DNA from: a virus
Taxonomy: Duplodnaviria > Caudoviricetes
IMG/VR virus record: IMGVR_UViG_3300010282_000007
Span: 6,297 to 70,296 of that record
Reading direction: 5' to 3' (one strand)
DNA: 64,000 nt
Shown: piece after piece, positions 1 to 64,000 of the stretch
Layout: every line of letters begins with the position of its first letter
How positions within the stretch are numbered: the stretch's first letter is position 1
Notes under the pieces: model-generated
Seen by the model: the letters and a program-made list of their open reading frames with translations, nothing else
What the model was told of the DNA's origin: nothing
Databases searched by the model: none
Position numbers and translations under genes: made by a program

Positions 1-3000
1 CATCTGTTCCCCTTCACCTCCCTTGCCGAAGAAACGACCTAACTCCGAAAGCACCGCTCCCATCGAACCGCTTGGGTCGTTGTAGTTGAATGCTCCATTC
101 TCGCCAAACAGCCGTTCACGCAGATTTTCCATCATCGGCTCGATAATGCCTACTTTGAGCATTTGGCTGACAACGGAGCGCATGATGTCGGAAACTGCAT
201 TCTCGTATGCAAGGGCGGCTGATGTGCCGTTCTCAAAGGCATTCATCAAGGCATCACCGATTTGGTCCGCCCAGCCTTTCAGGTCTATCGACCAAAGTTC
301 GTTGGCCAAGTCCTGCGTGTAGTTCATTATCTGGTCATCCAACTCTGCCATCTTCTGCTTGTACTCTTCCAATGCCTCCTTGGATTCCTTCTTCTTGGAT
401 TTCTCCTTGTCGTACATCTTCAAATACTCTTCGCGCTGTGTCTTCAAGGCTTCAAGTTCTTGTGCGTAACCTGTTTCGCCGTTGCTCCCACGCATGTAGT
501 ATTCGTACATCGCCTTGCCGCTGCTTGACCTATCACCTGCATACATCGCAGCCATCATTTTACGGTACATACCTTTATCGTAGCCAAGCGACCTGTCTCT
601 TGACTTCCGTATGAGGTTGAGCGTATCGTCGATTTTCTCCACTTCGTGCTTCAGTTCATCTATCTGACGTTCACGCCTCTTGTCATGTAGTTGGGCAAAC
701 CCTGTTATCGGGGATGCTATCATTTCAAATGGTGCTGCAATGGCATTGGAAACAATGCCGCCTACGTCGCCCCTTTGTGCGCTTTGGAGGATGCCGCTTG
801 CAGGAGCGAAGATGGAAGAGACTGCGGAAATTCCGTCTGCAAGGTCGCCCCAAGCATTTGCCTGTGCCTCCTTTCCAAGCGCATCAAACATCGTTGACAA
901 TGCAGTGGCGGCTCTTTGCAAGCCGTCGAACGTACCAGTAACAAGACTGATGATAAACTCAAAGTCACCAAGTTTGCCAGATACATTGTCAAGTTTGTCG
1001 ATATATTCCTGCATCTTGTCGGCCTCTTTTTGTTCGCCGCTTGCATCGTAAAGTTCCTTTTTGCCGACGAGCCAATTACGAAGGCCGCTAACACCGCCAT
1101 TGACATAACTTGAAAGTCCGTTGTTCTTGCCAAATAGTGTGTTTTTCTCCCAGTTTTGCCGTACATCGTCAAGTTTTCGCACCTCTTCGCGATACTGCTG
1201 CAAGGTAATCAAGTTGTGGTCGTACATGTCATTAAGGCGAGCCATCGCACCCTCAATGGCATTGGTCACTTGACCGCGTGTGAGAGCGGATGCGTTGGTC
1301 ATCAGTTCAACGTAACCGGGGCTAAGTTGGTAGTTCTTGTAGTCTCGCTCTGCTGCTGCTTGGGAAAGTGCCTCGTCAAAATGTTCATCGCTTATCTTTC
1401 CTATTGCAAGCAAGGAAAGCAACATTTTCTTCCTCTCGTCAAAATCCTTGTTGTTCTTTTGTATCTGCGTACCATAATCAACGGCTGCACCTACAAGTTG
1501 TGCGTAGCCAACAATGTCATTCTTTATAACATCGTCGCTCAACTTTTTCCATTCTTTCAACCCCTTGGCAATGCCGCCAATCATATTTTCGTATTCCGTG
1601 CCGCCAAGCAATCTTTTTACATACTTGTCAATGTCTTCTTCTGACATTTTCGACACGGCATCAAAGTCGATGGTTTTGTCAAGGCCGGGGAATATCATCG
1701 CTGCGTCAAGCCTGTTGCGCAAAGAGTCGGCTGAATTTCGAGCGTTGAAATCTTTGTCGCCTTTTTGGAAACCAGCCATACGGACAGCCAAAAGTTTGTC
1801 TCCAGTAGCATCAAGCACACTATTGAAAATTTCCCAGCGTCTTGTCAACTGCTCCATTTCTTTGTCAAAGTCGGAGGTAAATGCAGTACTGTCGCGCTGG
1901 AACTTCAGCATTGCTATCTGCGCCTTTTCATCCTCGCCCTGGCGTATCACCTCTTCGGCGCGTTCATCCTTGCCCTTGTTCTTCGCACGTCTTGCCTGTG
2001 CCTTGGCGATTACTGCATCAAGAGCCTTTTCGTAGGCTTCAAGACTTTCGATGTCTTTCTTTGAGACAAGTCCCTTGAACATTTCTTGAACCTTTTCCAA
2101 GGCCGCAGAATGACCAACTTCCTTTTCCCACTTGTCATACCAAGAACGAGCATCTTTCAGCAAGCGAATGCGCTCTTTCCATCCTTTTATTTCCCTATCT
2201 TCTTCTTTCTTTGCAGCTTTTTCGGCATCTTTCTTTTTCTTGTCAATGTCTTTCTTGTTTTTCTTTTCGTCTTCAAGACTAAAGCCAAGAGCCTTTGATG
2301 CTTCACTGGACTTGTTGAATATGTCAGTCATTTCATTCCATCCGCGAAGAGCCTTTTCAAGAGCCTCCCTTACAAACTCCGGCGCTTTTGCGACTGCGGC
2401 CTTTATCTGCTCTTCGGTAAGTTTCGTTCCAATCTTTGCAGAAAGGCCAAACTTTAAAAGGATGGGATTTGCTTTCTCAAAGTAATCTTTCGCTTGCTTG
2501 TATTTCTTACGTGCATCGTCAATGGCATCATTGATGTGTTCGGCAAACTTTATGACAACAGTCCAATCACCCTCGACAAGACTGTCAAGGATTTGCGTTG
2601 TTTCATTAACTTTTGGAACAAACTTGCTATCGTCCAAGTTCAAAGGAATATTGAAATGCTTGGCAAAAAGTTTCATGAGCCACCTCATTGTCTCTTCGGA
2701 AAGACCTTGAATAGACTCAAGTTGTTGTTTGTAGCCAATGAGCAAAGCCTGCTGCTGCTCTTTTGTCATATTGTTGACATCAACACCTTTTGTCTGCATT
2801 TCGGCAGTAACTTGCGCGTAGAAAGCATCAAGTTCCTCTACCATTTCCGCACGAGCATTTTGCATATCATCTTGCGTCGTGTGGAACAACGAGAAATTTA
2901 ATCTATCTATTGCATCGCTTGTGTCAGCACTTGCCCCAAACGCTTTCCACGCATCAGAAAACTCTTCCTGATATTTAGCCAAGAACATAAACTTTTGAGC

Positions 3001-6000
3001 GTAGGTGTCCATGTCCTTTGTCGCATTGGCGAAAGTTTCCGATTGCTTTTCAGCGGCCTTAACGCCGTTGTCAATGGCTTTTTGATATTTCCGATAAGTC
3101 GTAGCGACATTTGCCCCGAAACTTTTGAGTTTCTTTTCGTAGTTGCCGATGTCAGTCATGACATTATCATCAAACCAACCGCCATCGGTGGCCTTTACTG
3201 CATTGCTGAAAACTACGTCCATATCCTGCAGTCCGTATTGGGCGAGTACAACTTCCTCTATCGCAACTTTGAGGTTGTTGAAACGCTCTTCCAACGAGAG
3301 AAGAGAGCCATCTGCACCGAAAAAGGCATTGTTCAGTATCTGACCCGCATTGACTGCATAGTTCTCAATGTATGTGGTCCATTCCTCAATGGTTTGCTGC
3401 ATGTCCCCCTTGTCGATTTCGGGAAACTTTATCTTCGCGCTCGATATGTTTGAAATGTTGAGGTCGGCAGTGTTTACACCCTTGCCGTTTGCATTGACAA
3501 TGCTCATTTCATTGTTCTGCATCATCGTGCGAGTGTTCTTTATGGCCTCCTGCGAGTGCTGGTAGATGCTGTTTGCAAGTTCGTCGGCGGCTTCCATTTC
3601 ACGGCTGTTGCGCTGCCACAACTCGATTACGGCAGTAAATGCAGTCATTAACAACATCGGCCATGAGAAGAAGGCTTTTAACGATGCACCAAAGCCGGAC
3701 AATGCCAACTGCGTTTTTGCAAGTCCCAAACGCCAACCTGACAAAATCTTCGTGTTGTTCAACATCGAATACCCGGTTGCTTTTATCTGCGCGTCAAGTT
3801 GAGCCTCTTTGATGATTTGGATAGCCTCTGCCATCGTGAGCCTCTTCAAGGCCACCATTCTTGAAATTGTTTCAACAGTTACCTTCTGCTGCGACAATGC
3901 AAGAGTAAGGTCTGCGACTTGCTGTTTCCTTGCATACAAAACCCTCAATTCCTGCTGCGCGGTGAGAGGTTTGCCAAGCATCATCCTCAAACGCTCCTGT
4001 GTGGTGAGGAGTTTGGAGGTTGCCAACTGCGACCTTTCTGCGGTAGTCAATGTTCGGTAAATGGATGCTTGCCGCAACATTGCTGCCTCTTTTTGCCTAT
4101 GCGCTGCGATTGATGCAAGAGTTTGGGCATTTGCCGCGCCAAGGGTCTGCGTGTATAGCATGGTGACGGTGCGCATAAACACCCAAGAGCCGCCAACCGA
4201 TGCCATCACGGTAGCAACATCCTTCCAGTTCCTTGTCAGCTCCATAAGGACATTCGCCACACCTTTCAAAGCATCACCAATGCCACCTTCGGCCATTTCG
4301 CCGTACATAATATCCATAGCATCTTTGACGTTCTTGAACTTCGCCTTGACGCTCTCTGATATTACTTCCTGCATGTTGTAGAACATACCGCCCTCATTGG
4401 TCAAGTCTTTCAGAACACCAACCACGTCTTCGTAACTGACTTCTTTCTTCTTGACCATATCGCGGATTTCCTTGGTGGTCTTGCCAAGTTTCTCGGAAAG
4501 TTTCTGCAACAACGGCACGTTACCCATGGAGAACTGGCGAAGAGTATAACCACTCAATGCTGCCTCCGAACGAACGTGGCCTAATGCCAATGCCAAGCGG
4601 TCAACACTTGTGCCTGTCGCAGCGGAAATGTCGGCCAAACGCTTCGTCATATCAAACAACTCATGATACTTGAACCCGTATGCAGTAAGTTGCTTGGTCA
4701 TTTGGTCGAGTTCCACAACGCCGAATGGTGATTGTGTTGCCAAACCCTTGATTTGGTTGAAGAGAGTGTTTGCCTGCGATTGGTTCTGAAGGATTGCGCC
4801 AATGGAAAGTCTTTGCATTTCCAACTGACCGCCAATCTCGATGATGTTCTTCAAGAAACCTTGCGCACCCCAAACTCCAAGGTATTGTGTTGCCAGCATC
4901 TTCAAGTCGGAGAGGACTTGGCTCTGACCGCGAATCTTCTCGTTGGATTGGCTTAACGCTTGTGCCAAGCGTTGCTGCTCGGAGGTGAGTTGTTGTGTAG
5001 CTTGATTTGCTTGTTGTTTGGCATTTACAAGTTGCTGCGTATTTGAAATAAGCGGAGAATAGTCCATTGCGCCGCCTCTTCCAAGAGAAAATAGTTCTTT
5101 TGTTGAATAACTATTTATCCTCTGCATCGCAGTTTCCAACTGCCGCATTTCTTCACGAATAGAACGCAATGCGTTACGCACGGCATCGTATTGTTCCATG
5201 CCAAGGGCATTTTTACCTTTTGACAAAAGCCCACCTAAATCAGATGCCTGCGAGCGCAACAATTCCATTCGTGCCTTGACCAACTCTTGTGCTTGTTTAC
5301 GCAATGTTTCTGCGCTTTGCTGCCTTGCCTTATTGTCGCCATCTTGTACGCGCCTGCTTTTTGCAAGTTGCGCGTCATGTTGAGCGAAAGCATTTGTCAG
5401 TTCCTCAAGTTTGCGTTGATGCTTTTTCGCAGCCTCTCCCGCAACTTCTTGAATTTCAGCCTGACGTTTCATACTTGCCCATGTAGCATCGTCGGCTGCG
5501 GACTGTGGCCCGGTGTAACCGCGCAAATGCTCCAACCCAAGTTTGCGACCAATATCTATTGGCTGCAAAGCGGCAAACTTTTCAAACGTAACAAATAGTG
5601 CGTCAAGTTGAGACTTAAAACCACTGACATCCAAGCCCTCCGCTTTGAATGCACCAATAAGGCTTCTCAGCCGTTCGAGATTTTCTTGTATGACGGTCTT
5701 CTGCTGCTGCATATCGCCAGGATAAATCTGTTCCTTGCGAAACTGCGCCATTTGTGCTTCATAAGAAACGCCTTTCTTGTATAAGCCAGACTTTACTAAT
5801 TCATCCCACCGGGTAGGGGATATGGTTTGCATTGCCATACCCGCGCGTGCCAATTCTTGCTCTAATCTTTGGATTTGTGTGTATAATGCACCTACGGCAT
5901 CTATCTGCTTTTGGATTTCAGCCGTATTTTGATTGGAGAATAGATTTACTTTCCCCTGTGCATAACTTTCCGCAGACATTCCAAGCAACTTCTCACGCTG

Positions 6001-8847
6001 CGCAATCAACTTTTCTTGCTGGTTGATAACAGGAGTAATGGCTATTTTTAAGTTGGTAAACCCTGCTATCAATTCGCTGACGGCATGGTTGTCACCAAGT
6101 TTAGCATTGCCAAAAGATGCCATTCTCTCGTAAAAGACTTGCGCCTCTTTTAATGCAGTAGCGGTCTTGGTCATATCCATACCAAGCATTCCACCTCTCT
6201 GACCTGCAACTTCCAACCTATTCATCAAAGCAACCGTTGCTTCCAACGCTTGATTGTAACGACGCTGGTTGGTTTCCATAACCTCCGTTTTCTTGGTGGT
6301 TGTCTTTTCGGTTTTGGAGTTCATCTTCTCCTGCTCTCTCGCAACTTCGCCATATACTGACTTCAGTCGAGAGAATTGCCCAATAAGTTCATTCAAGGCA
6401 CGGAAATTACCCATATCCTTAAACTGCAAGGCTTTCTCAAGGAATTGGAAAACATCGCGCGAACCCACGTTTGTCAATGTTGTACTCAACCCCAAACCAT
6501 GGCTTTTTGAGCCTGCTTCTTCAAGTCTGCGCAAAAGTTTCTCCGTATCGACAAGCATTTGATTGTAACGGCGTTGTGCGGTTTCACGCTCCGAATTGCC
6601 CCATACGTTAGAATCCAAACGCATTTCATTGTTCAATGTTCGCATAGCCTGTGCAGTACCAGTAACAGAATGCGTCAACTTGTCAAAGTGACCGCCAAGC
6701 AAAGTGACATCGTTGCCCATCGCATCCTTGCCAAAAGGAGTAGTCCTTAACGAGCCAACCGTGTTAACGAAATGAATCCATTTTTGGTCGCCTTGATTGA
6801 CAAGATACAATATCTCGGTGATGGATTTCTTCAAGTTTTCCAATCCCTTCAAATTGTCCATTTGGTCTCCACGCAACCTACCCATGCCAAGGACGGGATG
6901 CCCCTCGCCAAAATCAATGCTCTTCTTTGCAATGGCAATCAAACGCTCGATATGCCCCTGCTCCTTGATAAGAGTTTGGATGTTGCTCTTGCCAACACGG
7001 GTAATGCTCTCCATCCAAGGGATGTTTACGCTACCTCCAGCACCCATCGCACTCCTGACTTGGCCAAGAGCGGATGCCACCTTGATAAGTCCTTGCTCTT
7101 CTTGCTTGATTTCCTCATTGCTTTGGCCTGACACGCCTTTCTTTCTTCCACCGCCGCTGCTTTTTGCTGCATTGATAGCAGCCATCGCAGCATTGATTTC
7201 CTTTAGAGCCGCGCCCCATCCCGAAAGGAGGTCTTTCAAGTCTTGATTGCTGCCAATGGTCGCCTTGAACTTGCTGAATGCTTCGGTGAGTTTATTGATG
7301 GCCTCAACGGCATTGTTCACCCTTTCTGTAAACCTTGTGAAACTATCGCCCTTGATGGCCTCCTTGGCTTCAGAAATGTAACTCAAACTTTTTTTCAGGT
7401 CTTCAATGACTGCGGCTCTTATGGTTGCCCCAATTTCCTTTTGGGACATGCCTTGCTGCGCTTGCTTCTCTGCGTTGGCTTGCGCTTGTGAGGCTTGTGT
7501 CAGTTTTTTCTTTGCATGGTAAAGTTCGTTTTCTGCTTCGACCCTTCTTTTAAGGTTGTCGAGTTGTTCTTTTCCGTTTTCTAACTGTGTGTTTTTTGAA
7601 GCAATTTCAGCCTTTCTTAATTGTTGTGCTATAAGCGTTTCATTATAAGTTATGGCTTCTTTGTATCGTTCAATCATATCTTTTGAAGCGGCACCAGCGG
7701 CCAAATCTGCCTTCAATTCTCGATTCCCGTAGATAGCAGATTTTATCTCAGAAATATTAAATCCCAAACCGCTTGTAGTTGGAACTTTGGATAATTTCTG
7801 CTCAAGAGCAACAATTTCCGCTTCGAGTTTTTTTACGTTAGCCGCCGCTTCGGTTGCCGACAACTTAATGTTGTTTATTCCACCAGATTCTTGCTGTGTT
7901 GCCTGCGTTGACTGCTGCGTTATTTGCGCCAACTGCTGTGTTGTTTGAGCTAATTTTTTTTGCGCTGCTTCAAGTTGATTTTTTTTCTCAACTAATTCAG
8001 ACTGCACTTGGGATAGTTGTTTAAACTCGTCGATTTCCCTTCTAAGTTCTCTATGTGAATTGGCCGCATTTGTAACAGAGTCGTAAGCAGATAGTGCCGT
8101 TTTTTTAGAACCTGCTGCTTGAATGCTCGCCAAGGCTGCACGATACTGCTCAAGAGCATATTGAGCCGCTTTATATTCAATGCTATTCTTCTTTGTAGCA
8201 TTTGCAATTTGCTCAAGATTATGTATTTCTTCTTTTATATCAGGAGACCCAAGTCTAAAAGTATTTGCAACGGCTTGTGTAGAAATAGTTTGTTTGAACT
8301 TTTCAATTTCTTTTTTATTCCCATTGGCCATTGCATTTTTTAATTCAGATACAAGTTTATTTGCCGAATCAAAAAAACCAAAATTATCGGATGCAAGATT
8401 CCCAAATTTAACATTCTTAAATGCGTTTGAAAAAACAGAACTTAATTGTTTTTCCAATTCATACTCCCAATGGCGAATGTTTCTAAAAGAAGCCTCCAAT
8501 TCTTTTTCAAGGTCTTTTCCTTGAAATTTAACACCCAACTGAGAAATTCTTTCATAAGTTTTTTGAAGTTTTTCAACTTGCGCATTAAGCGTGTTGACTT
8601 CTTTTTCTTGTTGCTTCAGCGCAGCCGTAGCGGTTTCAACCTCCTTTGCCAACTTCTCGCCAACATTGGAGGTGGGACTATTGCTGCCTTTCAAGGTTTC
8701 AAGCAGATTTGTCAAATCCTTCAGACCCTCAACATTGACTTTGATGTCCTTGTCTTTCAAGTTTTTCAAGGCACTTTCAATCCTGACCAACTCAGCGGAA
8801 GCATGGTCTTCTATGGCTATCCTAAATTTCAATGCGTTTAATGCCAT
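1..8847 (-). CDS. Tail tape measure protein, 3'-truncated by the window edge (>2949 aa)
   Basis: ATG at 8847 (MALNALKFRIAIEDHASAEL). The same frame reads sensibly at every point checked down to base 1. It is absent from the ORF track, consistent with no stop inside the window. Tape-measure-type domain near 4200-4900 (QSPFGVVELDQMTKQLTAYG...NEGGMFYNMQE). Lies directly downstream of the tail chaperone. Confidence 0.9.
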   Translation of the reverse strand, partial: MALNALKFRIAIEDHASAELVRIESALKNLKDKDIKVNVEGLKDLTNLLETLKGSNSPTSNVGEKLAKEVETATAALKQQEKEVNTLNAQVEKLQKTYERISQLGVKFQGKDLEKELEASFRNIRHWEYELEKQLSSVFSNAFKNVKFGNLASDNFGFFDSANKLVSELKNAMANGNKKEIEKFKQTISTQAVANTFRLGSPDIKEEIHNLEQIANATKKNSIEYKAAQYALEQYRAALASIQAAGSKKTALSAYDSVTNAANSHRELRREIDEFKQLSQVQSELVEKKNQLEAAQKKLAQTTQQLAQITQQSTQATQQESGGINNIKLSATEAAANVKKLEAEIVALEQKLSKVPTTSGLGFNISEIKSAIYGNRELKADLAAGAASKDMIERYKEAITYNETLIAQQLRKAEIASKNTQLENGKEQLDNLKRRVEAENELYHAKKKLTQASQAQANAEKQAQQGMSQKEIGATIRAAVIEDLKKSLSYISEAKEAIKGDSFTRFTERVNNAVEAINKLTEAFSKFKATIGSNQDLKDLLSGWGAALKEINAAMAAINAAKSSGGGRKKGVSGQSNEEIKQEEQGLIKVASALGQVRSAMGAGGSVNIPWMESITRVGKSNIQTLIKEQGHIERLIAIAKKSIDFGEGHPVLGMGRLRGDQMDNLKGLENLKKSITEILYLVNQGDQKWIHFVNTVGSLRTTPFGKDAMGNDVTLLGGHFDKLTHSVTGTAQAMRTLNNEMRLDSNVWGNSERETAQRRYNQMLVDTEKLLRRLEEAGSKSHGLGLSTTLTNVGSRDVFQFLEKALQFKDMGNFRALNELIGQFSRLKSVYGEVAREQEKMNSKTEKTTTKKTEVMETNQRRYNQALEATVALMNRLEVAGQRGGMLGMDMTKTATALKEAQVFYERMASFGNAKLGDNHAVSELIAGFTNLKIAITPVINQQEKLIAQREKLLGMSAESYAQGKVNLFSNQNTAEIQKQIDAVGALYTQIQRLEQELARAGMAMQTISPTRWDELVKSGLYKKGVSYEAQMAQFRKEQIYPGDMQQQKTVIQENLERLRSLIGAFKAEGLDVSGFKSQLDALFVTFEKFAALQPIDIGRKLGLEHLRGYTGPQSAADDATWASMKRQAEIQEVAGEAAKKHQRKLEELTNAFAQHDAQLAKSRRVQDGDNKARQQSAETLRKQAQELVKARMELLRSQASDLGGLLSKGKNALGMEQYDAVRNALRSIREEMRQLETAMQRINSYSTKELFSLGRGGAMDYSPLISNTQQLVNAKQQANQATQQLTSEQQRLAQALSQSNEKIRGQSQVLSDLKMLATQYLGVWGAQGFLKNIIEIGGQLEMQRLSIGAILQNQSQANTLFNQIKGLATQSPFGVVELDQMTKQLTAYGFKYHELFDMTKRLADISAATGTSVDRLALALGHVRSEAALSGYTLRQFSMGNVPLLQKLSEKLGKTTKEIRDMVKKKEVSYEDVVGVLKDLTNEGGMFYNMQEVISESVKAKFKNVKDAMDIMYGEMAEGGIGDALKGVANVLMELTRNWKDVATVMASVGGSWVFMRTVTMLYTQTLGAANAQTLASIAAHRQKEAAMLRQASIYRTLTTAERSQLATSKLLTTQERLRMMLGKPLTAQQELRVLYARKQQVADLTLALSQQKVTVETISRMVALKRLTMAEAIQIIKEAQLDAQIKATGYSMLNNTKILSGWRLGLAKTQLALSGFGASLKAFFSWPMLLMTAFTAVIELWQRNSREMEAADELANSIYQHSQEAIKNTRTMMQNNEMSIVNANGKGVNTADLNISNISSAKIKFPEIDKGDMQQTIEEWTTYIENYAVNAGQILNNAFFGADGSLLSLEERFNNLKVAIEEVVLAQYGLQDMDVVFSNAVKATDGGWFDDNVMTDIGNYEKKLKSFGANVATTYRKYQKAIDNGVKAAEKQSETFANATKDMDTYAQKFMFLAKYQEEFSDAWKAFGASADTSDAIDRLNFSLFHTTQDDMQNARAEMVEELDAFYAQVTAEMQTKGVDVNNMTKEQQQALLIGYKQQLESIQGLSEETMRWLMKLFAKHFNIPLNLDDSKFVPKVNETTQILDSLVEGDWTVVIKFAEHINDAIDDARKKYKQAKDYFEKANPILLKFGLSAKIGTKLTEEQIKAAVAKAPEFVREALEKALRGWNEMTDIFNKSSEASKALGFSLEDEKKNKKDIDKKKKDAEKAAKKEEDREIKGWKERIRLLKDARSWYDKWEKEVGHSAALEKVQEMFKGLVSKKDIESLEAYEKALDAVIAKAQARRAKNKGKDERAEEVIRQGEDEKAQIAMLKFQRDSTAFTSDFDKEMEQLTRRWEIFNSVLDATGDKLLAVRMAGFQKGDKDFNARNSADSLRNRLDAAMIFPGLDKTIDFDAVSKMSEEDIDKYVKRLLGGTEYENMIGGIAKGLKEWKKLSDDVIKNDIVGYAQLVGAAVDYGTQIQKNNKDFDERKKMLLSLLAIGKISDEHFDEALSQAAAERDYKNYQLSPGYVELMTNASALTRGQVTNAIEGAMARLNDMYDHNLITLQQYREEVRKLDDVRQNWEKNTLFGKNNGLSSYVNGGVSGLRNWLVGKKELYDASGEQKEADKMQEYIDKLDNVSGKLGDFEFIISLVTGTFDGLQRAATALSTMFDALGKEAQANAWGDLADGISAVSSIFAPASGILQSAQRGDVGGIVSNAIAAPFEMIASPITGFAQLHDKRRERQIDELKHEVEKIDDTLNLIRKSRDRSLGYDKGMYRKMMAAMYAGDRSSSGKAMYEYYMRGSNGETGYAQELEALKTQREEYLKMYDKEKSKKKESKEALEEYKQKMAELDDQIMNYTQDLANELWSIDLKGWADQIGDALMNAFENGTSAALAYENAVSDIMRSVVSQMLKVGIIEPMMENLRERLFGENGAFNYNDPSGSMGAVLSELGRFFGKGGEGEQM

Positions 8848-8886
8848 GGTTTTATTTGTTTTGGTTGTTGTAAATAGAGTTGCTTC

Positions 8887-9340
8887 TTAAACACCTTTGC
8901 CCGGACCAGCCGGAACCTTCGTGCCGTTTTTCATAAGTGCAGACAAGTCGTATTTCACGCCTTTCCGCCTGTCTTCCTCCTGCCTTGCAAGCCATTTCTC
9001 GTATGCTTTACGCGCCTTGTCGGCTGTCATTGTGAAACCTTTCTCGCCGGGCTTCGGCTTGTTGTCATCAGCCTTGTAAACGACAATCGGAGCATCAAGC
9101 ATCATCAACTCAACCTGCGCCGCCGTGTAGCCGTAAAGATACTCGTAACGCTCTATGCGTATCAGACCGAAGAAGATGTACCTTGGGAGGAAGAGCCATT
9201 GGAGTTTCTTCCTGTCGCTGAACTGCGCTCCCCACTTTGTTCGCGAAGGATACGCTCGGCTTCTTCCATCCTCATCATCATCAGCGTATCCTTCGCCTCG
9301 GTCAAGGACATGGTAATGAGAAAGAACTGAGTGAGCGGAA
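8887..9340 (-). CDS. -1 frame extension of the tail assembly chaperone (gpGT-like)
   Basis: The -1 frame is open from the A10 run (9341-9350) to the stop at 8887: NSAHSVLSHYHVLDRGEGYADDDEDGRSRAYPSRTKWGAQFSDRKKLQWLFLPRYIFFGLIRIERYEYLYGYTAAQVELMMLDAP... Confidence 0.75.
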
Positions 9341-9731
9341 TTTTTTTTTTGCCTACCTCAAGTATCTCTGCAAGTTGCATTGCAGAATATTCCTTGACAT
9401 AGTAGAACCATCGCCAAAGAATGCCATAGAACAACTTCAAACGCAGCCAGCCGCCATTTGTGACATAAATGGCAGCAGCCTTGCATGCTATCTTTGCGTC
9501 TTCTGCCATTTCATCCAACACGCTTAACTCATGGTCTTTGTCATCGGTTGCCGCCTTGTGCAACATCAAGCGACCTAACTTCTCCAACTGGCTATTGCGC
9601 AACCAACGCAACTTGTATTTCTTGCTCGTTCCAAGTATTGAAACAACAGTCGCATCATTGGCTACGAGCGACGCGTATTGTTTCTGCGCTTCACTCGATG
9701 GCTGCTCTATCTTCGGTTCTCTCTTTGCCAT
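9162..9731 (-). CDS. Tail assembly chaperone (gpG-like), 189 aa
   Basis: Position between major tail and tape measure genes; internal slippery run. Confidence 0.75.
   Translation of the reverse strand: MAKREPKIEQPSSEAQKQYASLVANDATVVSILGTSKKYKLRWLRNSQLEKLGRLMLHKAATDDKDHELSVLDEMAEDAKIACKAAAIYVTNGGWLRLKLFYGILWRWFYYVKEYSAMQLAEILEVGKKKIPLTQFFLITMSLTEAKDTLMMMRMEEAERILREQSGERSSATGRNSNGSSSQGTSSSV
9341..9350 (-). other. Slippery A10 run (GGC AAA AAA AAA ATT), probable -1 frameshift site
   Basis: T10 on the plus strand. A -1 slip joins the chaperone to the open downstream frame. Confidence 0.7.
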
Positions 9732-9753
9732 ATAATTTTGTGGGTTTAATTTG

Positions 9754-9783
9754 AAAAAGGGAGGATTGTCGCGTCCTCCCTTT
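9754..9783 (-). terminator. Intrinsic terminator after the major tail gene and its extension
   Basis: Minus strand AAAGGGAGGA-cgcgacaa-TCCTCCCTTTTT. Confidence 0.7.
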
Positions 9784-9794
9784 GATTTTGACTG

Positions 9795-10142
9795 CTATAG
9801 ATAGCCAATCAAATCGTCTTCTGAATATTCGGAATAGGTGTCATAGTTCGGGTTGAACACAAGACCATACTTCCTATGAAGATAATTGGCAATAGCCTCC
9901 GCAGCTAATTCTACGTTTCCGACATCTGCCGTTTCAAACGTTTCTCCGTCGGGTACGAAGCCTATTTCGTCGCTTTCTCCGTCAACAAGAACATTCGCAT
10001 CGAAAATGCCATTGGAATTGCTGACAAAGACAAGCGGATTTATAAGACCTTCGCCAAAATCTTCAAGAGAGAGATTCTTCACGTAGTACAACGCGCCGGC
10101 GCCGGAGGTTGGTAGGGATGCCTCACCCCCGTCTATCCCCCC
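9795..10142 (-). CDS. Acidic C-terminal extension of the major tail protein (-1 frame)
   Basis: The -1 frame is open from G GGG GGA (10136-10142) through GDGGIDGGEASLPTSGAGALYYVKNLS... to the stop at 9795. The only independent start is a TTG. Confidence 0.6.
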   Translation of the reverse strand, partial: GGIDGGEASLPTSGAGALYYVKNLSLEDFGEGLINPLVFVSNSNGIFDANVLVDGESDEIGFVPDGETFETADVGNVELAAEAIANYLHRKYGLVFNPNYDTYSEYSEDDLIGYL

Positions 10143-10732
10143 GTCACCACAGCAGTAGCACCTTGGAAGATGCCCATACCGTCAGTAGCGGAAGAGGCGG
10201 AACTCGAACCGCTAAGAGTGATGCCGATTGGCTTGGCGGTGTCTGCGGAATCGAAGAGGACACTTGCAAGCAACTTCACCTTCTTGATGGCGAAGAGTTG
10301 AGTACCCTCGTCGTTGGCGGCTGCGATACCTACGCTGAAAGCCTTCTGCGTCTCTGCAAAGGTATAGCCGGAAGTTCCTGTGAACTTGAAATCGCCAGCG
10401 TCCGAATCTGCGATGGTCGGGCCAGTAGCAGAGGTGCTTACGTTGAAGCCACATGCCTGCAGCACATCCATGTCAACAGTCGGAATGAAGAGGTTGATTT
10501 CGGTCTCTCCGGGGGTCATTCGGCTGGTCCAGTCGCCATTCAGACCATGGACCTTGTAGTGGTCCACGTTGGGAGTACCGCCGCTGTAGGTGAAACCACC
10601 ATCTTCTGCGACAGGAATTTCCCTCACGGTTTGGTTAGTGATGGCGAAGTTGTCCCCGAAGCCACCAGTGATGAACCATAGGTGAGAAATGCCAACAAAG
10701 GCACCGCTCTGATAAGAACTGATTGTTGCCAT
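10133..10732 (-). CDS. Major tail (tube) protein, 199 aa
   Basis: Position after the tail-completion gene; G/T/S-rich beta-type sequence; followed by a terminator. Confidence 0.75.
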   Translation of the reverse strand: MATISSYQSGAFVGISHLWFITGGFGDNFAITNQTVREIPVAEDGGFTYSGGTPNVDHYKVHGLNGDWTSRMTPGETEINLFIPTVDMDVLQACGFNVSTSATGPTIADSDAGDFKFTGTSGYTFAETQKAFSVGIAAANDEGTQLFAIKKVKLLASVLFDSADTAKPIGITLSGSSSASSATDGMGIFQGATAVVTGG

Positions 10733-10748
10733 AATTCTTTGTCTTTAT

Positions 10749-11195
10749 TTATTCGTTATTCTTTCTCTCAAATACTCCCCACCTGCATTGCAAGTCGAAA
10801 GCAATAGTCGTGACTTGAAAGCCAAGTCCGTCAGAGCCGTTCATAAGAACGGAGGGGTTCGTAGCCTTGCAGCACTCTCCCTTGATAGGGAATAGTTCCA
10901 CAACGGCATCCACAAAATTACCTACTGCATTCACGTCAAGTGTCTGGTTCTTTTTCGATTGCGTGAATAGATGGAACACGCCACTCGTTGTCAACAGCGT
11001 CTTCCTACCGCCAATCACATAGTCGTTGATGTTCGCTGGCAGGTCGATAACGGCAAACTTGCTCATTGGAAGGTCGAAGTCCGATGCGTTCGGCCTGTCT
11101 TGCAAGAACAAGTATTTTGACTCTATCACGTTTTTCAACGCGTTCACCAAGTCTGCGTAGATGTAGTATAACGTTGACTTCTTTGCCATTATCAA
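10749..11195 (-). CDS. Putative tail terminator/completion protein, 148 aa
   Basis: Synteny in the neck region; size. Confidence 0.55.
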   Translation of the reverse strand: MIMAKKSTLYYIYADLVNALKNVIESKYLFLQDRPNASDFDLPMSKFAVIDLPANINDYVIGGRKTLLTTSGVFHLFTQSKKNQTLDVNAVGNFVDAVVELFPIKGECCKATNPSVLMNGSDGLGFQVTTIAFDLQCRWGVFERKNNE

Positions 11196-11764
11196 ATACG
11201 CTGCATAAATGTTAAACCAGTTCTGAGTGCATTTTCATGCGTTAGAATTACGCCCGTCGTGCTACGTTTTTGCTCCACCCATTCTGCATATTCAACCGTG
11301 TAGGCCACAACGATTTCAAACATGCAGCGAAATTTCGGCTTGTACGACATCAGAAATCTTTCCGCATCGTCCGCGCCATATCCCTTGTCGGTCGGGACTT
11401 CCGGTCGATACTTTGAAGCCTTTGCTCCGTCGTAATCGTTTGGCCTAAACACGTATGACCTTTTTCTTGGACCGGACATCTTCGGACGGATAGCCATTGG
11501 TATATTGCCAGCAGCATAGACAGCGTAAACGCATGTGCCACCTCGGTAAAGACCTGCGACGATGGAGTTGAGAAGGTTGCCAGTGAAATTGTGAGCCTTC
11601 GGTTCTTTTAACCTTTCCCTCACCGCAGTTGTCACCAGGTCATCGCACCACTCCCTAAGTGTTTCTTCTGTCTTGTCTTGGATGTACAGTTTGTAGTCCC
11701 TGACCGCAGAATTGATAATCGCGCTGTTAGTTCCGTCCATACCTCCAAAGTATATGTGTTCCAT
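11192..11764 (-). CDS. Putative neck/tail-completion protein (HK97 gp10-like position), 190 aa
   Basis: Synteny; TGNLLNSI and YAEWVE motifs resemble this class. Confidence 0.55.
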   Translation of the reverse strand: MEHIYFGGMDGTNSAIINSAVRDYKLYIQDKTEETLREWCDDLVTTAVRERLKEPKAHNFTGNLLNSIVAGLYRGGTCVYAVYAAGNIPMAIRPKMSGPRKRSYVFRPNDYDGAKASKYRPEVPTDKGYGADDAERFLMSYKPKFRCMFEIVVAYTVEYAEWVEQKRSTTGVILTHENALRTGLTFMQRI

Positions 11765-12122
11765 GGAAGTTAGCCGGAGTTATGTCAGTGACAGTGCCGT
11801 ATTCCGCATAAGAACCAAAGCAAACGGAAACTTCGTCACCGCCTCTTGGAGCAATGCCAAGGCAAGCCCAATCATCCTTTGTCAAAGGCAGGGCGAGACC
11901 TCTCTGCGATGTGATGATGTCCCCCCTGTCCGATGTTGTGTTTACCTTATAACACCTACACTTTCCATCGTAGATAACCTCAACACTTGCATCGTCCGTA
12001 GCAACGTAATCGGGTACGTCACTGCAAAGCGGAGTGTAGTCTTCCTGCTCGACAAGAGGACTCTTCTCAACCTTGCGTATTATACGGCAAAAGTGAGGGA
12101 AACGAGGATTTTCTACCGACAT
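11727..12122 (-). CDS. Putative head closure protein, 131 aa
   Basis: Synteny after the adaptor. Confidence 0.5.
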   Translation of the reverse strand: MSVENPRFPHFCRIIRKVEKSPLVEQEDYTPLCSDVPDYVATDDASVEVIYDGKCRCYKVNTTSDRGDIITSQRGLALPLTKDDWACLGIAPRGGDEVSVCFGSYAEYGTVTDITPANFHGTHILWRYGRN

Positions 12123-12547
12123 TTGCGACCAAACTTAGGGTATCTTCGTATCTTGTGGAAACCATTGCCCTTGAAACCCCATTTGCCCGTAGCCGCATCA
12201 AGAAGGATGTCATCAACACCCCACTTCCTGAGAAGTGCGCGAGCTATGAGCAACAACCTCCAACGGTCGGAATAAGACCAAGAACCATTGCTCTCCGAAT
12301 GCTCCCAATCTGCATCGCGGTCAGTAACACTATGGGAAGCACCACCACCAGGAGCAAGATAAAGGATAAGGTAGGCATAAGCCAAGTCCCTTTCTCTCTC
12401 CGTCAGCGAATACTCCACCTGCTCAAGGTCGATGTTAGCCTTGAAAGCGACATTCGACAAGATGGAGTCGCTAACGGAAATGTCAGGGAACAATCCCTTG
12501 ATGTAGTCAAGCGCGGTTCGTTGAGTCTCAGCCATGGTCAAAGGCAC
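12113..12547 (-). CDS. Putative head-tail adaptor, 144 aa
   Basis: First gene after the capsid; size typical of adaptors. Confidence 0.55.
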   Translation of the reverse strand: MPLTMAETQRTALDYIKGLFPDISVSDSILSNVAFKANIDLEQVEYSLTERERDLAYAYLILYLAPGGGASHSVTDRDADWEHSESNGSWSYSDRWRLLLIARALLRKWGVDDILLDAATGKWGFKGNGFHKIRRYPKFGRKCR

Positions 12548-12557
12548 GTCTTAGAGT

Positions 12558-13721
12558 TTATCCACCGTAGTCAGACCATACGGTTGCAATTCCGTAGTCG
12601 TTCACGTTGTTGAACACCGGGCCAGCATACAACTCGCAGTCCACAATGTTCATCATCGGGCGGTCTTGCCAAACATTCTGCACGGCAATACGCTCTTCGA
12701 CAAAGTGAGTGCGGACGCTGTCGTTGTGCGCACCTGCGGCTGCGCGGTCTCTCAAAATGCTGTGCATGCACTTCATTTCAAAGAGGCGGTAGGCGCGAGT
12801 GGCGGCAACCAAGTTGTGTTCGTCAAAAGCAGGAGCATCGGCAACTGCCTTTCCATCCTCCTCGTGGCGGGATTTGAAGTCAATGACATCAAACGGCCAA
12901 ATCTTCATTTCGGTGTGCAGCCAAGCAAGGATGTCGGTGCGGTTCACCTTGACATCGGAGGGGCTGTAATAGTTCTTGCTTGCCTTGTAGGCAGTAAGAA
13001 CGCTTGGATGGAGCAGAATCTTGTCGAGCATGCTCTTCGACATCTTCCAGTGGTCAACACCAAGGTTGCGCGTGTCTGTGTAGTAGTTCTGGAAGGTCAG
13101 CAAGTCCTCAATCACGTCGGCATTGGTGTTCGCGACAAGAACGGGAGTGCTGCCAGTGGTGTCCCAAATGTACCACTCCTTGCCGTTGTCGGGAGCGACA
13201 AAGTTGTCCTGCGGGATGTCGAACTTGAAATCGTACTTGTAGCCGTCAACGGCAACATCGTGAATCTCACCAGTGGACATGGCCTGCATGACCATATAGG
13301 TAAGTTCGTTGTGTACGCCGCCAAGCATGGCATCTGTATCGAGGATGAAACTGTCGGTCAGTTCCTCGCCAAAGGTGCGGTCGTTCAACTTCGACAGGCG
13401 ACGGAGTTCAATCATATCGTCCTGTGTGATGTTGAAACCATGGCCTACCTGCGGCAAAGTTCCTCCGTAGAGGCTCCATCCAACGGTGCTGCGCTGCGGC
13501 TTCTCGGAATGAGTACCAAGCACAGAAGCACGGACATAGATGGGGGTCTTCTTCAACCCTTGTTTCCACTCGCGCTCGTTGGTGGGAGTTCCCCAAGATG
13601 CGTATTTACGCCAAAGTGCATCGTTGTACTTGGCGTTCACGTTGTCAAGGATTAGACCGAAACTTTCAGCGTCCACATACTGATGCAGACCGCTGATGCT
13701 ATAAAGACTTTTATCTCTCAT
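12558..13721 (-). CDS. Major capsid protein (HK97 fold, major capsid E-like), 387 aa
   Basis: Size and position after scaffold/decoration genes; E-L-M-x-M-Q-A-x-S-T-G-type segment (ELTYMVMQAMSTGEI). Confidence 0.8.
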   Translation of the reverse strand: MRDKSLYSISGLHQYVDAESFGLILDNVNAKYNDALWRKYASWGTPTNEREWKQGLKKTPIYVRASVLGTHSEKPQRSTVGWSLYGGTLPQVGHGFNITQDDMIELRRLSKLNDRTFGEELTDSFILDTDAMLGGVHNELTYMVMQAMSTGEIHDVAVDGYKYDFKFDIPQDNFVAPDNGKEWYIWDTTGSTPVLVANTNADVIEDLLTFQNYYTDTRNLGVDHWKMSKSMLDKILLHPSVLTAYKASKNYYSPSDVKVNRTDILAWLHTEMKIWPFDVIDFKSRHEEDGKAVADAPAFDEHNLVAATRAYRLFEMKCMHSILRDRAAAGAHNDSVRTHFVEERIAVQNVWQDRPMMNIVDCELYAGPVFNNVNDYGIATVWSDYGG

Positions 13722-13741
13722 AATCTAATTCTCCTTTCTGT

Positions 13742-14404
13742 TTACTTGCGCGGTGAGAAATTGAAATAGCAGCCGTTTTCGCGAAGAGCCTTTTTCAGAC
13801 TTTCAGTCAGAGGAGGCATACGACGTTCAAGGACTGGACGGATGCAGAAGTAAACGGGGTCGATGTCGATGGCATAAGCATCGGGGTCAAGCACGTTGTC
13901 ACAATAGGTGAGGCCGTTGGGTACAACCTTGACTTTCTTCACGGCAGACGATACGGCTTCTGCAAGCACGTCACCCTCTGCGATGAAAGCGGTACCCTCG
14001 ACAGCGACGGCATCCATTGTCAGCACGTCAAAATCTGCGGCTGAATCATCAATGGCTGTCACGGTTGCGATGTTGGAGGCGGCTTGCGTGAGGTCATTGC
14101 CAACGACAATAAGCCCCATGCCAACCTTCGCAATACTGCCAGTCTCGAATTTCTCCACCTTCACGGTCTTGTCGGTTGTGTCAACCTCAAGAACCCTGAA
14201 AGTGTAGAGCGGAACGATGGTTCTTGCAACCTCGTCGTAGAACACGGCAGTACCTGCGGCCATCGCGTTTCCGTTCTGAGGCATAAGGCTGGTATCGCAA
14301 CTAAAACCGCCAACGGCGATTTCAGGCTTGCCCTCGTAGCATTTGCGCACGCCACCCCAGCCTTTGCTGAACTTTACGTAGTTGTTGATAGTTCCTGTTC
14401 TCAT
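13742..14404 (-). CDS. Head decoration protein (lambda gpD-like position), 220 aa
   Basis: Directly upstream of the capsid gene; beta-rich. Confidence 0.55.
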   Translation of the reverse strand: MRTGTINNYVKFSKGWGGVRKCYEGKPEIAVGGFSCDTSLMPQNGNAMAAGTAVFYDEVARTIVPLYTFRVLEVDTTDKTVKVEKFETGSIAKVGMGLIVVGNDLTQAASNIATVTAIDDSAADFDVLTMDAVAVEGTAFIAEGDVLAEAVSSAVKKVKVVPNGLTYCDNVLDPDAYAIDIDPVYFCIRPVLERRMPPLTESLKKALRENGCYFNFSPRK

Positions 14405-14445
14405 TTTAATGGATTTTTTCGCGTTTTACTTGCCCTCCGCAATGA

Positions 14446-15285
14446 TTATTGGAAGGTCTTGGCTATTTCAGCAGCGTAATTCGCGTTATCTGCGGCCTCT
14501 TGCTTCAGCCTCTCAATGCGCTCCTTTATGTAGGAGTTCCCACCATTCCCACCTTCACCAGAGCTTTCTCCTCCGAATGGTTTCCCGCCGTCAGCGTAGT
14601 AACGCTTGTAACGTTTCTCATAGGCGGCAATGGCCTTCTGCTTCAGTCCGTCAAACGTCGGCTCGTCTCCATAGTCAATGTCATCAAGGGCATCGTCCAC
14701 ACAAGCCTCGTTGTTGGCTTTCAGATTGATAAGGTGCTTTTTGAGTTCGTCCTTAACACGAATCTTTGCAGCGGTCTTCTCCCGCTCTGCCTGCTGCTTG
14801 ACAAAATCGGAAATAGTCGCGATGGACTTGCCAAGGTCGCTGTCTGCGCCTGTCAGTCCCTGGATGGCTTTTGCAACGGCCTCGCTGACTTTCTTGTCGA
14901 TGTCAACGACACCGCCTGGCTCACCACCATTCTCGCCTACTTTCCCTCCGTTCTCCGGGTGTTTCGTCTTGTACTCTTCCACCGCCTTTTCTGCGGCAAC
15001 GCGAATACGCTCCGCAACATCTTTCTCATGCTGAGTGGCATACTCTTGCGCGTAGTCTGCCTTGAACTTTTCCGTGAAAACTTTTTCGTCGTAGCGTTTC
15101 TGACCAGCAAACTCTGTGAGCGCGGCAACAGGAAACTTCCACGTGTCTTCGGTAATCTTGGAATCGTCTGCGAAAAGGGGAAGGTACACGTTGGCAATAC
15201 CCTCGAAGGTTTTGTCACTAATAGACTTGCAGTTGTCTTCTCCAACCTTTGTCCGTAAATTCTGAATGAGAATGTCTTTCTCCAT
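14446..15285 (-). CDS. Capsid scaffolding protein, 279 aa
   Basis: Charged, helical, G-rich linkers; first gene of the head operon. Confidence 0.6.
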   Translation of the reverse strand: MEKDILIQNLRTKVGEDNCKSISDKTFEGIANVYLPLFADDSKITEDTWKFPVAALTEFAGQKRYDEKVFTEKFKADYAQEYATQHEKDVAERIRVAAEKAVEEYKTKHPENGGKVGENGGEPGGVVDIDKKVSEAVAKAIQGLTGADSDLGKSIATISDFVKQQAEREKTAAKIRVKDELKKHLINLKANNEACVDDALDDIDYGDEPTFDGLKQKAIAAYEKRYKRYYADGGKPFGGESSGEGGNGGNSYIKERIERLKQEAADNANYAAEIAKTFQ

Positions 15286-15469
15286 GTGTTTTTTGATTTG
15301 GTTCTACTTTTGCGGCTTTTCTCGCCACTTTTGTAAAGAATTTTCTGCAAATATATATCAGAATTGGTGGTGTAAAAAAATTTTTTATTGGAAATGTTTG
15401 GTTTTCCAAGCAAAAAAGATGCAAATGAGGCATTTGAAGCGTAACTTTGCGACAAAAATGTAATGTATT
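15286..15469. promoter_or_regulatory. Divergent promoter region
   Basis: Bacteroidetes -7 box TAnnTTTG on both strands: TATATTTG (minus, 15348-15355) and TAACTTTG (plus, 15442-15449). Confidence 0.55.
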
Positions 15470-18247
15470 ATGACATCACACGAAAAATTTAAAGGGTTAA
15501 TGACACCTGACGGCAGACGTATCTACACGCATGAATATGTCAGCCAACTAAGGGAAGAAGAAGCGGAAAAGAAAAACTCAAAGTTCTTTATCGCACAAGA
15601 AGGGGCGCAGGAACTTGGCCTTGGAAACGTTGCCGACATCACCGTGTTTGGCGGCAATAGAGGGGGAGGAAAGGCAAACCCTGTCAATACACCAGTCGCA
15701 ACACCATCAGGATTTAGAAAAATGGGAGACCTTGAAGTCGGAGACCTTATCTGCACCCCATACGACGGAGTGCAGAAAGTAAGCGGCATCTACGAGCAAG
15801 GTGTCAACACCATCTACTCTTTCCATTTCGACGATGGTACTACGGTCGATTGCATGGACAATCATCGTTTTTGGGCAAAAACAAGGCCGAATGGGAAATA
15901 CCACGAAATGACAGCAAGGGAAATCATGAACAGGTACAAAATAGGTTCGCTTTATCCACTCTCGCTGAGAGCAGGTGTAAACAACTATGTCGAATTTCCA
16001 CTTTGCGGAGAGGTCGAACTGAACGAAAAAGTGACTGCCGTTGATTTACCAATACACCCATACGTCCTTGGATTTATTAGCGGAACGGGTTTTTGGAATT
16101 TCGCTTTGACTGGTGTGAAACTTTCTGACGATTATTTCAAGACAAGAAGATTTGCACGCCTTGGATATACCATAAAGAAAAACAAACGCGACGGCTTCTA
16201 CTACCTGAAAGGACTATCCGACGAAAACAGAAAGAAAATCACTTGCAGCAGACAAGAACAACCCGCAAGAGTTCCACACGAATATAGAACTGCTTCGATT
16301 GAATCGAGGTGGGAATATCTCAGAGGTGTCATGTTCAAGAAAGGGAGGTCTATGCACAAGCATCCTTGCCTTGCTCTCCCAAACAAAGAGTTTATTGAAG
16401 GAGTTGCTGAAGTGGCACGCTCTCTCGGAATTTGGGCAAAAGTTACGCAGGTTGAAGATGACCCTGAAAGAATTGGCTACTGGAAAGTTTCTTTTGTCGC
16501 ACCGGACGATGCAGACATCTGGCCGGACACAAAGAAATGCTTTAAACTTCGTGCAAGAAAGAATGGCGAGACAATCAAAAGCATGCCAGTCAACCCGGAC
16601 AAGCCAATTCTGACGAAAAAACTCTTATACATCACCAAGTCGAAGCACTTGAGAAAATGCAGGTGTATAACCGTGACTGGCAAAGACCATCTTTACATGA
16701 CAGATGCATACACCATCAACCACAACACCGTGACAATGCTCATGGAGCCGCTTTACGACATAAAGAACAAGCATTTCAACGGCATTATCTTCCGAAAGAA
16801 CAAAGATGATTTTGACAACATCATCAACGAAAGCAAGCGATGGTTCGACAAAATGGGGCGATACAACCGCTCGAAGGACGATATGACATGGTATTTTCAC
16901 TCTGGGGCAAAACTCGGACTGACGATTTACGACATGCCGATGGCTGACTTTGATGTCAAGTATCGCGGTCAGCAATTCGCATATATAGGAGTTGACGAGT
17001 TGCCGCAAATGCCGTTTGAAATGTTCAAGTTCCTCATGACATCAAACCGAAACACCGTCGGAGTCCATTCAAGAATGCTTGGAACTTGCAACCCGGATCC
17101 TTTAAGTTGGCTGAGAAAGTTTGTCGATTGGTGGATAGGGAAGGAAGACACCATTTACTCCGATGGGTTGAAACACCCCGAAAGAAAAGGGTTCGCCATA
17201 CCTGAAAGAGACGGGCAAGTGAGGTATTGCTATATGCCTGACGATTCCGTTGACAACATCGTCTGGGGCGACACACCGGAAGAGGTCTATGAACAATGCC
17301 GCGAACTGATTGACGATGCATGGGACCCTGAATGGGAACAGTTCGGTTATACAAAAACTTCTTTCTTCGTCAAGTCGGTCACATTCATCAAAGCATCGCT
17401 GAAAGACAACAAGGCTCTTCTGAAAAACGACCCATCATACGTTGCAAACCTCCTCAACCAGCCACCTGAAATCAGGGCGAGAGAGTTTGACGGAAATTGG
17501 GACATTGTGAAAATGGGGGATGATATGATACAGGCATACCACCTCGACAAGGTGTTTCAAAACGCTCAAATGGTTGGTGACAAAGTTCGACGCGCAACTT
17601 GCGACGTAGCGGCAACTGGCGGTGACAACTGCGTGACGTGGCTATGGATAGGATGGCATGTCGCTGACGTGTTTGTCTGCCGCAGAGACCCGATAACAAC
17701 GACAAAACTCCTGGAGGCAAAACTTAGGGAATGGGGAGTGCTTGAGGAAAATTTTGCATACGACCTCAACGGAATGGGACAAGTCCTTAAAGGTGCATTT
17801 CCAAGAGCGGTCCCATTCAACAACCAAGAGGCCGTTTCCCCAAAGGACAAAAACCTATACGACAACAAAAAGTCGCAATGCGCGTACAAGTTTGCCGAAA
17901 GGACACAGCAGGCAAACTGGAGCATCGAGCCATCGCTTCTCAAAAGAAAATACAAAATCGGGAAGGAAACGAAAACTCTTTACGACATCCTCCAAATAGA
18001 AAGAAGATGCGTCAAGAAAGACATGTCAAAGGAAGACAAAGGCTGGTGCCTTATCCACAAAGAGCAAATGAAAAACAAAGCCGTTGTTGGACACTCACCT
18101 GACTTCTTCGAGGCTCTCTTCATGCGAGAAATCTTTGACATCAAACACACACAGGCCGTCATTCCATCTTGGCTAAACAAGTCTGGGAGGATAAGGTCTG
18201 CAAGAAAACTATCTGGCAATGCCTACGCTTCAATACAATTCTCTTAA
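15470..18247 (+). CDS. terL: Terminase large subunit containing an intein, 925 aa precursor
   Basis: Walker A GGNRGGGK|T split by the intein; Walker B IGVDE; coupling motif GTCNP; nuclease DVAATGGD; C-terminal HSPDFFEAL. Confidence 0.92.
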   Translation: MTSHEKFKGLMTPDGRRIYTHEYVSQLREEEAEKKNSKFFIAQEGAQELGLGNVADITVFGGNRGGGKANPVNTPVATPSGFRKMGDLEVGDLICTPYDGVQKVSGIYEQGVNTIYSFHFDDGTTVDCMDNHRFWAKTRPNGKYHEMTAREIMNRYKIGSLYPLSLRAGVNNYVEFPLCGEVELNEKVTAVDLPIHPYVLGFISGTGFWNFALTGVKLSDDYFKTRRFARLGYTIKKNKRDGFYYLKGLSDENRKKITCSRQEQPARVPHEYRTASIESRWEYLRGVMFKKGRSMHKHPCLALPNKEFIEGVAEVARSLGIWAKVTQVEDDPERIGYWKVSFVAPDDADIWPDTKKCFKLRARKNGETIKSMPVNPDKPILTKKLLYITKSKHLRKCRCITVTGKDHLYMTDAYTINHNTVTMLMEPLYDIKNKHFNGIIFRKNKDDFDNIINESKRWFDKMGRYNRSKDDMTWYFHSGAKLGLTIYDMPMADFDVKYRGQQFAYIGVDELPQMPFEMFKFLMTSNRNTVGVHSRMLGTCNPDPLSWLRKFVDWWIGKEDTIYSDGLKHPERKGFAIPERDGQVRYCYMPDDSVDNIVWGDTPEEVYEQCRELIDDAWDPEWEQFGYTKTSFFVKSVTFIKASLKDNKALLKNDPSYVANLLNQPPEIRAREFDGNWDIVKMGDDMIQAYHLDKVFQNAQMVGDKVRRATCDVAATGGDNCVTWLWIGWHVADVFVCRRDPITTTKLLEAKLREWGVLEENFAYDLNGMGQVLKGAFPRAVPFNNQEAVSPKDKNLYDNKKSQCAYKFAERTQQANWSIEPSLLKRKYKIGKETKTLYDILQIERRCVKKDMSKEDKGWCLIHKEQMKNKAVVGHSPDFFEALFMREIFDIKHTQAVIPSWLNKSGRIRSARKLSGNAYASIQFS
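15674..16726 (+). mobile_element. Intein (351 aa, Ala1...His-Asn/Thr+1) with degenerate LAGLIDADG domain
   Basis: Starts ANPVNTPVATPSG; block B DGTTVDCMDNHRFW; block F CRCITV..DHLYMT; ends INHN|T. Removal restores GGGKT. Confidence 0.88.
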
Positions 18248-18268
18248 AAACCAAAACAAATTACGAAT

Positions 18269-20026
18269 ATGTCAGACAACAAGAACAACCTCAATCTAAG
18301 GGAACTTTTAACAAAGAAACCTTTCACGAGAATTTTGCCGGACGGACATTACGACCACGGCTACACTTTTGGCGAGGTTCGCGAAATGCAGCCCGTTCCC
18401 GACAAGTTGCGAAGAAAGATTGTCACGCAGGAAGACTTCATGCGTGAACTCGACCCCGCTGGGCATCTCATAAACGATAGGGAACTATATCCCGACGTGT
18501 GGCAGAAAAATGAAGAGGATGGGAAATGGTATATTCAAGAAATTCCACGGTACGCATTTTCATACCAGCAAATCATCCTCATAAAACACCTCACGCACCT
18601 TTGCGGCAACGACATACAGTTTGAACTGACAGACAAGAGCGTGAATGAAAATACGCAGAAAGTCTTCAACGAACATCGAAACGGATGGGCGAACAAGAAC
18701 ATGGAGGTGGCATGGTACCAACTCGCAAAGTCGGTAAAGGCTACTGGCGATGGGGCATTTGTTGGTTTTCTCGACAAGGGAAAGTTTGAATGGAAAGTTT
18801 TGTCATTCCTCAATGGCGACAAACTTTACCCACACTACGACCTCCGGACAGGAAAGTTGAACACGCTGGCACGAACATACTCAAACTACGCAGAAGACGG
18901 CAGCGTCACAAAAAGATACATCGACGTATGGGACGATGAATACTACTACCGCTTTGTGGCTGACGGAGACCCGACATCACTGCTCGACAAAGCAAAACAA
19001 GCGGTGTTCAAATTGTTCTCCGTTGGCGGCTACAAGTTGGAATGGGCGGAAAGACATGGGTTTGATTCCATTCCGGTCTCTTACATGCGCGATGACAACG
19101 GACCATGCTGGACTTTTTCGGAGGAAACAATAGAACATTACGAGTTGGCATTCTCCAACCTCGCACACTCAAACCATGACTTCGGACTGCCAATCATGTA
19201 CGTGAAAGGGGAGGGGAGCGAAGAGGTCACGACAAACGACATGAGCTATGCCTCGAAAATCATGATACTCCCATCGGACGGAGAAATAGGTTTCCTCAAC
19301 CGACAGGACGCAAGCAATGCGTACAAGGGAGAACTTGACAAGTTGGAAGACAGCATCTACAAGCAATCGTTTGCCGTAAAAACACCCGAACTGAAATCAG
19401 GCGACACTCCGGGGGTGGCATTGAAAATCATGTACTCCGATGCTTACGAGAAAGCCATGACTGACGCGCATGAGTATGACGGAGCAATCGACAAGATGAT
19501 TGAGATATTCAACTGGGGGTTCGGAATAGAAAGCGAGAAAAGACTTTCGTTCATCAACACTAACATAAGGCATTACATAGAGCCTTATATTCATGTAAAC
19601 TTTTCCGAACTCACGCAAAACCTCAACGTCGCCGTGCTTGGAGGTTTCCTGTCAAAGCAAACGGCATCGGAGAAACTTCCATACGCTACGCCGCAGGAAT
19701 GGGACAGAATACTCAGAGAAAAGCACGAGGAGGAAAAGCAACAACTCTTGCTTGAGGAGCAGCGCATTGATATACAAAACGAGGCTAACGTTGAAATGCA
19801 AGAAAACCTCGCAGAAATCCAAACGGAACAGCAAGTGGAGGTAATCAAGGCGCAAAACCAAATTCAGGAAGGCGAAGAGAAAAAGGGCAAAGCAACGAAC
19901 AAGAAAAAGTATTCCGTCGCAACAGGACGCGGAGCAGGGAGGCCGAATCGAACTGGGAAAAAATGGGATGAGAACGGGAACTGGGAAGGCCGCAATAACT
20001 GGGACAAATGGAACACAACACACTGA
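18269..20026 (+). CDS. Portal protein (SPP1 gp6-like), 585 aa
   Basis: Follows terL; size; SGDTPGVALKIMY and FLSKQTA motifs. Confidence 0.85.
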   Translation: MSDNKNNLNLRELLTKKPFTRILPDGHYDHGYTFGEVREMQPVPDKLRRKIVTQEDFMRELDPAGHLINDRELYPDVWQKNEEDGKWYIQEIPRYAFSYQQIILIKHLTHLCGNDIQFELTDKSVNENTQKVFNEHRNGWANKNMEVAWYQLAKSVKATGDGAFVGFLDKGKFEWKVLSFLNGDKLYPHYDLRTGKLNTLARTYSNYAEDGSVTKRYIDVWDDEYYYRFVADGDPTSLLDKAKQAVFKLFSVGGYKLEWAERHGFDSIPVSYMRDDNGPCWTFSEETIEHYELAFSNLAHSNHDFGLPIMYVKGEGSEEVTTNDMSYASKIMILPSDGEIGFLNRQDASNAYKGELDKLEDSIYKQSFAVKTPELKSGDTPGVALKIMYSDAYEKAMTDAHEYDGAIDKMIEIFNWGFGIESEKRLSFINTNIRHYIEPYIHVNFSELTQNLNVAVLGGFLSKQTASEKLPYATPQEWDRILREKHEEEKQQLLLEEQRIDIQNEANVEMQENLAEIQTEQQVEVIKAQNQIQEGEEKKGKATNKKKYSVATGRGAGRPNRTGKKWDENGNWEGRNNWDKWNTTH

Positions 20027-20033
20027 TTGACTC

Positions 20034-20906
20034 ATGCCAGACCCGATAAAGATAAAACTCGACACCGCAAAGTATGCCGCACCGACATTGGAGGACATAC
20101 AAGCGGCAAAACAATTCATCCTGCAACGAGACGAAACGGCAAGAACTCTCGTTGCAAGGATTGACGAACTGCTTGACAATGCCATAGAACGGATAGCGGA
20201 AATTTGCTACAAATACAACGTTGACCCGGAACTACTCTATTTCAGCAGCGCGTTCAACGAAGAAATGATGGACGAGATTGCAGAGGTGATGGACGAACTT
20301 GAAGAAGCCATACTCGCACTCATATACGAGTATGCTACAAGAGGGAGCAACAACCGAAAGACCATCGCAGCCATCACCGCTTGGATGGCAACGCTCGGAA
20401 GAATGAACAGAAACCTTGAAGACACACTCCAAGGCTATCTGCTGAAAACAATGAAGGACTGGGAAGCCGCTCTCGCCGCACTCATGGATGCCGAAACACC
20501 TCTCGCCAACGCAGTAACGAAGATGAAGACATACAAGCACACCATCTACACCATGCCGGAGGTGATTGCGGCATTCAAACACGCGGAAGACTTCACGGCA
20601 ACATACATACGCAGCCGTGGAGTGCAGAAAGGAGCAGTCGGCATATCAAACAACGGAAGCACAAACGTGACGAATATGGCGGCAACAACGCTGCAAATGG
20701 CATGGATGCGCTCACAAGTGACAGACTTCGATGAAGACGGAGTGGTCGGCGTTTACATCCTAAGAGGGAGCAACTACAACTGCGACATCTGCGATGCGGT
20801 GACAGGCTTCTACGAAATAAAGGATGCCTACGGAATACTCCCCGTACATCCGCATTGCTGCTGTTACGAAGTGCCGATACACAAGAATGAATTGCAAAAC
20901 ATCTGA
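20034..20906 (+). CDS. Minor head protein, MuF/SPP1 gp7-like, 290 aa
   Basis: After portal; C-terminal CDIC...PVHPHCCC motif. Confidence 0.7.
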   Translation: MPDPIKIKLDTAKYAAPTLEDIQAAKQFILQRDETARTLVARIDELLDNAIERIAEICYKYNVDPELLYFSSAFNEEMMDEIAEVMDELEEAILALIYEYATRGSNNRKTIAAITAWMATLGRMNRNLEDTLQGYLLKTMKDWEAALAALMDAETPLANAVTKMKTYKHTIYTMPEVIAAFKHAEDFTATYIRSRGVQKGAVGISNNGSTNVTNMAATTLQMAWMRSQVTDFDEDGVVGVYILRGSNYNCDICDAVTGFYEIKDAYGILPVHPHCCCYEVPIHKNELQNI

Positions 20907-20910
20907 AAGA

Positions 20911-21489
20911 ATGGAACTATCAAAACAAAAACAGACAGAAGCCAAGAAACAAGGAGTGACGATACAATACCTCGTCATGGCTGACCTCATGAGCATAGGG
21001 TACTCGGAAGAAGATGCCTACGCCGTGGCATACCCCGAAAACACAGCCATCGCCGTCCAATATAGCGAAAGCATTAAAAAGAACATCGTGGAAAGCCCGA
21101 AGTTCAGAAAGTTGCTCGAAACAAGACGCAACCGCGTAAAAGAGGGAATAGCAACACCTGCAACACTCGACGAAATGGAACTTGTCGGGACAGAAGAGGT
21201 GCTGAAGGAAATCCTGCGCTCCGCAAAGCAACAACCAATCGGCTCAAAAGAAAGGGCAGAACTGTACGCAAAGTACAACGACATAAGAAAAGAAAACGAA
21301 CAGGATGTCGCAGAAGAGACAGACAACATCAGTTTTGTCCTACCACTAAAATGCGACAGATGCCCACTGCTCTTCGCCTACAACGACTTTGCGAAGGAAA
21401 ACAACGTACAAGAGGTCAGACCAGTCGAAATGGGGCGCATTATGGCAATCGCACACAAGTTCATACAAGCGGCAAGAGACGCAGAATAA
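20911..21489 (+). CDS. Probable terminase small subunit, 192 aa
   Basis: ATG at 20911 after an AT-rich leader; AYAVAY helix-turn-helix-like N-terminus and oligomerisation-type middle region. Inferred only. Confidence 0.45.
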   Translation: MELSKQKQTEAKKQGVTIQYLVMADLMSIGYSEEDAYAVAYPENTAIAVQYSESIKKNIVESPKFRKLLETRRNRVKEGIATPATLDEMELVGTEEVLKEILRSAKQQPIGSKERAELYAKYNDIRKENEQDVAEETDNISFVLPLKCDRCPLLFAYNDFAKENNVQEVRPVEMGRIMAIAHKFIQAARDAE

Positions 21490-21490
21490 C

Positions 21491-21519
21491 AAAAAAGCGA
21501 CCTTCAACAGGTCGCTTTT
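21491..21519. terminator. Bidirectional terminator
   Basis: AAAAGCGACCT-tcaac-AGGTCGCTTTT between convergent genes. Confidence 0.75.
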
Positions 21520-21543
21520 CACATTCACAAAAATCACACAAAA

Positions 21544-22056
21544 TCATTCCGCTGACGTCTGCTCAACGGAGCTTTCAGCATCGGCAGCAGCCAAAGCGGC
21601 AAGCATATCGTCGGCAACGGCATCGCGCAAACCATCGTCTTCGACAGAAACGCCCTGCCTTTCGTCATTCTCCTTCCTCCATTCAAGGTAGGCATCACGA
21701 ATACCTTTCGCATCTGCCAGCAAGTCCTCGTAAATACCAGAACCCTCCTCAAGAGACTTTGGATTGCAGTAAGCAATGGTCAACAGACTGATGCCCTGGT
21801 GGAAAAAGCCGTTCGGTATCGAAGTGGCGGCGAACATATTCGTGAAATACGACAAAATGGCATCGTACTCGCCTTTGGCGAACAACTCGCGTATGATGGC
21901 GAAAATGTCGAACGTGGAAGGTATCTTGACCATCCAACCACCATCCAACGTGCTAACGACAATCTGCACCACGTCCTTGTTCGCCTTGCTGCGCCACATC
22001 TTGAAATTGCCAATGCGCACAGGCTTGACAAATGGTATCTCACCCCTACCGCTCAT
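21544..22056 (-). CDS. Hypothetical protein, 170 aa
   Basis: ORF overlapping the upstream gene's stop. Confidence 0.7.
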   Translation of the reverse strand: MSGRGEIPFVKPVRIGNFKMWRSKANKDVVQIVVSTLDGGWMVKIPSTFDIFAIIRELFAKGEYDAILSYFTNMFAATSIPNGFFHQGISLLTIAYCNPKSLEEGSGIYEDLLADAKGIRDAYLEWRKENDERQGVSVEDDGLRDAVADDMLAALAAADAESSVEQTSAE

Positions 22057-22385
22057 CGCCTGACACCATTGACATAATCACGAAGCGCATCCGTGTAGTT
22101 CGACACAATGACCGAAATGCGCATGTCCGAAAAGTCTTCCTCCTCCTCTTCATCATCGAAAGAGTCAAGTTCCTCGCGCACCTTCTTGCAAGCATAGAAC
22201 AACTCCAAGTCGGAAGACATGCCGTTGTCCTTCATTTCGACAGGCTCGACATCCTCGCCACGCAGCAACTGCTGGCAACGCTCCATCTGCAAATAGGAAA
22301 GCAACAACTGCTCCCTGCACTCCTCGTTGGAAAGACCGCCGACAAACCGGGCAAGCCGCTTCCTTATCTTACCTGACTTGCTCAT
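22053..22385 (-). CDS. Hypothetical protein, 110 aa
   Basis: ORF with ATGA-type overlaps. Confidence 0.65.
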   Translation of the reverse strand: MSKSGKIRKRLARFVGGLSNEECREQLLLSYLQMERCQQLLRGEDVEPVEMKDNGMSSDLELFYACKKVREELDSFDDEEEEEDFSDMRISVIVSNYTDALRDYVNGVRR

Positions 22386-22582
22386 TTCCTCTTCGACCTT
22401 CTGCCACCCCTCTTCGGAGCGGGGTTCTTCACTTCCACCTCGGCAACGGGGGCAACATCACCCTCGACAACCTCCTCGGCGGCAACAACACTCTCCGTGG
22501 CTTGGGATGCCACGACAGGCACGGAAGGACGGCCGGGAGTGAACTCCCTCGGCTTGTCCTGGCCTATTCTGATTTTTCCCAT
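22382..22582 (-). CDS. Hypothetical protein, 66 aa (acidic middle, basic tail)
   Basis: ORF. Confidence 0.55.
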   Translation of the reverse strand: MGKIRIGQDKPREFTPGRPSVPVVASQATESVVAAEEVVEGDVAPVAEVEVKNPAPKRGGRRSKRK

Positions 22583-22629
22583 AACAAAAAAAGTTTTTTA
22601 GATAAGACATGTTTCTATTCACAACGCAA

Positions 22630-24117
22630 TCAGACCTTCAGCGCATAACCAATGGCCTTCTCGCAAAATATACCATACAACACGCTCCTGCTCACACGCT
22701 TCCTGTTGCCACAACCCTCGTGCCAGCCAAGACGCGTCATTTCACGAGCAAAAGCATTCTCCTTCTCCGGCTCCTGCAACCACTTCGCACACCAAGAAGA
22801 ATACTCCTCATACAAAGCAGAAAAAGTGACCCACTGCATCTTCTCGTCCCAATGGCCGGAACGACGGTTGCAACGATAACCACGCTCCGTCAAGAACACC
22901 TGCGCAGCCTGACCATTCTCCAGCATGTACTCGCGCAACTCCGAATCACCATCCTTCGTGGACTTGAACTGAAAACCATCGCGGACAAGCATCCTATAAC
23001 CCTCCACCATCCAGTTCCTTATGCCGGACAACTCCTTCATCAACTCCGAAGACAACTCCCTGTTCATTTCAGAAGCAGAAACAGAGGTGTTGAAAGACAC
23101 AAACAACAAACGACGCAACAACGCCTGGTCCATGTTCCTCGCAGTAGGACGGCGATTCATATTGAAAACCAAAAAAGGTATGTCAAAAGCAGTCTCAGGA
23201 TTCCTACCAAGCCTACGCACCGTCTGAGGCTCGCCACTGCACAAACTCTTGAACGTGTCAGAATAACGAGTAATGTCGTTGCTCTGTATCTCAGAACAAT
23301 AATTGAACAACTTGCCCTCTATGCTGCCAATGAAACGAGCACGCACGTCAGAAGAACCAGACAACAACATGTCCAAACCAACATAAGACATGCTCGACGA
23401 ACCATAAACAGCACGCACAACATCAAACACCGTACTCTTGCCATTCGCACCACTGCCAACAAGCCACAACGTCTCCTCAACCTTGTGAGACATCGACTTC
23501 CTATCAACACAACCCAAACCCAAATACTTCTGCAACTTCATTATCTCACCCTTCGGCAACACAGAACGAAGAAACGCAAGCCAAGACGGACAAACAGCCG
23601 CCGGGTCGTAGTCGTAAGGCAACACATCAACTATCGGCATCCTATCAGCAAACGAATGATACACGGGATGCTCAATGTCGCTGAAATCCCATACACCATT
23701 GCGAAAACCAACAACAGAAGCAGACAACTCCAAAGGAGACATCGAAGCACCACCCTTCGCAGAATACATCAACTTGCCAATGGCATTCACCATATCACCC
23801 TTCGGAACACCACAACGAACCAAAGACTTGCTCAAAGATGCCTCCAACACAACATCACTCAACACACACCATACCCTACCATCAAAATAATACACCTCTC
23901 CACCCAACGTCTTGAAACAAGAAGCACAAGCAGAAAACACCACCTCACGATAACCATACAACCTATCACCAAAACGAGCCTGACAATAAGCATCACGCAA
24001 CAAACGCCTGTCAAGTGACTTCAATAACTCACCCGACAAAGCATCTATCAACGACATACGAGCATCACAAGACGCAGAAACACTAACCTTCTTCCTCGAT
24101 ACCGCCATCACACACAC
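22630..24117 (-). CDS. D5/P4-like SF3 helicase (no N-terminal primase domain seen), 495 aa
   Basis: D5_N-like GFRNGVWD..YDPAA; Walker A GSGANGKST; KSLCSGEP; motif C FNMN; RRL arginine finger. Confidence 0.85.
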   Translation of the reverse strand: MCVMAVSRKKVSVSASCDARMSLIDALSGELLKSLDRRLLRDAYCQARFGDRLYGYREVVFSACASCFKTLGGEVYYFDGRVWCVLSDVVLEASLSKSLVRCGVPKGDMVNAIGKLMYSAKGGASMSPLELSASVVGFRNGVWDFSDIEHPVYHSFADRMPIVDVLPYDYDPAAVCPSWLAFLRSVLPKGEIMKLQKYLGLGCVDRKSMSHKVEETLWLVGSGANGKSTVFDVVRAVYGSSSMSYVGLDMLLSGSSDVRARFIGSIEGKLFNYCSEIQSNDITRYSDTFKSLCSGEPQTVRRLGRNPETAFDIPFLVFNMNRRPTARNMDQALLRRLLFVSFNTSVSASEMNRELSSELMKELSGIRNWMVEGYRMLVRDGFQFKSTKDGDSELREYMLENGQAAQVFLTERGYRCNRRSGHWDEKMQWVTFSALYEEYSSWCAKWLQEPEKENAFAREMTRLGWHEGCGNRKRVSRSVLYGIFCEKAIGYALKV

Positions 24118-25016
24118 AACTTACACAACGCAAATTTTTTTTCGCGCCGAATTATATTAGATATATATAACAAATAAAAAAACATAAACAACAATAATCT
24201 ATTATTGGTTCATTTGGTTCATTTGATACATCAAGTGCAAAGATAAACCCTTATTCTCAACCATTTGCAAAAATCACTGGAAATCTTAACATCCAAACAA
24301 AAAGAAACACTAAACAACATCCATACAACAAATTCAACCCCATTTTCAACCATAAAGCCACATTTTAACCAAAATTTACATCGAATTAACACTTAATTAA
24401 CAACAACACAAACAAAACATACACAAACAACAAAATTTTCGCAGTTTTTCCGAATTATATCTAATTTATATCTAATTTATACTTAATTATACAAATAATT
24501 ACAATAAAATTATACAATAAACATAAATATTTATCGTAAATACAATAAAATTAAACTGAAACTAAAATTGAAAATCGAAAAAATAAAAAACAAAAAAAAT
24601 AAATCGAAAATAAAATTTTAAAATTAAAATAAAAAATAAAAAATTAAAAAATCTCGATTGATGCTCACAACCACCGATTTTTCGTCAACAAAGGGGGGTG
24701 TACCCCTATTAAAAATGTAAATATTTTTGCTATTAAAAAATGTTGGTGGTTACTTTATAATAATAATGTTACGCAATTTTCGTAAATTCCTGAAAGATAG
24801 GTAGTTACGCTAATTACAATTTCACACTTTCCCTAAAAAATTCCACATTTTTTATTACATTTTCAATTAATAAATCTGTAAACAAAATTCAATTAATTTT
24901 TTATGGTTTAAAAGATATATAAATATGATTTAAAACGTTATTTTGGCCTGAAATTAGCGTATAAATCATAAACCAGCAAAACAATAAACCTATATATAGT
25001 TATCCATACATACATA

Positions 25017-25509
25017 TATATTTGGCCTAATTTGCCCTTTTATTTGCTCCTGAATGCAATTAGGCTGGTTTGATGAATAACACTACCTTTGCAGTAAATA
25101 GGCAACAAAGAGCAAATAATGAGGAATTATATATAACACTCAATTAGCCTATTTATTTGGCCTATATAGGTATTTTTGTTAGATTGTGGGCAAATGTATG
25201 GTTCAAGTATGTTTTGCCGATATTTGCCAAATATAGGCCAAATAAGCGTATCTTTGCATTCAGGTAGATATTTGAAGAACCAGTTAGATACCTTTGCACC
25301 CTATCTTTGCACCCTATTTTCGGCTGGTTGCAAGCTGCAAGCGTATCTTTGTTTGTAGATACCTACAAAAATAGCCTATTTTGCAAACTCAGAAATAGCA
25401 AATTTACATTTAGAAATATAAATATACCACAAAAAACACATTTTTACTATATTTTGCCGAAAAAAAACGTATTTTGGAGAACCATGTACCATATTTATTA
25501 CTACCTTTG
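25017..25509 (+). promoter_or_regulatory. Cluster of seven Bacteroidetes -7 promoter boxes
   Basis: TAnnTTTG at 25017, 25084, 25249, 25289, 25302, 25344, 25502, all facing the small-gene array. Confidence 0.6.
25153..25245. repeat. 15-bp perfect inverted repeat
   Basis: TTATTTGGCCTATAT (25153-25167) and ATATAGGCCAAATAA (25231-25245); core also at 25019-25029. Confidence 0.8.
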
Positions 25510-25574
25510 CAGTGTACATTTAATGTACGTTTTATTTAGTTCTTTGAAATATTTACATTAAACCAAAAAACATC

Positions 25575-26345
25575 ATGAAACAAGTATTTAACGGAGTCGA
25601 CTCCCTTCCACTTGTTGGGACCGACTCAACCCTGACAAAGGGGAAAGTTAGTGGAAAATTCACTATTGAAGACGACACTGAGGCAACTGTCCAAATTGAG
25701 AAATTAGACAAGAACCAGGTATTTGCACAAGTTATCGACTACTTTTCGCCGATAAAGTTTGATGATAGTGTTTTGCGCTCCTCGCTTGAACCACTGGTTA
25801 AGGCTGGGATAATGAGTGAAGACGTATTTTTGTCCACACTGCAAAAATCCAAAAAAGAGTTTTTGGACGCACATTCTGAGGAAATTGAGAAAGCGCAAAA
25901 CATTTCTTTCTCCACCTTTATTGCTCGCCTGCAAGAAAACGAAAGTTTGTATAACAAAGTTCTTTCAGTTTGTAATATTTCATCAATTGATGAAAGTAAC
26001 TACATTCGCGACAATAAAGTATGCATCTATAGAGCGAACCAGTGTACCGACAAAGAAGGCCAAAACCGTTATTTTGATGTAACTTTGTCACGCACTACTT
26101 CGACGGGTGAAAAGTTCTTTCAGAGTTTGTTTGTAGAAAGAAGACTTGAATTTAACGTAACTAACTACATTTGTGCAGTTCGTTATTATGCAAGCAAGCA
26201 AGAGGCCGAAAGAAAGTTAGCAAATCAAGTAATTGCTTACTTCAATATTCTCAAGGCAGTTTCTGAAAGCGCAAAAAAGGCGAAAGATGCAAACTTTTCA
26301 AAGGAGGCAATTTTGGCCGAAATTGAAAAAGTATTTGCAGAATAA
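25575..26345 (+). CDS. Hypothetical protein, 256 aa
   Basis: First ORF after the promoter cluster. Confidence 0.75.
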   Translation: MKQVFNGVDSLPLVGTDSTLTKGKVSGKFTIEDDTEATVQIEKLDKNQVFAQVIDYFSPIKFDDSVLRSSLEPLVKAGIMSEDVFLSTLQKSKKEFLDAHSEEIEKAQNISFSTFIARLQENESLYNKVLSVCNISSIDESNYIRDNKVCIYRANQCTDKEGQNRYFDVTLSRTTSTGEKFFQSLFVERRLEFNVTNYICAVRYYASKQEAERKLANQVIAYFNILKAVSESAKKAKDANFSKEAILAEIEKVFAE

Positions 26346-26359
26346 TTCCTCACCTTTTC

Positions 26360-26405
26360 AAGAAGAACCAGCCGACAAAAAAGGCTGGTTCTTCTTTTCT
26401 TTTTC
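26360..26405 (+). terminator. Intrinsic terminator
   Basis: AAGAAGAACCAGCC-loop-GGCTGGTTCTTCTT followed by a T-tract. Confidence 0.75.
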
Positions 26406-26440
26406 TCTTAAACTTTTCTTTCATCAAAACTTTTTGAGTT

Positions 26441-26818
26441 ATGACAAAACAAGAATTTTTAATCAATTTTGAAAACTGTTTTCAAAATCTTCTTTCGGCT
26501 GGTTTTCCTTTGCCTGAAGAAAAAATTTCAAGTGAATTGCATTTCACACATTCAGCAAAATATTTTGGAATTTGTGCGTATCGAAAAGGTTTATTTCATT
26601 TGGGATTTAATCTTTCTTTCGTGAAAAACGGAACAAAAGACGCAATTATAAACACTATTTATCATGAATTATTACATACTTTGCCAAATTGTCAGAACCA
26701 TGGTAAAATATGGAAAATGTATGCAAATAGGGTGAAAAATCTTTTTGGGTACAACATACAAAGATGTGGTGGTGACAAAACATTTCAAGACTCCACTGCA
26801 TTAAAAAATTCATATTAA
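26441..26818 (+). CDS. SprT-like zinc metalloprotease, 125 aa
   Basis: HELLH motif followed by HG..WK. Confidence 0.7.
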   Translation: MTKQEFLINFENCFQNLLSAGFPLPEEKISSELHFTHSAKYFGICAYRKGLFHLGFNLSFVKNGTKDAIINTIYHELLHTLPNCQNHGKIWKMYANRVKNLFGYNIQRCGGDKTFQDSTALKNSY

Positions 26819-26832
26819 AAACTTTTTGAGTT

Positions 26833-27018
26833 ATGATACGTCAGGAAATAAAAGAAATAAGATTTATTCCTTTGCAAATAGTTGTGGGTGAAATAATCAT
26901 TTTTAAAAGTTATCATTTCCCGAAAGATAATGATGCATTTTTAAGGTATGAAAAAAAACGCCTTCATTATTTCTGCAAAAATAGAATGATAGATGAAAGT
27001 TATTTTTCAATCTATTAA
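26833..27018 (+). CDS. Hypothetical protein, 61 aa
   Basis: ORF with the shared leader aaactttttgagttATG. Confidence 0.55.
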   Translation: MIRQEIKEIRFIPLQIVVGEIIIFKSYHFPKDNDAFLRYEKKRLHYFCKNRMIDESYFSIY

Positions 27019-27028
27019 CAAAGAAAAG

Positions 27029-27064
27029 AAAACGGAATGTAAGAAATTGCATTCCGTTTTTTTT
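27029..27064 (+). terminator. Intrinsic terminator
   Basis: AAACGGAATGTAA-gaaa-TTGCATTCCGTTTTTTTT. Confidence 0.7.
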
Positions 27065-27800
27065 GTGCCTTATTTCTCCATGGTTCGAAAGTTTTCGGGA
27101 AAAGGTATAATTACACCTTTGTTGTGTTTTCTTTCGTACCTGAATAAAAAGAATATTGTTTCAGATTGTTTTGTTGTTTGGTTTAATGTGTTCTGGTTAA
27201 CCATGGTTCGGGAAGGTATCTAAACATACCTTTTGTAGGTCCGACTCCTATTTTAGCCGCAAATATGCAAAGTTAAATCTTTGCAAGTGCTCTTTGTTTT
27301 CTTTCATACTTTTTGCAGACAAATTTTCTTTGCAGCCGATATGACTTGAAAAATAGTTTTCGGTTGCAAATTGTTTGCACCCTAAAAAAAGTTTGAGGAA
27401 AAGTTTAATTCCGCCAAAACTTTAAGGTCGAAAGTTTTCTTTCTCCTTTGTGAAAAGGTGAAAGATTATTTGAAATGTGGTACGAAGCTTTCATATCTTT
27501 TGCCTATAAAAGTTTTGTTCACGTCCGAAACGGAAGGCGTGAAAATAGATTTGCGGTAAAGAAAGAAAGAAATATATTAGTCCATAATTGAATTTACGTC
27601 ACTGGCTGCAAAGTTTCAGGAGTCCACCGCGTAATATAGTAGGCAAGACACTCTTTGAAACTTTGCGGTCGTGAAACTCTTTCGGGAAAGTCTTCGCGAG
27701 AAAACTTTTCCGTTAGGGGATTCCGTCATGGCCTGGCTAATCTGTGAAGATAGCGAAAGAGTTCAATTCTCTTTCACGGGACAAAGTTTTTTATCATTAA
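27065..27800 (+). ncRNA. Candidate structured non-coding RNA or leader
   Basis: About 740 nt without a convincing ORF, containing several hairpins and a duplicated unit. Not assigned to any family. Confidence 0.3.
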
Positions 27801-27811
27801 ATTCAATTATC

Positions 27812-28081
27812 ATGGAAAAGTTTAAGTTTGAAGTTGGTGACGTTTTAGACCGTCCCAGCGAACCAGTTAACAAAAAGTATGTTATTCTGCAAATCTTTGA
27901 AGAAAAACTACCTTTTGGAAAAAGATTGTGGTATCGAGGAATTGAAATGAGAAACTTTCAGGCAAAAGAACCTTTCGACTGTCTGCAAAGCATCATGGAG
28001 GAAAGTTTTGTCAAAGTCAACGAGATTGACAAAACAATTTGCGAGAAACTTGCAAGCTTGATTTTCCCGAAGGTCTGCTGA
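27812..28081 (+). CDS. Hypothetical protein, 89 aa
   Basis: ATG after an AT-rich leader (MEKFKFEVGD). Confidence 0.6.
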   Translation: MEKFKFEVGDVLDRPSEPVNKKYVILQIFEEKLPFGKRLWYRGIEMRNFQAKEPFDCLQSIMEESFVKVNEIDKTICEKLASLIFPKVC

Positions 28082-28157
28082 AGAGTCTTTGGAAATTAAG
28101 ACGAAACGGAGAATGTTTGTTACAAAACTTTCTCCGTCCAGACTAATAAAAACATTT

Positions 28158-28622
28158 ATGAGAAAAGAAATCAAACCAAGGCGGGGTTCGCGTGCGATGC
28201 TTCTCGCCAACAAAGACCGTGAAACCGCAAAGTTTTTTGCAGAACTTTGGGGCGAAGAAATAGGTCAGGTTTGCGAAGATGTGGTGGAAAACTTTCCTGA
28301 AAGGAATGAAGAACCTATCTTCACAAACAAGGAAAGAAACAAACTTACAAGTTTCGGCCAAAAGTTTGTTCTTGATTACATTTCAGGAATGGAACCAGTT
28401 GAAAGAGTTTGTAAGTTTGCTTTGTATGACATGCAAGACTTGCAGCACAATCTTTCGAAGGCTAAAAGCGAAGAGCAAAAACTCTTTGTGAAAAGTCTTC
28501 GCGAAGTTTGGTTCTCTCATCTGAAAGAAATGATGAAAGAACTTAAGATTTCAAAAGAAACTCTCATGACTTTCGGCCTTGACTGGAAGGTCGCAAAGAA
28601 CTTTTACTTTCAAACTATTTAG
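28158..28622 (+). CDS. Hypothetical protein, 154 aa
   Basis: ATG at 28158. Confidence 0.65.
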   Translation: MRKEIKPRRGSRAMLLANKDRETAKFFAELWGEEIGQVCEDVVENFPERNEEPIFTNKERNKLTSFGQKFVLDYISGMEPVERVCKFALYDMQDLQHNLSKAKSEEQKLFVKSLREVWFSHLKEMMKELKISKETLMTFGLDWKVAKNFYFQTI

Positions 28623-28660
28623 CAAATAGTTTGGGAATCTCTTAATCAATTATAACAATT

Positions 28661-28879
28661 ATGGATAAAAAAAGTTTTTGTGTATTGGTTGCCGCCTGGT
28701 TGTTGCTTGCTCCAATATTTGTATTTTTCTCTTTTGACTCTCTAATTTCTTTCGTTATCGGTTCGATATACAGTCTTTCTCTTTTTACTTTCTCATGTTC
28801 AAGTACGATAATGAGAAAGTTTTGGAGAAAGTATGTTGAAATAGACAAAAAGATGTGGAGTCGTTTGAAAGTACGATAA
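28661..28879 (+). CDS. Small two-TM membrane protein, 72 aa
   Basis: Two hydrophobic stretches and a basic C-terminus. Confidence 0.6.
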   Translation: MDKKSFCVLVAAWLLLAPIFVFFSFDSLISFVIGSIYSLSLFTFSCSSTIMRKFWRKYVEIDKKMWSRLKVR

Positions 28880-28997
28880 CTCTTTGCAGTACGAAAACTT
28901 TCCTTGAAAGTACGATAATTGTGGAGAGTACGATAAAGTTTCAGGGAATTTGTTATTCGCTGGAACTTCTGCGCAAAAAGTCCTGGAAGTACGATAA
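28802..28997 (+). repeat. Six copies of AGTACGA(T/A)AA
   Basis: At 28802, 28870, 28888, 28909, 28927, 28988. Confidence 0.85.
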
Positions 28998-29196
28998 TTT
29001 CAGGCCGTGAGTTTTTTTGTTATGAATTTCTCTTGAGTGTTCTCACGCTAAACGTAAACTGAAAACGAAATGCGGCAACTTGCTTACGTCAGCAAAGTTT
29101 TAAGGAAAAGTTTTGAAAGAAAACTTGCCAGAGAGTACGGCAATTTGTTGTTGCCTCCTCTCTCCAAAGTACGATAATTCTAAAAACTTTTGGACT

Positions 29197-29484
29197 ATGA
29201 AAGGATTTTATTTATTCACGCCACAGAAAGAATATTTCTTTGTGACAGAACAAACAAAGCGCACGCCGAAACTTGTTGCGCAAGTTGAAAACTTTCTGAA
29301 TGAGCGAGGCTGCACATATCGAGGCATGCATGGATGTTTCAGCGTGAAAGAAATGATGCAGCAAGGCGTTTGCGAAATTAAGCACACTGAAAAGTTTGGC
29401 GACTACTACGACATTCACGGCGAAGGCTGGGGTGGCTGCGGAAGTTTTCTGCATGAAAACAAGACAGAAGTCGTAAGACTTTGA
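29197..29484 (+). CDS. Hypothetical protein, 95 aa
   Basis: Leader aaaacttttggactATG. Confidence 0.6.
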   Translation: MKGFYLFTPQKEYFFVTEQTKRTPKLVAQVENFLNERGCTYRGMHGCFSVKEMMQQGVCEIKHTEKFGDYYDIHGEGWGGCGSFLHENKTEVVRL

Positions 29485-29549
29485 AACAAAACTTTCGGTA
29501 AACTTTTTCATTTGCCGAAAGTACGAAAACATTTAAAACTTTTTGGACT

Positions 29550-29621
29550 ATGATTTACCATGTTGTAAGTACGATTTTGTTTGCCGTTATCATATACGGC
29601 ACGACAAAACTTCCTCGTTGA
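29550..29621 (+). CDS. Hydrophobic micro-protein, 23 aa
   Basis: Same leader (aaaactttttggactATG); MIYHVVSTILFAVIIYGTTKLPR. Confidence 0.4.
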   Translation: MIYHVVSTILFAVIIYGTTKLPR

Positions 29622-29688
29622 GAAAGTTTTTGGCTGCAAGTATGTTGCAAATACTTTCAGCCGCATTATTCACTAAATCTTTTCAATT

Positions 29689-29994
29689 ATGAAGGCTATT
29701 CAAATTTTGGAATGTCTTTGCTATATGGGCAAAGATTCAGAAAAGTTTAACATCATCGACTTTGAAGATGAAAACATTGACGAACGTCAACAGTTTTGCG
29801 AAGACTATTTCGGGAAGAAGATGGCGGAAGACTTTCCTTCGGGAAAGTATTTCTACTATTGGACAGACGAATACCTGCAAGTACTTGAGAAAGGGCATGG
29901 AGAAAGTTTTGCTCCAGATTGTTTCATTCTCACAGGCGACTACGACAATGATGGGATTCCATGTGCTATCAACTTCTACAAAATTGAAGATTGA
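29689..29994 (+). CDS. Hypothetical acidic protein, 101 aa
   Basis: Cassette ORF. Confidence 0.7.
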   Translation: MKAIQILECLCYMGKDSEKFNIIDFEDENIDERQQFCEDYFGKKMAEDFPSGKYFYYWTDEYLQVLEKGHGESFAPDCFILTGDYDNDGIPCAINFYKIED

Positions 29995-30227
29995 ATTTCT
30001 CTACAAACTTTCAAGAGTCCTGAAAACTCTTGAGAGTACGATAAATATGTACGTTTTAAAAGTTTTACGATTAGGAAAAAATCTATAGTGTTTGGAAAAG
30101 AAAGTGGCTTTGTTCATCTGTGTTTTGCCACGAAAGTAAAACAATTATTTCTATGGGCATTTTATCGGAAACTTTGCATGAATTAAGTTTTGTGCAAAGT
30201 ACTATTATTCACCAAAACATTTCAATT

Positions 30228-30380
30228 ATGAGAACAAGAGTTTATAGAAAAGTTCGCTTCGGCACAAAGTATGTGCTGGCTGCAAGTACGGAGAAAGTTG
30301 ATGAAAAGTTATCTTTGTGGGTGAACCCTATAAAGACAACTGCTCGGAGAAAAACGCTTTCAGACCTTTGGAGCAACTAA
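30228..30380 (+). CDS. Hypothetical basic protein, 50 aa
   Basis: Hairpin plus tattcacc leader, ATG at 30228. Confidence 0.5.
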   Translation: MRTRVYRKVRFGTKYVLAASTEKVDEKLSLWVNPIKTTARRKTLSDLWSN

Positions 30381-30441
30381 CTTTTCCCTCAATCTTTTTG
30401 CGAAAGGTTGAGGGTTCTAATTTATTCACACATTAAACAAT

Positions 30442-31149
30442 TTGGACTATGAAAGAAGTAAAAATCTTTATTCGTTCGATGAGTTGAGCGAAGAAGTAAG
30501 AAAGTCGCTCGTTGAAGCGCAAAGTTTTGAGCTCGGCTACGATGTTATGGAATGCTATGCATCCGACTACGAAGGTACGCTAAAAAAGTTTGAGGAATTG
30601 ATGGGAATAAAAGTCAACTACAGCGTTGACTATTGCGCCTATAGTTTCTCTTTCAAGTTTACAACTGAAAGCTACCTTATGGGAGATTGGAACGGAGAAA
30701 CTTTCTACGAGGATGAAATCTGCGGAAAACTTTTGCGCAGGTGGCTGAATCGAGAGTTTTTACCGTATGCTCTTCCCGCAAAACATTTTGTCAACTACGA
30801 TGCCGGCTATAATAGAGAAAAAAGGCATTGGAACAAACAACGCTGGTCAAAAATTCAGCGTGAAAGTTTCGACAACTGCCCTCTCACTGGAATGTGCTAT
30901 GACTACGATGTTTTAGAACCAATCATCAAGCGTCTCTCCAAGCCTATCCCCAAAAACTTTTCCTTAAAGGATATGGTTAATGAAAGTCTTGACGCACTTT
31001 TCTCCGCGTGGCACAAAGAGTATGAATATTGGTGCGACAATGAAGACAACTGTCTCGAAGAAGAGTTTAGGCGTAGGCATGAAGATGAACTTTTCTTTGC
31101 AGACGGAATAATCTTTAACGGAACTTTCGACGAGGCAGATGCTGCCTGA
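30442..31149 (+). CDS. Hypothetical acidic protein, about 233 aa; start ambiguous, possible early frameshift
   Basis: The canonical leader points to ATG 30449, which is out of frame with the body (LYSFDELSEE...). Confidence 0.65.
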   Translation: MDYERSKNLYSFDELSEEVRKSLVEAQSFELGYDVMECYASDYEGTLKKFEELMGIKVNYSVDYCAYSFSFKFTTESYLMGDWNGETFYEDEICGKLLRRWLNREFLPYALPAKHFVNYDAGYNREKRHWNKQRWSKIQRESFDNCPLTGMCYDYDVLEPIIKRLSKPIPKNFSLKDMVNESLDALFSAWHKEYEYWCDNEDNCLEEEFRRRHEDELFFADGIIFNGTFDEADAA

Positions 31150-31211
31150 CTCTGAAACTTTCAGGGGAATTGCTTTCCCTTGGAAGTACGATTAATCTAA
31201 ACTTTACAATT

Positions 31212-31667
31212 ATGGAAACTATTGTCATTAATGATTTTATTGGCTACGATGCCATGGAAGAGAAATTAAGAGAACTTTACAAAGATTCCCTTGATGAATG
31301 TGAGGCCGCAAAGTACGAAAGTACGATTGAAACTTATGCGGAAATCAATGCAGGCCAAATCGTTGAAGATATGCACAAATACGTCCACCAAAAATCTACA
31401 AAGATTTACGGAAATTTCTGCAACATTCGTGAAGACTGGGAATATTTGCCTGAGTTTATCGGCTCGGAAGTTCAGCCGTGGGGAAAGTTTGACGATGTTG
31501 TAAAAAGCATCGACGATGGAACTATTTCCGAAGAAGACCTTGAAAAGTTTCAAACTTGGTGCCGCGACTGGTTCTTCACTGCATTCGGAACTTATGGGCT
31601 GTGCTACAATTTCCAAACTCTCATTTCAGAATTAGAGTGGGAGGAAGAACACGAAAAGACAGCCTAA
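31212..31667 (+). CDS. Hypothetical acidic protein, 151 aa
   Basis: Cassette ORF. Confidence 0.75.
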   Translation: METIVINDFIGYDAMEEKLRELYKDSLDECEAAKYESTIETYAEINAGQIVEDMHKYVHQKSTKIYGNFCNIREDWEYLPEFIGSEVQPWGKFDDVVKSIDDGTISEEDLEKFQTWCRDWFFTAFGTYGLCYNFQTLISELEWEEEHEKTA

Positions 31668-31730
31668 AACTTTCGCTCTCGCTCTTTTTGCAAAGGGCGG
31701 GAGTACGAATAACTTTTAAATTTTGTAATT

Positions 31731-32192
31731 ATGGATTTTGAAACATTCTGCAAAAGAACTGCGAAGTTTCTCGGTTTGGAACTTTGCGAAATGAGTAGTA
31801 AGTACCCCAAGCGTGCCAAAACAATGGTTGCGACAAGGGAGAACCCGAACCCAAAGTTTCAGGTTGACTTTACGGATTGTTCGCGCGATGAAGGCCACAA
31901 AGATTATTATGCTGAAGTTTACGGAAACGTAAACGGCCACAATATTTTGCTCGGCTACATTGGCTATGAAAAGATTGACGAACAGTTCGGCAACTTTGAG
32001 CATTGGGAGTGCCAAGTTTCTCCAGAAGGTCGCTACAACGAAGAGTTTATGCCTATAAATTCTGCTGGCGAAGAAGTTGACGGAGAACTTTGGTCGTACT
32101 ACTATGGCGGCTCTTTGAAGAGGGCTTGCAAGAGTTTTCTCAAAGGTGGCGCAATGACGAACCCCACACGCAAACCAAAAAGAGTGTGGTAA
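31731..32192 (+). CDS. Hypothetical protein, 153 aa
   Basis: Cassette ORF. Confidence 0.75.
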   Translation: MDFETFCKRTAKFLGLELCEMSSKYPKRAKTMVATRENPNPKFQVDFTDCSRDEGHKDYYAEVYGNVNGHNILLGYIGYEKIDEQFGNFEHWECQVSPEGRYNEEFMPINSAGEEVDGELWSYYYGGSLKRACKSFLKGGAMTNPTRKPKRVW

Positions 32193-32317
32193 AAACTTTG
32201 TCAGGGAGTTGCATCCCTGACATTGACAAATCAAAGAAAAATTTGGTTTAATGTGTTCGGGCGTGGTCGGTTTGCTATCGGCTGCGCCTTCTAAGTTTCA
32301 CAAAAAAGTATTCAATT

Positions 32318-32542
32318 ATGAAAGAGTTCGAGAAAAATTATCGTGCTTGGTTCCAAGTATGCAAAGATAACCAAGCATTTAGTGAGGAAGGACGAAAAGT
32401 TTTGAGAAAGTTGTTCGACTCCGTACCGAAGGAAATTGATTTCGGCAAATTTATGGACGCATTTCTCTCGCGTCCAACTTGGAATCTTGAAGAAAGTACG
32501 AAATGGATAATGAACAAAATGAAAGAACTTTCCGCTGCCTAA
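32318..32542 (+). CDS. Hypothetical protein, 74 aa
   Basis: Cassette ORF. Confidence 0.65.
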   Translation: MKEFEKNYRAWFQVCKDNQAFSEEGRKVLRKLFDSVPKEIDFGKFMDAFLSRPTWNLEESTKWIMNKMKELSAA

Positions 32543-32605
32543 ATTTATTCCACAATCTTTCTACAAAGGTTGTGGGAGCAAATAACAACCAAAACTTTAT
32601 GAATT

Positions 32606-32818
32606 ATGGAATACTACGAAGACTCTTTCCAAAGTTATCAAGAATCACAAAACACTTGTGCATTCAACTATTATGCAGTCATGTGCGACGGTGTGGAATG
32701 GTTCTCTGGAAGTTACGAGGCATGCGTTGATGAAATTGATGAACTTGTCAGAGAGAATGCCCCCTATGCAAAAAAGTCTGACTTCTCAATAGAAACTCGT
32801 TACTCAAGCGGCTACTAA
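32606..32818 (+). CDS. Hypothetical acidic protein, 70 aa
   Basis: Cassette ORF. Confidence 0.65.
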   Translation: MEYYEDSFQSYQESQNTCAFNYYAVMCDGVEWFSGSYEACVDEIDELVRENAPYAKKSDFSIETRYSSGY

Positions 32819-32890
32819 ACTTTTTCAGAGCGCAGACTCCTTGCAAAGTTTGCGCTTGCAAGTTTTTTAACCCTATAAATAAATTCAATT

Positions 32891-33340
32891 ATGAAAGAAA
32901 TGAAAAAAGAAGTCGTCACCAAGACAACAAAGACGGTGTTCGTCGCAAATGACGGAACAGAGTTTAACGACAAACTTGAGTGCGAAAAGTACGAGAAATC
33001 AGCCAAAGGGGTTTTGTACGCAAAGTATGCACCCATGGTTGTCAAGGCGACTAACGAAGAAAAACTTTTCTCCGTCGGCTGCTGCGATGACGATGTTGAA
33101 ATTGTGAAAATTGAAACTCAAGAGGATGCAGACCTTGTTCTCCAAATCTTTTTGCTTGAAAATCCGAATTATGCAAAAGAAGAAAATAAAGAAAATTTGC
33201 AGAAAGAGAAAGAGAGCATCGATGCCGCAATCGGAGACTTTCTGATTGTATGTCGCGGCTATGCCCATGACGGATTTTGGCTTTATGGATCCAGAGAGTC
33301 TATCATCGACGCTTTCAACAAAAAGTTTGAAAAACTCTAA
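32891..33340 (+). CDS. Hypothetical protein, 149 aa
   Basis: Cassette ORF (FVANDGTEFNDKLECEKYE). Confidence 0.75.
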   Translation: MKEMKKEVVTKTTKTVFVANDGTEFNDKLECEKYEKSAKGVLYAKYAPMVVKATNEEKLFSVGCCDDDVEIVKIETQEDADLVLQIFLLENPNYAKEENKENLQKEKESIDAAIGDFLIVCRGYAHDGFWLYGSRESIIDAFNKKFEKL

Positions 33341-33404
33341 TCTTTTCGGGCGCACTCTTTTTACCAAGGGTGCGCTTGCTGATTATTCACCAAAATATTT
33401 GATT

Positions 33405-33902
33405 ATGGCAACTTTACAAGATTATGGCATCCGCTTCATTTCTCATGGAAATTGGAGCGACCCCGAAATTGAGTGGGAAAAGTCTTTGCACCAAAAAGTT
33501 TTGTTCAACTATTGGGACGTTGCAGAATGCACCGACTACGAAACTCTTGACCACACGGACGATATTGACCTACAAGAATTGGTCGCACAACTTTGGGCAT
33601 TAACTCCAAGCGGCTACGCTCGTCCGCGCATAGATTATGAGTGGGAAGTTTCTAATGGAAGTTTCTATGAAAACTATGACGATGCAGACTACTACGAAGA
33701 GTACAAACTTTCAGACAAAGAAGATTTTGTGCTGCATAGTACAGGCCAGGCACTCAAGCAAGCTCTGCAATACTTGGAAGACCACAACGACCATGATGCT
33801 TGCATTCAAATCTTTCGCTGTGACGGCGGAAACAGAAAACTTGTCGCAAATTACACGCTGCAAGGCTCAACGCTGAAAGATGTGATGTGCTACAAAAAGT
33901 AA
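33405..33902 (+). CDS. Hypothetical acidic protein, 165 aa
   Basis: Cassette ORF, ATG at 33405. Confidence 0.75.
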   Translation: MATLQDYGIRFISHGNWSDPEIEWEKSLHQKVLFNYWDVAECTDYETLDHTDDIDLQELVAQLWALTPSGYARPRIDYEWEVSNGSFYENYDDADYYEEYKLSDKEDFVLHSTGQALKQALQYLEDHNDHDACIQIFRCDGGNRKLVANYTLQGSTLKDVMCYKK

Positions 33903-33980
33903 TTCTCTTCTACGGCTGGAAAGTACGAAAACTTTCCGGCTGACGATTTCATTCACTTTATTAACTAAACAAATTCAATT

Positions 33981-34382
33981 ATGAAAAAGATTATTGTTTC
34001 AATGGTAGCCATCATGGTGGTATGTATTTTCACCTCCTGCACTGGGGAAAGTTTCTTAGATGAAACAGACCCTATTGTGGAGCAAACCGTAAATCGAACC
34101 ACTTTTGACGAAGAGTCGGAGTGGAAAATCGAAATCATGAGAGTTATGCACAACATTGTGGAAGTTCACAAAGACTTCGAGAACTTTCAGGCCGCTCTTC
34201 CCAAAAGTTTGTGCGGAAAAATGATTTCGGGAAAGTTCAACTTTCTCGAAGGTTTAGAAATCATGCGCTATTGGTACGAAAACGATGAATGTTATGATGT
34301 TTTGTGTGAGTGGCCTGAGTGGGACACTTTCATAGAAATGTTGCCAACAAGCCTTCTCAATCAGTTTGAATTTTACCTTTGA
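33981..34382 (+). CDS. Putative lipoprotein, 133 aa
   Basis: MKKIIVSMVAIMVVCIFTS-C signal peptide/lipobox; acidic residues after the Cys. Confidence 0.6.
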   Translation: MKKIIVSMVAIMVVCIFTSCTGESFLDETDPIVEQTVNRTTFDEESEWKIEIMRVMHNIVEVHKDFENFQAALPKSLCGKMISGKFNFLEGLEIMRYWYENDECYDVLCEWPEWDTFIEMLPTSLLNQFEFYL

Positions 34383-34452
34383 CGGCCGCAAACAAAGTCG
34401 GGAGTTTTGCCTCTCCCGATTTTGCTAAACATTAACCCAAAACTTTTAAATT

Positions 34453-34782
34453 ATGGAAATAAGTAAAATAAAGTACGGCGGAAGTTACATTGATGTAATC
34501 TTCACTGGCCCATGCTATTTCTTTTTCTCTTCTTTTTGCGGCTACATAGCCATTGCAGAAAGAACCGAAGAAAGCATCGAAAAAGCCGGCTCCGGCTGGC
34601 AAGAGTTTGTAATCTATTCGGGTAACAAGCGAATGCCCGACGGGATAGAAAAAGATTGGTTCGAATTGGCCGAAAAGTTCATAAGAAGACAAGAGTGTAA
34701 ATTTGTCAAGACAAAAGTAAATTTCATTGAGAAAATTGCTGACCTTGACAAGTGCCATGTAACTGTCTCCTACGAACTATAA
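34453..34782 (+). CDS. Hypothetical protein, 109 aa
   Basis: Cassette ORF. Confidence 0.7.
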   Translation: MEISKIKYGGSYIDVIFTGPCYFFFSSFCGYIAIAERTEESIEKAGSGWQEFVIYSGNKRMPDGIEKDWFELAEKFIRRQECKFVKTKVNFIEKIADLDKCHVTVSYEL

Positions 34783-34845
34783 CAAAATCCCTCTGAAACC
34801 TAAACTTTCAGGGGGAAACTATTATTCACCAATTATTCAAAAGTT

Positions 34846-35238
34846 ATGGATGCAAAACAAACTAAAAAAGAAATGTTCTTAAAGTTGGCAACCGACATCA
34901 AGAACTTGGGTTACAAAGTTTTCGTAAGGTACAACGAATGGGGCCAACATTACGGATGGGTTGTAAATGAAAAGGACGAAATCGGCTATTTTCAGTTTGA
35001 TGACTTTGGTTGTGGGATAATTTTTTCAACGGTCCACAAACCATGCTATGAGTTTGGCACAGGCTTCTCTCTTGACGATTGGGATGAAGGCCACAGAACT
35101 TTCACGCGAGAAATTGTCGATAGATGTTTCATTCATCACCCAAGTTGGGCGAGAGGAAAACTTTCTCAAATCCGCAAGTACACGGCAACGGAATACTTTG
35201 CAAACTATTGGGACAAAGAAAACGTTATCGAACTCTAA
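34846..35238 (+). CDS. Hypothetical protein, 130 aa
   Basis: Cassette ORF. Confidence 0.7.
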   Translation: MDAKQTKKEMFLKLATDIKNLGYKVFVRYNEWGQHYGWVVNEKDEIGYFQFDDFGCGIIFSTVHKPCYEFGTGFSLDDWDEGHRTFTREIVDRCFIHHPSWARGKLSQIRKYTATEYFANYWDKENVIEL

Positions 35239-35297
35239 GACTTTCGGGCGAACTATCCTCGCCCAAAGTTTCAAACTTTAACCAAAACTTTTGAATT

Positions 35298-35645
35298 ATG
35301 AGACTAAAAGAAATTAAAACCATTGACGTGTTTACTCGTTGGTGGTATGACGAAGAGAACGGCAACCCCTATTATGCACGAAAGATTGTCGTAAACATCG
35401 GCACGGAGAGTGAGAAAACTTTCACCGTCAGGATGACGTGGGGAACCATCTACGGAATAGAGAGCGACCACATCGAAAGATTGCTCAAACTCCCGAAATC
35501 CGTAAGTTTCACGAACCACACGATATTCAGGCAAATCAACTACAGAAGTTGCGAAGTGAAGGCCATCCGCTATACCTACCATCCCGAAAAGAGAATCTAC
35601 AAGGAGGAAGGTCTGCGCAATCCTGAACGTTTCAGGAACTTCTAA
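35298..35645 (+). CDS. Hypothetical protein, 115 aa
   Basis: Cassette ORF. Confidence 0.7.
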   Translation: MRLKEIKTIDVFTRWWYDEENGNPYYARKIVVNIGTESEKTFTVRMTWGTIYGIESDHIERLLKLPKSVSFTNHTIFRQINYRSCEVKAIRYTYHPEKRIYKEEGLRNPERFRNF

Positions 35646-35718
35646 CAAAAACTTTCGGAGTCTTGCATAACTCCGAAGGTTGCAAACTTTTATGTTTCAC
35701 TTTTAAATTAATTCAATT

Positions 35719-36687
35719 ATGACAAATTTCATTATCGGTAGAAACTCTACCCAAGTTGCAACTGCTCCATCATTAAAGGAGTCAACCATCGTTGACAACA
35801 CAAAGTTCTTTGACTGGAACGAGAAAGGCTACGGCACTCAGCCGCTGACTTTGGAGATGCTTGAAAGAACTCAGCACGAAAATGATGTGCAGGGGAATCC
35901 CCTCAAAGGAATCTATCACTACGCGCTCATTAACGAAGTTCTTGGCATGTGTCAAGAGTTTGGCTATCAGACGGAAATCTATGACTTGTTCGCAGCGCAG
36001 AACCGTGACAAGAACATGCCTGGAGTTACCGTCATTCGTCAGGTTGAGGAACAGTTCGGAGAAAAGGCCGTTGAGGCACACATCCTTCGCCGTGTCTTCG
36101 CAAACATTCGCATCGCAAACTTTGACGATGCAGAGACTACGACGGGACTTGCAATCGCCTATCATCAGAAGGGAATCCAAGTTGGTTTTGGCCCACAGGT
36201 GAAAATCTGTCACAACCAGTGCATGCTCAGTCCAGAACTTTACATCGCATCCTATGGCGACAAGGGGACTGGCCGTGGCGGTGGCTCTGACATCGAAACA
36301 ATTCTTTCTACTGTTCGCACATGGCTCATGAATGCACAAAACATCATCGAGACAGACCGCAGAAAGATTGAGCGACTGAAGAACATCGAAGTTCCAGCAG
36401 ACCAAATGTTGATGATTATCGGCGCACTCACAGCCATGAGAGTTAAGGCCGATACGCAGCGCAAAACTATCCGCGCCAACATGACTTATCCGCTGAACCA
36501 GTCGCAGATAACTATCTTCACCGAAGACATGTTAGAGGCATACGAATTGCGCGAGAGAGTCACTGCATGGGACATCTACAACTCGGCAACTGAAATGTAT
36601 AAGGCAAACCGCATGGACATCCCGCAACTTTTGCCACAGAACCGTGCTATGGTGGCATTCCTCAACGACTGGTTCCAACTTGGCTAA
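35719..36687 (+). CDS. DUF932-like protein, 322 aa
   Basis: GIQVGFGPQVKICHNQCML and TAWDIYNSATE resemble the DUF932 ...C.N and T.W..YN..T motifs. Confidence 0.55.
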   Translation: MTNFIIGRNSTQVATAPSLKESTIVDNTKFFDWNEKGYGTQPLTLEMLERTQHENDVQGNPLKGIYHYALINEVLGMCQEFGYQTEIYDLFAAQNRDKNMPGVTVIRQVEEQFGEKAVEAHILRRVFANIRIANFDDAETTTGLAIAYHQKGIQVGFGPQVKICHNQCMLSPELYIASYGDKGTGRGGGSDIETILSTVRTWLMNAQNIIETDRRKIERLKNIEVPADQMLMIIGALTAMRVKADTQRKTIRANMTYPLNQSQITIFTEDMLEAYELRERVTAWDIYNSATEMYKANRMDIPQLLPQNRAMVAFLNDWFQLG

Positions 36688-36759
36688 ACTTTTCTCTCTT
36701 CGAACCTGTGAGAACTTGAAACTCTCACGGGTTTCAAATATTCACCAAACTATCAAATT

Positions 36760-36969
36760 ATGGAATTTACAACTTACAAAGGTTTCAAAATCGAGAAGAG
36801 AGGCAACGCCTATCTTCTTTGGGGAAAGAGTTTGTTCAACCCCATTGACATAGTTTTTTCTTCGGGGAAAACAATCGAAGGCTGCAAGAAGTTTGCGAGA
36901 AGTTTACTGAAAGCGTTCCATCTGCAAACTTGGCCTGTGTTATTCACCGACAAAATAACTAAGCCATGA
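36760..36969 (+). CDS. Hypothetical protein, 69 aa
   Basis: Cassette ORF. Confidence 0.6.
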   Translation: MEFTTYKGFKIEKRGNAYLLWGKSLFNPIDIVFSSGKTIEGCKKFARSLLKAFHLQTWPVLFTDKITKP

Positions 36970-37181
36970 AAAAAGTAAAATTGTCGGGTGGCTTTCACAA
37001 CTCTCCCGAAATAACAATCGCCCTTCCCGAAAAAGTCTATCAAGACTTAAAGGATGAGAAAGTAACGCTTTCTGACCGCCATGTGCTGACTACTTCACAA
37101 AGGAGAAAGTTGTCCGCGCATTTTTGCGGAATAAAGGGTTGTCAATGTGGCTCGTTTGTTCGTGCCACAATTACTTTCTAA
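36966..37181 (+). CDS. Hypothetical protein, 71 aa (C-terminal HFCGIKGCQCG, possible metal site)
   Basis: ORF coupled to the previous gene. Confidence 0.6.
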   Translation: MKKVKLSGGFHNSPEITIALPEKVYQDLKDEKVTLSDRHVLTTSQRRKLSAHFCGIKGCQCGSFVRATITF

Positions 37182-37247
37182 AGTCTTTCCCATTCCGTAG
37201 TCATTTGCCTGGCTATGGGATGCAATTCACCAAAAAATGTATTGTAT

Positions 37248-37445
37248 ATGAAAACAAAACTTATTGTGTATTTTATCAAAGGCTTCGACTGCATTGGCCG
37301 ATTGATAGTCGGAGAAAAACTCGGAGAGATAGAACTTCCCGAAAATTGGGACGAAAAAGGTTCTAATGCCTACCTTGAAGAGTGGGCGAAAGAAAATGGC
37401 TATGCTTTGCATAGGCTGACTACTGATATGGTAGGCTACTACTAA
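37248..37445 (+). CDS. Hypothetical protein, 65 aa
   Basis: Cassette ORF. Confidence 0.6.
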   Translation: MKTKLIVYFIKGFDCIGRLIVGEKLGEIELPENWDEKGSNAYLEEWAKENGYALHRLTTDMVGYY

Positions 37446-37506
37446 CACCCATCCCACTTGCATACAACAATGCTTGCGGGAACTATTTTAACCAAAACTT
37501 TTAATT

Positions 37507-37638
37507 ATGAGAGAACTAAGGACTAAAAAGAGGATAACGGAAGAGTACCTTCGGCAAGACTTTTGGCCGCACGAAAAATCAAACGGGGAGGTTATTATGG
37601 TTTCAGCTGATTTCAAGTATTTCTACCGCCCTGTATGA
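37507..37638 (+). CDS. Hypothetical protein, 43 aa
   Basis: Hairpin plus leader; below the ORF-track cutoff. Confidence 0.5.
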   Translation: MRELRTKKRITEEYLRQDFWPHEKSNGEVIMVSADFKYFYRPV

Positions 37639-37700
37639 AAAAGAATGCCGCTGATTAATTTCAACGGCATTTTCTATTATTTACCAAAAACTTTTCAATT

Positions 37701-38066
37701 ATGTACGCAACAATCATTAGAATCCGCGTGTTCAAGAACTTGAAAGATAGTGAACACATCATCCAATACTTGTACTTCGACTACGACCAAGCCGAAAGGG
37801 AAGCAAGAAAGATTGCAGACCATCGCGCAAAAGTTAAAGGCCAAAAGTATTGGACGATTGAGAAAAAGAATTACGAGGGAGAAGCCATCAAAACTTGGGT
37901 GTTCGACGATGACGTAATGCTCACTCTCGAAAGCGACTTTTGGCTCTACGACATACCATCCGGAAAGTTTTACCTCAAGGGACCTGACTTCGAGACAAAA
38001 GTATTCAAAGACCTCAATGAGGCAACGGAGTACATCGAATCGACACAGCCGCGATGGGAAGACTGA
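37701..38066 (+). CDS. Hypothetical protein, 121 aa
   Basis: Cassette ORF. Confidence 0.7.
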   Translation: MYATIIRIRVFKNLKDSEHIIQYLYFDYDQAEREARKIADHRAKVKGQKYWTIEKKNYEGEAIKTWVFDDDVMLTLESDFWLYDIPSGKFYLKGPDFETKVFKDLNEATEYIESTQPRWED

Positions 38067-38126
38067 AACTTTCGGGAGTGTAAAAACTCCCGATTGTGCA
38101 ATTTCTAACCAAAAAGTTTTTCGATT

Positions 38127-38300
38127 ATGACTGACGGACAAAAAGCAACCATCGTGCTAAACTATCTTGAAGAGTGTGACAGCACAACAATACTAAATGT
38201 TTTAGACTGCCTCCTCTCAGACGAGGGGCTGGTTCTCATTTACGACAACATGAAAGCCGAAGGCATTGATTTGCCTAACGATGGCGAAGACGATGCCTAA
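38127..38300 (+). CDS. Hypothetical acidic protein, 57 aa
   Basis: Hairpin plus leader; below the ORF-track cutoff. Confidence 0.55.
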   Translation: MTDGQKATIVLNYLEECDSTTILNVLDCLLSDEGLVLIYDNMKAEGIDLPNDGEDDA

Positions 38301-38362
38301 GAATGAAAACTTTGCGGAGAAATAAAAACTCCGCAAGGTTCTATTCACCAAAACTTTTGATT

Positions 38363-38599
38363 ATGACAAATAGAAAAAAATGCGAAGATGTCCTAAAAAG
38401 GATAAGCGGACAATTAAACAAACAAATCTTTCTCGGATATAGCAACGGAATGGTCTATGCTTATACAAAGTATGATTTTGGCCAATATCATGCTCCGTTC
38501 GAGAACTATGTCAAAATGCGAACGCCAAAAGAAATGCTATCTTTCCTGCTCGGCGTTGAAGCGGGAATACAAATAGTGAAGTTTGGTGGCGTTGTTTAA
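38363..38599 (+). CDS. Hypothetical protein, 78 aa
   Basis: Cassette ORF. Confidence 0.6.
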   Translation: MTNRKKCEDVLKRISGQLNKQIFLGYSNGMVYAYTKYDFGQYHAPFENYVKMRTPKEMLSFLLGVEAGIQIVKFGGVV

Positions 38600-38654
38600 A
38601 GGTAGGAGGCGTAACAACCTCCTATCTTGCTATTCACCCCCAAACTTTAGGACT

Positions 38655-38789
38655 ATGAAAACTTTTCAGCAAATCAGCGAACAATGCGAAAGAATTGCAA
38701 AACTATACTGCAAAGGTTTCGGCACAAATAAGATGTACGAAAAAGCATCAGAAATATTTCTGAATGCCTATAACGTGAGCGTGAAATAA
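38655..38789 (+). CDS. Hypothetical protein, 44 aa
   Basis: Cassette ORF. Confidence 0.5.
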   Translation: MKTFQQISEQCERIAKLYCKGFGTNKMYEKASEIFLNAYNVSVK

Positions 38790-38831
38790 CTCTTCACGCT
38801 TTCGGCTAATATTCACTAAAAAGTAACAATT

Positions 38832-39281
38832 ATGGAAAAGAAAGTCTGGAGTAAAAACGGAATGAAACAAATTATTAATAGCGGCTGGAAAGAGTTTGAC
38901 CGACAAACTAATTGCATAACTACTGGGAATGCTTACTGCAACACCCAATATAGTAGTTACATCAGGCCGTACAAAGAAACCGAGTGCAATGGTTTCGTGA
39001 AGCCGCAAGGTGAATTATTGGCGTGGGACTTGCAACAGTATAGACGTTTCAGAATACCCGAAGCAATCGAAGAAGTTTTGCGGGACAAGAACCGCGAAAA
39101 AAGTGTTATCCTCTACATGTTCTTCATCACGAACAAAGAAGGAAGGGTTGAGCCTTTCTCGTGGGTGTTGACAGACTACGACCACAACCTTATTACCTAT
39201 CGTCTTGCTGTGCGTTGGGGACAAAGTTATAACAAACGGATGCTTGCAACACACGAAGCCTTGAAGTACATCACCAACTAA
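38832..39281 (+). CDS. Hypothetical protein, 149 aa
   Basis: Cassette ORF. Confidence 0.7.
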   Translation: MEKKVWSKNGMKQIINSGWKEFDRQTNCITTGNAYCNTQYSSYIRPYKETECNGFVKPQGELLAWDLQQYRRFRIPEAIEEVLRDKNREKSVILYMFFITNKEGRVEPFSWVLTDYDHNLITYRLAVRWGQSYNKRMLATHEALKYITN

Positions 39282-39345
39282 ACTCCAAAACTTTGCAGCC
39301 ATCTGAACGACTGCAAAGTACGATATTAACCAAAACAAAACAATT

Positions 39346-39873
39346 ATGGAAATCAATTATCTAAAAAGAATCTGCAAGGCGATACTTGCTGACAGGTTCA
39401 ATTACAAAAGATTCCTAAACGGAGGAACTTGGAACGGAGTGGAAATCATGACTTGTCCCATCTTTGTGTCATACGGGAAAATAGGCTATAGTGTCTCAAT
39501 CATCGGAGAGAACTACGAACTGTCGTATGATTGGGAAATGGGAAAACTCACCATCAACGACGAGCCTTGGAAAGAGTTTATCAATCTTGAATACCTCGAA
39601 GAAAATGAAATTAATTCCTGCGGGGAGAAAGAGTTTGAGACATACACAGATGCTGGAGAAGACATGATTATCAATCTTGAAGAAGTTACGAAAGAATCGC
39701 TCCAGCAGTACATTGATGATTTCGACATTGACGAAGAAGTTTGGATATGGTGGCAAGATGGGTATGAGGCAGCAAGAGAAAAGACTCCTTTCACCTACCC
39801 AAGCGAACAGGCCGATGACTACAAATCTTTCCTAAAACGCTTGCAGAAAATCTGCAATAAAATGCCGTTCTAA
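39346..39873 (+). CDS. Hypothetical acidic protein, 175 aa
   Basis: Cassette ORF. Confidence 0.7.
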   Translation: MEINYLKRICKAILADRFNYKRFLNGGTWNGVEIMTCPIFVSYGKIGYSVSIIGENYELSYDWEMGKLTINDEPWKEFINLEYLEENEINSCGEKEFETYTDAGEDMIINLEEVTKESLQQYIDDFDIDEEVWIWWQDGYEAAREKTPFTYPSEQADDYKSFLKRLQKICNKMPF

Positions 39874-39937
39874 CCCACAAAAACTATCTGTTTCATTGTC
39901 GAAGCAGATAGTTCAAATTACATCAAAAATATGGATT

Positions 39938-40222
39938 ATGACAAAGTTTGAAATGCTACAATGGGGAGTAAAGCACATTGCGGAAAACCATGGGTTTACT
40001 TTCCTTAATGAAGAAGACGGAGAACACGTCTTCACCATCTTTGGCAACAACATTCCTACGTTGGCTGACGTGAGAATGATGTGCGAAGACCTTGGCATCG
40101 ACAAGGAAGACATTTACCACAACACTTTTGGCATCGACATTTTCTTTGGCGAATGGTACTACGAGCAAGGCGACGAGGAAATAGAGTTGTCTAATAGACT
40201 TTGGATGAAACACAAAGCCTGA
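39938..40222 (+). CDS. Hypothetical protein, 94 aa
   Basis: Cassette ORF. Confidence 0.65.
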   Translation: MTKFEMLQWGVKHIAENHGFTFLNEEDGEHVFTIFGNNIPTLADVRMMCEDLGIDKEDIYHNTFGIDIFFGEWYYEQGDEEIELSNRLWMKHKA

Positions 40223-40285
40223 CGAAAAACTCTCATTGGTATTGCAGCCGATGGGAGTACGAATATTCACCAAACTAATTCAATT

Positions 40286-40576
40286 ATGAAAATCAAAAAG
40301 TTTTGCAGCTCATTGTCTTTCAACACAGAAGACATTGAGTTCACCGACTTTTCAACGCTTGGAATTGTCGGGAATTATGGCTACCGATGCAAGGCGGAAT
40401 TAAAGAGAGAGTTCGATGAAGACAAACCGAAACAAGTTTCAATCAAAGTTGGATATTGTTTCGGGAAAACTTTGAACCAACTTGAAAAGAACTGCATCCA
40501 AGAAATCACAGAGGCATGGGAGAAACACCATGCAGGCAACACGGCAAGAACTTATGCCGATGTTATGTGGATGTAA
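40286..40576 (+). CDS. Hypothetical protein, 96 aa
   Basis: Cassette ORF. Confidence 0.65.
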   Translation: MKIKKFCSSLSFNTEDIEFTDFSTLGIVGNYGYRCKAELKREFDEDKPKQVSIKVGYCFGKTLNQLEKNCIQEITEAWEKHHAGNTARTYADVMWM

Positions 40577-40642
40577 ACGAAACTAACTTGCAAAGTTATT
40601 GAATACTTTGCAAGTACGATTATTCACCAAAACAACAAAACT

Positions 40643-40870
40643 ATGGACGTAAGAGAATTAAGCAGAGACCAACTTATTGAATTGAAATGCCAATACATGG
40701 CAGAGTTGGTAAACGAAGGCACTTTTGCCGAAGTAATGGGTGTTGAAAACAACGAGCCTTCATACGGAGACTTGGCTGAAGCAGACCAAAACATTTCCGA
40801 CGAGTTTATCTTTGAGCATTACAACGGCGTACATTTCGTAAACGATGATTTCTTCTGCACAGCAAACTAA
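40643..40870 (+). CDS. Hypothetical acidic protein, 75 aa
   Basis: Cassette ORF. Confidence 0.65.
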   Translation: MDVRELSRDQLIELKCQYMAELVNEGTFAEVMGVENNEPSYGDLAEADQNISDEFIFEHYNGVHFVNDDFFCTAN

Positions 40871-40933
40871 TCTTCAGCGAGTGTGATTAACTTCACGCTT
40901 GCTGGCTAATTGTCTAACCAAATTATAACAACA

Positions 40934-41098
40934 ATGGATAAGTACGAATTACTAAAGAATGAAATCCTCCAACTGATAAACGAGGATGCAGAAAGTTTTG
41001 CATGGAGCATGATAAAATGGTACGGCTACAAGAGCCTGAAAACAAATGGAGAACTTTCTGAAATCAAGAAACTCATGTTAAAAGAAAGGTTGATTTAA
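40934..41098 (+). CDS. Hypothetical protein, 54 aa
   Basis: Cassette ORF. Confidence 0.55.
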   Translation: MDKYELLKNEILQLINEDAESFAWSMIKWYGYKSLKTNGELSEIKKLMLKERLI

Positions 41099-41141
41099 TT
41101 CAACCTTTTTTGCTAATTGTCTAACCCAAAAATTCACAATT

Positions 41142-41882
41142 ATGGAAAGAAAAGAATATTTAGAGAGAGTTATGGATGTAAAGAACGACATCCTGGGCGA
41201 AATCCGCGAAATCCTTGGAGAGGGGAACACTCATTACTACGCCAACCTTTTCTATGTTCACTACGTGGACGGAGAGGTAGCTGCAACAGAAATCTGCGCA
41301 GCCGTTGAAGTGGAAAAATCAGGCTCAATTATCTTCCATGTCAGGCCGGAGGGTGAAAAGGAAACCGAAATGGTTTGCGGAGAATCAGTCTTCGAGTACG
41401 AACCAGAATCATTCATGGACATCCTCTTCAACCTGAAAAAGGAAGTTCGTGAAGAAAAACTTTCCCGACTGCGAAAGATTGTCGAAGACGCTAATGGAGA
41501 GATAAAGTTTGACGGAAACTTTCAGTTTGACGGAAACGATGGCGAGACAATCATTTTAGACTGCCACCTCAATGCCATCAAACTTGTGGATGGTGTTCTC
41601 CACATTTCCAACACCTTTGAAGGAGATAAGTATGTCAACGAAGAATCTTTCATCGACGAAGAGTCTCTCGACGCGGTGATTGAATACGTAAAGAAGACCG
41701 TCACCAAGACGTACACGGCAAGAATTGCGGGAACTTTCACACGAACTTTTCAGGTGACTGCCTCCTCCTATGAAAAAGCAATGGAACTTGCAAAGAAAGA
41801 ATGGGAAAACCATCCCCTTGAGCCAGCGGACGCAAATGGTTATGACATAACCTTGCATAACTATTTCCCGCCGAAAAAGTAA
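41142..41882 (+). CDS. Hypothetical acidic protein, 246 aa (possible internal repeat plus short C-terminal domain)
   Basis: Cassette ORF. Confidence 0.75.
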   Translation: MERKEYLERVMDVKNDILGEIREILGEGNTHYYANLFYVHYVDGEVAATEICAAVEVEKSGSIIFHVRPEGEKETEMVCGESVFEYEPESFMDILFNLKKEVREEKLSRLRKIVEDANGEIKFDGNFQFDGNDGETIILDCHLNAIKLVDGVLHISNTFEGDKYVNEESFIDEESLDAVIEYVKKTVTKTYTARIAGTFTRTFQVTASSYEKAMELAKKEWENHPLEPADANGYDITLHNYFPPKK

Positions 41883-41941
41883 TCACAAGACCATTTCGAT
41901 ATTATCCTCGAAATGGTCACAAACTTTTAAACAAAACAATT

Positions 41942-42142
41942 ATGGTAGCATTAACAAACATTCTTAGCAACTACTTTGGCATCGTTAAGATGTTCAACGA
42001 AAACGGCGAACCCACGATTGCAGCGCAGAGAGCCGCAGGAAAACTCTTAGACTTACTCTACGACTGCGATGATATGGGGCTTTGCAAAGTCCCCGAAGAC
42101 GTGGAAGAGCAACTTGAACTAATAATTGGTGTTCCAGTGTAA
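41942..42142 (+). CDS. Hypothetical protein, 66 aa
   Basis: Cassette ORF. Confidence 0.6.
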   Translation: MVALTNILSNYFGIVKMFNENGEPTIAAQRAAGKLLDLLYDCDDMGLCKVPEDVEEQLELIIGVPV

Positions 42143-42208
42143 GTCTTAATCCTATGCCATCTTGCAATGGTGTAGGATGCAAACTATTCAACAATAAACT
42201 ATTTAATT

Positions 42209-42640
42209 ATGGAAATCAAAAGTTATATGAATGACGGCGCATGCTGGCAAGCACAGTGCGCACTCGCCTACATCAGAGCAAATGTCGAGAGCATTTTGGA
42301 AGCATCGTGGTATGATGAAATGAGAAGTTACCTCGCGCAAATCGACATAGGTCGCTTTGAGAATTGCAGAGAACAAGGCTACATCTTCTCAATCAGAAAC
42401 TATCCCAATTACGACAAGCAAGGGAACTGGGTAGTCTATGAACATCGCAACGTGGACCATGCAATGGTCTTCTTCTTCAATGGGAAAACAATAAACACGC
42501 CTACGCTCGATGAAGTCTGCGACAAGATGGATAATGGTGCATACTGCACAAAAAAAGATTTCGGCTACGACATCCCCAAAATGCTTGAGTGGCTGAAAAA
42601 GGACATGACGGAATGGGTTGAAGATGCCTACGCCGTGTAA
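42209..42640 (+). CDS. Hypothetical protein, 143 aa
   Basis: Cassette ORF. Confidence 0.7.
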   Translation: MEIKSYMNDGACWQAQCALAYIRANVESILEASWYDEMRSYLAQIDIGRFENCREQGYIFSIRNYPNYDKQGNWVVYEHRNVDHAMVFFFNGKTINTPTLDEVCDKMDNGAYCTKKDFGYDIPKMLEWLKKDMTEWVEDAYAV

Positions 42641-42705
42641 ACTTTTCGCCTGGCAAGTTGTTGCGAAACTTGCTGGGTGCAAAACATTAACCAATCATTA
42701 GTATT

Positions 42706-42975
42706 ATGTATTTTGACGGAAATTTATCAGTTGAGTTCACCTATGATGGTGAAAAATTTCATAAAACTGTTTGCCCAACTTTCGCTATTGAAGACCAAGA
42801 ACTAAAAGATTGTTGGAACTACGTCTTTTACAATGACAACGAAACCGTAAAGTTTACTCTTGTCGGCGAATACGACGAAAACGACAATCTTTCAACAGTG
42901 GACGCACTTTTTATCAAGGCTCTTTGCTTTTGGAATGGGTGCGAAACAATCATTGATGACATCGACATCGTGTAA
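42706..42975 (+). CDS. Hypothetical acidic protein, 89 aa
   Basis: Cassette ORF. Confidence 0.65.
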   Translation: MYFDGNLSVEFTYDGEKFHKTVCPTFAIEDQELKDCWNYVFYNDNETVKFTLVGEYDENDNLSTVDALFIKALCFWNGCETIIDDIDIV

Positions 42976-43045
42976 ATCCTATTACTTGGCAAGTTTTCAA
43001 TAACTTGCTGGGTGCAAACATTATTCACAACTAAAACCAATCATT

Positions 43046-43300
43046 ATGGAAAGTTTAACACAAGAATTGGCGATGGACTTCATGCATCGCAACGACCCAA
43101 ACTTCTACGCAAACGACATTGACTTCGCCATCTTCATTGGAGAGTTGTCGGTCAGCGTGGAAAGTATTTGGTATTCCGACAAGGACGATAAAATCTACAT
43201 TCATTGTGGATGCGAGGAATTTGAGGGAGACCTTGACATTGACTCCCTATCGGAGAAGAACCAAAAGATTTTGCGGAAAGTTTTCCGTGAACACATCTAA
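43046..43300 (+). CDS. Hypothetical acidic protein, 84 aa
   Basis: Cassette ORF. Confidence 0.65.
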   Translation: MESLTQELAMDFMHRNDPNFYANDIDFAIFIGELSVSVESIWYSDKDDKIYIHCGCEEFEGDLDIDSLSEKNQKILRKVFREHI

Positions 43301-43368
43301 AGTCTTCATTTCCGAATGTGGTTTGCCGCCACGTTTGGAAGCAACTATTCACCAATAAAAATACAATT

Positions 43369-43668
43369 ATGAACAAAGCAAACATTCTCGCCATTAAGGC
43401 ATGGGTCTATTTCACTTTCAATTATTACGACCCGAAAGATTTCATTCGATACATTTGCGATAGAAACGGTCGTCCCGACCTTGAAAAGCATTTCCTTGAT
43501 AGTTTCAACGAAATCTACGAAAGAGTAGGGAGCAAGGCCGTGATGAATGTGTTTTACTGCTACCTCAGTCCAACAAATCAGGAAGCGTTGGTGGAGTATG
43601 CAATCAAAGTATATGCCCCGAATGGCCTTTACCTCACAGAAGAAGACAGGAAACTCCTTGGCCTTTAG
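43369..43668 (+). CDS. Hypothetical protein, 99 aa
   Basis: Cassette ORF. Confidence 0.65.
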   Translation: MNKANILAIKAWVYFTFNYYDPKDFIRYICDRNGRPDLEKHFLDSFNEIYERVGSKAVMNVFYCYLSPTNQEALVEYAIKVYAPNGLYLTEEDRKLLGL

Positions 43669-43739
43669 CCAAACGAGCAAGGTGCATTTTGCGATGTTCC
43701 TTGCCACAAAACATTATTCACCAATTAATCTATTCAATT

Positions 43740-44924
43740 ATGACAGACTTAGAGAAAAACAAGGCCATCTACAAGGCTATGAAAGAAATCGCAAACGAAG
43801 TCTTTGCAAACGCGGCGAAAGCCAGCGAAAGTTTGCGGGCGTACATCAAGGAAAACGGAAACCCCGTGTCGCTTGCCGACATCATTAAGAGAAATTCCGC
43901 AGTGTACTGCCAAATTGCAGACGTTACGCCATTCAACCGCCAAACAAAGGAGGGTATCAGAACAATCGAGGTCGATACATTCTCCTGCGAGTTCCCTCCG
44001 ATGCAAGTTTTCGACCTGCTCAAGACCTTCAAAAGTCTTGCAAAGGAAAGTGGCGATGTGGTTTTCACCTACGAAGAGGAGATAAAGAACGAGTTTGTTG
44101 GCACAATCGAACTGACATTCGAGAAACCAGCAAACGCGAAAGCGTTCTGCAACTTCGCCGACAAAGACCCAAATAGAGATATGCTCGGTTATATCCTCGT
44201 TGAAGTCAACACGGAAAGCAAAGACATCAGCATTGTGGCAAGCAATGGTGCAATCTTGGCCGTAATGTCGCAAAACCCACAAAGCGTATGGAACACTCCA
44301 GACGATTTGGATGCAAACTATCAGGCTCTTTTCAGTCCGGTAGATTGGAAGCGTATTTGCGACCATGCCAAAAAGTTTGGCTCGGTGAGTTTCAAACTCT
44401 ACCGAAAGAACGGAGAAGAGAACCAAGACACGATGATTGCCGACATCAATGGGAATGCAATAAAGTCTTCGCAGATTAATTGCAGATACCCGAACTGGCG
44501 CAGCGTCCTCCCGAAAGGAAAGTACAAGCATTTCAAAATCAAGGAGGAAGATTCCAAGGCAGCACAAAAATGGCTCAAGTCTTTCAAGGCAGAACCTTAT
44601 GAAACGGTGAATGTCTCATTCTACAAAGGTTCTGACTTGGTGTATTTCGACTACAAAGACTTAGACTTTGGAATTGAGAAATCAATCTCATTCCGTCTTG
44701 AAGAGCCATCTGACGAAACTATTGGGGTGTTCTACAGGCTCAACATGCTTCGCTCAACGCTTGCTACTGGTTTCTACATCGTACACCACGAGAGAGCAAC
44801 TTACTTGGACTCTCCGCTGGCCGACATCTTGCTTATCATGCCGTGCCTCTCCGACGATAACATATACGTGCGAAAAGTCGAGGAAAGAGAAGTTTGCATC
44901 GAGACAGAAGTCATTGCCGCCTAA
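43740..44924 (+). CDS. DNA polymerase III beta (sliding clamp)-like protein, 394 aa
   Basis: FADKDPNRDMLGYILVEV..IVASNGAILAV and INCRYPNWRSVLPK resemble the beta-clamp central-domain motifs (A..D..R..L.G..; VATDGHRLA; FPDYRRVIP). Confidence 0.55.
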   Translation: MTDLEKNKAIYKAMKEIANEVFANAAKASESLRAYIKENGNPVSLADIIKRNSAVYCQIADVTPFNRQTKEGIRTIEVDTFSCEFPPMQVFDLLKTFKSLAKESGDVVFTYEEEIKNEFVGTIELTFEKPANAKAFCNFADKDPNRDMLGYILVEVNTESKDISIVASNGAILAVMSQNPQSVWNTPDDLDANYQALFSPVDWKRICDHAKKFGSVSFKLYRKNGEENQDTMIADINGNAIKSSQINCRYPNWRSVLPKGKYKHFKIKEEDSKAAQKWLKSFKAEPYETVNVSFYKGSDLVYFDYKDLDFGIEKSISFRLEEPSDETIGVFYRLNMLRSTLATGFYIVHHERATYLDSPLADILLIMPCLSDDNIYVRKVEEREVCIETEVIAA

Positions 44925-45026
44925 TTGGCCAACAACACATGTCACACCCTGCAAATGTGGCATGTGGCAAACAATATTCACAAACTTTTATCGTTATTAT
45001 GATATGTGTCATTAAACCAAAAAATT

Positions 45027-45314
45027 ATGGAAAATAAGAAAGTAACTATTATTGCGACTGACAAAATTGGGCGCACGGAATCAATTAAATTCATCTTTCC
45101 GACCAACTTGGCAGACCGACTTTTCAAGGCAGCGGGAATGACCTATCCCGATGGAAGTCCTTGTTCTGAACTTCAAAAAGAACTGAATGAATTGTACGAC
45201 AACTATAAGATGGGATGGAAACCTGAAATCTCAACTTATCAGTATCGCAAACTCAAAAGTTTCTTCAACCTAATCTACAATAAGTTCTACAATTACAAAC
45301 TTACAATAGAATGA
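45027..45314 (+). CDS. Hypothetical protein, 95 aa
   Basis: ORF. Confidence 0.6.
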   Translation: MENKKVTIIATDKIGRTESIKFIFPTNLADRLFKAAGMTYPDGSPCSELQKELNELYDNYKMGWKPEISTYQYRKLKSFFNLIYNKFYNYKLTIE

Positions 45315-45553
45315 GCAAAAGAAAATTCATGCTCTGCAAATATCCCACGCAGGGTTTCGGAGAAAAAAGTGGAAAGTTCTATTTACTTGATATGTTCGGG
45401 AATAGGTACGACATTACTGACGAATATGACAAAGTGTTAGAGCAGATGGATAAGAGTGTTACAATCAATGGTGAAACTTTCTGCAAAGAAACAATTTCAG
45501 AATTAGTAGAAACACTACAAGTTCGGTACGATACCAGCATTGAAAACTGGTAG
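45311..45553 (+). CDS. Hypothetical protein, 80 aa
   Basis: ATGA overlap. Confidence 0.6.
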   Translation: MSKRKFMLCKYPTQGFGEKSGKFYLLDMFGNRYDITDEYDKVLEQMDKSVTINGETFCKETISELVETLQVRYDTSIENW

Positions 45554-45627
45554 TCTTTTGAGTGCATAGTCCTGACGAGTCTATGCACTTGCAACGCTTT
45601 TAGTTTTTAACCTACAAAATTCAAGTT

Positions 45628-45915
45628 ATGGGAAAAATATTCAAATTTAACTTTGAGGATTGCAAGTCCTTTGAGGACATCAAATTTGAAATCGAGTTTC
45701 AGCTGCATTTTGAAACCATCGTCACAGACGAAGAGGATGCCAAGCGACACTTTCAGGAGTGCGAAATCAAAGAGGATGTCGAGACGGAAACAATCTTCAG
45801 TAAGAATGTTCACATCGTCACAGAAGAAGGCGAAGAGATTTACTTTGTCCGCGTTTGCTGCCACTTTGTGCCAGGCTACGAAAGCGTGTATTCATACTCA
45901 ATAGCCTTGGAATGA
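45628..45915 (+). CDS. Hypothetical acidic protein, 95 aa
   Basis: Cassette ORF. Confidence 0.65.
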   Translation: MGKIFKFNFEDCKSFEDIKFEIEFQLHFETIVTDEEDAKRHFQECEIKEDVETETIFSKNVHIVTEEGEEIYFVRVCCHFVPGYESVYSYSIALE

Positions 45916-46151
45916 CAAAAGAAGAAGCGGCGGGCATTCCTGAACTGCAAATCCATCCAAATGGTATTGTGGAAGACGCATTCTTCTACAAACTTGCAAA
46001 GGCCGGAAAACTTTCCAAAGAAGAAGGTTCTGCGGCTGAAAAAAGGTTGGATCCTTCCGACCCTTGCTACCAAGGTGCGTTGTTTGTGGCCGACCTAATG
46101 CTCGAAAACCTCGAAAAGTACGGCGTGCCGTGCGTAGATTGGTGCGAGTAA
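45912..46151 (+). CDS. Hypothetical protein, 79 aa
   Basis: ATGA overlap. Confidence 0.6.
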   Translation: MTKEEAAGIPELQIHPNGIVEDAFFYKLAKAGKLSKEEGSAAEKRLDPSDPCYQGALFVADLMLENLEKYGVPCVDWCE

Positions 46152-46218
46152 TCTACAACCTTCGTTCTCTTTGCAAAGGACGAAGGTGCAAAGTTTACCA
46201 ACCATCAAATTGTTTATT

Positions 46219-46446
46219 ATGGATAGATTAGACATCTTTGACTTTCACGTCAACAACGTAGTGCGTCATGAGTTCGACACGCTTGAACACCTTCTCATTT
46301 ACCCAGATTTCAAGGAGGAAATCATAAGGCTTCGAGAAATCGACGAAATGCTTGAAAAACTTCGGGTAGATGTTCGGAAAAAGGCTTGGGATGAAAGAAA
46401 GGCGCGAGGGATGTTTGAAGAATTGTGGCAACCCAGGGGAAAGTAG
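46219..46446 (+). CDS. Hypothetical helical protein, 75 aa
   Basis: Cassette ORF. Confidence 0.6.
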   Translation: MDRLDIFDFHVNNVVRHEFDTLEHLLIYPDFKEEIIRLREIDEMLEKLRVDVRKKAWDERKARGMFEELWQPRGK

Positions 46447-46509
46447 CCGCGCAGCAACTTCCATTCTTTATGCAAAAGGATGGAAGTACGAATATTAATC
46501 AATCCAATT

Positions 46510-47712
46510 ATGAACGAACAGAAAATATCAAGAAAAGACATTGTGAAAGCCACGTTGCTTTCTTTTAAAGTATCATTCTACGACTTTGAAGAGATTGTTG
46601 GCATATCGCAAACCTTATACAAGTTCCGTCCGCAAATCGGAAACCGCATATCAAAGATACGCGGGCTGAAGGACGAATTTGCATCGGCTCTCGGCGTACC
46701 AAATGTCCGCATTATCGCTCCTATGACCGATGGGAGCGTCGGCATAGAGGTACCAAACAAACAAAGGGAAATTGTTCCAATATCCGACATTTTTGAAACA
46801 CCAGAGTTTCGGGATGCAGAAATGGCATTGCCATGCGCTATCGGAAGAACAGTCACCAACGAAATCTTCATCGCCGACCTCGCAAGGATGCCGCATCTTC
46901 TTGTGGCTGGCGCAACAGGTCAAGGAAAGTCCGTTGGTCTTAACGTCATGCTTATGTCTCTTCTACGGAAGAAAAAGCCAAGCGAATTAAAACTTGTGCT
47001 TATCGACCCGAAGAAAGTTGAATTGTCGGCATACGAAAAGATTGCACGGCCTTACATCACGCAAATGGAAGGTTTGCCGCCTGTCATAACGGAGGCAGAC
47101 CATGCCCAACTCATGCTCGATGGTCTTTGCAGACTTATGGAAAAGCGTTACACCATGCTCAACCAACTTGGCGCAAGGAACATCGAAGAATACAACGCAA
47201 GATGCATAGACAAGATGGAATACTACGTCATCGTCATTGACGAGTTCGGTGACCTTGTTATGCAATCGGGTAGGGAAATGGAGAGGCTTATCTGCCGCCT
47301 TGCACAAAAGGCGAGAGCGGTAGGCATGCACCTAATCATTTCAACCCAACGCCCTGACACGAAAGTTGTCACGGGCAACATCAAGGCAAACTTCCCGACG
47401 AGAATTGCCTTCCGCACCACAACAGGCGTTGACTCTCGCGTCATACTCGACCAAATGGGAGCGGAAAAACTTTTGGGAAACGGCGACATGCTCTATTTTT
47501 CGGGAGCAGAACTTGTCCGTGTGCAATGTGCATACGTCAGCACGAAAGAGGTGTGGGACACTTGCCAGCGGATAGGCGAACGTTATGCCGATGCTCGGCC
47601 CAAAGTTTTGCGTGTCATAAGACCGCAAGCAATAGACAACGATGACTATCATGCCATGTTCCAAGAAATTTTCAAAAGGTGCGGCATTAAAGGTCTTTAC
47701 TCTATGTATTAA
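46510..47712 (+). CDS. ftsK: FtsK/SpoIIIE-family DNA translocase motor (no TM or gamma domain), 400 aa
   Basis: MPHLLVAGATGQGKS, LIDPKKVEL, VIDEFGDL, KARAVGMHLIISTQRP, GAEKLLGNGDML. Confidence 0.92.
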   Translation: MNEQKISRKDIVKATLLSFKVSFYDFEEIVGISQTLYKFRPQIGNRISKIRGLKDEFASALGVPNVRIIAPMTDGSVGIEVPNKQREIVPISDIFETPEFRDAEMALPCAIGRTVTNEIFIADLARMPHLLVAGATGQGKSVGLNVMLMSLLRKKKPSELKLVLIDPKKVELSAYEKIARPYITQMEGLPPVITEADHAQLMLDGLCRLMEKRYTMLNQLGARNIEEYNARCIDKMEYYVIVIDEFGDLVMQSGREMERLICRLAQKARAVGMHLIISTQRPDTKVVTGNIKANFPTRIAFRTTTGVDSRVILDQMGAEKLLGNGDMLYFSGAELVRVQCAYVSTKEVWDTCQRIGERYADARPKVLRVIRPQAIDNDDYHAMFQEIFKRCGIKGLYSMY

Positions 47713-47848
47713 CGCCTCAAGGGGTTTGGCAAGTTGAATTGCCAGACCTTTCCATTCAGCTTCATAATTGAGCAATTTTTGGTGAACGGCGTATGGAATG
47801 CAATAATTCCATACGCTACAATTATGGTAAATTTAAAATGGAATAATT

Positions 47849-48685
47849 ATGAAAATTCTTAGTTTTGAACAAGAGTTCGAGAGAGCCTGCCCCGGAAACA
47901 TTCACCTCATACGCTATATGCGAGAGGCTATCGGGGTGAAGAATGTGGAGTGGGAACACCTCACGACACTCAACCTGTCGAAAGTACGGGAGCATATTTG
48001 CTCCATCGTTAATGGGAACAGCGCATGCACTTACCTTGCCATCATCAAGGCGTTCCTTGCAAAATACGCTGACGAGGGCATTGTGCCATGCAAGAACCCG
48101 AAGAAAGAGTTGAAGGCGAAGAAAATGCCGTCTCAAAACGTCTATCTCACCGAAGAAGAAATAGACCGTATCGAAAAATACGAGCCTAAAACTTTCTGCG
48201 AACAAGACGTTAAGGCAGCATTTCTTATCGAGTGCTACCTTGGTGCAAGACGGTCAGATGTCGAGAACCTGACGGACGAAAACATCGTTGATGGTCGTAT
48301 CGTGTATGTGTCAAAGAAAACGCATACCGAATGCTCCGTGCCTATCCATAAGAAACTTTTGAAATACTTGCAATACAAGCAGGTCGCGAAGAGGGCGCGT
48401 AGCGTTACGAACAGAACCATCCAGCGCATTTGCAAGGAAGTTGGAATAACGCAGGAGGTAAAGTTGTTCTACCACGGCAAATTGGTGAAGAGACCTAAGT
48501 ACGAGTTCGTGGGTTCGCACACCGCACGAAGGTCTTTCTGTTCAAACCTCGCAAAGAGAGGTGTTGACATCTACACCATCGCAGCACTCGCAGGGCACTC
48601 GCAGAATGTGACCATGACGCAGCGTTACGTTGTAACCGACATGGACAACATTTCTGACGAGGCAATGAACTTCTTCAATGGGTAA
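47849..48685 (+). CDS. Tyrosine recombinase (no arm-binding domain), 278 aa
   Basis: Catalytic set GARRSD (R), KKT (K), HTARRSF (HxxR), AGHS (H), TQRY (Y). Confidence 0.92.
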   Translation: MKILSFEQEFERACPGNIHLIRYMREAIGVKNVEWEHLTTLNLSKVREHICSIVNGNSACTYLAIIKAFLAKYADEGIVPCKNPKKELKAKKMPSQNVYLTEEEIDRIEKYEPKTFCEQDVKAAFLIECYLGARRSDVENLTDENIVDGRIVYVSKKTHTECSVPIHKKLLKYLQYKQVAKRARSVTNRTIQRICKEVGITQEVKLFYHGKLVKRPKYEFVGSHTARRSFCSNLAKRGVDIYTIAALAGHSQNVTMTQRYVVTDMDNISDEAMNFFNG

Positions 48686-48765
48686 GAAGCAAAAAAGTGG
48701 AGAGCGGCCTTGCAACCACTCCCCACGCAAATTTTAGTTTTGTCGTTGCCGAATTGTCGCAACTA

Positions 48766-49701
48766 TCAAAACGGAATATAAGGCTGTATTCTTTTCCAAT
48801 TACTATTGTCGGTAATTGTGTAGTTTGCAAACCACGAAGCATACCTCGTAGCATACCGCCTACATCCATCAGGATTTCTTTTCTGCAATTCTTTGTAACC
48901 CATGTAAGCATAAAAGAAATCGCATTCCCTCTCAAATCCAAACAAACGTATCGCTTTGTCTAAGCCACCAACTTTCCTCCAATTAGGAAACCACGATGCA
49001 ACAAACTTTTGGACGCTATATGAAATGGGGCATCCAAGTTCATCTTCATTGACATTCCAAAGGTCTATGCCAATGCCATCAGACGTTCCCATTATCATCA
49101 AGAAAAGCCGCAACTTGTACGGATGGTCTCTCACACCGCAGTCATTGCAGATTATCGACAACGTTTCAAACATTGTTTGATGATTTTCAAACGATACCCT
49201 GTAAACAAGTTCGCCGATTGTTTTGCAACGTGGAATGCGACGGGTTTCGTCAGGATAAAGTTTGTGCCACAACTTGTCAAAAAGCCTTGCAATTCGCCAG
49301 TTAACGACACCGCCAACGCGCTTGTTTTGCACCGCGCCAAGAGAAAGCGCGACAAACTCCCTGTTGTCAAACCATTTCCTTGGATGTTCGCCAAGAAGTT
49401 CTCTAAAGGCGGGGATTCTTGCAAAATACCCATCGTCGTAAATGAGCAGACCAGCGATGGCTGCGATTTCCTTGTCGAGCGGGTCTTCGTAGTACGATGG
49501 AAGGATGGCGCAAGGCATTAGACTAAACTCTCCGTTTGACTTGTATCTCCTTGCCAGCTCTTTCAGCCAAGGGATGTGCGGCTTGGCGAAACTTGTAAAG
49601 TATTCTGCGGCGATGTGCTGCCTCATTGCTTTTCTTTTGCTCAGTTCAAGCGCACGTTCAAACCTTTTCCTCTCTATTCTATCCTTCTCCTTTTTCTCCA
49701 T
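48766..49701 (-). CDS. Hypothetical protein, distant DUF2400/TIGR02757-like, 311 aa
   Basis: DKEIAAIAGLL and KLRLFLMIMGTSDGIGIDLW..L.CP resemble DUF2400 motifs. Confidence 0.4.
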   Translation of the reverse strand: MEKKEKDRIERKRFERALELSKRKAMRQHIAAEYFTSFAKPHIPWLKELARRYKSNGEFSLMPCAILPSYYEDPLDKEIAAIAGLLIYDDGYFARIPAFRELLGEHPRKWFDNREFVALSLGAVQNKRVGGVVNWRIARLFDKLWHKLYPDETRRIPRCKTIGELVYRVSFENHQTMFETLSIICNDCGVRDHPYKLRLFLMIMGTSDGIGIDLWNVNEDELGCPISYSVQKFVASWFPNWRKVGGLDKAIRLFGFERECDFFYAYMGYKELQKRNPDGCRRYATRYASWFANYTITDNSNWKRIQPYIPF

Positions 49702-50017
49702 CGCCAGCCTTGATGTTTATTCTCACCACCTTGCCTTTGTTGTCGCGTTCATAGGTGGCGTAAAGAATGCAATCCTCGTAGAGCCATTTCCGCATATTCT
49801 TCTTGTCAAGCAGAAAGCGAACCATTGCCTCTCCAGCAAGTTTCCTGTATTTCTTGTCAAGCGGAAAGTATTCGTAACTTGGCGATGATAGCGGCGCAGT
49901 ACTTTTTGCGTAGCATTTTACGCTTGGGACGATGCTGAAATTAAAGTCGTTCTGCAATTTCAGCAACACCTTCAGCGCACCATCAATCTCCGCGCTCTCA
50001 ATCATTAGCGTGTTCAT
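49679..50017 (-). CDS. Hypothetical protein, 112 aa
   Basis: ORF in the operon. Confidence 0.6.
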   Translation of the reverse strand: MNTLMIESAEIDGALKVLLKLQNDFNFSIVPSVKCYAKSTAPLSSPSYEYFPLDKKYRKLAGEAMVRFLLDKKNMRKWLYEDCILYATYERDNKGKVVRINIKAGDGEKGEG

Positions 50018-50804
50018 CTTTTCGCACGTTTAGTTTGTTGAGGTTAATGGTCATTTGCACCATCCTGCTTATATTCTTCTCTCTCATGTACGTTCCTATG
50101 TTCTTGGCGTGTACGTTTTGCGAGAAAGCGGGAATGACTGCATACAAGAAATTTTTGTTGCTCGATTGCAGCAACTCAAACATGTCGAGAGATTCCGCGC
50201 ATGTGAACTTTGCGGCTGCATTTGATGTTGTTACAAGCCGCAGCCTATTCCCATCCAGCCTTGCAAAGTATTTCGTTTCTTGCTTGCCACGTTTGCTTGT
50301 GCAAGTAATCATCATGATTGGGGTGAGAAGCAGGTTTATCAGGTCAAGGTATATCGGGCATACAGAAAATCTCTCGTTGCAAGTTCTCCGGAGGTTGTCG
50401 CGCGTTCTTTCGGCCTCTTTGTAGTCAAGGCTTACTTCTGCATCCTCAATGTCTTCAGTCAACCATGGACGGCCATCTGTTGTGACCGACATCAGCCTGG
50501 TGTAATATCCGTCAACGGCTCCTTCCTCGTCATGGTGGCAGATTACCCAAAACTCTTTTGTCTCGAATTTTTTCAAGAACGTAGTGTAATCGTCGCAGAA
50601 AACTTTTGCTTGAGGGAAATCCTTTTTCACTCGATTCATTGAAAGTACGATAATTCCATCGTCTTCGCAGTCCATGCTTTCAAGGGAGAATGGCGTGTAT
50701 TCGATGCGCTCTCCCCGGAACCATCGTTTCGGCTTGTACGACTTTACGAAACGGATAACACCATGCTTGTCTTCCGATTCCAAAAAATAGATTATCTTTT
50801 CCAT
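49998..50804 (-). CDS. Hypothetical protein, 268 aa
   Basis: ORF in the operon. Confidence 0.7.
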   Translation of the reverse strand: MEKIIYFLESEDKHGVIRFVKSYKPKRWFRGERIEYTPFSLESMDCEDDGIIVLSMNRVKKDFPQAKVFCDDYTTFLKKFETKEFWVICHHDEEGAVDGYYTRLMSVTTDGRPWLTEDIEDAEVSLDYKEAERTRDNLRRTCNERFSVCPIYLDLINLLLTPIMMITCTSKRGKQETKYFARLDGNRLRLVTTSNAAAKFTCAESLDMFELLQSSNKNFLYAVIPAFSQNVHAKNIGTYMREKNISRMVQMTINLNKLNVRKDEHAND

Positions 50805-50807
50805 ATC

Positions 50808-51581
50808 CTAAAATAACTTTTGTTCCTTTAACCTCGCCTTGACGCGTTTCTCGCAAATTTCGTAGTATTTGTCGGAAAGTTCAATTCCTATCCAATCGCG
50901 CTTTTCGTCTATTGCGGCGATTATTGTACTGCCGCTACCTGCAAACGTGTCAAGCACCAATTCCCCTTCGTTTGAATAAGTCTTTATCAGCCACCTTAAC
51001 AATGGGACTGGCTTTGCCGTACTATGCAGCCAATCTTCACTATTATGGCCTTTGGCAAAAGTGATTATCGTTCCAGGGTACTTGTAATCAGACATAACCA
51101 CTTCCGCTTTTCCAAACTTTCCGTAACAAGTGTTCGTCTGCGCTCCCTCTTGTTTCCCTCGGCTATGATTCCTTTGGTGTGGTCCGGCATAAACCATTTG
51201 AGGGTTGTATGTCGGCAACTTCTTGTAGAACACCAGCACTTGCTCATGCTGTCGCATCGGCATGCGCTTGCAGTTGAGGAAATTTGACTTTCGGACTTTG
51301 TTCCACACAATATCGTATTTATACCAACTTGGGTTGCTCATTATCAACTTGGCGGCGAACAGACCTTGGCCGAAAAGGAGTATCGCACCATTTGGCTTGA
51401 CAATGCGCTTGTATTGTTTCCACAACGCTTTCAAGTCAACCTCCTTGTCCCATTGTGCATCGGGATTGCTCTTGTTAAGCGTATTGTACGGAGGGTCTGC
51501 AAGCACAAGGTCAACGCTATGGTCAGGTATCTCCCTCATGATTTCAAGGCAATCTCCTTTGTATAGTTTGTTTCTTTCCAT
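50808..51581 (-). CDS. N4C/N6A DNA methyltransferase, beta class (MTase 5), 257 aa
   Basis: DPPY before HSTAKP and LDTFAGSGS. Confidence 0.92.
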   Translation of the reverse strand: MERNKLYKGDCLEIMREIPDHSVDLVLADPPYNTLNKSNPDAQWDKEVDLKALWKQYKRIVKPNGAILLFGQGLFAAKLIMSNPSWYKYDIVWNKVRKSNFLNCKRMPMRQHEQVLVFYKKLPTYNPQMVYAGPHQRNHSRGKQEGAQTNTCYGKFGKAEVVMSDYKYPGTIITFAKGHNSEDWLHSTAKPVPLLRWLIKTYSNEGELVLDTFAGSGSTIIAAIDEKRDWIGIELSDKYYEICEKRVKARLKEQKLF

Positions 51582-51591
51582 TATTTAAAAC

Positions 51592-52155
51592 TTAAAATAA
51601 TGTCAGTTGTCGTTTCTCTTCCTTTATTCGCTTGCATGCTTTTTCGTAGTATTCTTTGTTGAGTTCAAATGACCATTCAAGCCCGCAAGCCTTTTTCTTT
51701 CTTCCGTGTAAGCACGAAGAAATGTTATTCAAAGAAACACCAAAAGCATTTGCTGCTTGAGTAATACTATCAAATGACTCTACTAATATTCCATCTTTAA
51801 AGGCATAAACTTTCTTTCGGTGTTTCTTTGCGATTTTTTCTCTATTTCCATTGTAATTAAGATTGTAAGATGGGCTACACCATTCTAAATTCCAAACTGC
51901 ATTGTTTTGTTTATCTTCATCTTTATGATTTATTAGGTGTTTACCTTCTTCTTTTGGAATAAATGCCAACGCTACAAGCCTATGCACCCTTAACTGTTTA
52001 CCATGAAGAGAAACAAAAAAATATCCTTTTCTGTCAACACAAGGAGTCAATATTTTCTCTATGCCAGTCTTATTGAAAGATAGGCTCTTGATATTACCAT
52101 AGTTTGATACCATATACCCACTATGACCGTCTATTACTTTCCATTCTTCTTTCAT
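51592..52155 (-). CDS. NUMOD4-HNH-NUMOD1 homing endonuclease, 187 aa
   Basis: EEWKVIDG..YMVSNYG, RVHRLVALAF, NHKDEDKQNNAVWNLEW, ESFDSITQAA. AT-rich. Its C-terminus resembles an MTase tail. Confidence 0.9.
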   Translation of the reverse strand: MKEEWKVIDGHSGYMVSNYGNIKSLSFNKTGIEKILTPCVDRKGYFFVSLHGKQLRVHRLVALAFIPKEEGKHLINHKDEDKQNNAVWNLEWCSPSYNLNYNGNREKIAKKHRKKVYAFKDGILVESFDSITQAANAFGVSLNNISSCLHGRKKKACGLEWSFELNKEYYEKACKRIKEEKRQLTLF

Positions 52156-52918
52156 TTGAAATCAAGTGTTAGTTGAGATTTTTCAATTTCTATTCTTTTA
52201 AGTGCTTTCTTATAATACTCTTCATTAAGTTCAAAACCAACGAAATGACGCTTTTCTTTCAAGCAAGCGATAGCAGTTGTTCCTGACCCAATACAGTTGT
52301 CAAGTACGACATTACCTTTGTTTGTGAATGTCCTGACAAGATAACGCACCAAGTCAAGAGGTTTTTGAGTTGGATGAATGACATTCCCATCATCACGCCC
52401 TTTCGTAAAACACACAATGGACGTTGGAAATTTTTCGTCTGCGATTACAGGTTGTGTCTGCGCATATTCGTTGTAGCATCTATTTGCCCCCCCTTACCAT
52501 GGTTTCGATAATGTGGTTCGCTTGGCATCATTTGTGGGTTATATGTTGGTAAAGACTTGTAAAACACGCAGATGTCTTCGTGTCTTCTTAGCGGCATGCG
52601 CCTTGCATTAAGAAATCCCGTAGGCCACAATTTATCCCAAATGATGTTGTATCTCCACCAACTTCTATTGCTTTGCATAAGGTCTGCGGTGAACATTCCT
52701 TGGGAGAATAGGATAATGGCCGCGTTATCCTTAACGACACGCTTATACTGCTCCCAAAGTGGCTCGAAAGGTATTACTACATCCCATTTTGCATGAATGT
52801 TGCCTTTCCCAAGAACCCCATACGGCAAATCGCAAATGATAGCGTCTATGCTACCATCCGGGATTTTCCGCATACCAACAAGACAATCCTCATTGTAGAT
52901 GGTGTCGAGTTCAATCAT
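52152..52918 (-). pseudogene. Beta-class amino-MTase (MTase 4) frameshifted at a G7 tract, possibly phase-OFF
   Basis: DLPY half (52445-52918) and HPTQKP/LDNCIGSG half join if G7 (52487-52493) becomes G8: ...KGGANRCYNEYAQTQPVIADEKFPTSIV. Confidence 0.85.
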
Positions 52919-53627
52919 TAAACAAATCTCCTTGCCTATAAGTGTTTTTTATACGTTTCGCGCAAACATCATGAAACTTTTCGTCAATCTCAAATCCAAC
53001 GTAGTTGCGCCCGGTGTTTATACAGGCGATAGCGGTTGTTCCACTACCCATAAATGGGTCGAGAACAGTTTCTCCTTTGTTCGTGCTATTCTTGATAAGG
53101 AACTGGAATAAAGGTACTGGTTTTGCGGAATCGTGCAAGTTTGCTCCGCTTTTGTCTTTTGGTTTGACATTTGGAATGCTGATTACATCCGAAGAGCCAC
53201 ATTCGTTGATTGGACGCGCTTTGCCCTTTCTAAGAAATAGGATGTACTCAAATTGGTTCATGTAGAAAGCACCCATTATCTTTTGCCCCTTTTCCCAAAT
53301 CAGACATTTCACGAAATGGAATTTACTTTCATCTATCACTTTCAGGAAATGTGTCAGATTGACATGATTGCACATGATGTAACAATGCGTTCCGTCCTTC
53401 AGCACGCGATAGAACTCAGGCAAGTAGTCTTCAATGTTGATGTCGTTATGTTTGAATATTTTGCCTTTTAGCGAAAGTTCGGTGCGCATCATCCCACCGC
53501 TATTGCCAGCGTTTCCGCGAGAGGTTATCTTGTATGGTGGGTCGGTCACTATGCAGTCGATGCTTTCATCGGGAATGTCCTTCATTCCAACCAGACAGTC
53601 GGTGTTGAGTATTTTATTTAGTTCCAT
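52911..53627 (-). CDS. N4C/N6A DNA methyltransferase, beta class (MTase 3), 238 aa
   Basis: DPPY, HDSAKP, LDPFMGSG. Confidence 0.92.
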   Translation of the reverse strand: MELNKILNTDCLVGMKDIPDESIDCIVTDPPYKITSRGNAGNSGGMMRTELSLKGKIFKHNDINIEDYLPEFYRVLKDGTHCYIMCNHVNLTHFLKVIDESKFHFVKCLIWEKGQKIMGAFYMNQFEYILFLRKGKARPINECGSSDVISIPNVKPKDKSGANLHDSAKPVPLFQFLIKNSTNKGETVLDPFMGSGTTAIACINTGRNYVGFEIDEKFHDVCAKRIKNTYRQGDLFND

Positions 53628-53633
53628 TGTTTT

Positions 53634-54413
53634 TCAAAATAATTTCGGTTGTTGCAGTTCCTCCTTTACACGCTTGCAAGCAATGTCATAATACTTCTTC
53701 TCCTTTTCAATACAGATAAAATGTCGCTTCTCCCTTATGCAGGCCACGGCGAGGCTTCCACTTCCACAGCAGTTATCTAAAATAGTGTCTTGCTTATCCG
53801 TGTATGTCAGCACAAGGTAGCGAAGCAAGTCAACGGGTTTCTGCGTTGGGTGATACCCCCCCCTGTCACGGTTGAAACGCAGAATGTTTGTCGGGTATCT
53901 TTCGCCTTCGTTTACGGTAACGTGGCCGCATACGCTTGGAGAGCGACTCATCACGGCATACGCTGCATTCCTCTTGTTGCCGTTCTTGCATACATACGGC
54001 TTGCCCTTCGTCTTCTGTGGGTTGTACTTCATTTTTATGCCATTTGGAGAGTACGAAATTCCGCCGTAACTGAACACCGCAATGTCCTCCGTCTTTTTAA
54101 GAGGGCAGTAGTTCGCATTGACAAAGTTCGTCCCCATTTCCTTTTCCCAAATCCAGTTGTATTTCCACATCTTTATGTTTGAGGAAATAAGGTAGGTTGT
54201 GAAAGGCTGTTGGCAGAATAGTACGATTGCGCCGTTTGGCTTGATTATACGGGTGTAAGCGTCCCATAGCGGCTCGAATGGAATGGCGCAGTCCCATTTC
54301 ATTCCGGTAGTGTTGTAGGGAAGGTCGCAGATGATGGCATCAATGCTTTCGTCAGGTATCTCCCGCATCAACTCCAAGCAATCGCCGTGGTGTATCTTGT
54401 CTAACTCAATCAT
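53634..54413 (-). CDS. N4C/N6A DNA methyltransferase, beta class (MTase 2), 259 aa, in-frame G8 tract
   Basis: DLPY, HPTQKP, LDNCCGSG; AGG GGG GGG at 53856-53863. Confidence 0.92.
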   Translation of the reverse strand: MIELDKIHHGDCLELMREIPDESIDAIICDLPYNTTGMKWDCAIPFEPLWDAYTRIIKPNGAIVLFCQQPFTTYLISSNIKMWKYNWIWEKEMGTNFVNANYCPLKKTEDIAVFSYGGISYSPNGIKMKYNPQKTKGKPYVCKNGNKRNAAYAVMSRSPSVCGHVTVNEGERYPTNILRFNRDRGGYHPTQKPVDLLRYLVLTYTDKQDTILDNCCGSGSLAVACIREKRHFICIEKEKKYYDIACKRVKEELQQPKLF

Positions 54414-54414
54414 T

Positions 54415-55110
54415 TCAGAATAACTTTAATTGTTTGGCAGTTGTTCCGTCTTTCATACCGACAATTCCGAAACACTCTTTCACGAAACGTTCGCAACCTT
54501 GGTCGTAATATTCTTTGTCTATCTCGCAGCCGACAAAATCGAACCCCAACTTGTAGGCAGCTATTCGGCTGCTGCCGCTTCCAAGCATAGGGTCAAAGAT
54601 GTTGTCGCCGGACTTTGCGAAATTGTTAAGCAAGTATGCGTATAGTTCAACAGGCTTTTGAGTCGGATGTATCTTACCACCTCGCCTGTTGTCATACTTG
54701 AAAAGTTTCGCTGGCTTGTCAAAACTCGTCCAAGCATACTCGCATTGTGAAAAGTTCGGCCATGGTTGCACCTTGTCCCAACATACAAAACAACGTGTCG
54801 GCGGCAAGTCAAAATAGTTTCCTCCCCAAATGATTACATTCTCGCAAACTCTGAAAAGTTCGTCAAAGAACTCCCTGGGAGGTGTCTTGTCCCATTGAGA
54901 AAACTTGCCTGCAGATTGGTTGAGTATTCTTCCTCTCAACTTCCCCGCGCCTTTGTATGAAGATTTGCGCTTGTCTATTTGTCGTGTGCCTATTTGATAC
55001 GGAGGGTCTGCGATGCCAAGCGAAAATTCCTTGTCTTTGCAACCTCTCATAAACTCAAGGCAGTCGATGTTGTAAACTTGGCTTGAAGGTTTAATCTTCT
55101 TCTCCATCAA
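54415..55110 (-). CDS. N4C/N6A DNA methyltransferase, beta class (MTase 1), 231 aa
   Basis: DPPY, HPTQKP, FDPMLGSGS. Confidence 0.92.
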   Translation of the reverse strand: MMEKKIKPSSQVYNIDCLEFMRGCKDKEFSLGIADPPYQIGTRQIDKRKSSYKGAGKLRGRILNQSAGKFSQWDKTPPREFFDELFRVCENVIIWGGNYFDLPPTRCFVCWDKVQPWPNFSQCEYAWTSFDKPAKLFKYDNRRGGKIHPTQKPVELYAYLLNNFAKSGDNIFDPMLGSGSSRIAAYKLGFDFVGCEIDKEYYDQGCERFVKECFGIVGMKDGTTAKQLKLF

Positions 55111-55551
55111 TTACTTGATAATTAAACGCTTCCAACTTTCCGACGCATTCTCAAAATGAAGACCATTCCGGGGAGTGCCACTATTGATTGCATTCCAAAG
55201 CGATTTATGGGACAACCCCAAATGGTCGCAGCACTCTCTAATGGAACTATACACCTTTCCAGTCTCAACGCACAAGACAGGACGCTCCCAATACTTTTTC
55301 GGTCTTGTCCTTACCGATGCCGCCAAATCAGCAGGAAGTTCTATCACATCCTTGCAACGCTGCTCTGACTGCGTGATTTCACTTTCAACATGCTTGTCGG
55401 GATATTGCTCGAAAGAACGCATGTCAAACACGCAAATCTCGCAATCCTTGTAAAACGCCCTCACCGTCGCAAGGTCATCAAGTGTTTCGGCAAAGTACAA
55501 GTTCGCATTCTTGCCATTCACGAAAACAGACACAAAATAGTTATTCTTCAT
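55111..55551 (-). CDS. NUMOD1/IENR1-like DNA-binding protein, 146 aa
   Basis: RPVLCVETGKVYSSIRECCDHLG. Confidence 0.6.
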   Translation of the reverse strand: MKNNYFVSVFVNGKNANLYFAETLDDLATVRAFYKDCEICVFDMRSFEQYPDKHVESEITQSEQRCKDVIELPADLAASVRTRPKKYWERPVLCVETGKVYSSIRECCDHLGLSHKSLWNAINSGTPRNGLHFENASESWKRLIIK

Positions 55552-55777
55552 CGAAAGTCAATGTTAATGTTAGTTTCAATGGCTCGTCCTCCCATTTCAT
55601 AGGAGGGAGGTTTAAGCCGAAAGTCTCCATCCAAGCGACGGTGGAGGAAATAAAGCCGTACATCCTTCCCTCCCAAACGCGCCATTCCTCATTGCGAACA
55701 GGACGGCCAAGAAACACGCAGCATTGGCCGCTACCATTGGCCGCATAGTATAGTTCGGTGACAACTCCCATACTCAC
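55541..55777 (-). CDS. Hypothetical protein, 78 aa
   Basis: ORF with overlaps on both sides. Confidence 0.6.
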   Translation of the reverse strand: MSMGVVTELYYAANGSGQCCVFLGRPVRNEEWRVWEGRMYGFISSTVAWMETFGLNLPPMKWEDEPLKLTLTLTFDEE

Positions 55778-56223
55778 TTCCCTGTCGAGCCGTAGCCATT
55801 CTTGCCGCGATTTGTGTCGGACAATTCGTCAACCTCCACAAACACGATGCCTTCGGTAAATCCAATCTTCAACTGGCCGATGCGGTCGCCAACCTCGTAT
55901 TTGGGCATATCGGGGAAAACATGGTAGAATACTCCAGACACCTCGCCCCTATATCCTTCATCAATAGTGCTAATGCAATTAGCGAGTACCATTCCCGTCT
56001 TCCATATTGACGAACGTGGCCTTATGTCAATGCTCAAGTCAACTTCCATTTCCTCACAAAGTTCATCCCTTTGTATCTCAAAGGCAAGTCCAATCCCATA
56101 CTTCCATACGTTCGGCGCAATTTCCTCGCACGATGTCGCAACAACATCGTAGCAAAAATCATCGTTGTGCGCTTTCTTTGGAATGACTGCATCGGGATGC
56201 AGTTTCTTTATCTTTACTATCAT
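55774..56223 (-). CDS. dut: Trimeric dUTPase, 149 aa
   Basis: YDV, RPRSS, TIDEGYRGE, RIGQL, RGKNGYGSTG motifs. Confidence 0.95.
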   Translation of the reverse strand: MIVKIKKLHPDAVIPKKAHNDDFCYDVVATSCEEIAPNVWKYGIGLAFEIQRDELCEEMEVDLSIDIRPRSSIWKTGMVLANCISTIDEGYRGEVSGVFYHVFPDMPKYEVGDRIGQLKIGFTEGIVFVEVDELSDTNRGKNGYGSTGK

Positions 56224-56317
56224 TTCTTTTTTTTGTTAATCGTTAATGATGATAAGAAAACCCCATGCCGACACATTGACATCGGCAAGGGGCAACCAAA
56301 ACAAATAATGAAAAATA

Positions 56318-56797
56318 CTATTCTTCTTTTTCAAGATGTTTGCCAAACTCCAAAACGTCGCAAATCTTCGTCTTTACGATGTCTGCAATTTCGTAGTCTT
56401 CGGTGGTGAACTGATAAACCGCATCGATGATTGCCTTTCGCGCCTCCTCAACGCTTGCAGCCTGGACGAGGTGGTAGTGCGATTTCACCTTCGTCTTCAT
56501 TCCGCTGCGTGTTTCAGTAATCTCCGGGATGCAGACCTTGACCTTGAAGAAACTTTCGGCATCCGTATTCTCGTTGAAACACACCGTGCCGTACTTCGGC
56601 CTTGACATCGCCGTTACCTTGACGGGGCGGTTGGCATACTCCATTTCCTTTGTAATTCTCGTTTCTCCGTCAATGAACGTCGCAGCCTCAACCACGTACT
56701 TCTCTTTTTTCTCTTTCAACACTCCGTTCTCGTTGATTTCGTCAAAGGCTATGGTTACTTCAAACCAAAAACCGCTTCTGTTTCTAAGATGTTCCAT
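56318..56797 (-). CDS. DUF4494-like protein, 159 aa
   Basis: WFEVTI...KEKYVVEAATFIDGETRI and FFKVKV...HLVQAASVEEA duplicated-domain pattern typical of Bacteroidetes. Confidence 0.65.
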   Translation of the reverse strand: MEHLRNRSGFWFEVTIAFDEINENGVLKEKKEKYVVEAATFIDGETRITKEMEYANRPVKVTAMSRPKYGTVCFNENTDAESFFKVKVCIPEITETRSGMKTKVKSHYHLVQAASVEEARKAIIDAVYQFTTEDYEIADIVKTKICDVLEFGKHLEKEE

Positions 56798-56835
56798 TTC
56801 TTTTTAATGATTAAGTAAAACTATTGTAGTTGTTG

Positions 56836-57387
56836 TTAAAACAGCGTAAGTTGAACTGGTTTCCCCTTTTCAATATCCATGTCCTTCTCCACATATAGTT
56901 TTCTGAACATGTGGTACATCGGGGAAACGACAATACTGTTGCCTGCAAGGCGATAGTGTGAACTGTTTGAAAGCGGACTTCCAAGCAGCGTGTTTATGTC
57001 GTTTTCGCCAACATTCATCAGTCTGTAACATTCCCTTGGGGTCAACTTCCTTATCCGCATGGCAACAGGCGTGATGTCCTCGTAGAACTGAATAAGTGCT
57101 TTCCTCTGCCAGTCGAACGGCATTTGCATTTGGTCTTTCACCTTGTCGAGCAGTTCCTTCAGCCTTCCGCTTGGCTTCCATTCGTCGAAAATGGCACAAA
57201 GTCCGCTGACAATCTTGTCGGGTATCTCTGCACGTTCTTCTTTGCTATTTCGCAACTTGTTAAGTTCCGGGAAGACTATCTTGAACACTTTCAGGCATTC
57301 GTCTTGGGTGTGTTCCTTCCCATAAAGTTTTCTGCAAGCACGATAAACCACACGCACTTGCTTATGAAAATCTCTTTTATGTTTCAT
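56836..57387 (-). CDS. C5-cytosine MTase C-terminal part (helical insert plus motifs IX-X), 183 aa
   Basis: RIRKLTPRECYRLM (IX), YRLAGNSIVV (X); ends QLTLF. Confidence 0.9.
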   Translation of the reverse strand: MKHKRDFHKQVRVVYRACRKLYGKEHTQDECLKVFKIVFPELNKLRNSKEERAEIPDKIVSGLCAIFDEWKPSGRLKELLDKVKDQMQMPFDWQRKALIQFYEDITPVAMRIRKLTPRECYRLMNVGENDINTLLGSPLSNSSHYRLAGNSIVVSPMYHMFRKLYVEKDMDIEKGKPVQLTLF

Positions 57388-57529
57388 ATATCTCGATTAT
57401 TGTTGTCATCGTTGCACCATCGGTTCTTAGCAATGTTGCTCCGCCAAACTTGTAGCAACCTGCAAGAATTGTCTTTGAAACTTTTAATTTTTCAGAAGTG
57501 TCGTAGTTGTGGAATTTAATGCGTTTCAT
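57377..57529 (-). CDS. TRD-like mini-ORF M14, 50 aa
   Basis: MKRIKFHNYDTSEKLKVSKTILAGCYKFGGATLLRTDGATMTTIIEIYET. Confidence 0.7.
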   Translation of the reverse strand: MKRIKFHNYDTSEKLKVSKTILAGCYKFGGATLLRTDGATMTTIIEIYET

Positions 57530-57710
57530 AGACTTCTGCGCATAGATTGTCTTTGGTTGCTGCGGTTGTCACAGTACTCATTACCGGACCGACAAGCACA
57601 CCGTATTTCCCTTTGGAGTAAGTCGCTCCTACATCGCCGTATAAGTGCCGTCTAAGCCGTTCTTCTGCGGTTCTCGCCCTTGCCACGCATAGAGCGTTAA
57701 TACGTTTCAT
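57516..57710 (-). CDS. TRD-like mini-ORF M13, 64 aa
   Basis: MKRINALCVARART...PVMSTVTTAATKDNLCAEVYETH. Confidence 0.7.
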   Translation of the reverse strand: MKRINALCVARARTAEERLRRHLYGDVGATYSKGKYGVLVGPVMSTVTTAATKDNLCAEVYETH

Positions 57711-57894
57711 AACAATCAAGGTAAAGCAAATGTGCCATATTTGTTGCTTGAATTGCAGGCGAAACAAAGCGTGTCACTCTTGTTCGCCGTGTGTTGCTAT
57801 TTGGAAATGAATTGTCAAGAATTGTTCCTACCTCCCACAACTGACATCTTCCGTTTGGAAGCCGTATGAGAAAACCTTCCCTCTTATGTTTCAT
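57697..57894 (-). CDS. TRD-like mini-ORF M12, 65 aa
   Basis: ...DNSFPNSNTRRTRVTRFVSPAIQATNMAHLLYLDCYETY; resembles the SYPNSKTRRGRV unit seen in C5-MTase variable regions. Confidence 0.75.
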   Translation of the reverse strand: MKHKREGFLIRLPNGRCQLWEVGTILDNSFPNSNTRRTRVTRFVSPAIQATNMAHLLYLDCYETY

Positions 57895-58039
57895 AAACAC
57901 AAGAAATGTATGAAGAGTTATATCCTGAAACCTTGCTGCAACCACCAAGCGTAGCAGAAATGCCGTCTGTTGAATACAATCGGCCAGCCATCGAACGATG
58001 CTCCCAACCAAATACAAAGCCTATCCTCTTAATCTTCAT
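57884..58039 (-). CDS. TRD-like mini-ORF M11, 51 aa
   Basis: MKIKRIGFVFGWEHRSMAGRLYSTDGISATLGGCSKVSGYNSSYISCVYET. Confidence 0.75.
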   Translation of the reverse strand: MKIKRIGFVFGWEHRSMAGRLYSTDGISATLGGCSKVSGYNSSYISCVYET

Positions 58040-58181
58040 AGACAATCCTTACTATTGGGCGCATAGAGCCGCTATGCGCAGAAGATTCCGTCAAGCAGTT
58101 GCATACTATCATTGGATGGTAATTGCGAATATTCCCCTTTTCGTCCCTTGACCATCCATAAAGCAACAACTTACGTTTCAT
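58029..58181 (-). CDS. TRD-like mini-ORF M10, 50 aa
   Basis: MKRKLLLYGWSRDEKGNIRNYHPMIVCNCLTESSAHSGSMRPIVRIVYED. Confidence 0.7.
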   Translation of the reverse strand: MKRKLLLYGWSRDEKGNIRNYHPMIVCNCLTESSAHSGSMRPIVRIVYED

Positions 58182-58326
58182 ACGCCACCTTTATTCTTGG
58201 CTCAACGCCCGAATGGCAACCAACACTAATGCACGGCGACACTCCCTTTGTGTCAATAACCCATCCGTTTTGCTTGCTACACCAAACATAGCCGACAATT
58301 AATATTTGCGTTGATTTATTTCTCAT
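58171..58326 (-). CDS. TRD-like mini-ORF M9, 51 aa
   Basis: MRNKSTQILIVGYVWCSKQNGWVIDTKGVSPCISVGCHSGVEPRIKVAYET. Confidence 0.75.
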   Translation of the reverse strand: MRNKSTQILIVGYVWCSKQNGWVIDTKGVSPCISVGCHSGVEPRIKVAYET

Positions 58327-58481
58327 AGATGTGAATTGCTCCTGTGGTGCCCCAATCATTAGTGTACTGGAAATTGATGCGGCCTGTCTTGTAATAGTTG
58401 GCTTTGATTGTCCTGCAAGTGCCATCGTTTTTGGTGTTGCAACCAATAAGCCGTATGGGGGGGGGTAGATTTAACGCTCAT
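58316..58481 (-). CDS. TRD-like mini-ORF M8, out of frame at C9 (in frame with C8 or C11)
   Basis: MSVKST-(C9)-IRLIGCNTKNDGTCRTIKANYYKTGRINFQYTNDWGTTGAIHIYEK; 166 nt. Confidence 0.7.
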
Positions 58482-58620
58482 AGATTACTCCAATGAATTG
58501 GTCGGTAGTAAAGCCGCTACCCGTGAACGTATGAATGACATTTGCTATATCCTTTGGATGATAGTTCAATATCTCACCCTTCTTGTTGTCACGGGTGTAG
58601 CCGTAAAGGATCCGTCTCAT
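58471..58620 (-). CDS. TRD-like mini-ORF M7, 49 aa
   Basis: MRRILYGYTRDNKKGEILNYHPKDIANVIHTFTGSGFTTDQFIGVIYER. Confidence 0.7.
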   Translation of the reverse strand: MRRILYGYTRDNKKGEILNYHPKDIANVIHTFTGSGFTTDQFIGVIYER

Positions 58621-58747
58621 ATATCTCAATTACAAGGATGGGGTCTTTGAAATCACGCGCCCTTAACGTAGGAGAATATAACGATGAAATTCTAAACTCG
58701 CCGTATGTGCTACGTGGGTTTGGCAAAACCATTTTCTCATGTCTCAT
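58589..58747 (-). CDS. TRD-like mini-ORF M6, 52 aa
   Basis: MRHEKMVLPNPRSTYGEFRISSLYSPTLRARDFKDPILVIEIYETDPLRLHP. Confidence 0.75.
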   Translation of the reverse strand: MRHEKMVLPNPRSTYGEFRISSLYSPTLRARDFKDPILVIEIYETDPLRLHP

Positions 58748-58910
58748 AAACTTGTGTGACAAATTTGTTGCCATCGTCGTATCTTGCCGTTATCGTGATG
58801 TGCAAGCCGATGTGCCATTGCTGGTTGTAACAGTCAAGGCATATACCGCTAACGAAAGGCACACCGCTTTCAATGAGAGACCTTACCCTCTCACCTCCTT
58901 TAAGTTTCAT
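58737..58910 (-). CDS. TRD-like mini-ORF M5, 57 aa
   Basis: MKLKGGERVRSLIESGVPFVSGICLDCYNQQWHIGLHITITARYDDGNKFVTQVYET. Confidence 0.75.
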   Translation of the reverse strand: MKLKGGERVRSLIESGVPFVSGICLDCYNQQWHIGLHITITARYDDGNKFVTQVYET

Positions 58911-59082
58911 ACGCTTTCGTTACAAAATACATGCAATTTGCGTCTATCCTCGCTTTGATTGTACCTGAAACAGAAATATTGTAGATTTGATTGTACGTGT
59001 CGAGCCATACGCCGCTCTTAAATGGAATGCCGCTTTCAATAAGTGAAGCGAGGCGTTTGCCTCCTGTTGGTTTATTCTTCAT
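58900..59082 (-). CDS. TRD-like mini-ORF M4, 60 aa
   Basis: MKNKPTGGKRLASLIESGIPFKSGVWLDTYNQIYNISVSGTIKARIDANCMYFVTKAYET. Confidence 0.75.
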   Translation of the reverse strand: MKNKPTGGKRLASLIESGIPFKSGVWLDTYNQIYNISVSGTIKARIDANCMYFVTKAYET

Positions 59083-59239
59083 ACAACAATGCTATTTTAG
59101 GCGAGTTGCAACTTCCAACACCTCTTCCACGAATGCCCTGCCCTGACCTCAATGTTGGCGATAGGCCATCTGGTGAGAAAACGTCACCATTTTGGCCATC
59201 GCTTGGGAATACATTGCCCAAACGGATAATTCTACACAT
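59072..59239 (-). CDS. TRD-like mini-ORF M3, 55 aa
   Basis: MCRIIRLGNVFPSDGQNGDVFSPDGLSPTLRSGQGIRGRGVGSCNSPKIALLYEE; TAATG overlap start. Confidence 0.75.
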   Translation of the reverse strand: MCRIIRLGNVFPSDGQNGDVFSPDGLSPTLRSGQGIRGRGVGSCNSPKIALLYEE

Positions 59240-59408
59240 TATGTTTCATAGACAACCCCGATACCCATCTTCGGATAATGCGCTACGCTTATCAAATTTG
59301 CCGCTCCGATTACCTCGTAAACGGCGGTGATTGTCGGAGCAAGGCCGTCTTTTGTAACTGGCAGTCCTATAAGTCGTTGAGGGGGGGGGGCAGCTTACGT
59401 TGTTTCAT
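59239..59408 (-). CDS. TRD-like mini-ORF M2, out of frame at C10 (in frame with C8 or C11)
   Basis: MKQRKL-(C10)-QRLIGLPVTKDGLAPTITAVYEVIGAANLISVAHYPKMGIGVVYET; 170 nt. Confidence 0.7.
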
Positions 59409-59418
59409 AAATATAGCA

Positions 59419-59559
59419 CTATGCGCTTTTAGGGTAATGGCGAAGAGTGATGTAGTCCCTTATCGCAGCATCTTCGTATCGCGTGTTCAAAGTGCAAGCA
59501 ATACCACCCGAACAAACATTCTGCGGAACAATCCTACTGGGCAACAAAGAAGTTCTCAA
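59419..59559 (-). CDS. TRD-like mini-ORF M1, 46 aa (TTG start; TAG four codons before the expected YET)
   Basis: MRTSLLPSRIVPQNVCSGGIACTLNTRYEDAAIRDYITLRHYPKSA*CYIYETT*. Confidence 0.55.
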   Translation of the reverse strand: MRTSLLPSRIVPQNVCSGGIACTLNTRYEDAAIRDYITLRHYPKSA

Positions 59560-60307
59560 AATCCTCTTCGTCTTCTTCGTCAAAATCATTCTCTGAAGAT
59601 GCAGACCTCCCATCTTCCTCAATGCTCTTTTCGCAAAACCTTGCAAGCATTTCGTCGGACAAGAAATACTTTTCGTCAACTTCCTCTTCCAAAACATCAT
59701 TCAAACAAAGTTCCAACGGCATTTTCTTTGGGAAGAAATATCTTGGGTTTTGTTCGTCTTCAGTTATGAGAATGGAAATCATGTATATCCGTTCTCTATT
59801 TTGAGGAACGTTGAAATCAGAGGCATTCAGTACCTGGGCAAAATTTACATATCCGAAACCCTCAAGCCGCCTTTGCCAGGCGTTAAAACCTTTGATGAAC
59901 TTTTGCTGAACAAGTCCTTTTACATTCTCAAAGAAGACGTACTTAGGACGCTTTAACTCTATGGCTCTCGAACACTCCCATAAGAGCGAAGAACGCGTTC
60001 CGCTACCCTCTTCTCCACCACGCTGGAGGCCAGCATTGCTGAAGTCCTGGCAGGGCGAACTCATTGTAAAAAAGTCAAAATCAGGAACTTTGCCCCAATC
60101 AATCTTGCTGATGTCACCATAGTTTTCAACGTCACCATGTAACGCTTTGTAAGCGGTAATCGCACTTGGGTCAATCTCGCTGAAGCCAATCAATTTGTAG
60201 TCAAATTCAGGAAAGTCGCGTTTCAGCCTCTCCAAAGCAAGGCTTTGACTGCCATAGCCAGCAAAAGCCTCAAATACCCTTAATGGATTGTTTTTGTCGT
60301 ATTTCAT
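59534..60307 (-). CDS. C5-cytosine MTase catalytic N-terminal part (motifs I-VIII), 257 aa
   Basis: FAGYG (I), SSPCQDFS (IV), ENVKGL (VI), VPQNRERIY (VIII). Ends in an acidic tail with no TRD or motifs IX-X. Confidence 0.92.
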   Translation of the reverse strand: MKYDKNNPLRVFEAFAGYGSQSLALERLKRDFPEFDYKLIGFSEIDPSAITAYKALHGDVENYGDISKIDWGKVPDFDFFTMSSPCQDFSNAGLQRGGEEGSGTRSSLLWECSRAIELKRPKYVFFENVKGLVQQKFIKGFNAWQRRLEGFGYVNFAQVLNASDFNVPQNRERIYMISILITEDEQNPRYFFPKKMPLELCLNDVLEEEVDEKYFLSDEMLARFCEKSIEEDGRSASSENDFDEEDEEDFENFFVAQ

Positions 60308-60324
60308 ATATGTCTTGGTTGTTG

Positions 60325-60759
60325 TTAAATCTTTAACTTTTGGAATGCCTCGTTGTTTACAAACACATTCCATTCGTCTTCTGATGTTTTCGGAATCCAC
60401 TCGGCAGTAATGGTTTTTCCTTTAGCGTATTTCATGCAGATATTGAACATTTTGGCATAGTCTTCGGGAACTTCCCACCCTGCTATCCATCCGGCAACAG
60501 CACTGTTGTTCGTCCAAATAACGCATACTGCATCATCATCGTCGATAAATGACAATGCCCATCCAATAGCGTAAATCTCCATTTGGAACTGCCCTTTGTA
60601 CCGCAAAATCGGAATATTCGTTTCCTTTGTTGGTATCACATCAACAAACTTGGCTGACTTTGTGGCCAGCAACTTTCCATTGCACAAAACCGCAAAAGCG
60701 AGGGATGCGGAATTGTCGTAATTGTTATGGCAACCTTTTATGTAAATTGAGTATTTCAT
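60325..60759 (-). CDS. RNase H-like protein, 144 aa
   Basis: RNase HI-like order: first strand IYIKG, MEIYAIGWAL, IWTNNSAV, WIPK..N..V; some catalytic Asp positions differ. Confidence 0.55.
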   Translation of the reverse strand: MKYSIYIKGCHNNYDNSASLAFAVLCNGKLLATKSAKFVDVIPTKETNIPILRYKGQFQMEIYAIGWALSFIDDDDAVCVIWTNNSAVAGWIAGWEVPEDYAKMFNICMKYAKGKTITAEWIPKTSEDEWNVFVNNEAFQKLKI

Positions 60760-60767
60760 CTTTGCTC

Positions 60768-62864
60768 TTAAAATGGTAGTTCACTATCTGGGAGAGTTTC
60801 ACCAAATGGCATATCGTCAGCAGAAGATGTTGATGCTTGCGTTTCAGCAAACATCACTTGTTGAACGGCATTATCTCCGCGCCAGCCATAGGAAACAACC
60901 TCATTTTCGGTGTTCTTAAAACGGCGGCTCTCAACTTCGTAATACATACCACAGAAAAAGTCCTGCGTTCCCATCATCCTATCCTTGGCAACCTCTATCA
61001 TATTGCCGTATTCCTGCGCATTTTCAGTAGGACTGAAACGCAATGTCGGGAAAACATCTTTCACTGTCCTCCTAAAATCATTGTTGACGCGATGAACAAT
61101 GAAGATATAGTCGGCTGCATCCATTATTGCAGACGTTCCGCTGATGTCGTATTTCCGTATGAACGATGTTGTCTTTCTTGGGTGTGCTACAAGAATTACT
61201 ATCGCCTTGTTCTTTTTCTTGAACTCTACAAGTTGATTAACAAGGTCTTTTTGTTTCTTGTTGTTGTCACCATCAAACACGTCGATGTCAAGAGAAAAAA
61301 GGTTGTCAAGAATGAATATCCTAACTCCCATGGAAAGCAACTCATTCATATCATTGAATATCTGTTCCCATTTGTTAGAGTATTCGTTATTGTAGAGAAA
61401 GAATTTTCCATCAAGCCAATCATCTATCCTTGTTGATATGTCGTTTGGAACGTAGTAATAATGTCCATTGTTTGCTTGCCGTAAAAAATCCTTTCCAGCA
61501 GCGACCATTTGCATCCACGTCTTTAGCACATCCGGCCTCAACTCTCCGCTCCACAATGCTGCTTTTGCCCCCTGTTGGACTGCGTTAAGAATGAGCGAGT
61601 TCAGCCACGACGATTTCCCTGAAGCATTTGAGCCGCTGACAACGACAAGTGAACTATAAAACAAACCTTTTGTTGCCTTATCCAATGACATAAAGCCTGT
61701 CTTTATATGCTCGATGTCGTTGATATTCACTTTTTGAATATCCTTCATCGAAAACCATTTCTTCCCAAGTTCGGGAGTTTCAGGCTTTATTGTCGGTTCT
61801 ACGTGTTGCGGCCTTTGTTGTACTTTCCTTTGTTGTTGATATGGTTGTTGTTGTTGTTGTTGGTCGTATGCGTGTGGGTCAAACTTTAACCTTACTTCCC
61901 GCCAATCGTGACAAGAGCAGGACTGATGGAAGCACTTGTAAGCTATTGCGCCGTTCGGCATTTCAAAGATTGCGGCATCTGGTGCTTTGTGACCGCTGTC
62001 AAAGATGCATTCGGTAAGCACAAACTTTGTTCCTCCACCTGAAAGTGGAACTTCTTTCGCTATACTTATGCCATGCTCATTAATGAACCTCCGCAGGTTA
62101 AACTCTTCGTGAGTGCCGTTTGAATAATTGTTGTATCTCCTTACAGGCTGTTCAGCGGACAACTTGTACCTATCGTTGAAAGCATCGAGAAAGTCTTTCC
62201 GTATTCTCGTGATTTTTTCGGGTACATAAAGTATCTTCGCTTGCCGATGCGGCCTTTCCTCCGTACTTCTGCCTTTGCGCCCGAAAGAGCCAGGAAGACG
62301 AATTATCCTATTGGCATCGAATAGAACATTGTCTATCTTGACATTGCCGTCTGTAAAGTTGATGCTAAGTGTTTCAAGGAAAGTCTTGACTGTCGTTTCC
62401 GCTTCGGGTGTGTTCTCCATATCTATCGGGATGAAGATATGGTAGCCGCTTGACGAATCGCACACTACTGGCTCACTAAAGCCATTATCCCTAAGAAATC
62501 GGAACACGTTGCCAGCCTTTTTATATGCAAGTGCCTTTTCATCGTTGGTTGAACTTACACCGCTTGGGCGTTCGCAGTCAACATCTATCGGGAGCCACCA
62601 TCTATGCTCTATGTCCTGCTTGCTGGTCGCAGTGCCCTTGACTTGCTTAAACGAGCCGAACTGTTCTCTGCTTGCGCAGGCACGCTTCACTTCATTGACG
62701 GAGAAATAAATGTTGAAATTGTCATAAGGCTGCAACTTCTTAATGGCTTGTTCCACATCGTAAAAATAGCCGCTCCAAGTCCTATCTCCAAGAAGACGTA
62801 TTTCAAACAGTTCTCCCTCTCGCTTGAAGACCTTATGCCATTTTCTTATCTCGTCAATGTTCAT
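60768..62864 (-). CDS. Primase-helicase fusion (PrimPol-like N-terminus, Zn domain, DnaB-like SF4 helicase), 698 aa
   Basis: IDVDCE, DSSSGYH, RIIRLPG; CFHQSC; GSNASGKSS, ILDNL, LVAHPRK, DISGTSAIMDAAD. Confidence 0.88.
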   Translation of the reverse strand: MNIDEIRKWHKVFKREGELFEIRLLGDRTWSGYFYDVEQAIKKLQPYDNFNIYFSVNEVKRACASREQFGSFKQVKGTATSKQDIEHRWWLPIDVDCERPSGVSSTNDEKALAYKKAGNVFRFLRDNGFSEPVVCDSSSGYHIFIPIDMENTPEAETTVKTFLETLSINFTDGNVKIDNVLFDANRIIRLPGSFGRKGRSTEERPHRQAKILYVPEKITRIRKDFLDAFNDRYKLSAEQPVRRYNNYSNGTHEEFNLRRFINEHGISIAKEVPLSGGGTKFVLTECIFDSGHKAPDAAIFEMPNGAIAYKCFHQSCSCHDWREVRLKFDPHAYDQQQQQQPYQQQRKVQQRPQHVEPTIKPETPELGKKWFSMKDIQKVNINDIEHIKTGFMSLDKATKGLFYSSLVVVSGSNASGKSSWLNSLILNAVQQGAKAALWSGELRPDVLKTWMQMVAAGKDFLRQANNGHYYYVPNDISTRIDDWLDGKFFLYNNEYSNKWEQIFNDMNELLSMGVRIFILDNLFSLDIDVFDGDNNKKQKDLVNQLVEFKKKNKAIVILVAHPRKTTSFIRKYDISGTSAIMDAADYIFIVHRVNNDFRRTVKDVFPTLRFSPTENAQEYGNMIEVAKDRMMGTQDFFCGMYYEVESRRFKNTENEVVSYGWRGDNAVQQVMFAETQASTSSADDMPFGETLPDSELPF

Positions 62865-62876
62865 GATTGTTTGTCG

Positions 62877-63812
62877 TTATTGCTGGACCCATTCTTTGGT
62901 TTTTGCGTTCCATATCCAAGTATATTGGCAGTGTGCAACTTTCGCGCCGTTCGGTCTGTTGTCATCGTTGTAGCCATCGTTGAGCATATTGAAATAGCCG
63001 CCAAATAGCAAGCATTTCCTTACTGGGTCCCAACGCTGCATAATTCCATCGGTCAGCGGACTATATTCTTCGTCTTCGCCAAAGTTCAACTTGTTATCAG
63101 AATAGCATTCCCATGACCTTTGGTTGATGTACGTTTGCAGGTTTTTCATTTGTGGGAAGAAATTCCCTGTCAGGCTTGCCTTTCTTCGCTCTTCGTTTTC
63201 TTTTTCCAAGGACGGCATAAGCAAAGGAATGATAGTTTTCCAGTCTTTATGCTTTTTCTTGAAATTTTCAAACTCCGTTTCAAACCCTCTTACTTTGCCG
63301 CCGTACTGCTTGTACTTTTTCCTGAAAGTTTCAAAGTCCTTTTCAAGTTCGGAAAGAGTTTTGTCACTATCTCCGCCAACGATTTGTAGGGGGTTAGGGG
63401 GTAATATTTCTTTTTCTTTGTTAATTTCTTTTTCTATTGGTAAAGGGGTATGGGGGAAACCCTTTTCTTTTTCTTTTACAATTTCTTTTTCTTCAAGTGC
63501 GTTAATCACTGCGTTAGTGACTGCGTTTGAAAAAATGTTAAAAGCATTGTAACTATCATAATCACATATAGTTACAAAAACGTGATTTGCGTTAGAGGCT
63601 GCGTTAGCAACTGCGTTAGTTATCGTACCACAAGCAAGGAATTTTTGATGTATTGTTCTGACCTGCTGATATGGTATTCCAGTTGCTTTTGACATACCCC
63701 TGTCGCTAAACTCAACCTTCCCGTATGCATCAGCATTGAGCAGCAAACGGAGCATAATCAACTGCTCATTGGGCGTGAACGCTTCAATGAATAACCTGCT
63801 TATGTGTATCAT
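62877..63812 (-). CDS. Replication initiator-like protein (wHTH, NAV repeats, KEK/PPNP linker), 311 aa
   Basis: N-terminal wHTH ending VTICDYDSY; KEKEKGFPHTP..PPNPL; C-terminal YINQRSWE typical of lambda-O/DnaD-like phage initiators. Confidence 0.65.
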   Translation of the reverse strand: MIHISRLFIEAFTPNEQLIMLRLLLNADAYGKVEFSDRGMSKATGIPYQQVRTIHQKFLACGTITNAVANAASNANHVFVTICDYDSYNAFNIFSNAVTNAVINALEEKEIVKEKEKGFPHTPLPIEKEINKEKEILPPNPLQIVGGDSDKTLSELEKDFETFRKKYKQYGGKVRGFETEFENFKKKHKDWKTIIPLLMPSLEKENEERRKASLTGNFFPQMKNLQTYINQRSWECYSDNKLNFGEDEEYSPLTDGIMQRWDPVRKCLLFGGYFNMLNDGYNDDNRPNGAKVAHCQYTWIWNAKTKEWVQQ

Positions 63813-64000
63813 TGTTCAGACATCGAAGGTTTAACAATAGCATCGTAATCGCTCACAGTAAGGATTGTAATAGTATCTATCCTATTACTTTCTATCAGTC
63901 GTTTTTGCACGAGATAATACCTGTCCCTGCGAAAGCGTTTTCCGCTCGTGTTAAAGAAAACCTTCTCAGTCTTGTACTTGATTGCTAATTGCCCGCGCTC
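63809..64000 (-). CDS. 5'-truncated wHTH protein related to the initiator N-terminus
   Basis: ...ERGQLAIKYK...TITILTVSDYDAIVKPSMSEQ*; ATGA overlap with the next gene. Confidence 0.55.
   Translation of the reverse strand, partial: ERGQLAIKYKTEKVFFNTSGKRFRRDRYYLVQKRLIESNRIDTITILTVSDYDAIVKPSMSEQ

Follow-up and report, generated by a model that had tools for sequence, protein, structure and literature searches.

The question raised by the present locus is what joins a row of small genes of unknown function to each other and whether the joint serves RNA, DNA, or both. The locus lies in a phage of gut or rumen Bacteroidales (IMG/VR record IMGVR_UViG_3300010282_000007), of which a stretch of 64 kb, hereafter the window, was analysed. 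About 40 tiny genes follow one another in a row, and each is joined to the next by the same hairpin-plus-leader connector. Each connector unit runs from a stop codon through a short A-rich flank, a hairpin of 8-16 bp, a short conserved box (AGTACGA, 'box A', or a degenerate form), a second box (TATTCACC or TTAACC, 'box B'), and an unstructured A-rich leader to the ATG. The array had first been noticed in a sequence-only reading, which placed it at 29628-48726 and described it as ending at a tyrosine recombinase.

The connector units and their genomic context

The array described by the sequence-only reading is real, although its limits had to be moved. A covariance model (CM) built from 30 spacers returned 42 hits in the window, of which 41 are on the + strand, all between 28597 and 46512; the single minus-strand hit (47763-47824, E 0.036) is weak. 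The array therefore starts about 1 kb before the position first proposed, and its last true unit precedes an FtsK-like gene and not the recombinase. The recombinase gene had been said to be flanked by hairpins of the same kind; hairpins are indeed present upstream (47720-47751 and 47788-47817) and, as read by eye, downstream (48697-48726), but they do not fit the unit model. The spacing is regular, in that 34 of the gene gaps between 29484 and 46510 measure 55-78 nt. The hairpins have 8-16 pairs (median 12) and loops of 3-12 nt, and sixteen loops contain TTGC, as had been stated. Strong + strand hairpins (score >= 24) number 46 in the region 28-48 kb, against 0-3 per 4 kb elsewhere. Table 1 shows the positions of the units and of the neighbouring features.

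Table 1. Features of the array and its surroundings in the window (all on the + strand; CM scores in bits).
Position	Feature	Hairpin	CM score	Remarks
24722-25502	AT-rich control region			9 host-type -7 promoter motifs (TAnnTTTG; pattern scan), upstream of the first + strand gene (25575)
26360-26396	Canonical intrinsic terminator			14-bp stem plus T tract, after gene 25575-26345
27025-27064	Canonical terminator			18-bp stem plus T8, after gene 26833-27018
27065-27811	ORF-poor, strongly structured stretch before the array			Rich in motif S (AAASTTT); fold -246 kcal/mol against -200 for the reverse complement, z -7.5
28597-28663	Unit 1 (weak)	28608-28636	20.9	
28802-29174	Cluster of 7 co-oriented box A copies at the head of the array			Spacings 68, 18, 21, 18, 61, 180 nt; conserved in relatives
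29482-29552	Unit 2	29491-29522	34.3	Box A at the hairpin foot
29619-29691	Unit 3	29631-29663	53.1	TTGC loop
29992-30075	Unit 4	30007-30037	28.7	Box A
30162-30230	Unit 5	30171-30200	44.5	
30378-30451	Unit 6	30386-30414	52	
31147-31214	Unit 7	31157-31187	49.6	Box A
31665-31733	Unit 8	31675-31704	55.2	Box A
32249-32320	Unit 9	32259-32289	42.7	Second hairpin at 32199-32222 in the same 131-nt spacer
32540-32608	Unit 10	32548-32577	56.6	
32816-32893	Unit 11	32828-32857	57.5	
33338-33407	Unit 12	33347-33378	57.7	
33900-33983	Unit 13	33913-33942	40.2	Box A in the loop
34380-34455	Unit 14	34393-34424	58.4	
34780-34848	Unit 15	34788-34816	35.2	
35236-35300	Unit 16	35242-35268	48	
35643-35721	Unit 17	35650-35681	46.5	
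36685-36762	Unit 18	36699-36737	52	
37179-37250	Unit 19	37191-37222	37.3	
37443-37509	Unit 20	about 37452-37481	49.2	Imperfect hairpin (fold prediction)
37636-37703	Unit 21	37642-37673	35.5	
38064-38129	Unit 22	38072-38093	45.1	
38298-38365	Unit 23	38308-38340	47.8	
38587-38657	Unit 24	38599-38628	36.9	
38761-38834	Unit 25	38774-38804	38.7	Hairpin overlaps the stop codon
39279-39348	Unit 26	39290-39319	58.2	Box A
39871-39940	Unit 27	39882-39913	46.4	
40220-40288	Unit 28	40229-40258	64.2	Box A; same hairpin (29 of 30 nt) follows a different gene in L013
40574-40645	Unit 29	40586-40615	59.6	Box A; left edge of the 96.6%-identity block shared with L013 lies here
40868-40936	Unit 30	40874-40905	21	
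41079-41144	Unit 31	41082-41111	32.4	Hairpin overlaps the stop codon
41880-41944	Unit 32	41889-41918	45.1	
42140-42211	Unit 33	42149-42178	60.8	
42638-42708	Unit 34	42643-42683	56.7	
42973-43048	Unit 35	42983-43014	48.7	
43298-43371	Unit 36	43309-43341	51.7	Stays with its upstream gene where the gene order is swapped in L013
43666-43742	Unit 37	43677-43704	48.4	
43740-44924	Sliding-clamp-like anchor gene			Counterpart in LoVEphage annotated as beta sliding clamp
44922-44998	Unit 38	44936-44966	32.2	
45551-45630	Unit 39	45556-45594	36.1	
46149-46221	Unit 40	46158-46187	56.7	
46444-46512	Unit 41 (last)	46457-46487	47.6	Box A; before the FtsK-like gene
46510-47712	FtsK/SpoIIIE-like ATPase (anchor gene)			
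47720-47817	Two hairpins before the recombinase gene			Not members of the unit family
47849-48685	Xer-like tyrosine recombinase, 278 aa			Conserved catalytic R, K, H, R, H and Y; at the distal end of the array in every genome examined

The evidence supports sense-strand structures. All 11 consensus pairs of the model show compensatory changes among units, and orthologous hairpins in the relatives L013, L002 and L003 keep their pairing through compensatory changes. With symmetric scoring, the non-Watson-Crick positions of the stems comprise 49 G.T against 15 A.C (binomial p 2e-5), and in 116 distinct hairpins of other contigs the corresponding figures are 162 against 33 (p 1e-21). Only 1 of 56 strong + strand hairpins has a T tail, while two canonical T-tract terminators lie upstream of the array in the same phage. 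The leader is predicted to be unpaired in nearly every short spacer. No host-type -33/-7 promoter was found in the connectors, whereas nine -7 motifs cluster at 24.7-25.5 kb.

The window belongs to a LoVEphage-related Bacteroidales phage, and the same architecture (a tandem box-A cluster, then the array, then a small Xer-like recombinase) occurs in at least 45 viral contigs, including five genomes rated 99-100% complete. The same connectors occur in the relatives L013 (30), L005 (20), L004 (14), L002, L003 and L060, and in the complete genomes G001 (28) and G003 (15), always co-oriented with the genes.

Exchange of single genes at the connectors

Related phages differ by whole genes, which are gained, lost and swapped singly at the connectors. 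The arrays are mosaic around a few anchor genes, and cassette homologues are shared among many contigs. Single-cassette indels lie inside blocks that are otherwise 90-97% identical. Breakpoints fall in connector windows 44% of the time against 11% expected, with peaks at the stop codon and 5' flank, at the leader and at the ATG, and with a trough over the hairpin. In addition, 31 clean indels, most of them in the arrays, have 6-58 nt of junction microhomology in leaders or 5' flanks. The junctions are found in the connectors on either side of the hairpin and not at one fixed point.

The sequence-only reading had offered two hypotheses, and its interpretation is supported in part. Its view that the hairpins are sense-strand structures and not ordinary terminators is supported by the G.U bias, the missing U tracts and the contrast with the two canonical terminators. 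Its first hypothesis, i.e. sites of RNA processing, stabilization or antitermination in one long transcript, remains the most likely class on sequence evidence alone, but the specific analogy with the RNase III sites of T7 is weak, because the stems are only 8-16 bp and perfect. Of its second hypothesis, shuffling sites resembling either PeSL elements or attC sites, the PeSL-like half is supported by the gene exchange between relatives, while the attC-like half is not. Its suggestion that the A-rich part may simply be the Bacteroidota-type initiation region is plausible, although box B is conserved across distant lineages more than that explanation alone requires.

Competing readings of the connector

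The reading preferred here, with moderate confidence, is that the connector is a standard intercistronic RNA module, made of a non-terminating protective or insulating hairpin plus a leader without a Shine-Dalgarno site, whose conserved flanks also serve as homology arms for PeSL-like cassette shuffling. In this view the array is the hyperplastic accessory (probably early) gene region of the phage, in which roughly 45 small genes of unknown function are read as long polycistronic transcripts. The hairpin, placed 6-12 nt after each stop codon and lacking a U tract, would not terminate transcription but would cap and insulate the upstream cistron; it would block 3' exonucleases after any cut in the A/U-rich leader and stop coding sequence from pairing with that leader. 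The following 30-nt unstructured leader (box A, box B, A run, AATT-ATG) would give each gene the same start site. Box A, at the 3' foot of the hairpin and repeated in tandem at the head of the array, would be a polar signal read by an unidentified processing or anti-termination factor. The distribution, strand, pairing and covariation of the units, and the exchange of genes at them, are shown by the sequence comparisons, whereas polycistronic transcription, protection or insulation by the hairpin and the role of box A are inferred, without RNA evidence of any kind. Several findings sit uneasily with this reading. Both boxes are conserved across distant lineages more strongly than a passive hairpin and leader would need, and the tandem box-A cluster is not explained by stabilization or insulation. 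Box A also occurs six times on the + strand at 48.5-54.2 kb, antisense to minus-strand genes, which hints at a DNA-level reader. In the box-A lineages several junctions coincide with the box itself, where only 7-10 nt of homology is available, and that is short for homologous exchange. Moreover, the canonical terminators lie between the host-type promoters and the array, so that a promoter or an anti-termination step for the array is still missing.

An unlikely alternative is a true PeSL analogue, in which each hairpin ends the upstream transcript and boxes A and B form a compact promoter, read by host RNA polymerase redirected by an unidentified phage factor, so that each cassette is its own transcription unit. 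The boxes are polar with transcription and conserved across lineages, a tandem box-A cluster sits at the head of every array, and the array has no host-type promoters and lies behind two canonical terminators. However, the hairpins have no U tract, only about 30 nt separate the hairpin from the ATG, the spacing between the boxes varies from 0 to 6 nt, and 32 of the 41 window units lack exact box A. No RNA polymerase, sigma-like or activator-like protein was detected by Pfam, PHROGs, NCBIfam or fold search, and loop TTTG shows no fixed distance to box B.

Slightly more doubtful is an integron-like system, in which the top-strand hairpin plus the AGT|ACGA core would be a structure-specific recombination site, the tandem cluster an attI-like landing pad, and the conserved small Xer-like recombinase, or another enzyme, would excise and insert [leader-gene-hairpin] cassettes. 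In the five genomes rated 99-100% complete, and in one rated 88%, the array is always followed by a co-oriented homologue of the recombinase; at least five junctions in the box-A lineages lie at the box, with only 7-10 nt shared; and the cassettes are co-oriented and promoterless. On the other hand, crossovers also lie at the 5' flank, inside box B, at the ATG, and after a 14-nt extension of box A, and one hairpin block is shared in contexts that differ on both sides. Gene-boundary microhomology junctions occur in the hairpin-free minus-strand module as well. The recombinase scores 26 bits against the integron-integrase model, whose cut-off is 265, and has no extra domain, and LoVEphage-type relatives keep it in the same place without any hairpin units. 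The stems are perfect and show none of the unpaired extrahelical bases that mark attC sites, and the better-folding strand is the top strand. Site-specific recombination of the attC type is therefore not supported, but it is not excluded.

A reading built on processive anti-termination or processing signals is also improbable. Box A, as RNA or as the non-template DNA strand, might load a factor on the elongating polymerase at the head of the array and again after each hairpin, or it might mark where a dedicated endoribonuclease cuts the long transcript into single-gene mRNAs that end in a hairpin. The head-of-array cluster is followed by one box at the foot of many hairpins, the basal pairs (ACT...AGT) and the 3' flank are conserved while the stems vary, canonical terminators precede the array, and the structures fold on the sense strand. 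Nevertheless, no NusG-, N- or Q-like protein and no nuclease was recognized, exact box A is present in only 8-9 of the 41 window units, and a Prevotella rRNA leader shows no box A. Ordinary intrinsic terminators are very unlikely. In their favour are stable GC-containing hairpins directly after stop codons, but these have no U tract, while T-tract terminators exist in the same phage, and 41 terminators in series without promoters would silence the array.

Relation to known systems and meaning for phage evolution

No published description of the connector was found, but several systems share some of its properties. The PeSL (promoter-early stem-loop) mobile regulatory cassettes of T4-like phages (Arbiol et al. 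2010, PMC2839356; Comeau et al. 2014, PMC4122927) are likewise short composite intergenic elements (stem-loop plus conserved sequence plus start codon) between small genes of unknown function in a hyperplastic region; their stems contain G.T pairs, insertions, deletions and replacements between related phages map to them, and their conserved parts act as homology for shuffling. The present connectors differ in having no host-type promoter, a hairpin that always sits directly after the stop codon, a leader without a Shine-Dalgarno site, an extra conserved box A with a tandem cluster at the head of the array, and a much higher and more regular density (41 units in 18 kb); mini-circles have not been shown. 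Integron cassette arrays also consist of co-oriented, promoterless, single-gene cassettes, each ending in a hairpin-forming site conserved in structure rather than in sequence, and are linked to a tyrosine recombinase; some junctions here lie, as there, at the 3' foot of the hairpin. The present array, though, has no IntI-type integrase, no R/L box anatomy or extrahelical bases, hairpins of about 30 nt against 57-141 nt for attC, better folding of the top and not the bottom strand, variable crossover positions, and a recombinase at its far end that is also present in relatives without hairpins. Intercistronic RNA hairpins that stabilize or delimit cistrons, such as the early RNase III sites of T7 and the REP elements of E. 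coli operons, are sense-strand hairpins between genes of a polycistronic unit, placed after stop codons and without a terminator U tract. The present stems are too short and too perfect for classical RNase III sites, and unlike REP elements they carry a fixed 3' box and a fixed leader; they are confined to one phage module, and no cleavage or stabilization data exist for them. Finally, the linker or boundary sequences of the modular theory of phage evolution (Susskind and Botstein; boundary sequences in lambdoid phages) are short conserved sequences at gene boundaries that let unrelated genes be exchanged by homologous recombination, whereas here the linkers are explicit, dense, structured and shared by dozens of genomes.

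At the DNA level, then, the conserved flanks on both sides of the variable hairpin act as portable homology, at which related phages insert, delete and replace single genes, as PeSL elements do in T4-like phages. This makes the array a widespread and apparently undescribed example of phage gene shuffling.

The phage, its host and the structure of the connectors

The window, 64 kb of a 70.3-kb IMG/VR virus record, encodes a large terminase, an SPP1-type portal, a major capsid protein, a tape-measure protein of at least 2949 aa, a D5-type primase and a DnaB-type helicase. The terminase is 49% identical to that of Bacteroides phage LoVEphage and of Bacteroides and Phocaeicola temperate phages. 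A two-box DNA pattern, followed by strand-polar counts of box A, picks out contigs of Bacteroidales, Prevotella and Porphyromonadaceae genomes assembled from metagenomes, and the host is therefore a gut or rumen member of Bacteroidales. From an AT-rich control region, about 50 small + strand genes run to a clamp-like gene, an FtsK-like gene and a gene for a 278-aa Xer-like recombinase. LoVEphage has the same gene order, but its genes are tightly packed and it has no hairpin units. In one part of the window (see table) the + strand is strongly A+C-rich whatever the gene direction, with AT skew up to 0.32 and GC skew of -0.31; as a result the minus-strand D5-type primase gene has a G/T-rich sense strand and its antisense frame is also open.

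A covariance model built from 30 spacers finds 41 units, all on the + strand and all within the array, whereas the other 46 kb give only one weak minus-strand hit; the array of hairpin-linked genes noticed in a sequence-only reading is thus real. Thirty-four gene gaps are 55–78 nt long. Each unit reads: stop codon; about 10 nt ending in AAACT; a hairpin of 8–16 pairs with a loop of 3–12 nt; a 3' flank with an invariant C, which is the exact heptamer AGTACGA (box A) in 8 units; TATTCACC or TTAACC (box B); an A run; a T run; and then AATT-ATG. All 11 modelled pairs carry compensatory changes and, with symmetric scoring, the stems hold 49 G.T and 15 A.C positions. Only 1 of 56 strong hairpins has a T tail, whereas two textbook T-tract terminators lie just upstream of the array. 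The leader is predicted to be unpaired in almost every short spacer, and sixteen loops contain TTGC, as the sequence-only reading had stated. Box B (TATTCACC), present in most leaders, appears to be the exact reverse complement of the universally conserved 16S rRNA stretch targeted by the 1369F primer; an 8-mer would match somewhere in a 1.5-kb rRNA about 2% of the time by chance, and no role is claimed for this match. A variant leader ending in GGACT-ATG recurs before four genes, one of them a 23-codon hydrophobic ORF, and a 235-aa gene appears to start at TTG, because the nearby ATG at 30450 is out of frame and meets a stop.

Rfam returned 0 matches at the gathering score and ARAGORN found 0 tRNAs, while Pfam, PHROGs and NCBIfam gave no informative family for nearly all array proteins. 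For two conserved head-of-array proteins, a PDB profile search gave nothing usable and the protein atlas nothing, and their AlphaFold models (pLDDT 76 and 73) had no Foldseek PDB match better than E 0.29.

Coordinates of features in the window and in related contigs (L013 and L242 are related contigs that carry the tandem box-A cluster)
Sequence	Position	Strand	Feature
Window	16000-24100		Stretch whose + strand is A+C-rich
Window	22630-24117	-	D5-type primase gene
Window	24.7-25.5 kb		AT-rich control region with nine host-type -7 promoter motifs
Window	25575-26345		Gene for a conserved head-of-array protein
Window	26000-36000		Region of AAASTTT enrichment
L013	2000-8000		Region of AAASTTT enrichment
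Window	27065-27811		750-nt stretch without a convincing ORF, between a canonical terminator and the first array gene
Window	28158-28622		Gene for a conserved head-of-array protein; homologues precede the box-A cluster
Window	28661-28879		Gene whose homologues precede the box-A cluster; its last codons overlap one copy
Window	28597-46512	+	Array of 41 units found by the covariance model
Window	28802-29174		Tandem, co-oriented box A repeats (16-21 nt period) at the head of the array
L013	3729-4109		Tandem, co-oriented box A repeats
L242	848-972		Tandem, co-oriented box A repeats
Window	30442-31149; also 29197, 29550, 38655		235-aa gene with apparent TTG start; variant leader ending in GGACT-ATG
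Window	29550-29621		23-codon hydrophobic ORF
Window	30204-30211, 40264-40271, 40622-40629		Examples of box B in leaders
Window	40229		Hairpin whose 5' flank is the left edge of the block shared with L013
Window	40259-40612		Extra [leader-gene-hairpin] segment relative to L013
Window	48498, 49491, 50644, 52303, 54050, 54220	+	Six copies of box A antisense to, or outside, the array
Window	49998-50804	-	Gene containing an exact 12-nt match to the cluster repeat

Distribution of the connectors and gene exchange between relatives

Protein-based searches found units in the related contigs L013 (30), L005 (20), L004 (14), L002, L003 and L060, and none in LoVEphage-type loci or in unrelated phages that share only the 322-aa protein. 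The recombinase used as a single-protein query found only one relative, whereas an alignment query found 22. A 14-mer scan of viral contigs gave mostly chance hits, but the two-box DNA pattern found at least 45 viral contigs with five or more strand-polar copies of box A. Five genomes rated 99–100% complete (87–108 kb) share the terminase (46–75% identity) and the recombinase, and all show the same layout, namely a tandem box-A cluster, then 10–20 kb of array, then the recombinase, all co-oriented. The recombinase is present in all genomes that carry the array and are rated 88% complete or more, but also in the hairpin-free LoVEphage clade. The complete genomes G001 and G003 have 28 and 15 model hits, respectively. 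In 116 distinct hairpins from these contigs, G.U outnumbers A.C by 162 to 33, and box A is strand-polar everywhere (23 to 0 in L013, 14 to 0 in L002 and 12 to 0 in L005). Arrays of this kind also occur inside Bacteroidales, Prevotella and Porphyromonadaceae genome contigs (an 87-kb record classed as provirus, G008, and contigs L345, L319 and L329), so some family members are integrated prophages that could be induced. A megablast of an array of the human-gut lineage against GenBank phages gave no match.

The arrays of relatives keep a few anchor genes in order and differ in almost everything between them, and homologues of single window cassettes turn up in many other arrays. Recent events are informative. 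Inside a block that is 96.6% identical between the window and L013, the window has exactly one extra [leader-gene-hairpin] segment; the crossover lies inside box A, the left edge of the block is at the 5' flank of a hairpin, and its right edge is inside a gene. L002 carries one extra cassette relative to L003, again joined inside box A, and both edges of their shared 322-aa gene block end at box A. One hairpin, together with a 14-nt extension of box A, is shared by three contigs in which the genes on both sides differ. In a well-sampled human-gut lineage, 31 clean indels, most within the arrays, have junction microhomologies of 6–58 nt, which lie in box B and the leader, at the ATG, or at the stop codon and 5' flank. 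Over 593 breakpoints, 44% fall in connector windows against 11% expected, with three peaks (stop codon and 5' flank, leader, ATG) and a trough over the hairpin itself. Similar gene-boundary junctions occur in the hairpin-free minus-strand module of those phages. The connectors are therefore the preferred seams, and the crossover point moves to wherever conserved sequence is available, which fits homology-guided exchange better than a single-site enzyme.

The probable role in the transcript and the possible signal at the head of the array

The sense-strand bias, the position right after stop codons, the missing U tracts and the unstructured leader point to a function in the transcript. A host-type early promoter, which in Bacteroidota comprises -33 TTTG and -7 TAnnTTTG, was looked for in the connectors and rejected: no -7 motif is present and TTTG shows no fixed spacing to box B. 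No phage polymerase or sigma-like protein was recognised. The array is therefore probably transcribed as long units. What the comparisons show directly is the structure, strand and distribution of the connectors and the exchange of genes at them; that the hairpin protects and insulates each upstream cistron, and that the leader provides a uniform start site without a Shine-Dalgarno sequence, are both inferences, and any statement here on transcription, termination or cleavage at the hairpins, or on circular cassette intermediates, is likewise inferred from sequence alone. The stretch without a convincing ORF before the array folds much better than shuffles (z -7.5) and better on the + strand, and could hold the array's promoter or a leader RNA. 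The heptamer AAASTTT (S = C or G) is about 8-fold enriched, with 145 copies in the window, about 100 of them between 26 and 44 kb; AAAGTTT occurs 35 times inside ORFs, in all three frames, where about 3 are expected. This enrichment is strong in the window, L013, L002 and L003, and weak in L004, L005 and L060. The heptamer resembles the A-tract plus TTTG upstream part of a Prevotella rRNA promoter (contig L408), but no matching -7 elements follow it.

Box A is not explained by this reading. It is conserved across lineages, follows the direction of transcription, and is repeated 3–9 times at 16–21 nt spacing at the head of every array, and it looks like the site of an unidentified reader. That reader could be a processing or anti-termination factor acting on RNA, or a DNA-binding protein; the second possibility is kept open by the six + strand copies lying antisense to genes at 48.5–54.2 kb, where about 0.3 are expected and none has a hairpin. 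An analogy with the boxA of rRNA leaders was rejected, since a Prevotella rRNA leader has no box A, and a KOPS-like role for the FtsK-like motor was dropped, because the motif is absent from half of the genome and does not invert.

Alternative readings and comparison with described systems

The interpretation offered in the sequence-only reading, which was either RNA sites in one long transcript or PeSL- or attC-like shuffling sites, is partly supported. The closest described system is the PeSL of T4-like phages (PMC2839356, PMC4122927). As in PeSL cassettes, a stem-loop lies inside a short conserved intergenic element upstream of a small gene in a hyperplastic region, and indel and replacement breakpoints between related phages coincide with the elements. 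The genomic role and the link to indels are the same, but the make-up differs: the present element has no promoter, a fixed post-stop hairpin, box A, and a leader without a Shine-Dalgarno site. No description of these elements was found in the LoVEphage paper, which mentions no hairpins, or in a text search for box A together with Bacteroides and phage, which returned only unrelated primer sequences. A true PeSL analogue, that is a terminator-plus-promoter cassette, would need a phage-specific promoter in 30 nt and termination without U tracts.

An integron-like, structure-specific system is suggested by the constant recombinase at the end of the array and by junctions at box A. However, it conflicts with the variable crossover positions, which lie at the 5' flank, box A, box B, the ATG and beyond box A rather than at one fixed point, and with the presence of the enzyme in hairpin-free relatives. 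The recombinase is of Xer type and lacks the integron-specific extra domain: it scores 26 bits against the integron-integrase model TIGR02249, whose cut-off is 265, its best matches are Xer models, and its 278 aa contain no insert. Nor do the sites show attC anatomy (R''-L''/L'-R' boxes with RYYYAAC...GTTRRRY cores, extrahelical bases and bottom-strand folding), since the stems are short and perfect with flanks AAACT and AGT-ACGA, and the top strand is favoured both in the window and in the other contigs. It remains possible, although unlikely, that the connectors are the sites of a phage-borne, integron-like gene-capture system unrelated to IntI and attC. In this view, a top-strand DNA hairpin with an AGT|ACGA core would be cut and rejoined by the family's small Xer-like recombinase, or by an unrecognised enzyme, and the tandem core cluster would act as the landing pad, moving single accessory genes among Bacteroidales phages. 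The stems, regular and 8–16 bp long, do not match T7-type RNase III processing sites, which have irregular double-stranded stems of roughly 20 bp or longer. Ordinary intrinsic terminators, which require a U tract after a GC-rich hairpin, are excluded in practice.

The unexplained box A and its tandem cluster point to a reader protein that has not been identified. If the preferred reading is correct, the connectors offer a defined cis element for studying mRNA punctuation and translation starts in Bacteroidota, a simple sequence tag (hairpin plus box A) for finding the fast-evolving, probably anti-defence, gene pool of these phages in metagenomes, and ready-made insulator and leader parts for Bacteroides genetics. 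They would also be the clearest natural example so far of 'standard connectors' for phage genes, in that one 65-nt module would both punctuate a long transcript in a host phylum that does not use Shine-Dalgarno sites and supply the seams at which dozens of related gut and rumen phages exchange single accessory genes.

Follow-up and report, generated by a model that had tools for sequence, protein, structure and literature searches.

The six DNA methyltransferases that a gut phage encodes in a stretch of 64,000 nucleotides, in the following termed the window, carry short C-terminal Q-[L/P]-x-L-F peptides that we consider likely, if by no means certain, to be clamp-binding motifs tethering the enzymes to the sliding clamp on replicating phage DNA. 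The phage would thus probably methylate its DNA while it is being copied. Bacterial clamp-binding motifs follow a QL[S/D]LF pentapeptide or a QLxLxL/F hexapeptide consensus and are usually located at a protein terminus; the QLSLF form reportedly goes back to work by Dalrymple in 2001. Known clients comprise Pol II (QLGLF), Pol IV (QLVLGL), UmuC (QLNLF), Hda, MutS, MutL and some transposases.

C-Terminal Peptides in the Methyltransferase Cluster

Tails of this kind are present on seven minus-strand ORFs, exactly as the sequence-only reading had listed them. Five of these are N6/N4 DNA methyltransferases of family PF01555: MT1 (50808-51581, 257 aa, Pfam E 8e-35) with the tail EQKLF at 50811-50825, MT2 (52152-52918, composed of ORFs 52445-52918 and 52152-52415) with the hexapeptide-type tail QLTLDFK at 52155-52175, MT3 (52911-53627, 238 aa, Pfam E 3e-36) with QGDLFND at 52914-52934, MT4 (53634-54413, 259 aa, assigned by Pfam) with QPKLF at 53637-53651 and MT5 (54415-55110, 231 aa, assigned by Pfam and alignment) with QLKLF at 54418-54432. 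The others are an HNH homing endonuclease (51592-52155, Pfam NUMOD4, HNH_3 and NUMOD1) ending in QLTLF at 51595-51609 and the C-terminal half of a split C5 methyltransferase (56836-57387, PF00145 positions 269-322, motifs IX and X) ending in QLTLF at 56839-56853.

Assignment to PF01555 is supported by scores of 66-126 bits for MT1, MT3, MT4 and MT5 (cut-off 26.7) and of 74.7 bits for the C-terminal part of MT2, while the N-terminal part of the same frame-broken gene scores 25.5 bits, slightly under the cut-off. When the sequences were inspected for the beta-class layout, with motif IV N-terminal and motif I (GSG) near the C-terminus, motif IV (DPPY or DLPY) and motif I were both visible in the alignment. 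An identical MT4 is present on another contig of 99.8 kb. For the 268-aa protein encoded next to MT1 (49998-50804), an Atlas search gave no match.

Among the tails, QLTLF (present twice), QLKLF and QPKLF are canonical pentapeptides, and these four together with QLTLDF match the clamp-binding consensus, written here as Qxx[L/M/I]F or as the hexapeptide QLxLx[L/F]. The earlier statement that every methyltransferase ends in a QLxLF-like motif holds insofar as all seven tails exist and, for those that match the consensus, in that the peptide stands at the extreme C-terminus and is kept in two methyltransferase families; it goes too far for two degenerate tails and for the HNH protein, the tail of which is a leftover (see below). 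EQKLF of MT1 lacks the leading Q, QGDLFND of MT3 has two residues after the motif, and both fit the consensus at the last two or three positions only. The complete record of 70,296 bp contains 444 ORFs of at least 50 aa. A loose pattern (Q..LF, Q.LF or Q..L.F within two residues of the end) picks out 7 of them, each a member of the methyltransferase cluster, i.e., the pattern occurs beyond chance. The codons of the tails differ between copies, which points to conservation at the protein level and rules out a DNA repeat as their origin. MT1 to MT5 are paralogues, so that their tails do not represent independent events.

With regard to accessibility, the peptides are not all placed alike. MT5 has a linker of about 12 residues ahead of QLKLF and a linker also precedes the tail of the C5 C-terminal half, whereas in MT1 to MT4 the motif follows almost directly after the last helix, a placement that may limit its reach into a clamp cleft. 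In the AlphaFold2 model of MT4 (pLDDT 85), the last helix spans residues 239-254 and the final five residues are coil, where model confidence falls.

The cluster adjoins a replication module at 60768-63812, which consists of a primase/helicase (60768-62864) and a replication initiator (62877-63812), both on the minus strand. Matches within the module were to DnaB_C, to phrog_239 (E 2e-35) and, weakly, to phrog_270.

The HNH Cassette and the Interrupted MT2 Gene

In DNA and protein alignments, the HNH protein closes with 28 residues that correspond to a methyltransferase motif II, a helix and the tail. This segment with its QLTLF is a captured methyltransferase 3' end, a relic that does not count as an independent case. 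Below 52253, at the RHF(I/V)GFELN codons, contigs of related phages no longer follow the window. The homing-endonuclease cassette gave MT2 a new 3' end in place of its own, and this end is again tail-bearing. Three-frame reading located a single frame break in MT2 at a 7-base homopolymer, the plus-strand C run 52487-52493, and contigs from three other runs contain one extra base at this position that brings the gene in frame. ORFs 52152-52415 and 52445-52918 are one gene.

Occurrence of the Tail Among Related Enzymes

Conservation was assessed in 240 relatives, 120 PF01555 relatives of MT4 and 120 PF00145 relatives of the C5 C-terminal half. A strict Q[LP]x[LMI]F ending is found in 67 of the PF01555 and 81 of the PF00145 sequences, and endings in LF are more frequent still (93/120 and 89/120). 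Of about 85 chromosomal homologues, only 2 bear the tail. Both exceptions reside on Bacteroidales or Prevotellaceae MAG contigs, and the sequence of one of these contigs coincides fully with a viral contig of IMG/VR. Position by position, PF01555 relatives have Q in 77, L or P in 86, L in 96 and F in 95 of 120 sequences at positions -5, -4, -2 and -1, and the corresponding numbers for the tail of PF00145 relatives are Q 89, L 90, S or T 87, L 90 and F 90, with strict tails reading mostly QLSLF or QLTLF.

The closest relatives of each paralogue retain LF-type tails, including those of the enzymes with degenerate peptides. The nearest relative of MT1 (65% identity) ends in REPKLFYK and others in QPTLF or QPSLF; relatives of MT3 have NPQALF and QKTLFDLI, and those of MT5 have QQTLF, ELSLFE and QGTLFDE.

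The structural elements that precede the tail differ between the two families. C5 relatives have a variable linker of 10-15 residues ahead of it, and those without a tail stop just after the motif X helix. Following either this linker or, in the MT4 model, the last helix, the peptide is predicted to lie outside the catalytic fold. Solved relatives of the methyltransferases mostly end without it. Among about 3,900 ORFs in 240 related loci, the only QLSLF-type ending on a protein other than a methyltransferase is QLSLFDD of a Mom-family DNA-modification protein, and a weak Dam-like match ends in QLNLFV; within this set, the tail is limited to DNA-modifying enzymes.

A DnaN-Like Protein Encoded by the Phage

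A candidate docking partner is encoded on the plus strand at 43740-44924. The existence of a clamp-like phage protein had been suspected from the sequence, and comparison by hhalign, Foldseek and VIA substantiates it. The 394-aa protein matches phage DnaN-like proteins (hhalign probability 97.6%, E 4e-12), its profile matches beta clamps in the PDB (E 4e-5), and the top 50 Foldseek matches of its AlphaFold2 model (pLDDT 89.8) are DnaN throughout. Residues 112-371 of the model superimpose on residues 118-366 of the E. coli clamp with a VIA Z score of 19.3 and an rmsd of 2.9 Å over 232 residues. The protein is a divergent DnaN homologue in which domains II and III, the site of the peptide cleft in beta clamps, retain the clamp fold. 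Pfam models PF00712, PF02767 and PF02768 gave no match in this protein or in 23 relatives, and PF00712 and PF02768 found no clamp across the record. As the gene surfaced with profiles and structure, and only there, the Pfam result is a misleading negative.

In other respects, the protein departs from canonical clamps. Its N-terminal ~70 residues are helical and domain I, though partly matched, is largely replaced by helices. At the site of E. coli TDGHRL, the histidine and arginine of which (H175 and R176) line the peptide pocket, the phage protein reads ASNGAILA, and both residues are thus replaced. The protein may be incapable of ring formation or of binding the tail peptides. DnaN-like genes occur in three of five complete relatives with tailed methyltransferases. 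In the other two, a clamp gene was not detected, which indicates that a phage clamp is not required.

Proposed Docking on a Sliding Clamp and Competing Explanations

A DnaN-type sliding clamp would accommodate each tail in its hydrophobic cleft, and this clamp may be the host beta clamp, the phage DnaN-like protein or both. Since clamps, once loaded at primer ends, remain on newly made DNA, docking would bring the enzymes together on freshly replicated, unmethylated phage DNA, and methylation of all sites would be complete by the time host restriction enzymes attack or packaging begins. We infer the binding, the partner and the benefit, i.e., methylation at the fork and anti-restriction, from sequence features. 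Clamp docking is favored because the tails occur on methyltransferase-linked ORFs only, are conserved in relatives and appear to lie outside the fold, because chromosomal homologues are nearly devoid of them and Pol IV from the presumptive host group ends in the same class of motif (QLRLEF.. or QLSFEF.. in Bacteroides and Phocaeicola, comparable to QLTLDF of MT2), and because the genes are located in a replication module, the replacement 3' end brought by the HNH cassette is tailed and the phage has its own DnaN homologue, in which domains II and III are kept. It is weakened by the two degenerate tails, by the paralogy of the PF01555 genes and by the proline of QPKLF, since proline is unusual at position 2 of a clamp-binding pentapeptide, as well as by the replaced pocket residues and the mostly helical domain I of the DnaN-like protein.

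A variant of this explanation, which we regard as rather unlikely, is that the tails mainly bind the phage DnaN-like protein and that this protein is a DNA-modification platform instead of a polymerase processivity factor. It is favored by the presence of the DnaN homologue in a record in which no polymerase was found, by the absence of detectable Pol III alpha (PF07733) from five related complete phages and by the DnaN-like genes in three of the five tailed relatives. However, the 70-kb record is only 67% complete and a polymerase may lie outside it, the two clamp-less relatives have tailed methyltransferases all the same, the tails follow the consensus of the host type, to which Pol IV of the host also conforms, and the phage protein lacks H175 and R176. 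Very doubtful in our view is a role of the tail in docking or signaling that involves no clamp, be it contact with another hub protein of phage or host, recognition by a protease (degron) or a packaging signal. More distant viral methyltransferases do present LF in other contexts, e.g., ..QTLFGNEM, ..PLFHLG and ..GPFxIYGNIG, which shows that hydrophobic C-terminal peptides are more widespread in these enzymes. Against this, the commonest peptides, QLSLF and QLTLF, agree with the clamp consensus in all four of the fixed positions, every carrier acts on DNA, and we know of no other system that uses exactly these peptides at a terminus.

The tail could also be an inherited element of the methyltransferase fold without any partner, for instance an edge strand corresponding to motif III of the beta class. 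The C-terminus of beta-class enzymes follows motifs I and II, which makes a short terminal strand plausible, and the PF01555 genes are paralogues. Nevertheless, we hold this to be highly improbable, as AlphaFold2 leaves the final five residues out of the sheet and models them as coil, the peptide also follows motif X in C5 enzymes, with their different motif order, and recurs on the Mom-family protein, and most chromosomal homologues and solved relatives do without it. The specific idea of a motif III edge strand we reject on the basis of the model and of the C5 and Mom carriers.

Clamp docking, the reading that we prefer, would place the phage enzymes beside several established systems. The window's tails have the peptide consensus in common with bacterial clamp clients but are carried by DNA methyltransferases of mobile elements, which would be putative new clients. 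In eukaryotes, the maintenance methyltransferase DNMT1 binds PCNA through a PIP box, whereby newly replicated DNA is methylated (PMC9690074). Tethering of a methyltransferase to a sliding clamp is what we propose for the phage, although clamp, motif and enzyme lineage differ and the purpose of DNMT1 is epigenetic inheritance, that of the phage tails presumably protection from restriction. The late activator MuC of phage Mu is reported to bear a clamp-binding motif through which it makes use of the clamps present on phage DNA during replication (PMC12867686); MuC is a transcription factor, unlike the DNA-modifying enzymes of the window. Methylation by the plasmid-encoded enzymes M.EcoGIX and M.BceJIII is tied to replication, and the authors propose that a factor such as the sliding clamp mediates between Pol I and the methyltransferase (PMC7736820). 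The likeness lies in the coupling of mobile-element methylation to replication, the difference in their single-strand specificity, in Pol I as partner and in that no clamp-binding motif was described. A literature search of incomplete coverage yielded no publication on bacterial or phage methyltransferases with clamp-binding motifs.

If the tails do bind a clamp, phages have arrived at the DNMT1-PCNA strategy of coupling methylation to the replication fork, which would partly explain how fast-replicating phages methylate every restriction site in time. The client list of the clamp would gain a large class of DNA-modifying enzymes, and a terminal QLxLF would be a simple marker that divides mobile-element from chromosomal methyltransferases.

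The Split C5 Methyltransferase

The catalytic N-terminal half of the C5 enzyme is encoded separately on the minus strand at 59534-60400 (motifs I-VIII, PF00145 positions 2-214, E 1e-50). It has no clamp-type tail, but its partner in the split enzyme, the C-terminal half, bears QLTLF. The one-polypeptide layout of PF00145, with motifs I-X in a row and the target-recognition domain between VIII and IX, is not found here, as the motifs are split, and the putative C5 enzyme would act as such only if its pieces assemble. C5 enzymes that work as two polypeptides are represented by M.AquI, and phage enzymes of the SPR and phi3T type combine several target-recognition domains with one catalytic core. 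In contrast to the latter, in which all domains reside on one polypeptide, the target-recognition domains of the window form about 13 separate, overlapping mini-ORFs (57377-59700, minus strand) between the genes for the two halves.

A far-reaching extension of our proposal is that the phage's own divergent, polymerase-less DnaN-like protein serves as a landing pad for the five amino-methyltransferases and the modular C5 enzyme, including ~13 exchangeable target-recognition subunits, some of them switched by homopolymer length, and that the whole counters restriction in a replication-coupled, combinatorial and phase-variable way; as a complete picture we consider this quite unlikely.

A search for related loci with the C5 N-terminal half alone found none. 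The layout of the mini-ORF array is repeated in two related loci, L167 and L168, in which the split C-terminal halves end in QLNLF and QLTLF, respectively. Joining of the mini-ORFs by programmed frameshifting is unlikely, since a slippery site is lacking and an ATG is conserved in the junction. A Tyr codon, TAT, is present at 14 of the 14 mini-ORF junctions.

C-Terminal Tails of the Methyltransferase Cluster

According to the ORF listing and Pfam, the minus-strand methyltransferase region, located within the replication module, contains seven genes whose products end in a Q-[L/P]-x-L-F-type peptide, hereafter tail, which resembles the bacterial sliding-clamp-binding motif QL[S/D]LF. These comprise five PF01555 N6/N4 amino-methyltransferases, i.e., MT1 (50808-51581, EQKLF), MT2 (52152-52918, QLTLDFK), MT3 (52911-53627, QGDLFND), MT4 (53634-54413, QPKLF) and MT5 (54415-55110, QLKLF), a homing endonuclease of the NUMOD4/HNH_3 type (HNH, 51592-52155, QLTLF) and the C-terminal half of a split PF00145 C5 methyltransferase (56836-57387, QLTLF), the N-terminal half of which (59534-60400, minus strand) has no tail. 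All seven are present as listed in the sequence-only reading, and a loose tail pattern retrieved precisely these 7 genes from the 444 ORFs of at least 50 aa in the whole 70,296-bp record. The observation is thus real and highly non-random, and since codons vary between the copies, the repeat exists at the protein and not at the DNA level. The wider statement that every methyltransferase ends in the motif holds only in part, because EQKLF of MT1 and QGDLFND of MT3 are degenerate forms and the HNH tail is a methyltransferase leftover (see below). The closest relatives of the two degenerate-tailed enzymes end in EPKLFYK, QPTLF, NPQALF and QKTLFDLI.

The tail is a family trait. LF forms the C-terminal end in 93 of the 120 proteins nearest to MT4 and a strict Q[LP]x[LMI]F in 67, and the alignment consensus ends in QLTLF. 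For the C5 C-half, 120 full-length C5 relatives gave 89 LF endings and 81 strict tails, mostly QLSLF, which is the textbook pentapeptide for clamp binding. C5 enzymes place a variable linker of 10-15 residues between the motif X helix and the tail, while tail-less relatives terminate right behind the helix, identifying the tail as an add-on. The AF2 model of MT4 (pLDDT 85.4) ends in a final helix (residues 239-254) and five coil residues of lower confidence; solved relatives terminate shortly past this helix. A role of the tail as the edge strand that the beta-class fold lacks is unsupported, as the model predicts coil at this position.

With regard to distribution, two sets of 80 viral loci each were compared. 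In that built around PF01555 relatives (1,791 ORFs), methyltransferases carry all 17 strict tails; in that built around C5 relatives (1,194 ORFs), they carry 21. The only other near-matches of interest in both sets are a Mom-family DNA-modification protein ending in QLSLFDD (L046:7339-8163, PF01555 set) and a weak Dam-like match ending in QLNLFV (L185:1793-2344, C5 set), which extend the tail beyond two methyltransferase families. In a prokaryotic comparison (80 loci, one genome per species, 958 ORFs), 2 of about 85 homologues are tailed, both on Bacteroidales or Prevotellaceae MAG contigs, the sequence of one contig being identical to that of a viral contig in IMG/VR; homologues in the Bacteroides and Phocaeicola chromosomes of this set lack the tail. 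This distribution identifies it as a mark of DNA-modifying enzymes of phages. Remoter viral PF01555 enzymes (loci L027, L029, L031, L034, L056, L076, L042, L048, L052, L070, L020 and L080) feature other conserved hydrophobic endings (FEPQTLFGNEM, HEPL[FL]HLG, TGPF.[IL][YF]GNIG) that may be docking peptides for different partners or clamps. One locus (L035:8351-10273) encodes a 640-aa PF01555 methyltransferase with an internal LAGLIDADG domain (intein or homing-endonuclease type) that ends in QQKLF.

Sliding Clamps as Candidate Partners

The commonest tail forms match the clamp-binding consensus exactly, and the tails occupy an exposed terminal position. Among classical clamp clients, Pol IV of Bacteroides and Phocaeicola ends in QLRLEF or QLSFEF, a class shared with QLTLDF of MT2. 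On this indirect evidence, clamp binding is the best available reading of the tails and a reasonably probable one.

The sequence-only reading had also suspected a clamp-like protein of the phage itself, and a divergent DnaN homologue was indeed recognized at 43740-44924 (plus strand). Pfam models for DnaN gave no match in the whole record, and the protein and 23 relatives fall into no Pfam family. Its profile matches DnaN-like genes of related phages (97.6% probability, E 3.7e-12) and solved beta clamps (E 4e-5), and the top 50 Foldseek matches of its AF2 model (pLDDT 89.8) are exclusively beta clamps. VIA gave Z 19.3 and an rmsd of 2.9 Å for 232 residues, relating model residues 112-371 to E. 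coli residues 118-366, i.e., domains II and III. On profile and predicted structure, the protein is therefore assigned as a DnaN homologue despite the lack of a Pfam family. Its sequence retains YPNWRSVLP and, at the C-terminus, LLIMP; ATDGHRLA is replaced by ASNGAILA, and the first ~70 residues are helical. At least 66 relatives occur in a 50%-clustered protein library.

That this clamp-like phage protein is the main partner of the tails is a variant of the clamp-binding reading to which we assign a low probability. Of five related phages that are complete and encode tailed methyltransferases, three have a DnaN-like gene and in two none was detected, so that a phage clamp is common, not required, and the host clamp remains the simplest partner; Pol III alpha was found in none of the five. 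A non-exhaustive literature search retrieved no report of bacterial or phage methyltransferases with clamp-binding motifs. As precedents, DNMT1-PCNA in eukaryotes (PMC9690074), MuC of phage Mu (PMC12867686) and two plasmid enzymes associated with replication, M.EcoGIX and M.BceJIII (PMC7736820), come nearest.

Rearrangements in MT2 and the Split C5 Methyltransferase

Protein and DNA alignments both show that the last 28 residues of HNH correspond to methyltransferase motif II, the helix behind it and the tail. In two other studies, contigs of related phages match MT2 down to position 52253 and then diverge, at RHF(I/V)GFELN codons, which fits the entry of a homing-endonuclease cassette (51592-52253) into MT2 at the GFELN codons. 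Such an event would have left the original MT2 3' end fused to the nuclease gene and provided MT2 with a replacement methyltransferase 3' end; the latter also carries a tail, QLTLDFK. MT2, read as two ORFs (52445-52918 and 52152-52415), is a single gene with a frame break in a 7-base homopolymer (plus strand 52487-52493), which is one base longer in contigs of three other runs, restoring the frame.

The stretch between the two C5 halves (57377-59700, minus strand) holds about 13 mini-ORFs (40-93 aa), and each of them matches one target-recognition domain of in-frame multispecific C5 enzymes. The overlap between neighbors is exactly 11 or 14 nt and falls at a conserved junction, where the upstream ORF terminates in Y-E-T-stop and an ATG inside TAT-GAA opens the next one; in 14 of 14 junctions, Tyr is encoded by TAT. 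Two divergent complete phages (L167 and L168) show the same layout with 15-17 mini-ORFs, pointing to a conserved design rather than decay, and the array may supply the C5 enzyme with specificity subunits that are free and exchangeable. In contigs of related phages from two sequencing runs (X2 and X4), entire target-recognition modules are missing, seen as skips of 145-197 nt relative to 57700-59270 of the window. The breakpoints map to the junction repeats and share 5-13 nt of sequence, indicating that cassettes are gained and lost as the array evolves. Homopolymers of 9 and 10 bases (plus strand 58457-58465 and 59381-59390) shift two modules out of frame relative to their start codons; in another run the first of these is one base shorter, placing that mini-ORF in frame. 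The frame breaks at these homopolymers and at that in MT2 reflect either phase variation or homopolymer error.

Genomic Context

The window spans bases 6297-70296 of the source record, a linear IMG/VR virus record that is 67% complete (CheckV). Relatives were found in gut metagenomes and in records of Bacteroidales or Muribaculaceae. The replication module further comprises a primase/helicase (60768-62864), a replication initiator (62877-63812), a DUF4494 protein and a 149-aa ORF (55774-56223) read from its sequence as a putative dUTPase. Adjoining genes for an FtsK/SpoIIIE-type ATPase (410 aa) and a tyrosine recombinase (278 aa) at 46480-48685 (plus strand) separate the early genes from the methyltransferase cluster. 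The stretch 24000-26000, where a minus-strand structural block switches to a plus-strand early block, has a G+C content of 0.30-0.34 vs. 0.42-0.50 elsewhere.

Follow-up and report, generated by a model that had tools for sequence, protein, structure and literature searches.

The locus described here lies in a 64,000-nt stretch (the window) of a 70.3-kb virus record, a metagenome-derived contig of an uncultured phage of gut or rumen type. All of the genes considered below are on the minus strand. A block of adenine/N4 methyltransferase genes occupies positions 50808..55110 and includes MT1 (54415-55110), MT3 (52911-53627) and MT5 (50808-51581), which are intact and carry no homopolymeric tract, together with an HNH endonuclease gene inside the block (51592-52155). 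MT2 (53634..54413; PF01555, E 3.6e-28) encodes an N6/N4 DNA methyltransferase (259 aa) and is intact; its G8 tract (53856..53863) is in frame (ON) and encodes Gly-Gly immediately ahead of the HPTQKP motif. MT4 (52152..52918; PF01555), also an N6/N4 DNA methyltransferase, is read as two frames meeting at a G7 tract (52487..52493). The G7 tract throws the gene out of frame (OFF) at about codon 143 of 254, and a single added G reunites both pieces, giving a 254-aa protein that is collinear with its relatives and has intact DPPY-type, HPTQKP and GSGTT motifs.

A split C5 methyltransferase and its recognition-module mini-genes

A C5 cytosine methyltransferase is encoded in pieces. The N-terminal catalytic part with motifs I-VIII forms its own ORF with an acidic tail (59534..60307; PF00145 positions 2-214 of 324, E 1.4e-50), and the C-terminal part with motifs IX-X forms another of 183 aa (56836..57387; PF00145 positions 269-322 of 324), which has about 95 additional N-terminal residues. 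The two motif blocks are thus on separate ORFs split in the variable region, one feature of enzymes of the M.AquI type. They flank an array of 14 short cassettes (M1-M14; 57377..59544) of target-recognition domains (TRDs), one ORF each, in agreement with the SPR-type arrangement of recognition modules between motifs I-VIII and IX-X. The SPR-type enzymes are single polypeptides, and this feature is absent here: every cassette closes with a stop codon and the next begins in another frame. From M2 onward each cassette has an ATG at or within the end of the preceding one; M1 lacks an ATG, carries an in-frame stop and appears dead. Each mini-gene encodes one recognition module of about 50-65 aa.

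Among the 14 cassettes, M2 and M8 alone bear a tract. In M8 (58316..58481; 54 aa once in frame), a C9 tract (58457..58465) begins 16 nt past the ATG, and in M2 (59239..59408; 55-56 aa once in frame), a C10 tract (59381..59390) begins 18 nt past the ATG. Both leave the module body out of frame (OFF), and C8 or C11 would give the ON state at either site. Single-chain PF00145 enzymes also contain an M8-type module, placed between motifs VIII and IX; in the full PF00145 protein P0274 this module makes up residues 196-231, the TRD position, and the M8 module is therefore a TRD. Homologues of the mini-genes in related phages showed dN/dS values of 0.03-0.13, with conserved start codons and conserved stop/start overlaps, indicating that the mini-genes are real genes under purifying selection. 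Assembly of a module with the N- and C-terminal parts in trans into an active enzyme is an inference, neither assembly nor activity having been tested. Joined translation of successive cassettes, through +1 ribosomal frameshifting or through hopping at their conserved ends, was also considered, and was not adopted because the starts are conserved with stop/start overlaps, the tracts lie just past the starts, and the same small proteins are called in other assemblies.

Length, frequency and codon usage of the tracts

A scan of the whole 70.3-kb record detected only four G/C runs of 7 or more, each within a minus-strand methylation gene. On the plus strand these are C7 (52487-52493), C8 (53856-53863), G9 (58457-58465) and G10 (59381-59390), corresponding to G7, G8, C9 and C10 on the coding strand, and all fall within 7 kb of methylation genes. 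The window contains three further G/C runs of exactly 6; outside it, in the other 6.3 kb of the record, no G/C run reaches 6. In 300 first-order Markov simulations the expected numbers of runs of at least 8, 9 and 10 were 0.24, 0.06 and 0.007, against 3, 2 and 1 observed. GGG accounts for 13.5% of the Gly codons, and the GGG-GGG spelling was used in 2 of the 52 Gly-Gly pairs in long ORFs, which are the two methyltransferase tracts and no others. The tracts are over-represented relative to both base composition and codon usage.

The original prediction had listed these four tracts with their positions and lengths, had noted no further G/C run of at least 7 in the window, and had assigned the frame states (MT4 OFF and restored by G8, MT2 ON, M8 and M2 OFF and restored by C8 or C11). 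All of these claims held, and the absence of further runs extends to the whole record. No other type of repeat was found in a search of the methylation island, and promoter and terminator scans of the island gave nothing informative. Reassignment of TAG, TGA or TAA was considered as a cause of the broken frames, and the ORF lengths show no sign of an alternative genetic code.

Tract variation in related phages

Four proteins from public metagenomes, P0030 (MT4), P0001 and P0003 (M8) and P0026 (M2), were used as natural ON alleles, their tract lengths being inferred from the protein sequence. These intact alleles show exactly the predicted junctions for MT4, M8 and M2. With G8, MT4 shares 93.7% identity with P0030 over 253 aa, and the junction is identical. 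M8 read with C8 is 92.6% identical to P0001 and 87% identical to P0003, with a start common to all; the natural counterparts are 54-aa proteins beginning like the restored M8. For M2, the C11 reading shares 84% identity with P0026. The claim that the tracts gate reading frames thus held, directly from the sequence and from natural intact alleles. The four ORFs show two features of contingency loci, carrying simple-sequence repeats of slippage-prone length, changes in which make the gene readable or unreadable.

Comparison of tract length across related genomes, which the original prediction had proposed as a check, showed that both lengths and ON/OFF states vary, in support of hypermutability. 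In M8-type and M2-type mini-genes of relatives, runs of C7, C8, C9 or C10 are located at the same position, and both states occur. The M8-type tract is C9 and ON in contig L184, C7 and OFF in L185 (98.6% identical to L184 over 3,081 nt), and C8 and ON in L186. The M2-type tract is C10 and ON in L187 and L188, and C8 in L186 and L189, being OFF in L189; its length therefore differs between L188 and L189. Homologues of the N6/N4 methyltransferases on 80 viral contigs contained 66 sense-strand G runs of 7 or more, ranging from G7 to G11, against 3 C runs; by a crude longest-open-frame rule, 28 of these runs were scored ON and 38 OFF, and these counts are approximate. At the best-sampled site, in alleles sharing their flanking peptides, the ON state corresponds to G8 and the OFF state to G7 or G9, and the flanks of L123 (G9, OFF) and L129 (G8, ON) are identical over 3,003 nt. 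Tract positions differ among homologous N6/N4 genes, being found in the HGKGG loop, ahead of HPTQKP or ahead of the GSGTT motif. No same-position comparator was found among the relatives for the MT2 tract.

In the C5 relatives (n=71), 50 of the 53 tracts were located between motifs VIII and X, a region making up 7.7% of the sequence. One such tract occurs in all three frames, giving a complete protein in 13 cases, a truncated one in 13 and a fusion to the next module in 9; another was ON in 14 and OFF in 9. In the relatives the sense strand carried 126 G runs against 3 C runs, and more than 120 tracts were found in about 160 loci of the viral contigs examined. Differences in length between near-identical genomes are thus shown for the same or analogous positions in relatives, with the reservation that all comparators are metagenome assemblies and some of the differences are possibly artefacts.

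No close relative of the locus itself (>90% DNA identity) was obtained in the searches of GenBank phages, metagenomes and IMG/VR. A megablast of the 12-kb locus against GenBank phages and a search of IMG/VR with a degenerate DNA pattern of the M8 start plus tract gave no match, and a metagenome scan with a central gene of the island detected relatives at only 54-55%. These relatives have no G/C run of 7 or more in their 20-kb loci and, judging from the ORF map, apparently no C5 array. The methylation locus is a variable island, missing from more distant relatives.

Proposed phase variation and its alternatives

The four runs are likely to be contingency tracts that switch methylation genes by slippage; switching within a population is inferred, since no read data were available. 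In the proposed mechanism, slipped-strand mispairing during phage DNA replication would add or remove a G:C pair, and each change in length would bring the downstream codons into or out of frame, resulting in a heritable and reversible switch of one gene. Two of the tracts would switch entire orphan N6/N4 methyltransferases (MT4, off here, and MT2, on here), and the other two single C5 recognition modules (M2 and M8, both off here). Since individual genes and modules would be switched, phage lineages are predicted to leave infected cells with differing sets of methylated motifs, and the risk would be spread between hosts that restrict unmethylated sites and hosts with methylation-dependent nucleases that attack methylated DNA. 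The adaptive benefit of such hedging against host restriction is inferred. The original prediction of a methylome hedged by phase variation is supported as an interpretation, while switching within the population and the methylation phenotype remain inferences; its figure of 16 states is only the arithmetic of four binary switches and corresponds to no observation. A point against the proposal is the OFF state of three of the four tracts in the consensus, which is also compatible with loss of function. Another is that the phenotype would follow the genotype with a delay of one infection cycle, since a genome with an altered tract receives its methylation from the enzymes present in its producer cell.

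One alternative is that the true lengths are in frame (G8, C8 or C11) and that the contig miscounts long G/C homopolymers. Each of the three frame-breaking tracts is only one or two bases off an in-frame length, the record is a metagenome-derived contig, and G/C homopolymers of 9-10 belong to the most error-prone class on most sequencing platforms. Against this, A/T runs of 7-8 in a 2,949-aa ORF and in other genes are read without frameshift, indicating that the assembly is not generally prone to homopolymer error, and a run as short as G7 is not where a miscounted consensus would be expected. The confinement of the runs to methylation genes, contrary to codon usage, is also left unexplained by error, and across about 150 independent contigs the same gene classes occur in all three frames at matching positions. 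We regard this explanation as very unlikely. Programmed recoding, in which the genomic length is fixed and low-level expression is provided by ribosomal frameshifting or RNA polymerase slippage, for instance a +1 slip of tRNA-Pro rescuing M8, is equally hard to sustain. Successive CCC codons are known to favour +1 shifts, poly-proline stalls ribosomes, M8 requires exactly a +1 shift, and recoding could add leakiness over switching at the DNA level. M2 and MT4, however, require a -1 shift, and the natural alleles are plainly in frame; moreover, reliance on recoding predicts a conserved genomic length, whereas lengths vary in the relatives and in-frame lengths are common.

Plain decay, in which the runs are mutational hot spots that inactivated unneeded methyltransferase genes without selected switching, is unlikely, though less remote than the other two. 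It is favoured by the OFF state of three of the four tracts, by the seemingly dead cassette M1 with its in-frame stop, and by the absence of the island from more distant relatives. Yet no second lesion is present in the OFF genes, which correspond over their full length to intact natural alleles, and in OFF alleles of relatives the downstream frame stays open to the normal stop. Tracts arose at different positions in homologous genes, ON and OFF alleles exist side by side among near-identical genomes, and the tracts are built from rare GGG and CCC codons, indicating selection for mutability.

Slippage-driven phase variation, the preferred reading, resembles several known systems. Bacterial phasevarions of Haemophilus, Neisseria, Helicobacter and Campylobacter are driven by simple-sequence repeats in Type III mod, some Type I hsdM/hsdS and Type IIG genes (PMC4889913; review PMC13076061). 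In common with them, a repeat tract lies in a methyltransferase ORF, its length shifts the frame and toggles methylation of a motif, and several independent switches give combinatorial methylomes. The present genes differ in being phage-borne orphan methyltransferases (PF01555 and PF00145 proteins) outside any detected restriction-modification system: no endonuclease domain of a restriction enzyme was detected in the neighbouring ORFs with Pfam and PHROGs, the sole nearby nuclease-family match being the homing-type HNH endonuclease. The payoff here is likely to be protection of virion DNA rather than control of a bacterial regulon, and in two cases the switch acts on a separate recognition-module mini-gene rather than on the enzyme. 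Type I hsdS shufflons and epigenetic invertons (PMC7672463) likewise vary methylation specificity through the recognition domain that is expressed, but by recombinase-driven inversion between hsdS copies and not by frame switching at homopolymers.

Among phages, those of Campylobacter (Fletchervirus) are known to have poly-G contingency tracts (Sorensen et al. 2021, Cell Rep 35:109214, cited in bioRxiv 10.1101/2025.10.21.683753), and T2/T4 to have contingency loci (bioRxiv 10.1101/2025.10.21.683753). As in these loci, hypermutable homopolymers in phage genes would give heritable, reversible subpopulations as a bet-hedge; their tracts, unlike the present ones, are located in receptor-binding and other genes. 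For a Bordetella phage written as 'BBP-1', with reference to Liu et al. 2004, the same preprint briefly mentions a methylase gene containing poly-G, states that it has not been studied further, and does not describe arrays of switched methylation genes. The multispecific C5 methyltransferases of Bacillus phages (M.SPRI, M.Phi3TI, M.Rho11sI and M.H2I) are single polypeptides with fixed modules. As in the present array, motifs VIII and IX enclose several modules that recognise the target, one specificity presumably being conferred by each. The present system differs in that 14 separate overlapping ORFs encode the modules, the core is in two parts, and slippery tracts occur in two of the modules. 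The naturally heteromeric M.AquI and M.EcoHK31I, together with fragment complementation of M.SssI, show that separate polypeptides can come together as a C5 enzyme when the split falls in the variable region (PMC3404938). M.AquI and M.EcoHK31I have two fixed subunits, whereas the assembly inferred here would need at least three kinds of piece, with interchangeable module subunits.

Phage methyltransferases are usually regarded as fixed anti-restriction tools, and no description of this kind of methyltransferase phase variation in gut or rumen phages was found in the literature searched. A bolder reading, toward which we incline slightly less than away, is that the split C5 core recruits free modules of about 55 aa in trans and that each module and each adenine/N4 methyltransferase may carry its own homopolymer switch, in this phage and in many gut and rumen phages alike. 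If so, one genome would encode a large set of methylation patterns, heritable yet reversible, and the system would be the phage equivalent of a bacterial phasevarion at the level of the single recognition domain. For annotation, 'broken' methyltransferase genes in viromes may be switched off rather than dead, and the specificity of C5 recognition modules may become testable module by module. If phages switch methyltransferases or single modules by slippage, host range would be heterogeneous within a population and fast-changing, which bears on the coexistence of gut and rumen phages with Bacteroidales-type hosts that vary their own restriction systems.

Four homopolymer tracts in the methylation island

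The source record, an IMG/VR virus of 70.3 kb with completeness rated 67%, of which the window covers positions 6297-70296, represents a tailed phage, because genes for portal, major-head and primase/helicase proteins are present in the window. The methylation island spans positions 50808-60307 and is composed of two blocks, N6/N4 and C5. The N6/N4 block includes the methyltransferase genes (PF01555, all on the minus strand) MT1 (54415-55110), MT2 (53634-54413), MT3 (52911-53627), MT4 (52152-52918) and MT5 (50808-51581), with an HNH/NUMOD homing-type endonuclease gene (51592-52157, minus strand) between MT4 and MT5. No endonuclease partner for the methyltransferases was detected among the neighbouring ORFs. 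The start of the HNH/NUMOD gene overlaps the MT4 stop, and the C-terminal end of MT4 differs from that of its close relative P0030 (a metagenome protein), which ends Gln-Leu-Thr-Leu-Phe; a similar QL-x-LF-like C-terminal motif is found in most methyltransferases of the island. The insertion might have altered the last residues of MT4. A dUTPase-like ORF (PF00692, weak match; 55774-56223, minus strand) lies between the C5 and N6/N4 blocks.

A plus-strand scan detected C7 at 52487-52493, C8 at 53856-53863, G9 at 58457-58465 and G10 at 59381-59390. The genes of this region are all encoded on the minus strand; read in the coding direction, the tracts are therefore G7, G8, C9 and C10, respectively. 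The positions and lengths in the original prediction were thus confirmed, as was its claim that the window contains no other G/C run of 7 or more; in the 6.3 kb of the record that lie outside the window, no G/C run of even 6 or more was found. First-order Markov simulation of the window (300 replicates) gave expected numbers of 0.24, 0.06 and 0.007 for runs of at least 8, 9 and 10, against the observed 3, 2 and 1. GGG and CCC make up only 13.5% of Gly and 17% of Pro codons, respectively; in long ORFs, just two of 52 Gly-Gly pairs are spelled GGG-GGG, and these are the two methyltransferase tracts.

The G7 tract in MT4, around codon 143 of 254, is OFF (out of frame), the in-frame length being G8. 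The G8 tract in MT2, coding for Gly-Gly just ahead of HPTQKP, is ON (in frame) at this length; no comparator was found for this tract. The other two tracts are in M8 and M2, short recognition-module mini-genes of the C5 block, beginning 16 nt (C9, M8) and 18 nt (C10, M2) past the ATG. Both are OFF, being in frame at C8 or C11, and neither has an alternative start downstream in the module frame.

A C5 methyltransferase encoded in pieces

The C5 cytosine methyltransferase (PF00145) is encoded in pieces on the minus strand: an N-part with motifs I-VIII (59534-60307), 14 cassettes (M1-M14) of about 50-65 codons, and a C-part with motifs IX-X (56836-57387). Every cassette closes with a stop codon, usually after a Tyr-Glu-Thr-like end, and M2-M14 each start from an ATG of their own, placed at or within the end of the cassette before. 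M1 (59422-59544, minus strand) is an M2-type module without ATG, possibly starting at TTG, with an in-frame TAG 5 codons ahead of the usual Tyr-Glu-Thr end; it is probably a dead copy, because of the missing ATG and the in-frame TAG. The C-part carries about 95 extra N-terminal residues ahead of motif IX, which none of the examined relatives has in its C-part. A strongly acidic tail (59534-59620, minus strand) closes the N-part, and nearly every mini-gene, as well as the C-part, starts with basic Met-Lys/Arg-x-Lys/Arg. These acidic and basic ends could conceivably form a docking pair, although docking has not been tested. The array is the largest among the loci examined.

Strong purifying selection acts on the homologous mini-genes of relatives: dN/dS in the own frame was about 0.03-0.08 for M3-type mini-genes (1,652 pairs) and 0.13 for another type. 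Conserved features further include the start codons and the stop/start overlaps. Searching with an M8-type module profile gave 254 clusters among 1.84 billion representatives, mostly free-standing proteins of 40-130 aa. The same module forms residues 196-231 of P0274, a full single-chain PF00145 enzyme, and is fused to C-parts in P0163, P0174, P0187 and P0188 and to an N-part in P0291. The M8-type module is, therefore, a target-recognising domain. It is used by nature in cis and apparently also in trans, the trans assembly being inferred. Two contigs show further arrangements. In L191 (899-2905), an intein, identified by PF14890 and Hint matches, sits at the catalytic Pro-Cys motif of a single-chain C5 methyltransferase whose variable region holds the M8-type module. 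In L190 (2489-3502), a circularly permuted enzyme consists of the M8-type module and motifs IX-X followed by motifs I-VIII, with an in-frame G8 directly after the module.

Two-piece C5 enzymes such as M.AquI, M.EcoHK31I and split M.SssI are known to assemble (PMC3404938). In contrast, the proposed C5 enzyme of the window would be composed of three pieces with interchangeable modules, for which no description was found in the literature searched.

ON and OFF alleles in related genomes

By searching about 5.8 billion metagenome proteins, we identified intact counterparts of all three OFF genes, MT4, M8 and M2; the identities rest on the protein sequences of P0030, P0001, P0003 and P0026, not on DNA. 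Addition of one G to MT4 yields a 254-aa protein, collinear with its relatives and retaining all motifs, and P0030 (253 aa) is 93.7% identical to this G8 reading, with every junction residue the same. Compared with the C8 reading of M8, P0001 and P0003 (both 54 aa) show 92.6% and 87% identity, and in both the M8-like start continues directly into the module; the first eight residues of M8 are all the same in P0003, with one substitution in P0001. In other M8-type proteins the run is interrupted (P0153) or absent (P0002). In-frame M2 and P0026 (55 aa) share 84% identity. Frame analysis and these natural ON alleles together establish the predicted gating of reading frames by the tracts.

Tract length varies across genomes. 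In 80 contigs with MT4 homologues, sense-strand G runs numbered 66 against 3 C runs, approximately 28 runs being in frame and 38 out by a crude longest-open-frame rule. At the best-sampled site, alleles with shared flanking peptides are in frame at G8 and out of frame at G7 and G9, and in out-of-frame alleles the downstream frame stays open to the normal stop. Contigs L123 (G9) and L129 (G8), from different samples, are identical over 3,003 flanking bases. Tract positions differ among homologous N6/N4 enzymes. In related contigs, PAPS-reductase-domain genes (PF01507) adjoining methyltransferases (L143, 4236-5210; L127, 4138-5136; also L135, L138, L142, L146 and L157) carry one or two poly-G tracts each, of both ON and OFF lengths.

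Among 80 contigs with an N-part 54-66% identical to that of the window, 60 sense-strand G runs of 7 or more and no C runs were detected; the module tracts of the window are instead sense-strand poly-C. In the 71 contigs in which both motifs were located, 50 of 53 tracts fall into the interval from motif VIII to motif X, a region making up 7.7% of the sequence. One tract, common to 35 contigs, occurs in all three frames, giving the complete module (13 contigs), a truncated one (13) or read-through into the next, M8-type module (9); contigs without the run encode the same residues with mixed codons. A second tract is in frame (G7) in 14 contigs and out (G8 or G6) in 9. The closest IMG/VR relative of the N-part, L002 (66%), has three G8-G9 tracts at 6736, 6992 and 7220, the first at the very end of the N-part, where a length change would create a fusion of the N-part with either of two similar short modules.

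Poly-C is found at the same place in M8-type mini-genes of IMG/VR contigs: L184 has C9 and L186 has C8, both in frame, and the C7 of L185 (98.6% identical to L184 across 3,081 nt) is out of frame. M2-type mini-genes have an in-frame C10 in L187 and L188 and an out-of-frame C8 in L189; the following cassette in these contigs has a G run, on at G9 and off at G8. A rumen-type viral contig (L192, 2337-5041) contains 14 G/C runs of 7-10 in 2.7 kb around an M8-type module.

Alternative explanations and proposed mode of switching

The tract lengths could be errors of assembly, but this is unlikely: A/T runs of 7-8 within a 2,949-aa ORF were read cleanly, and such error is unable to create runs solely in methylation genes and counter to codon usage. 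Plain decay of the methyltransferase genes is also unlikely, as the OFF genes carry no further lesions, ON and OFF alleles are found side by side in near-identical genomes, and tracts originated independently at several positions. Recoding at the run could contribute leakiness, and for M8 a +1 shift on CCC codons would suffice; it leaves the variable genomic lengths unexplained, however.

Bacterial phase-variable methyltransferases are a well-established class (e.g. PMC4889913, PMC13076061), and contingency tracts are known as poly-G in Campylobacter phage receptor-binding genes and as contingency loci in T2/T4. The preprint on T2/T4 mentions a poly-G tract in a Bordetella phage methylase gene only briefly, as one that was not studied further (bioRxiv 10.1101/2025.10.21.683753). 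For gut and rumen phages, neither switched methyltransferase arrays nor switched recognition modules were found in the literature searched.

The original prediction also held that the phage population hedges its methylation pattern in up to 16 states. This was supported in part: length variation is shown across relatives, while switching within the phage's own population, assembly of N-part, module and C-part in trans, and the benefit of hedging are inferred without reads or a methylome, and the 16 states are only arithmetic, not observed. Under the phase-variation model, the runs would change in length through slipped-strand mispairing as the phage replicates, and each change would toggle a single methyltransferase or a single recognition module. 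Progeny lineages would then differ in methylation pattern, and these differences may spread the risk between hosts whose nucleases are methylation-sensitive and hosts whose nucleases are methylation-dependent.
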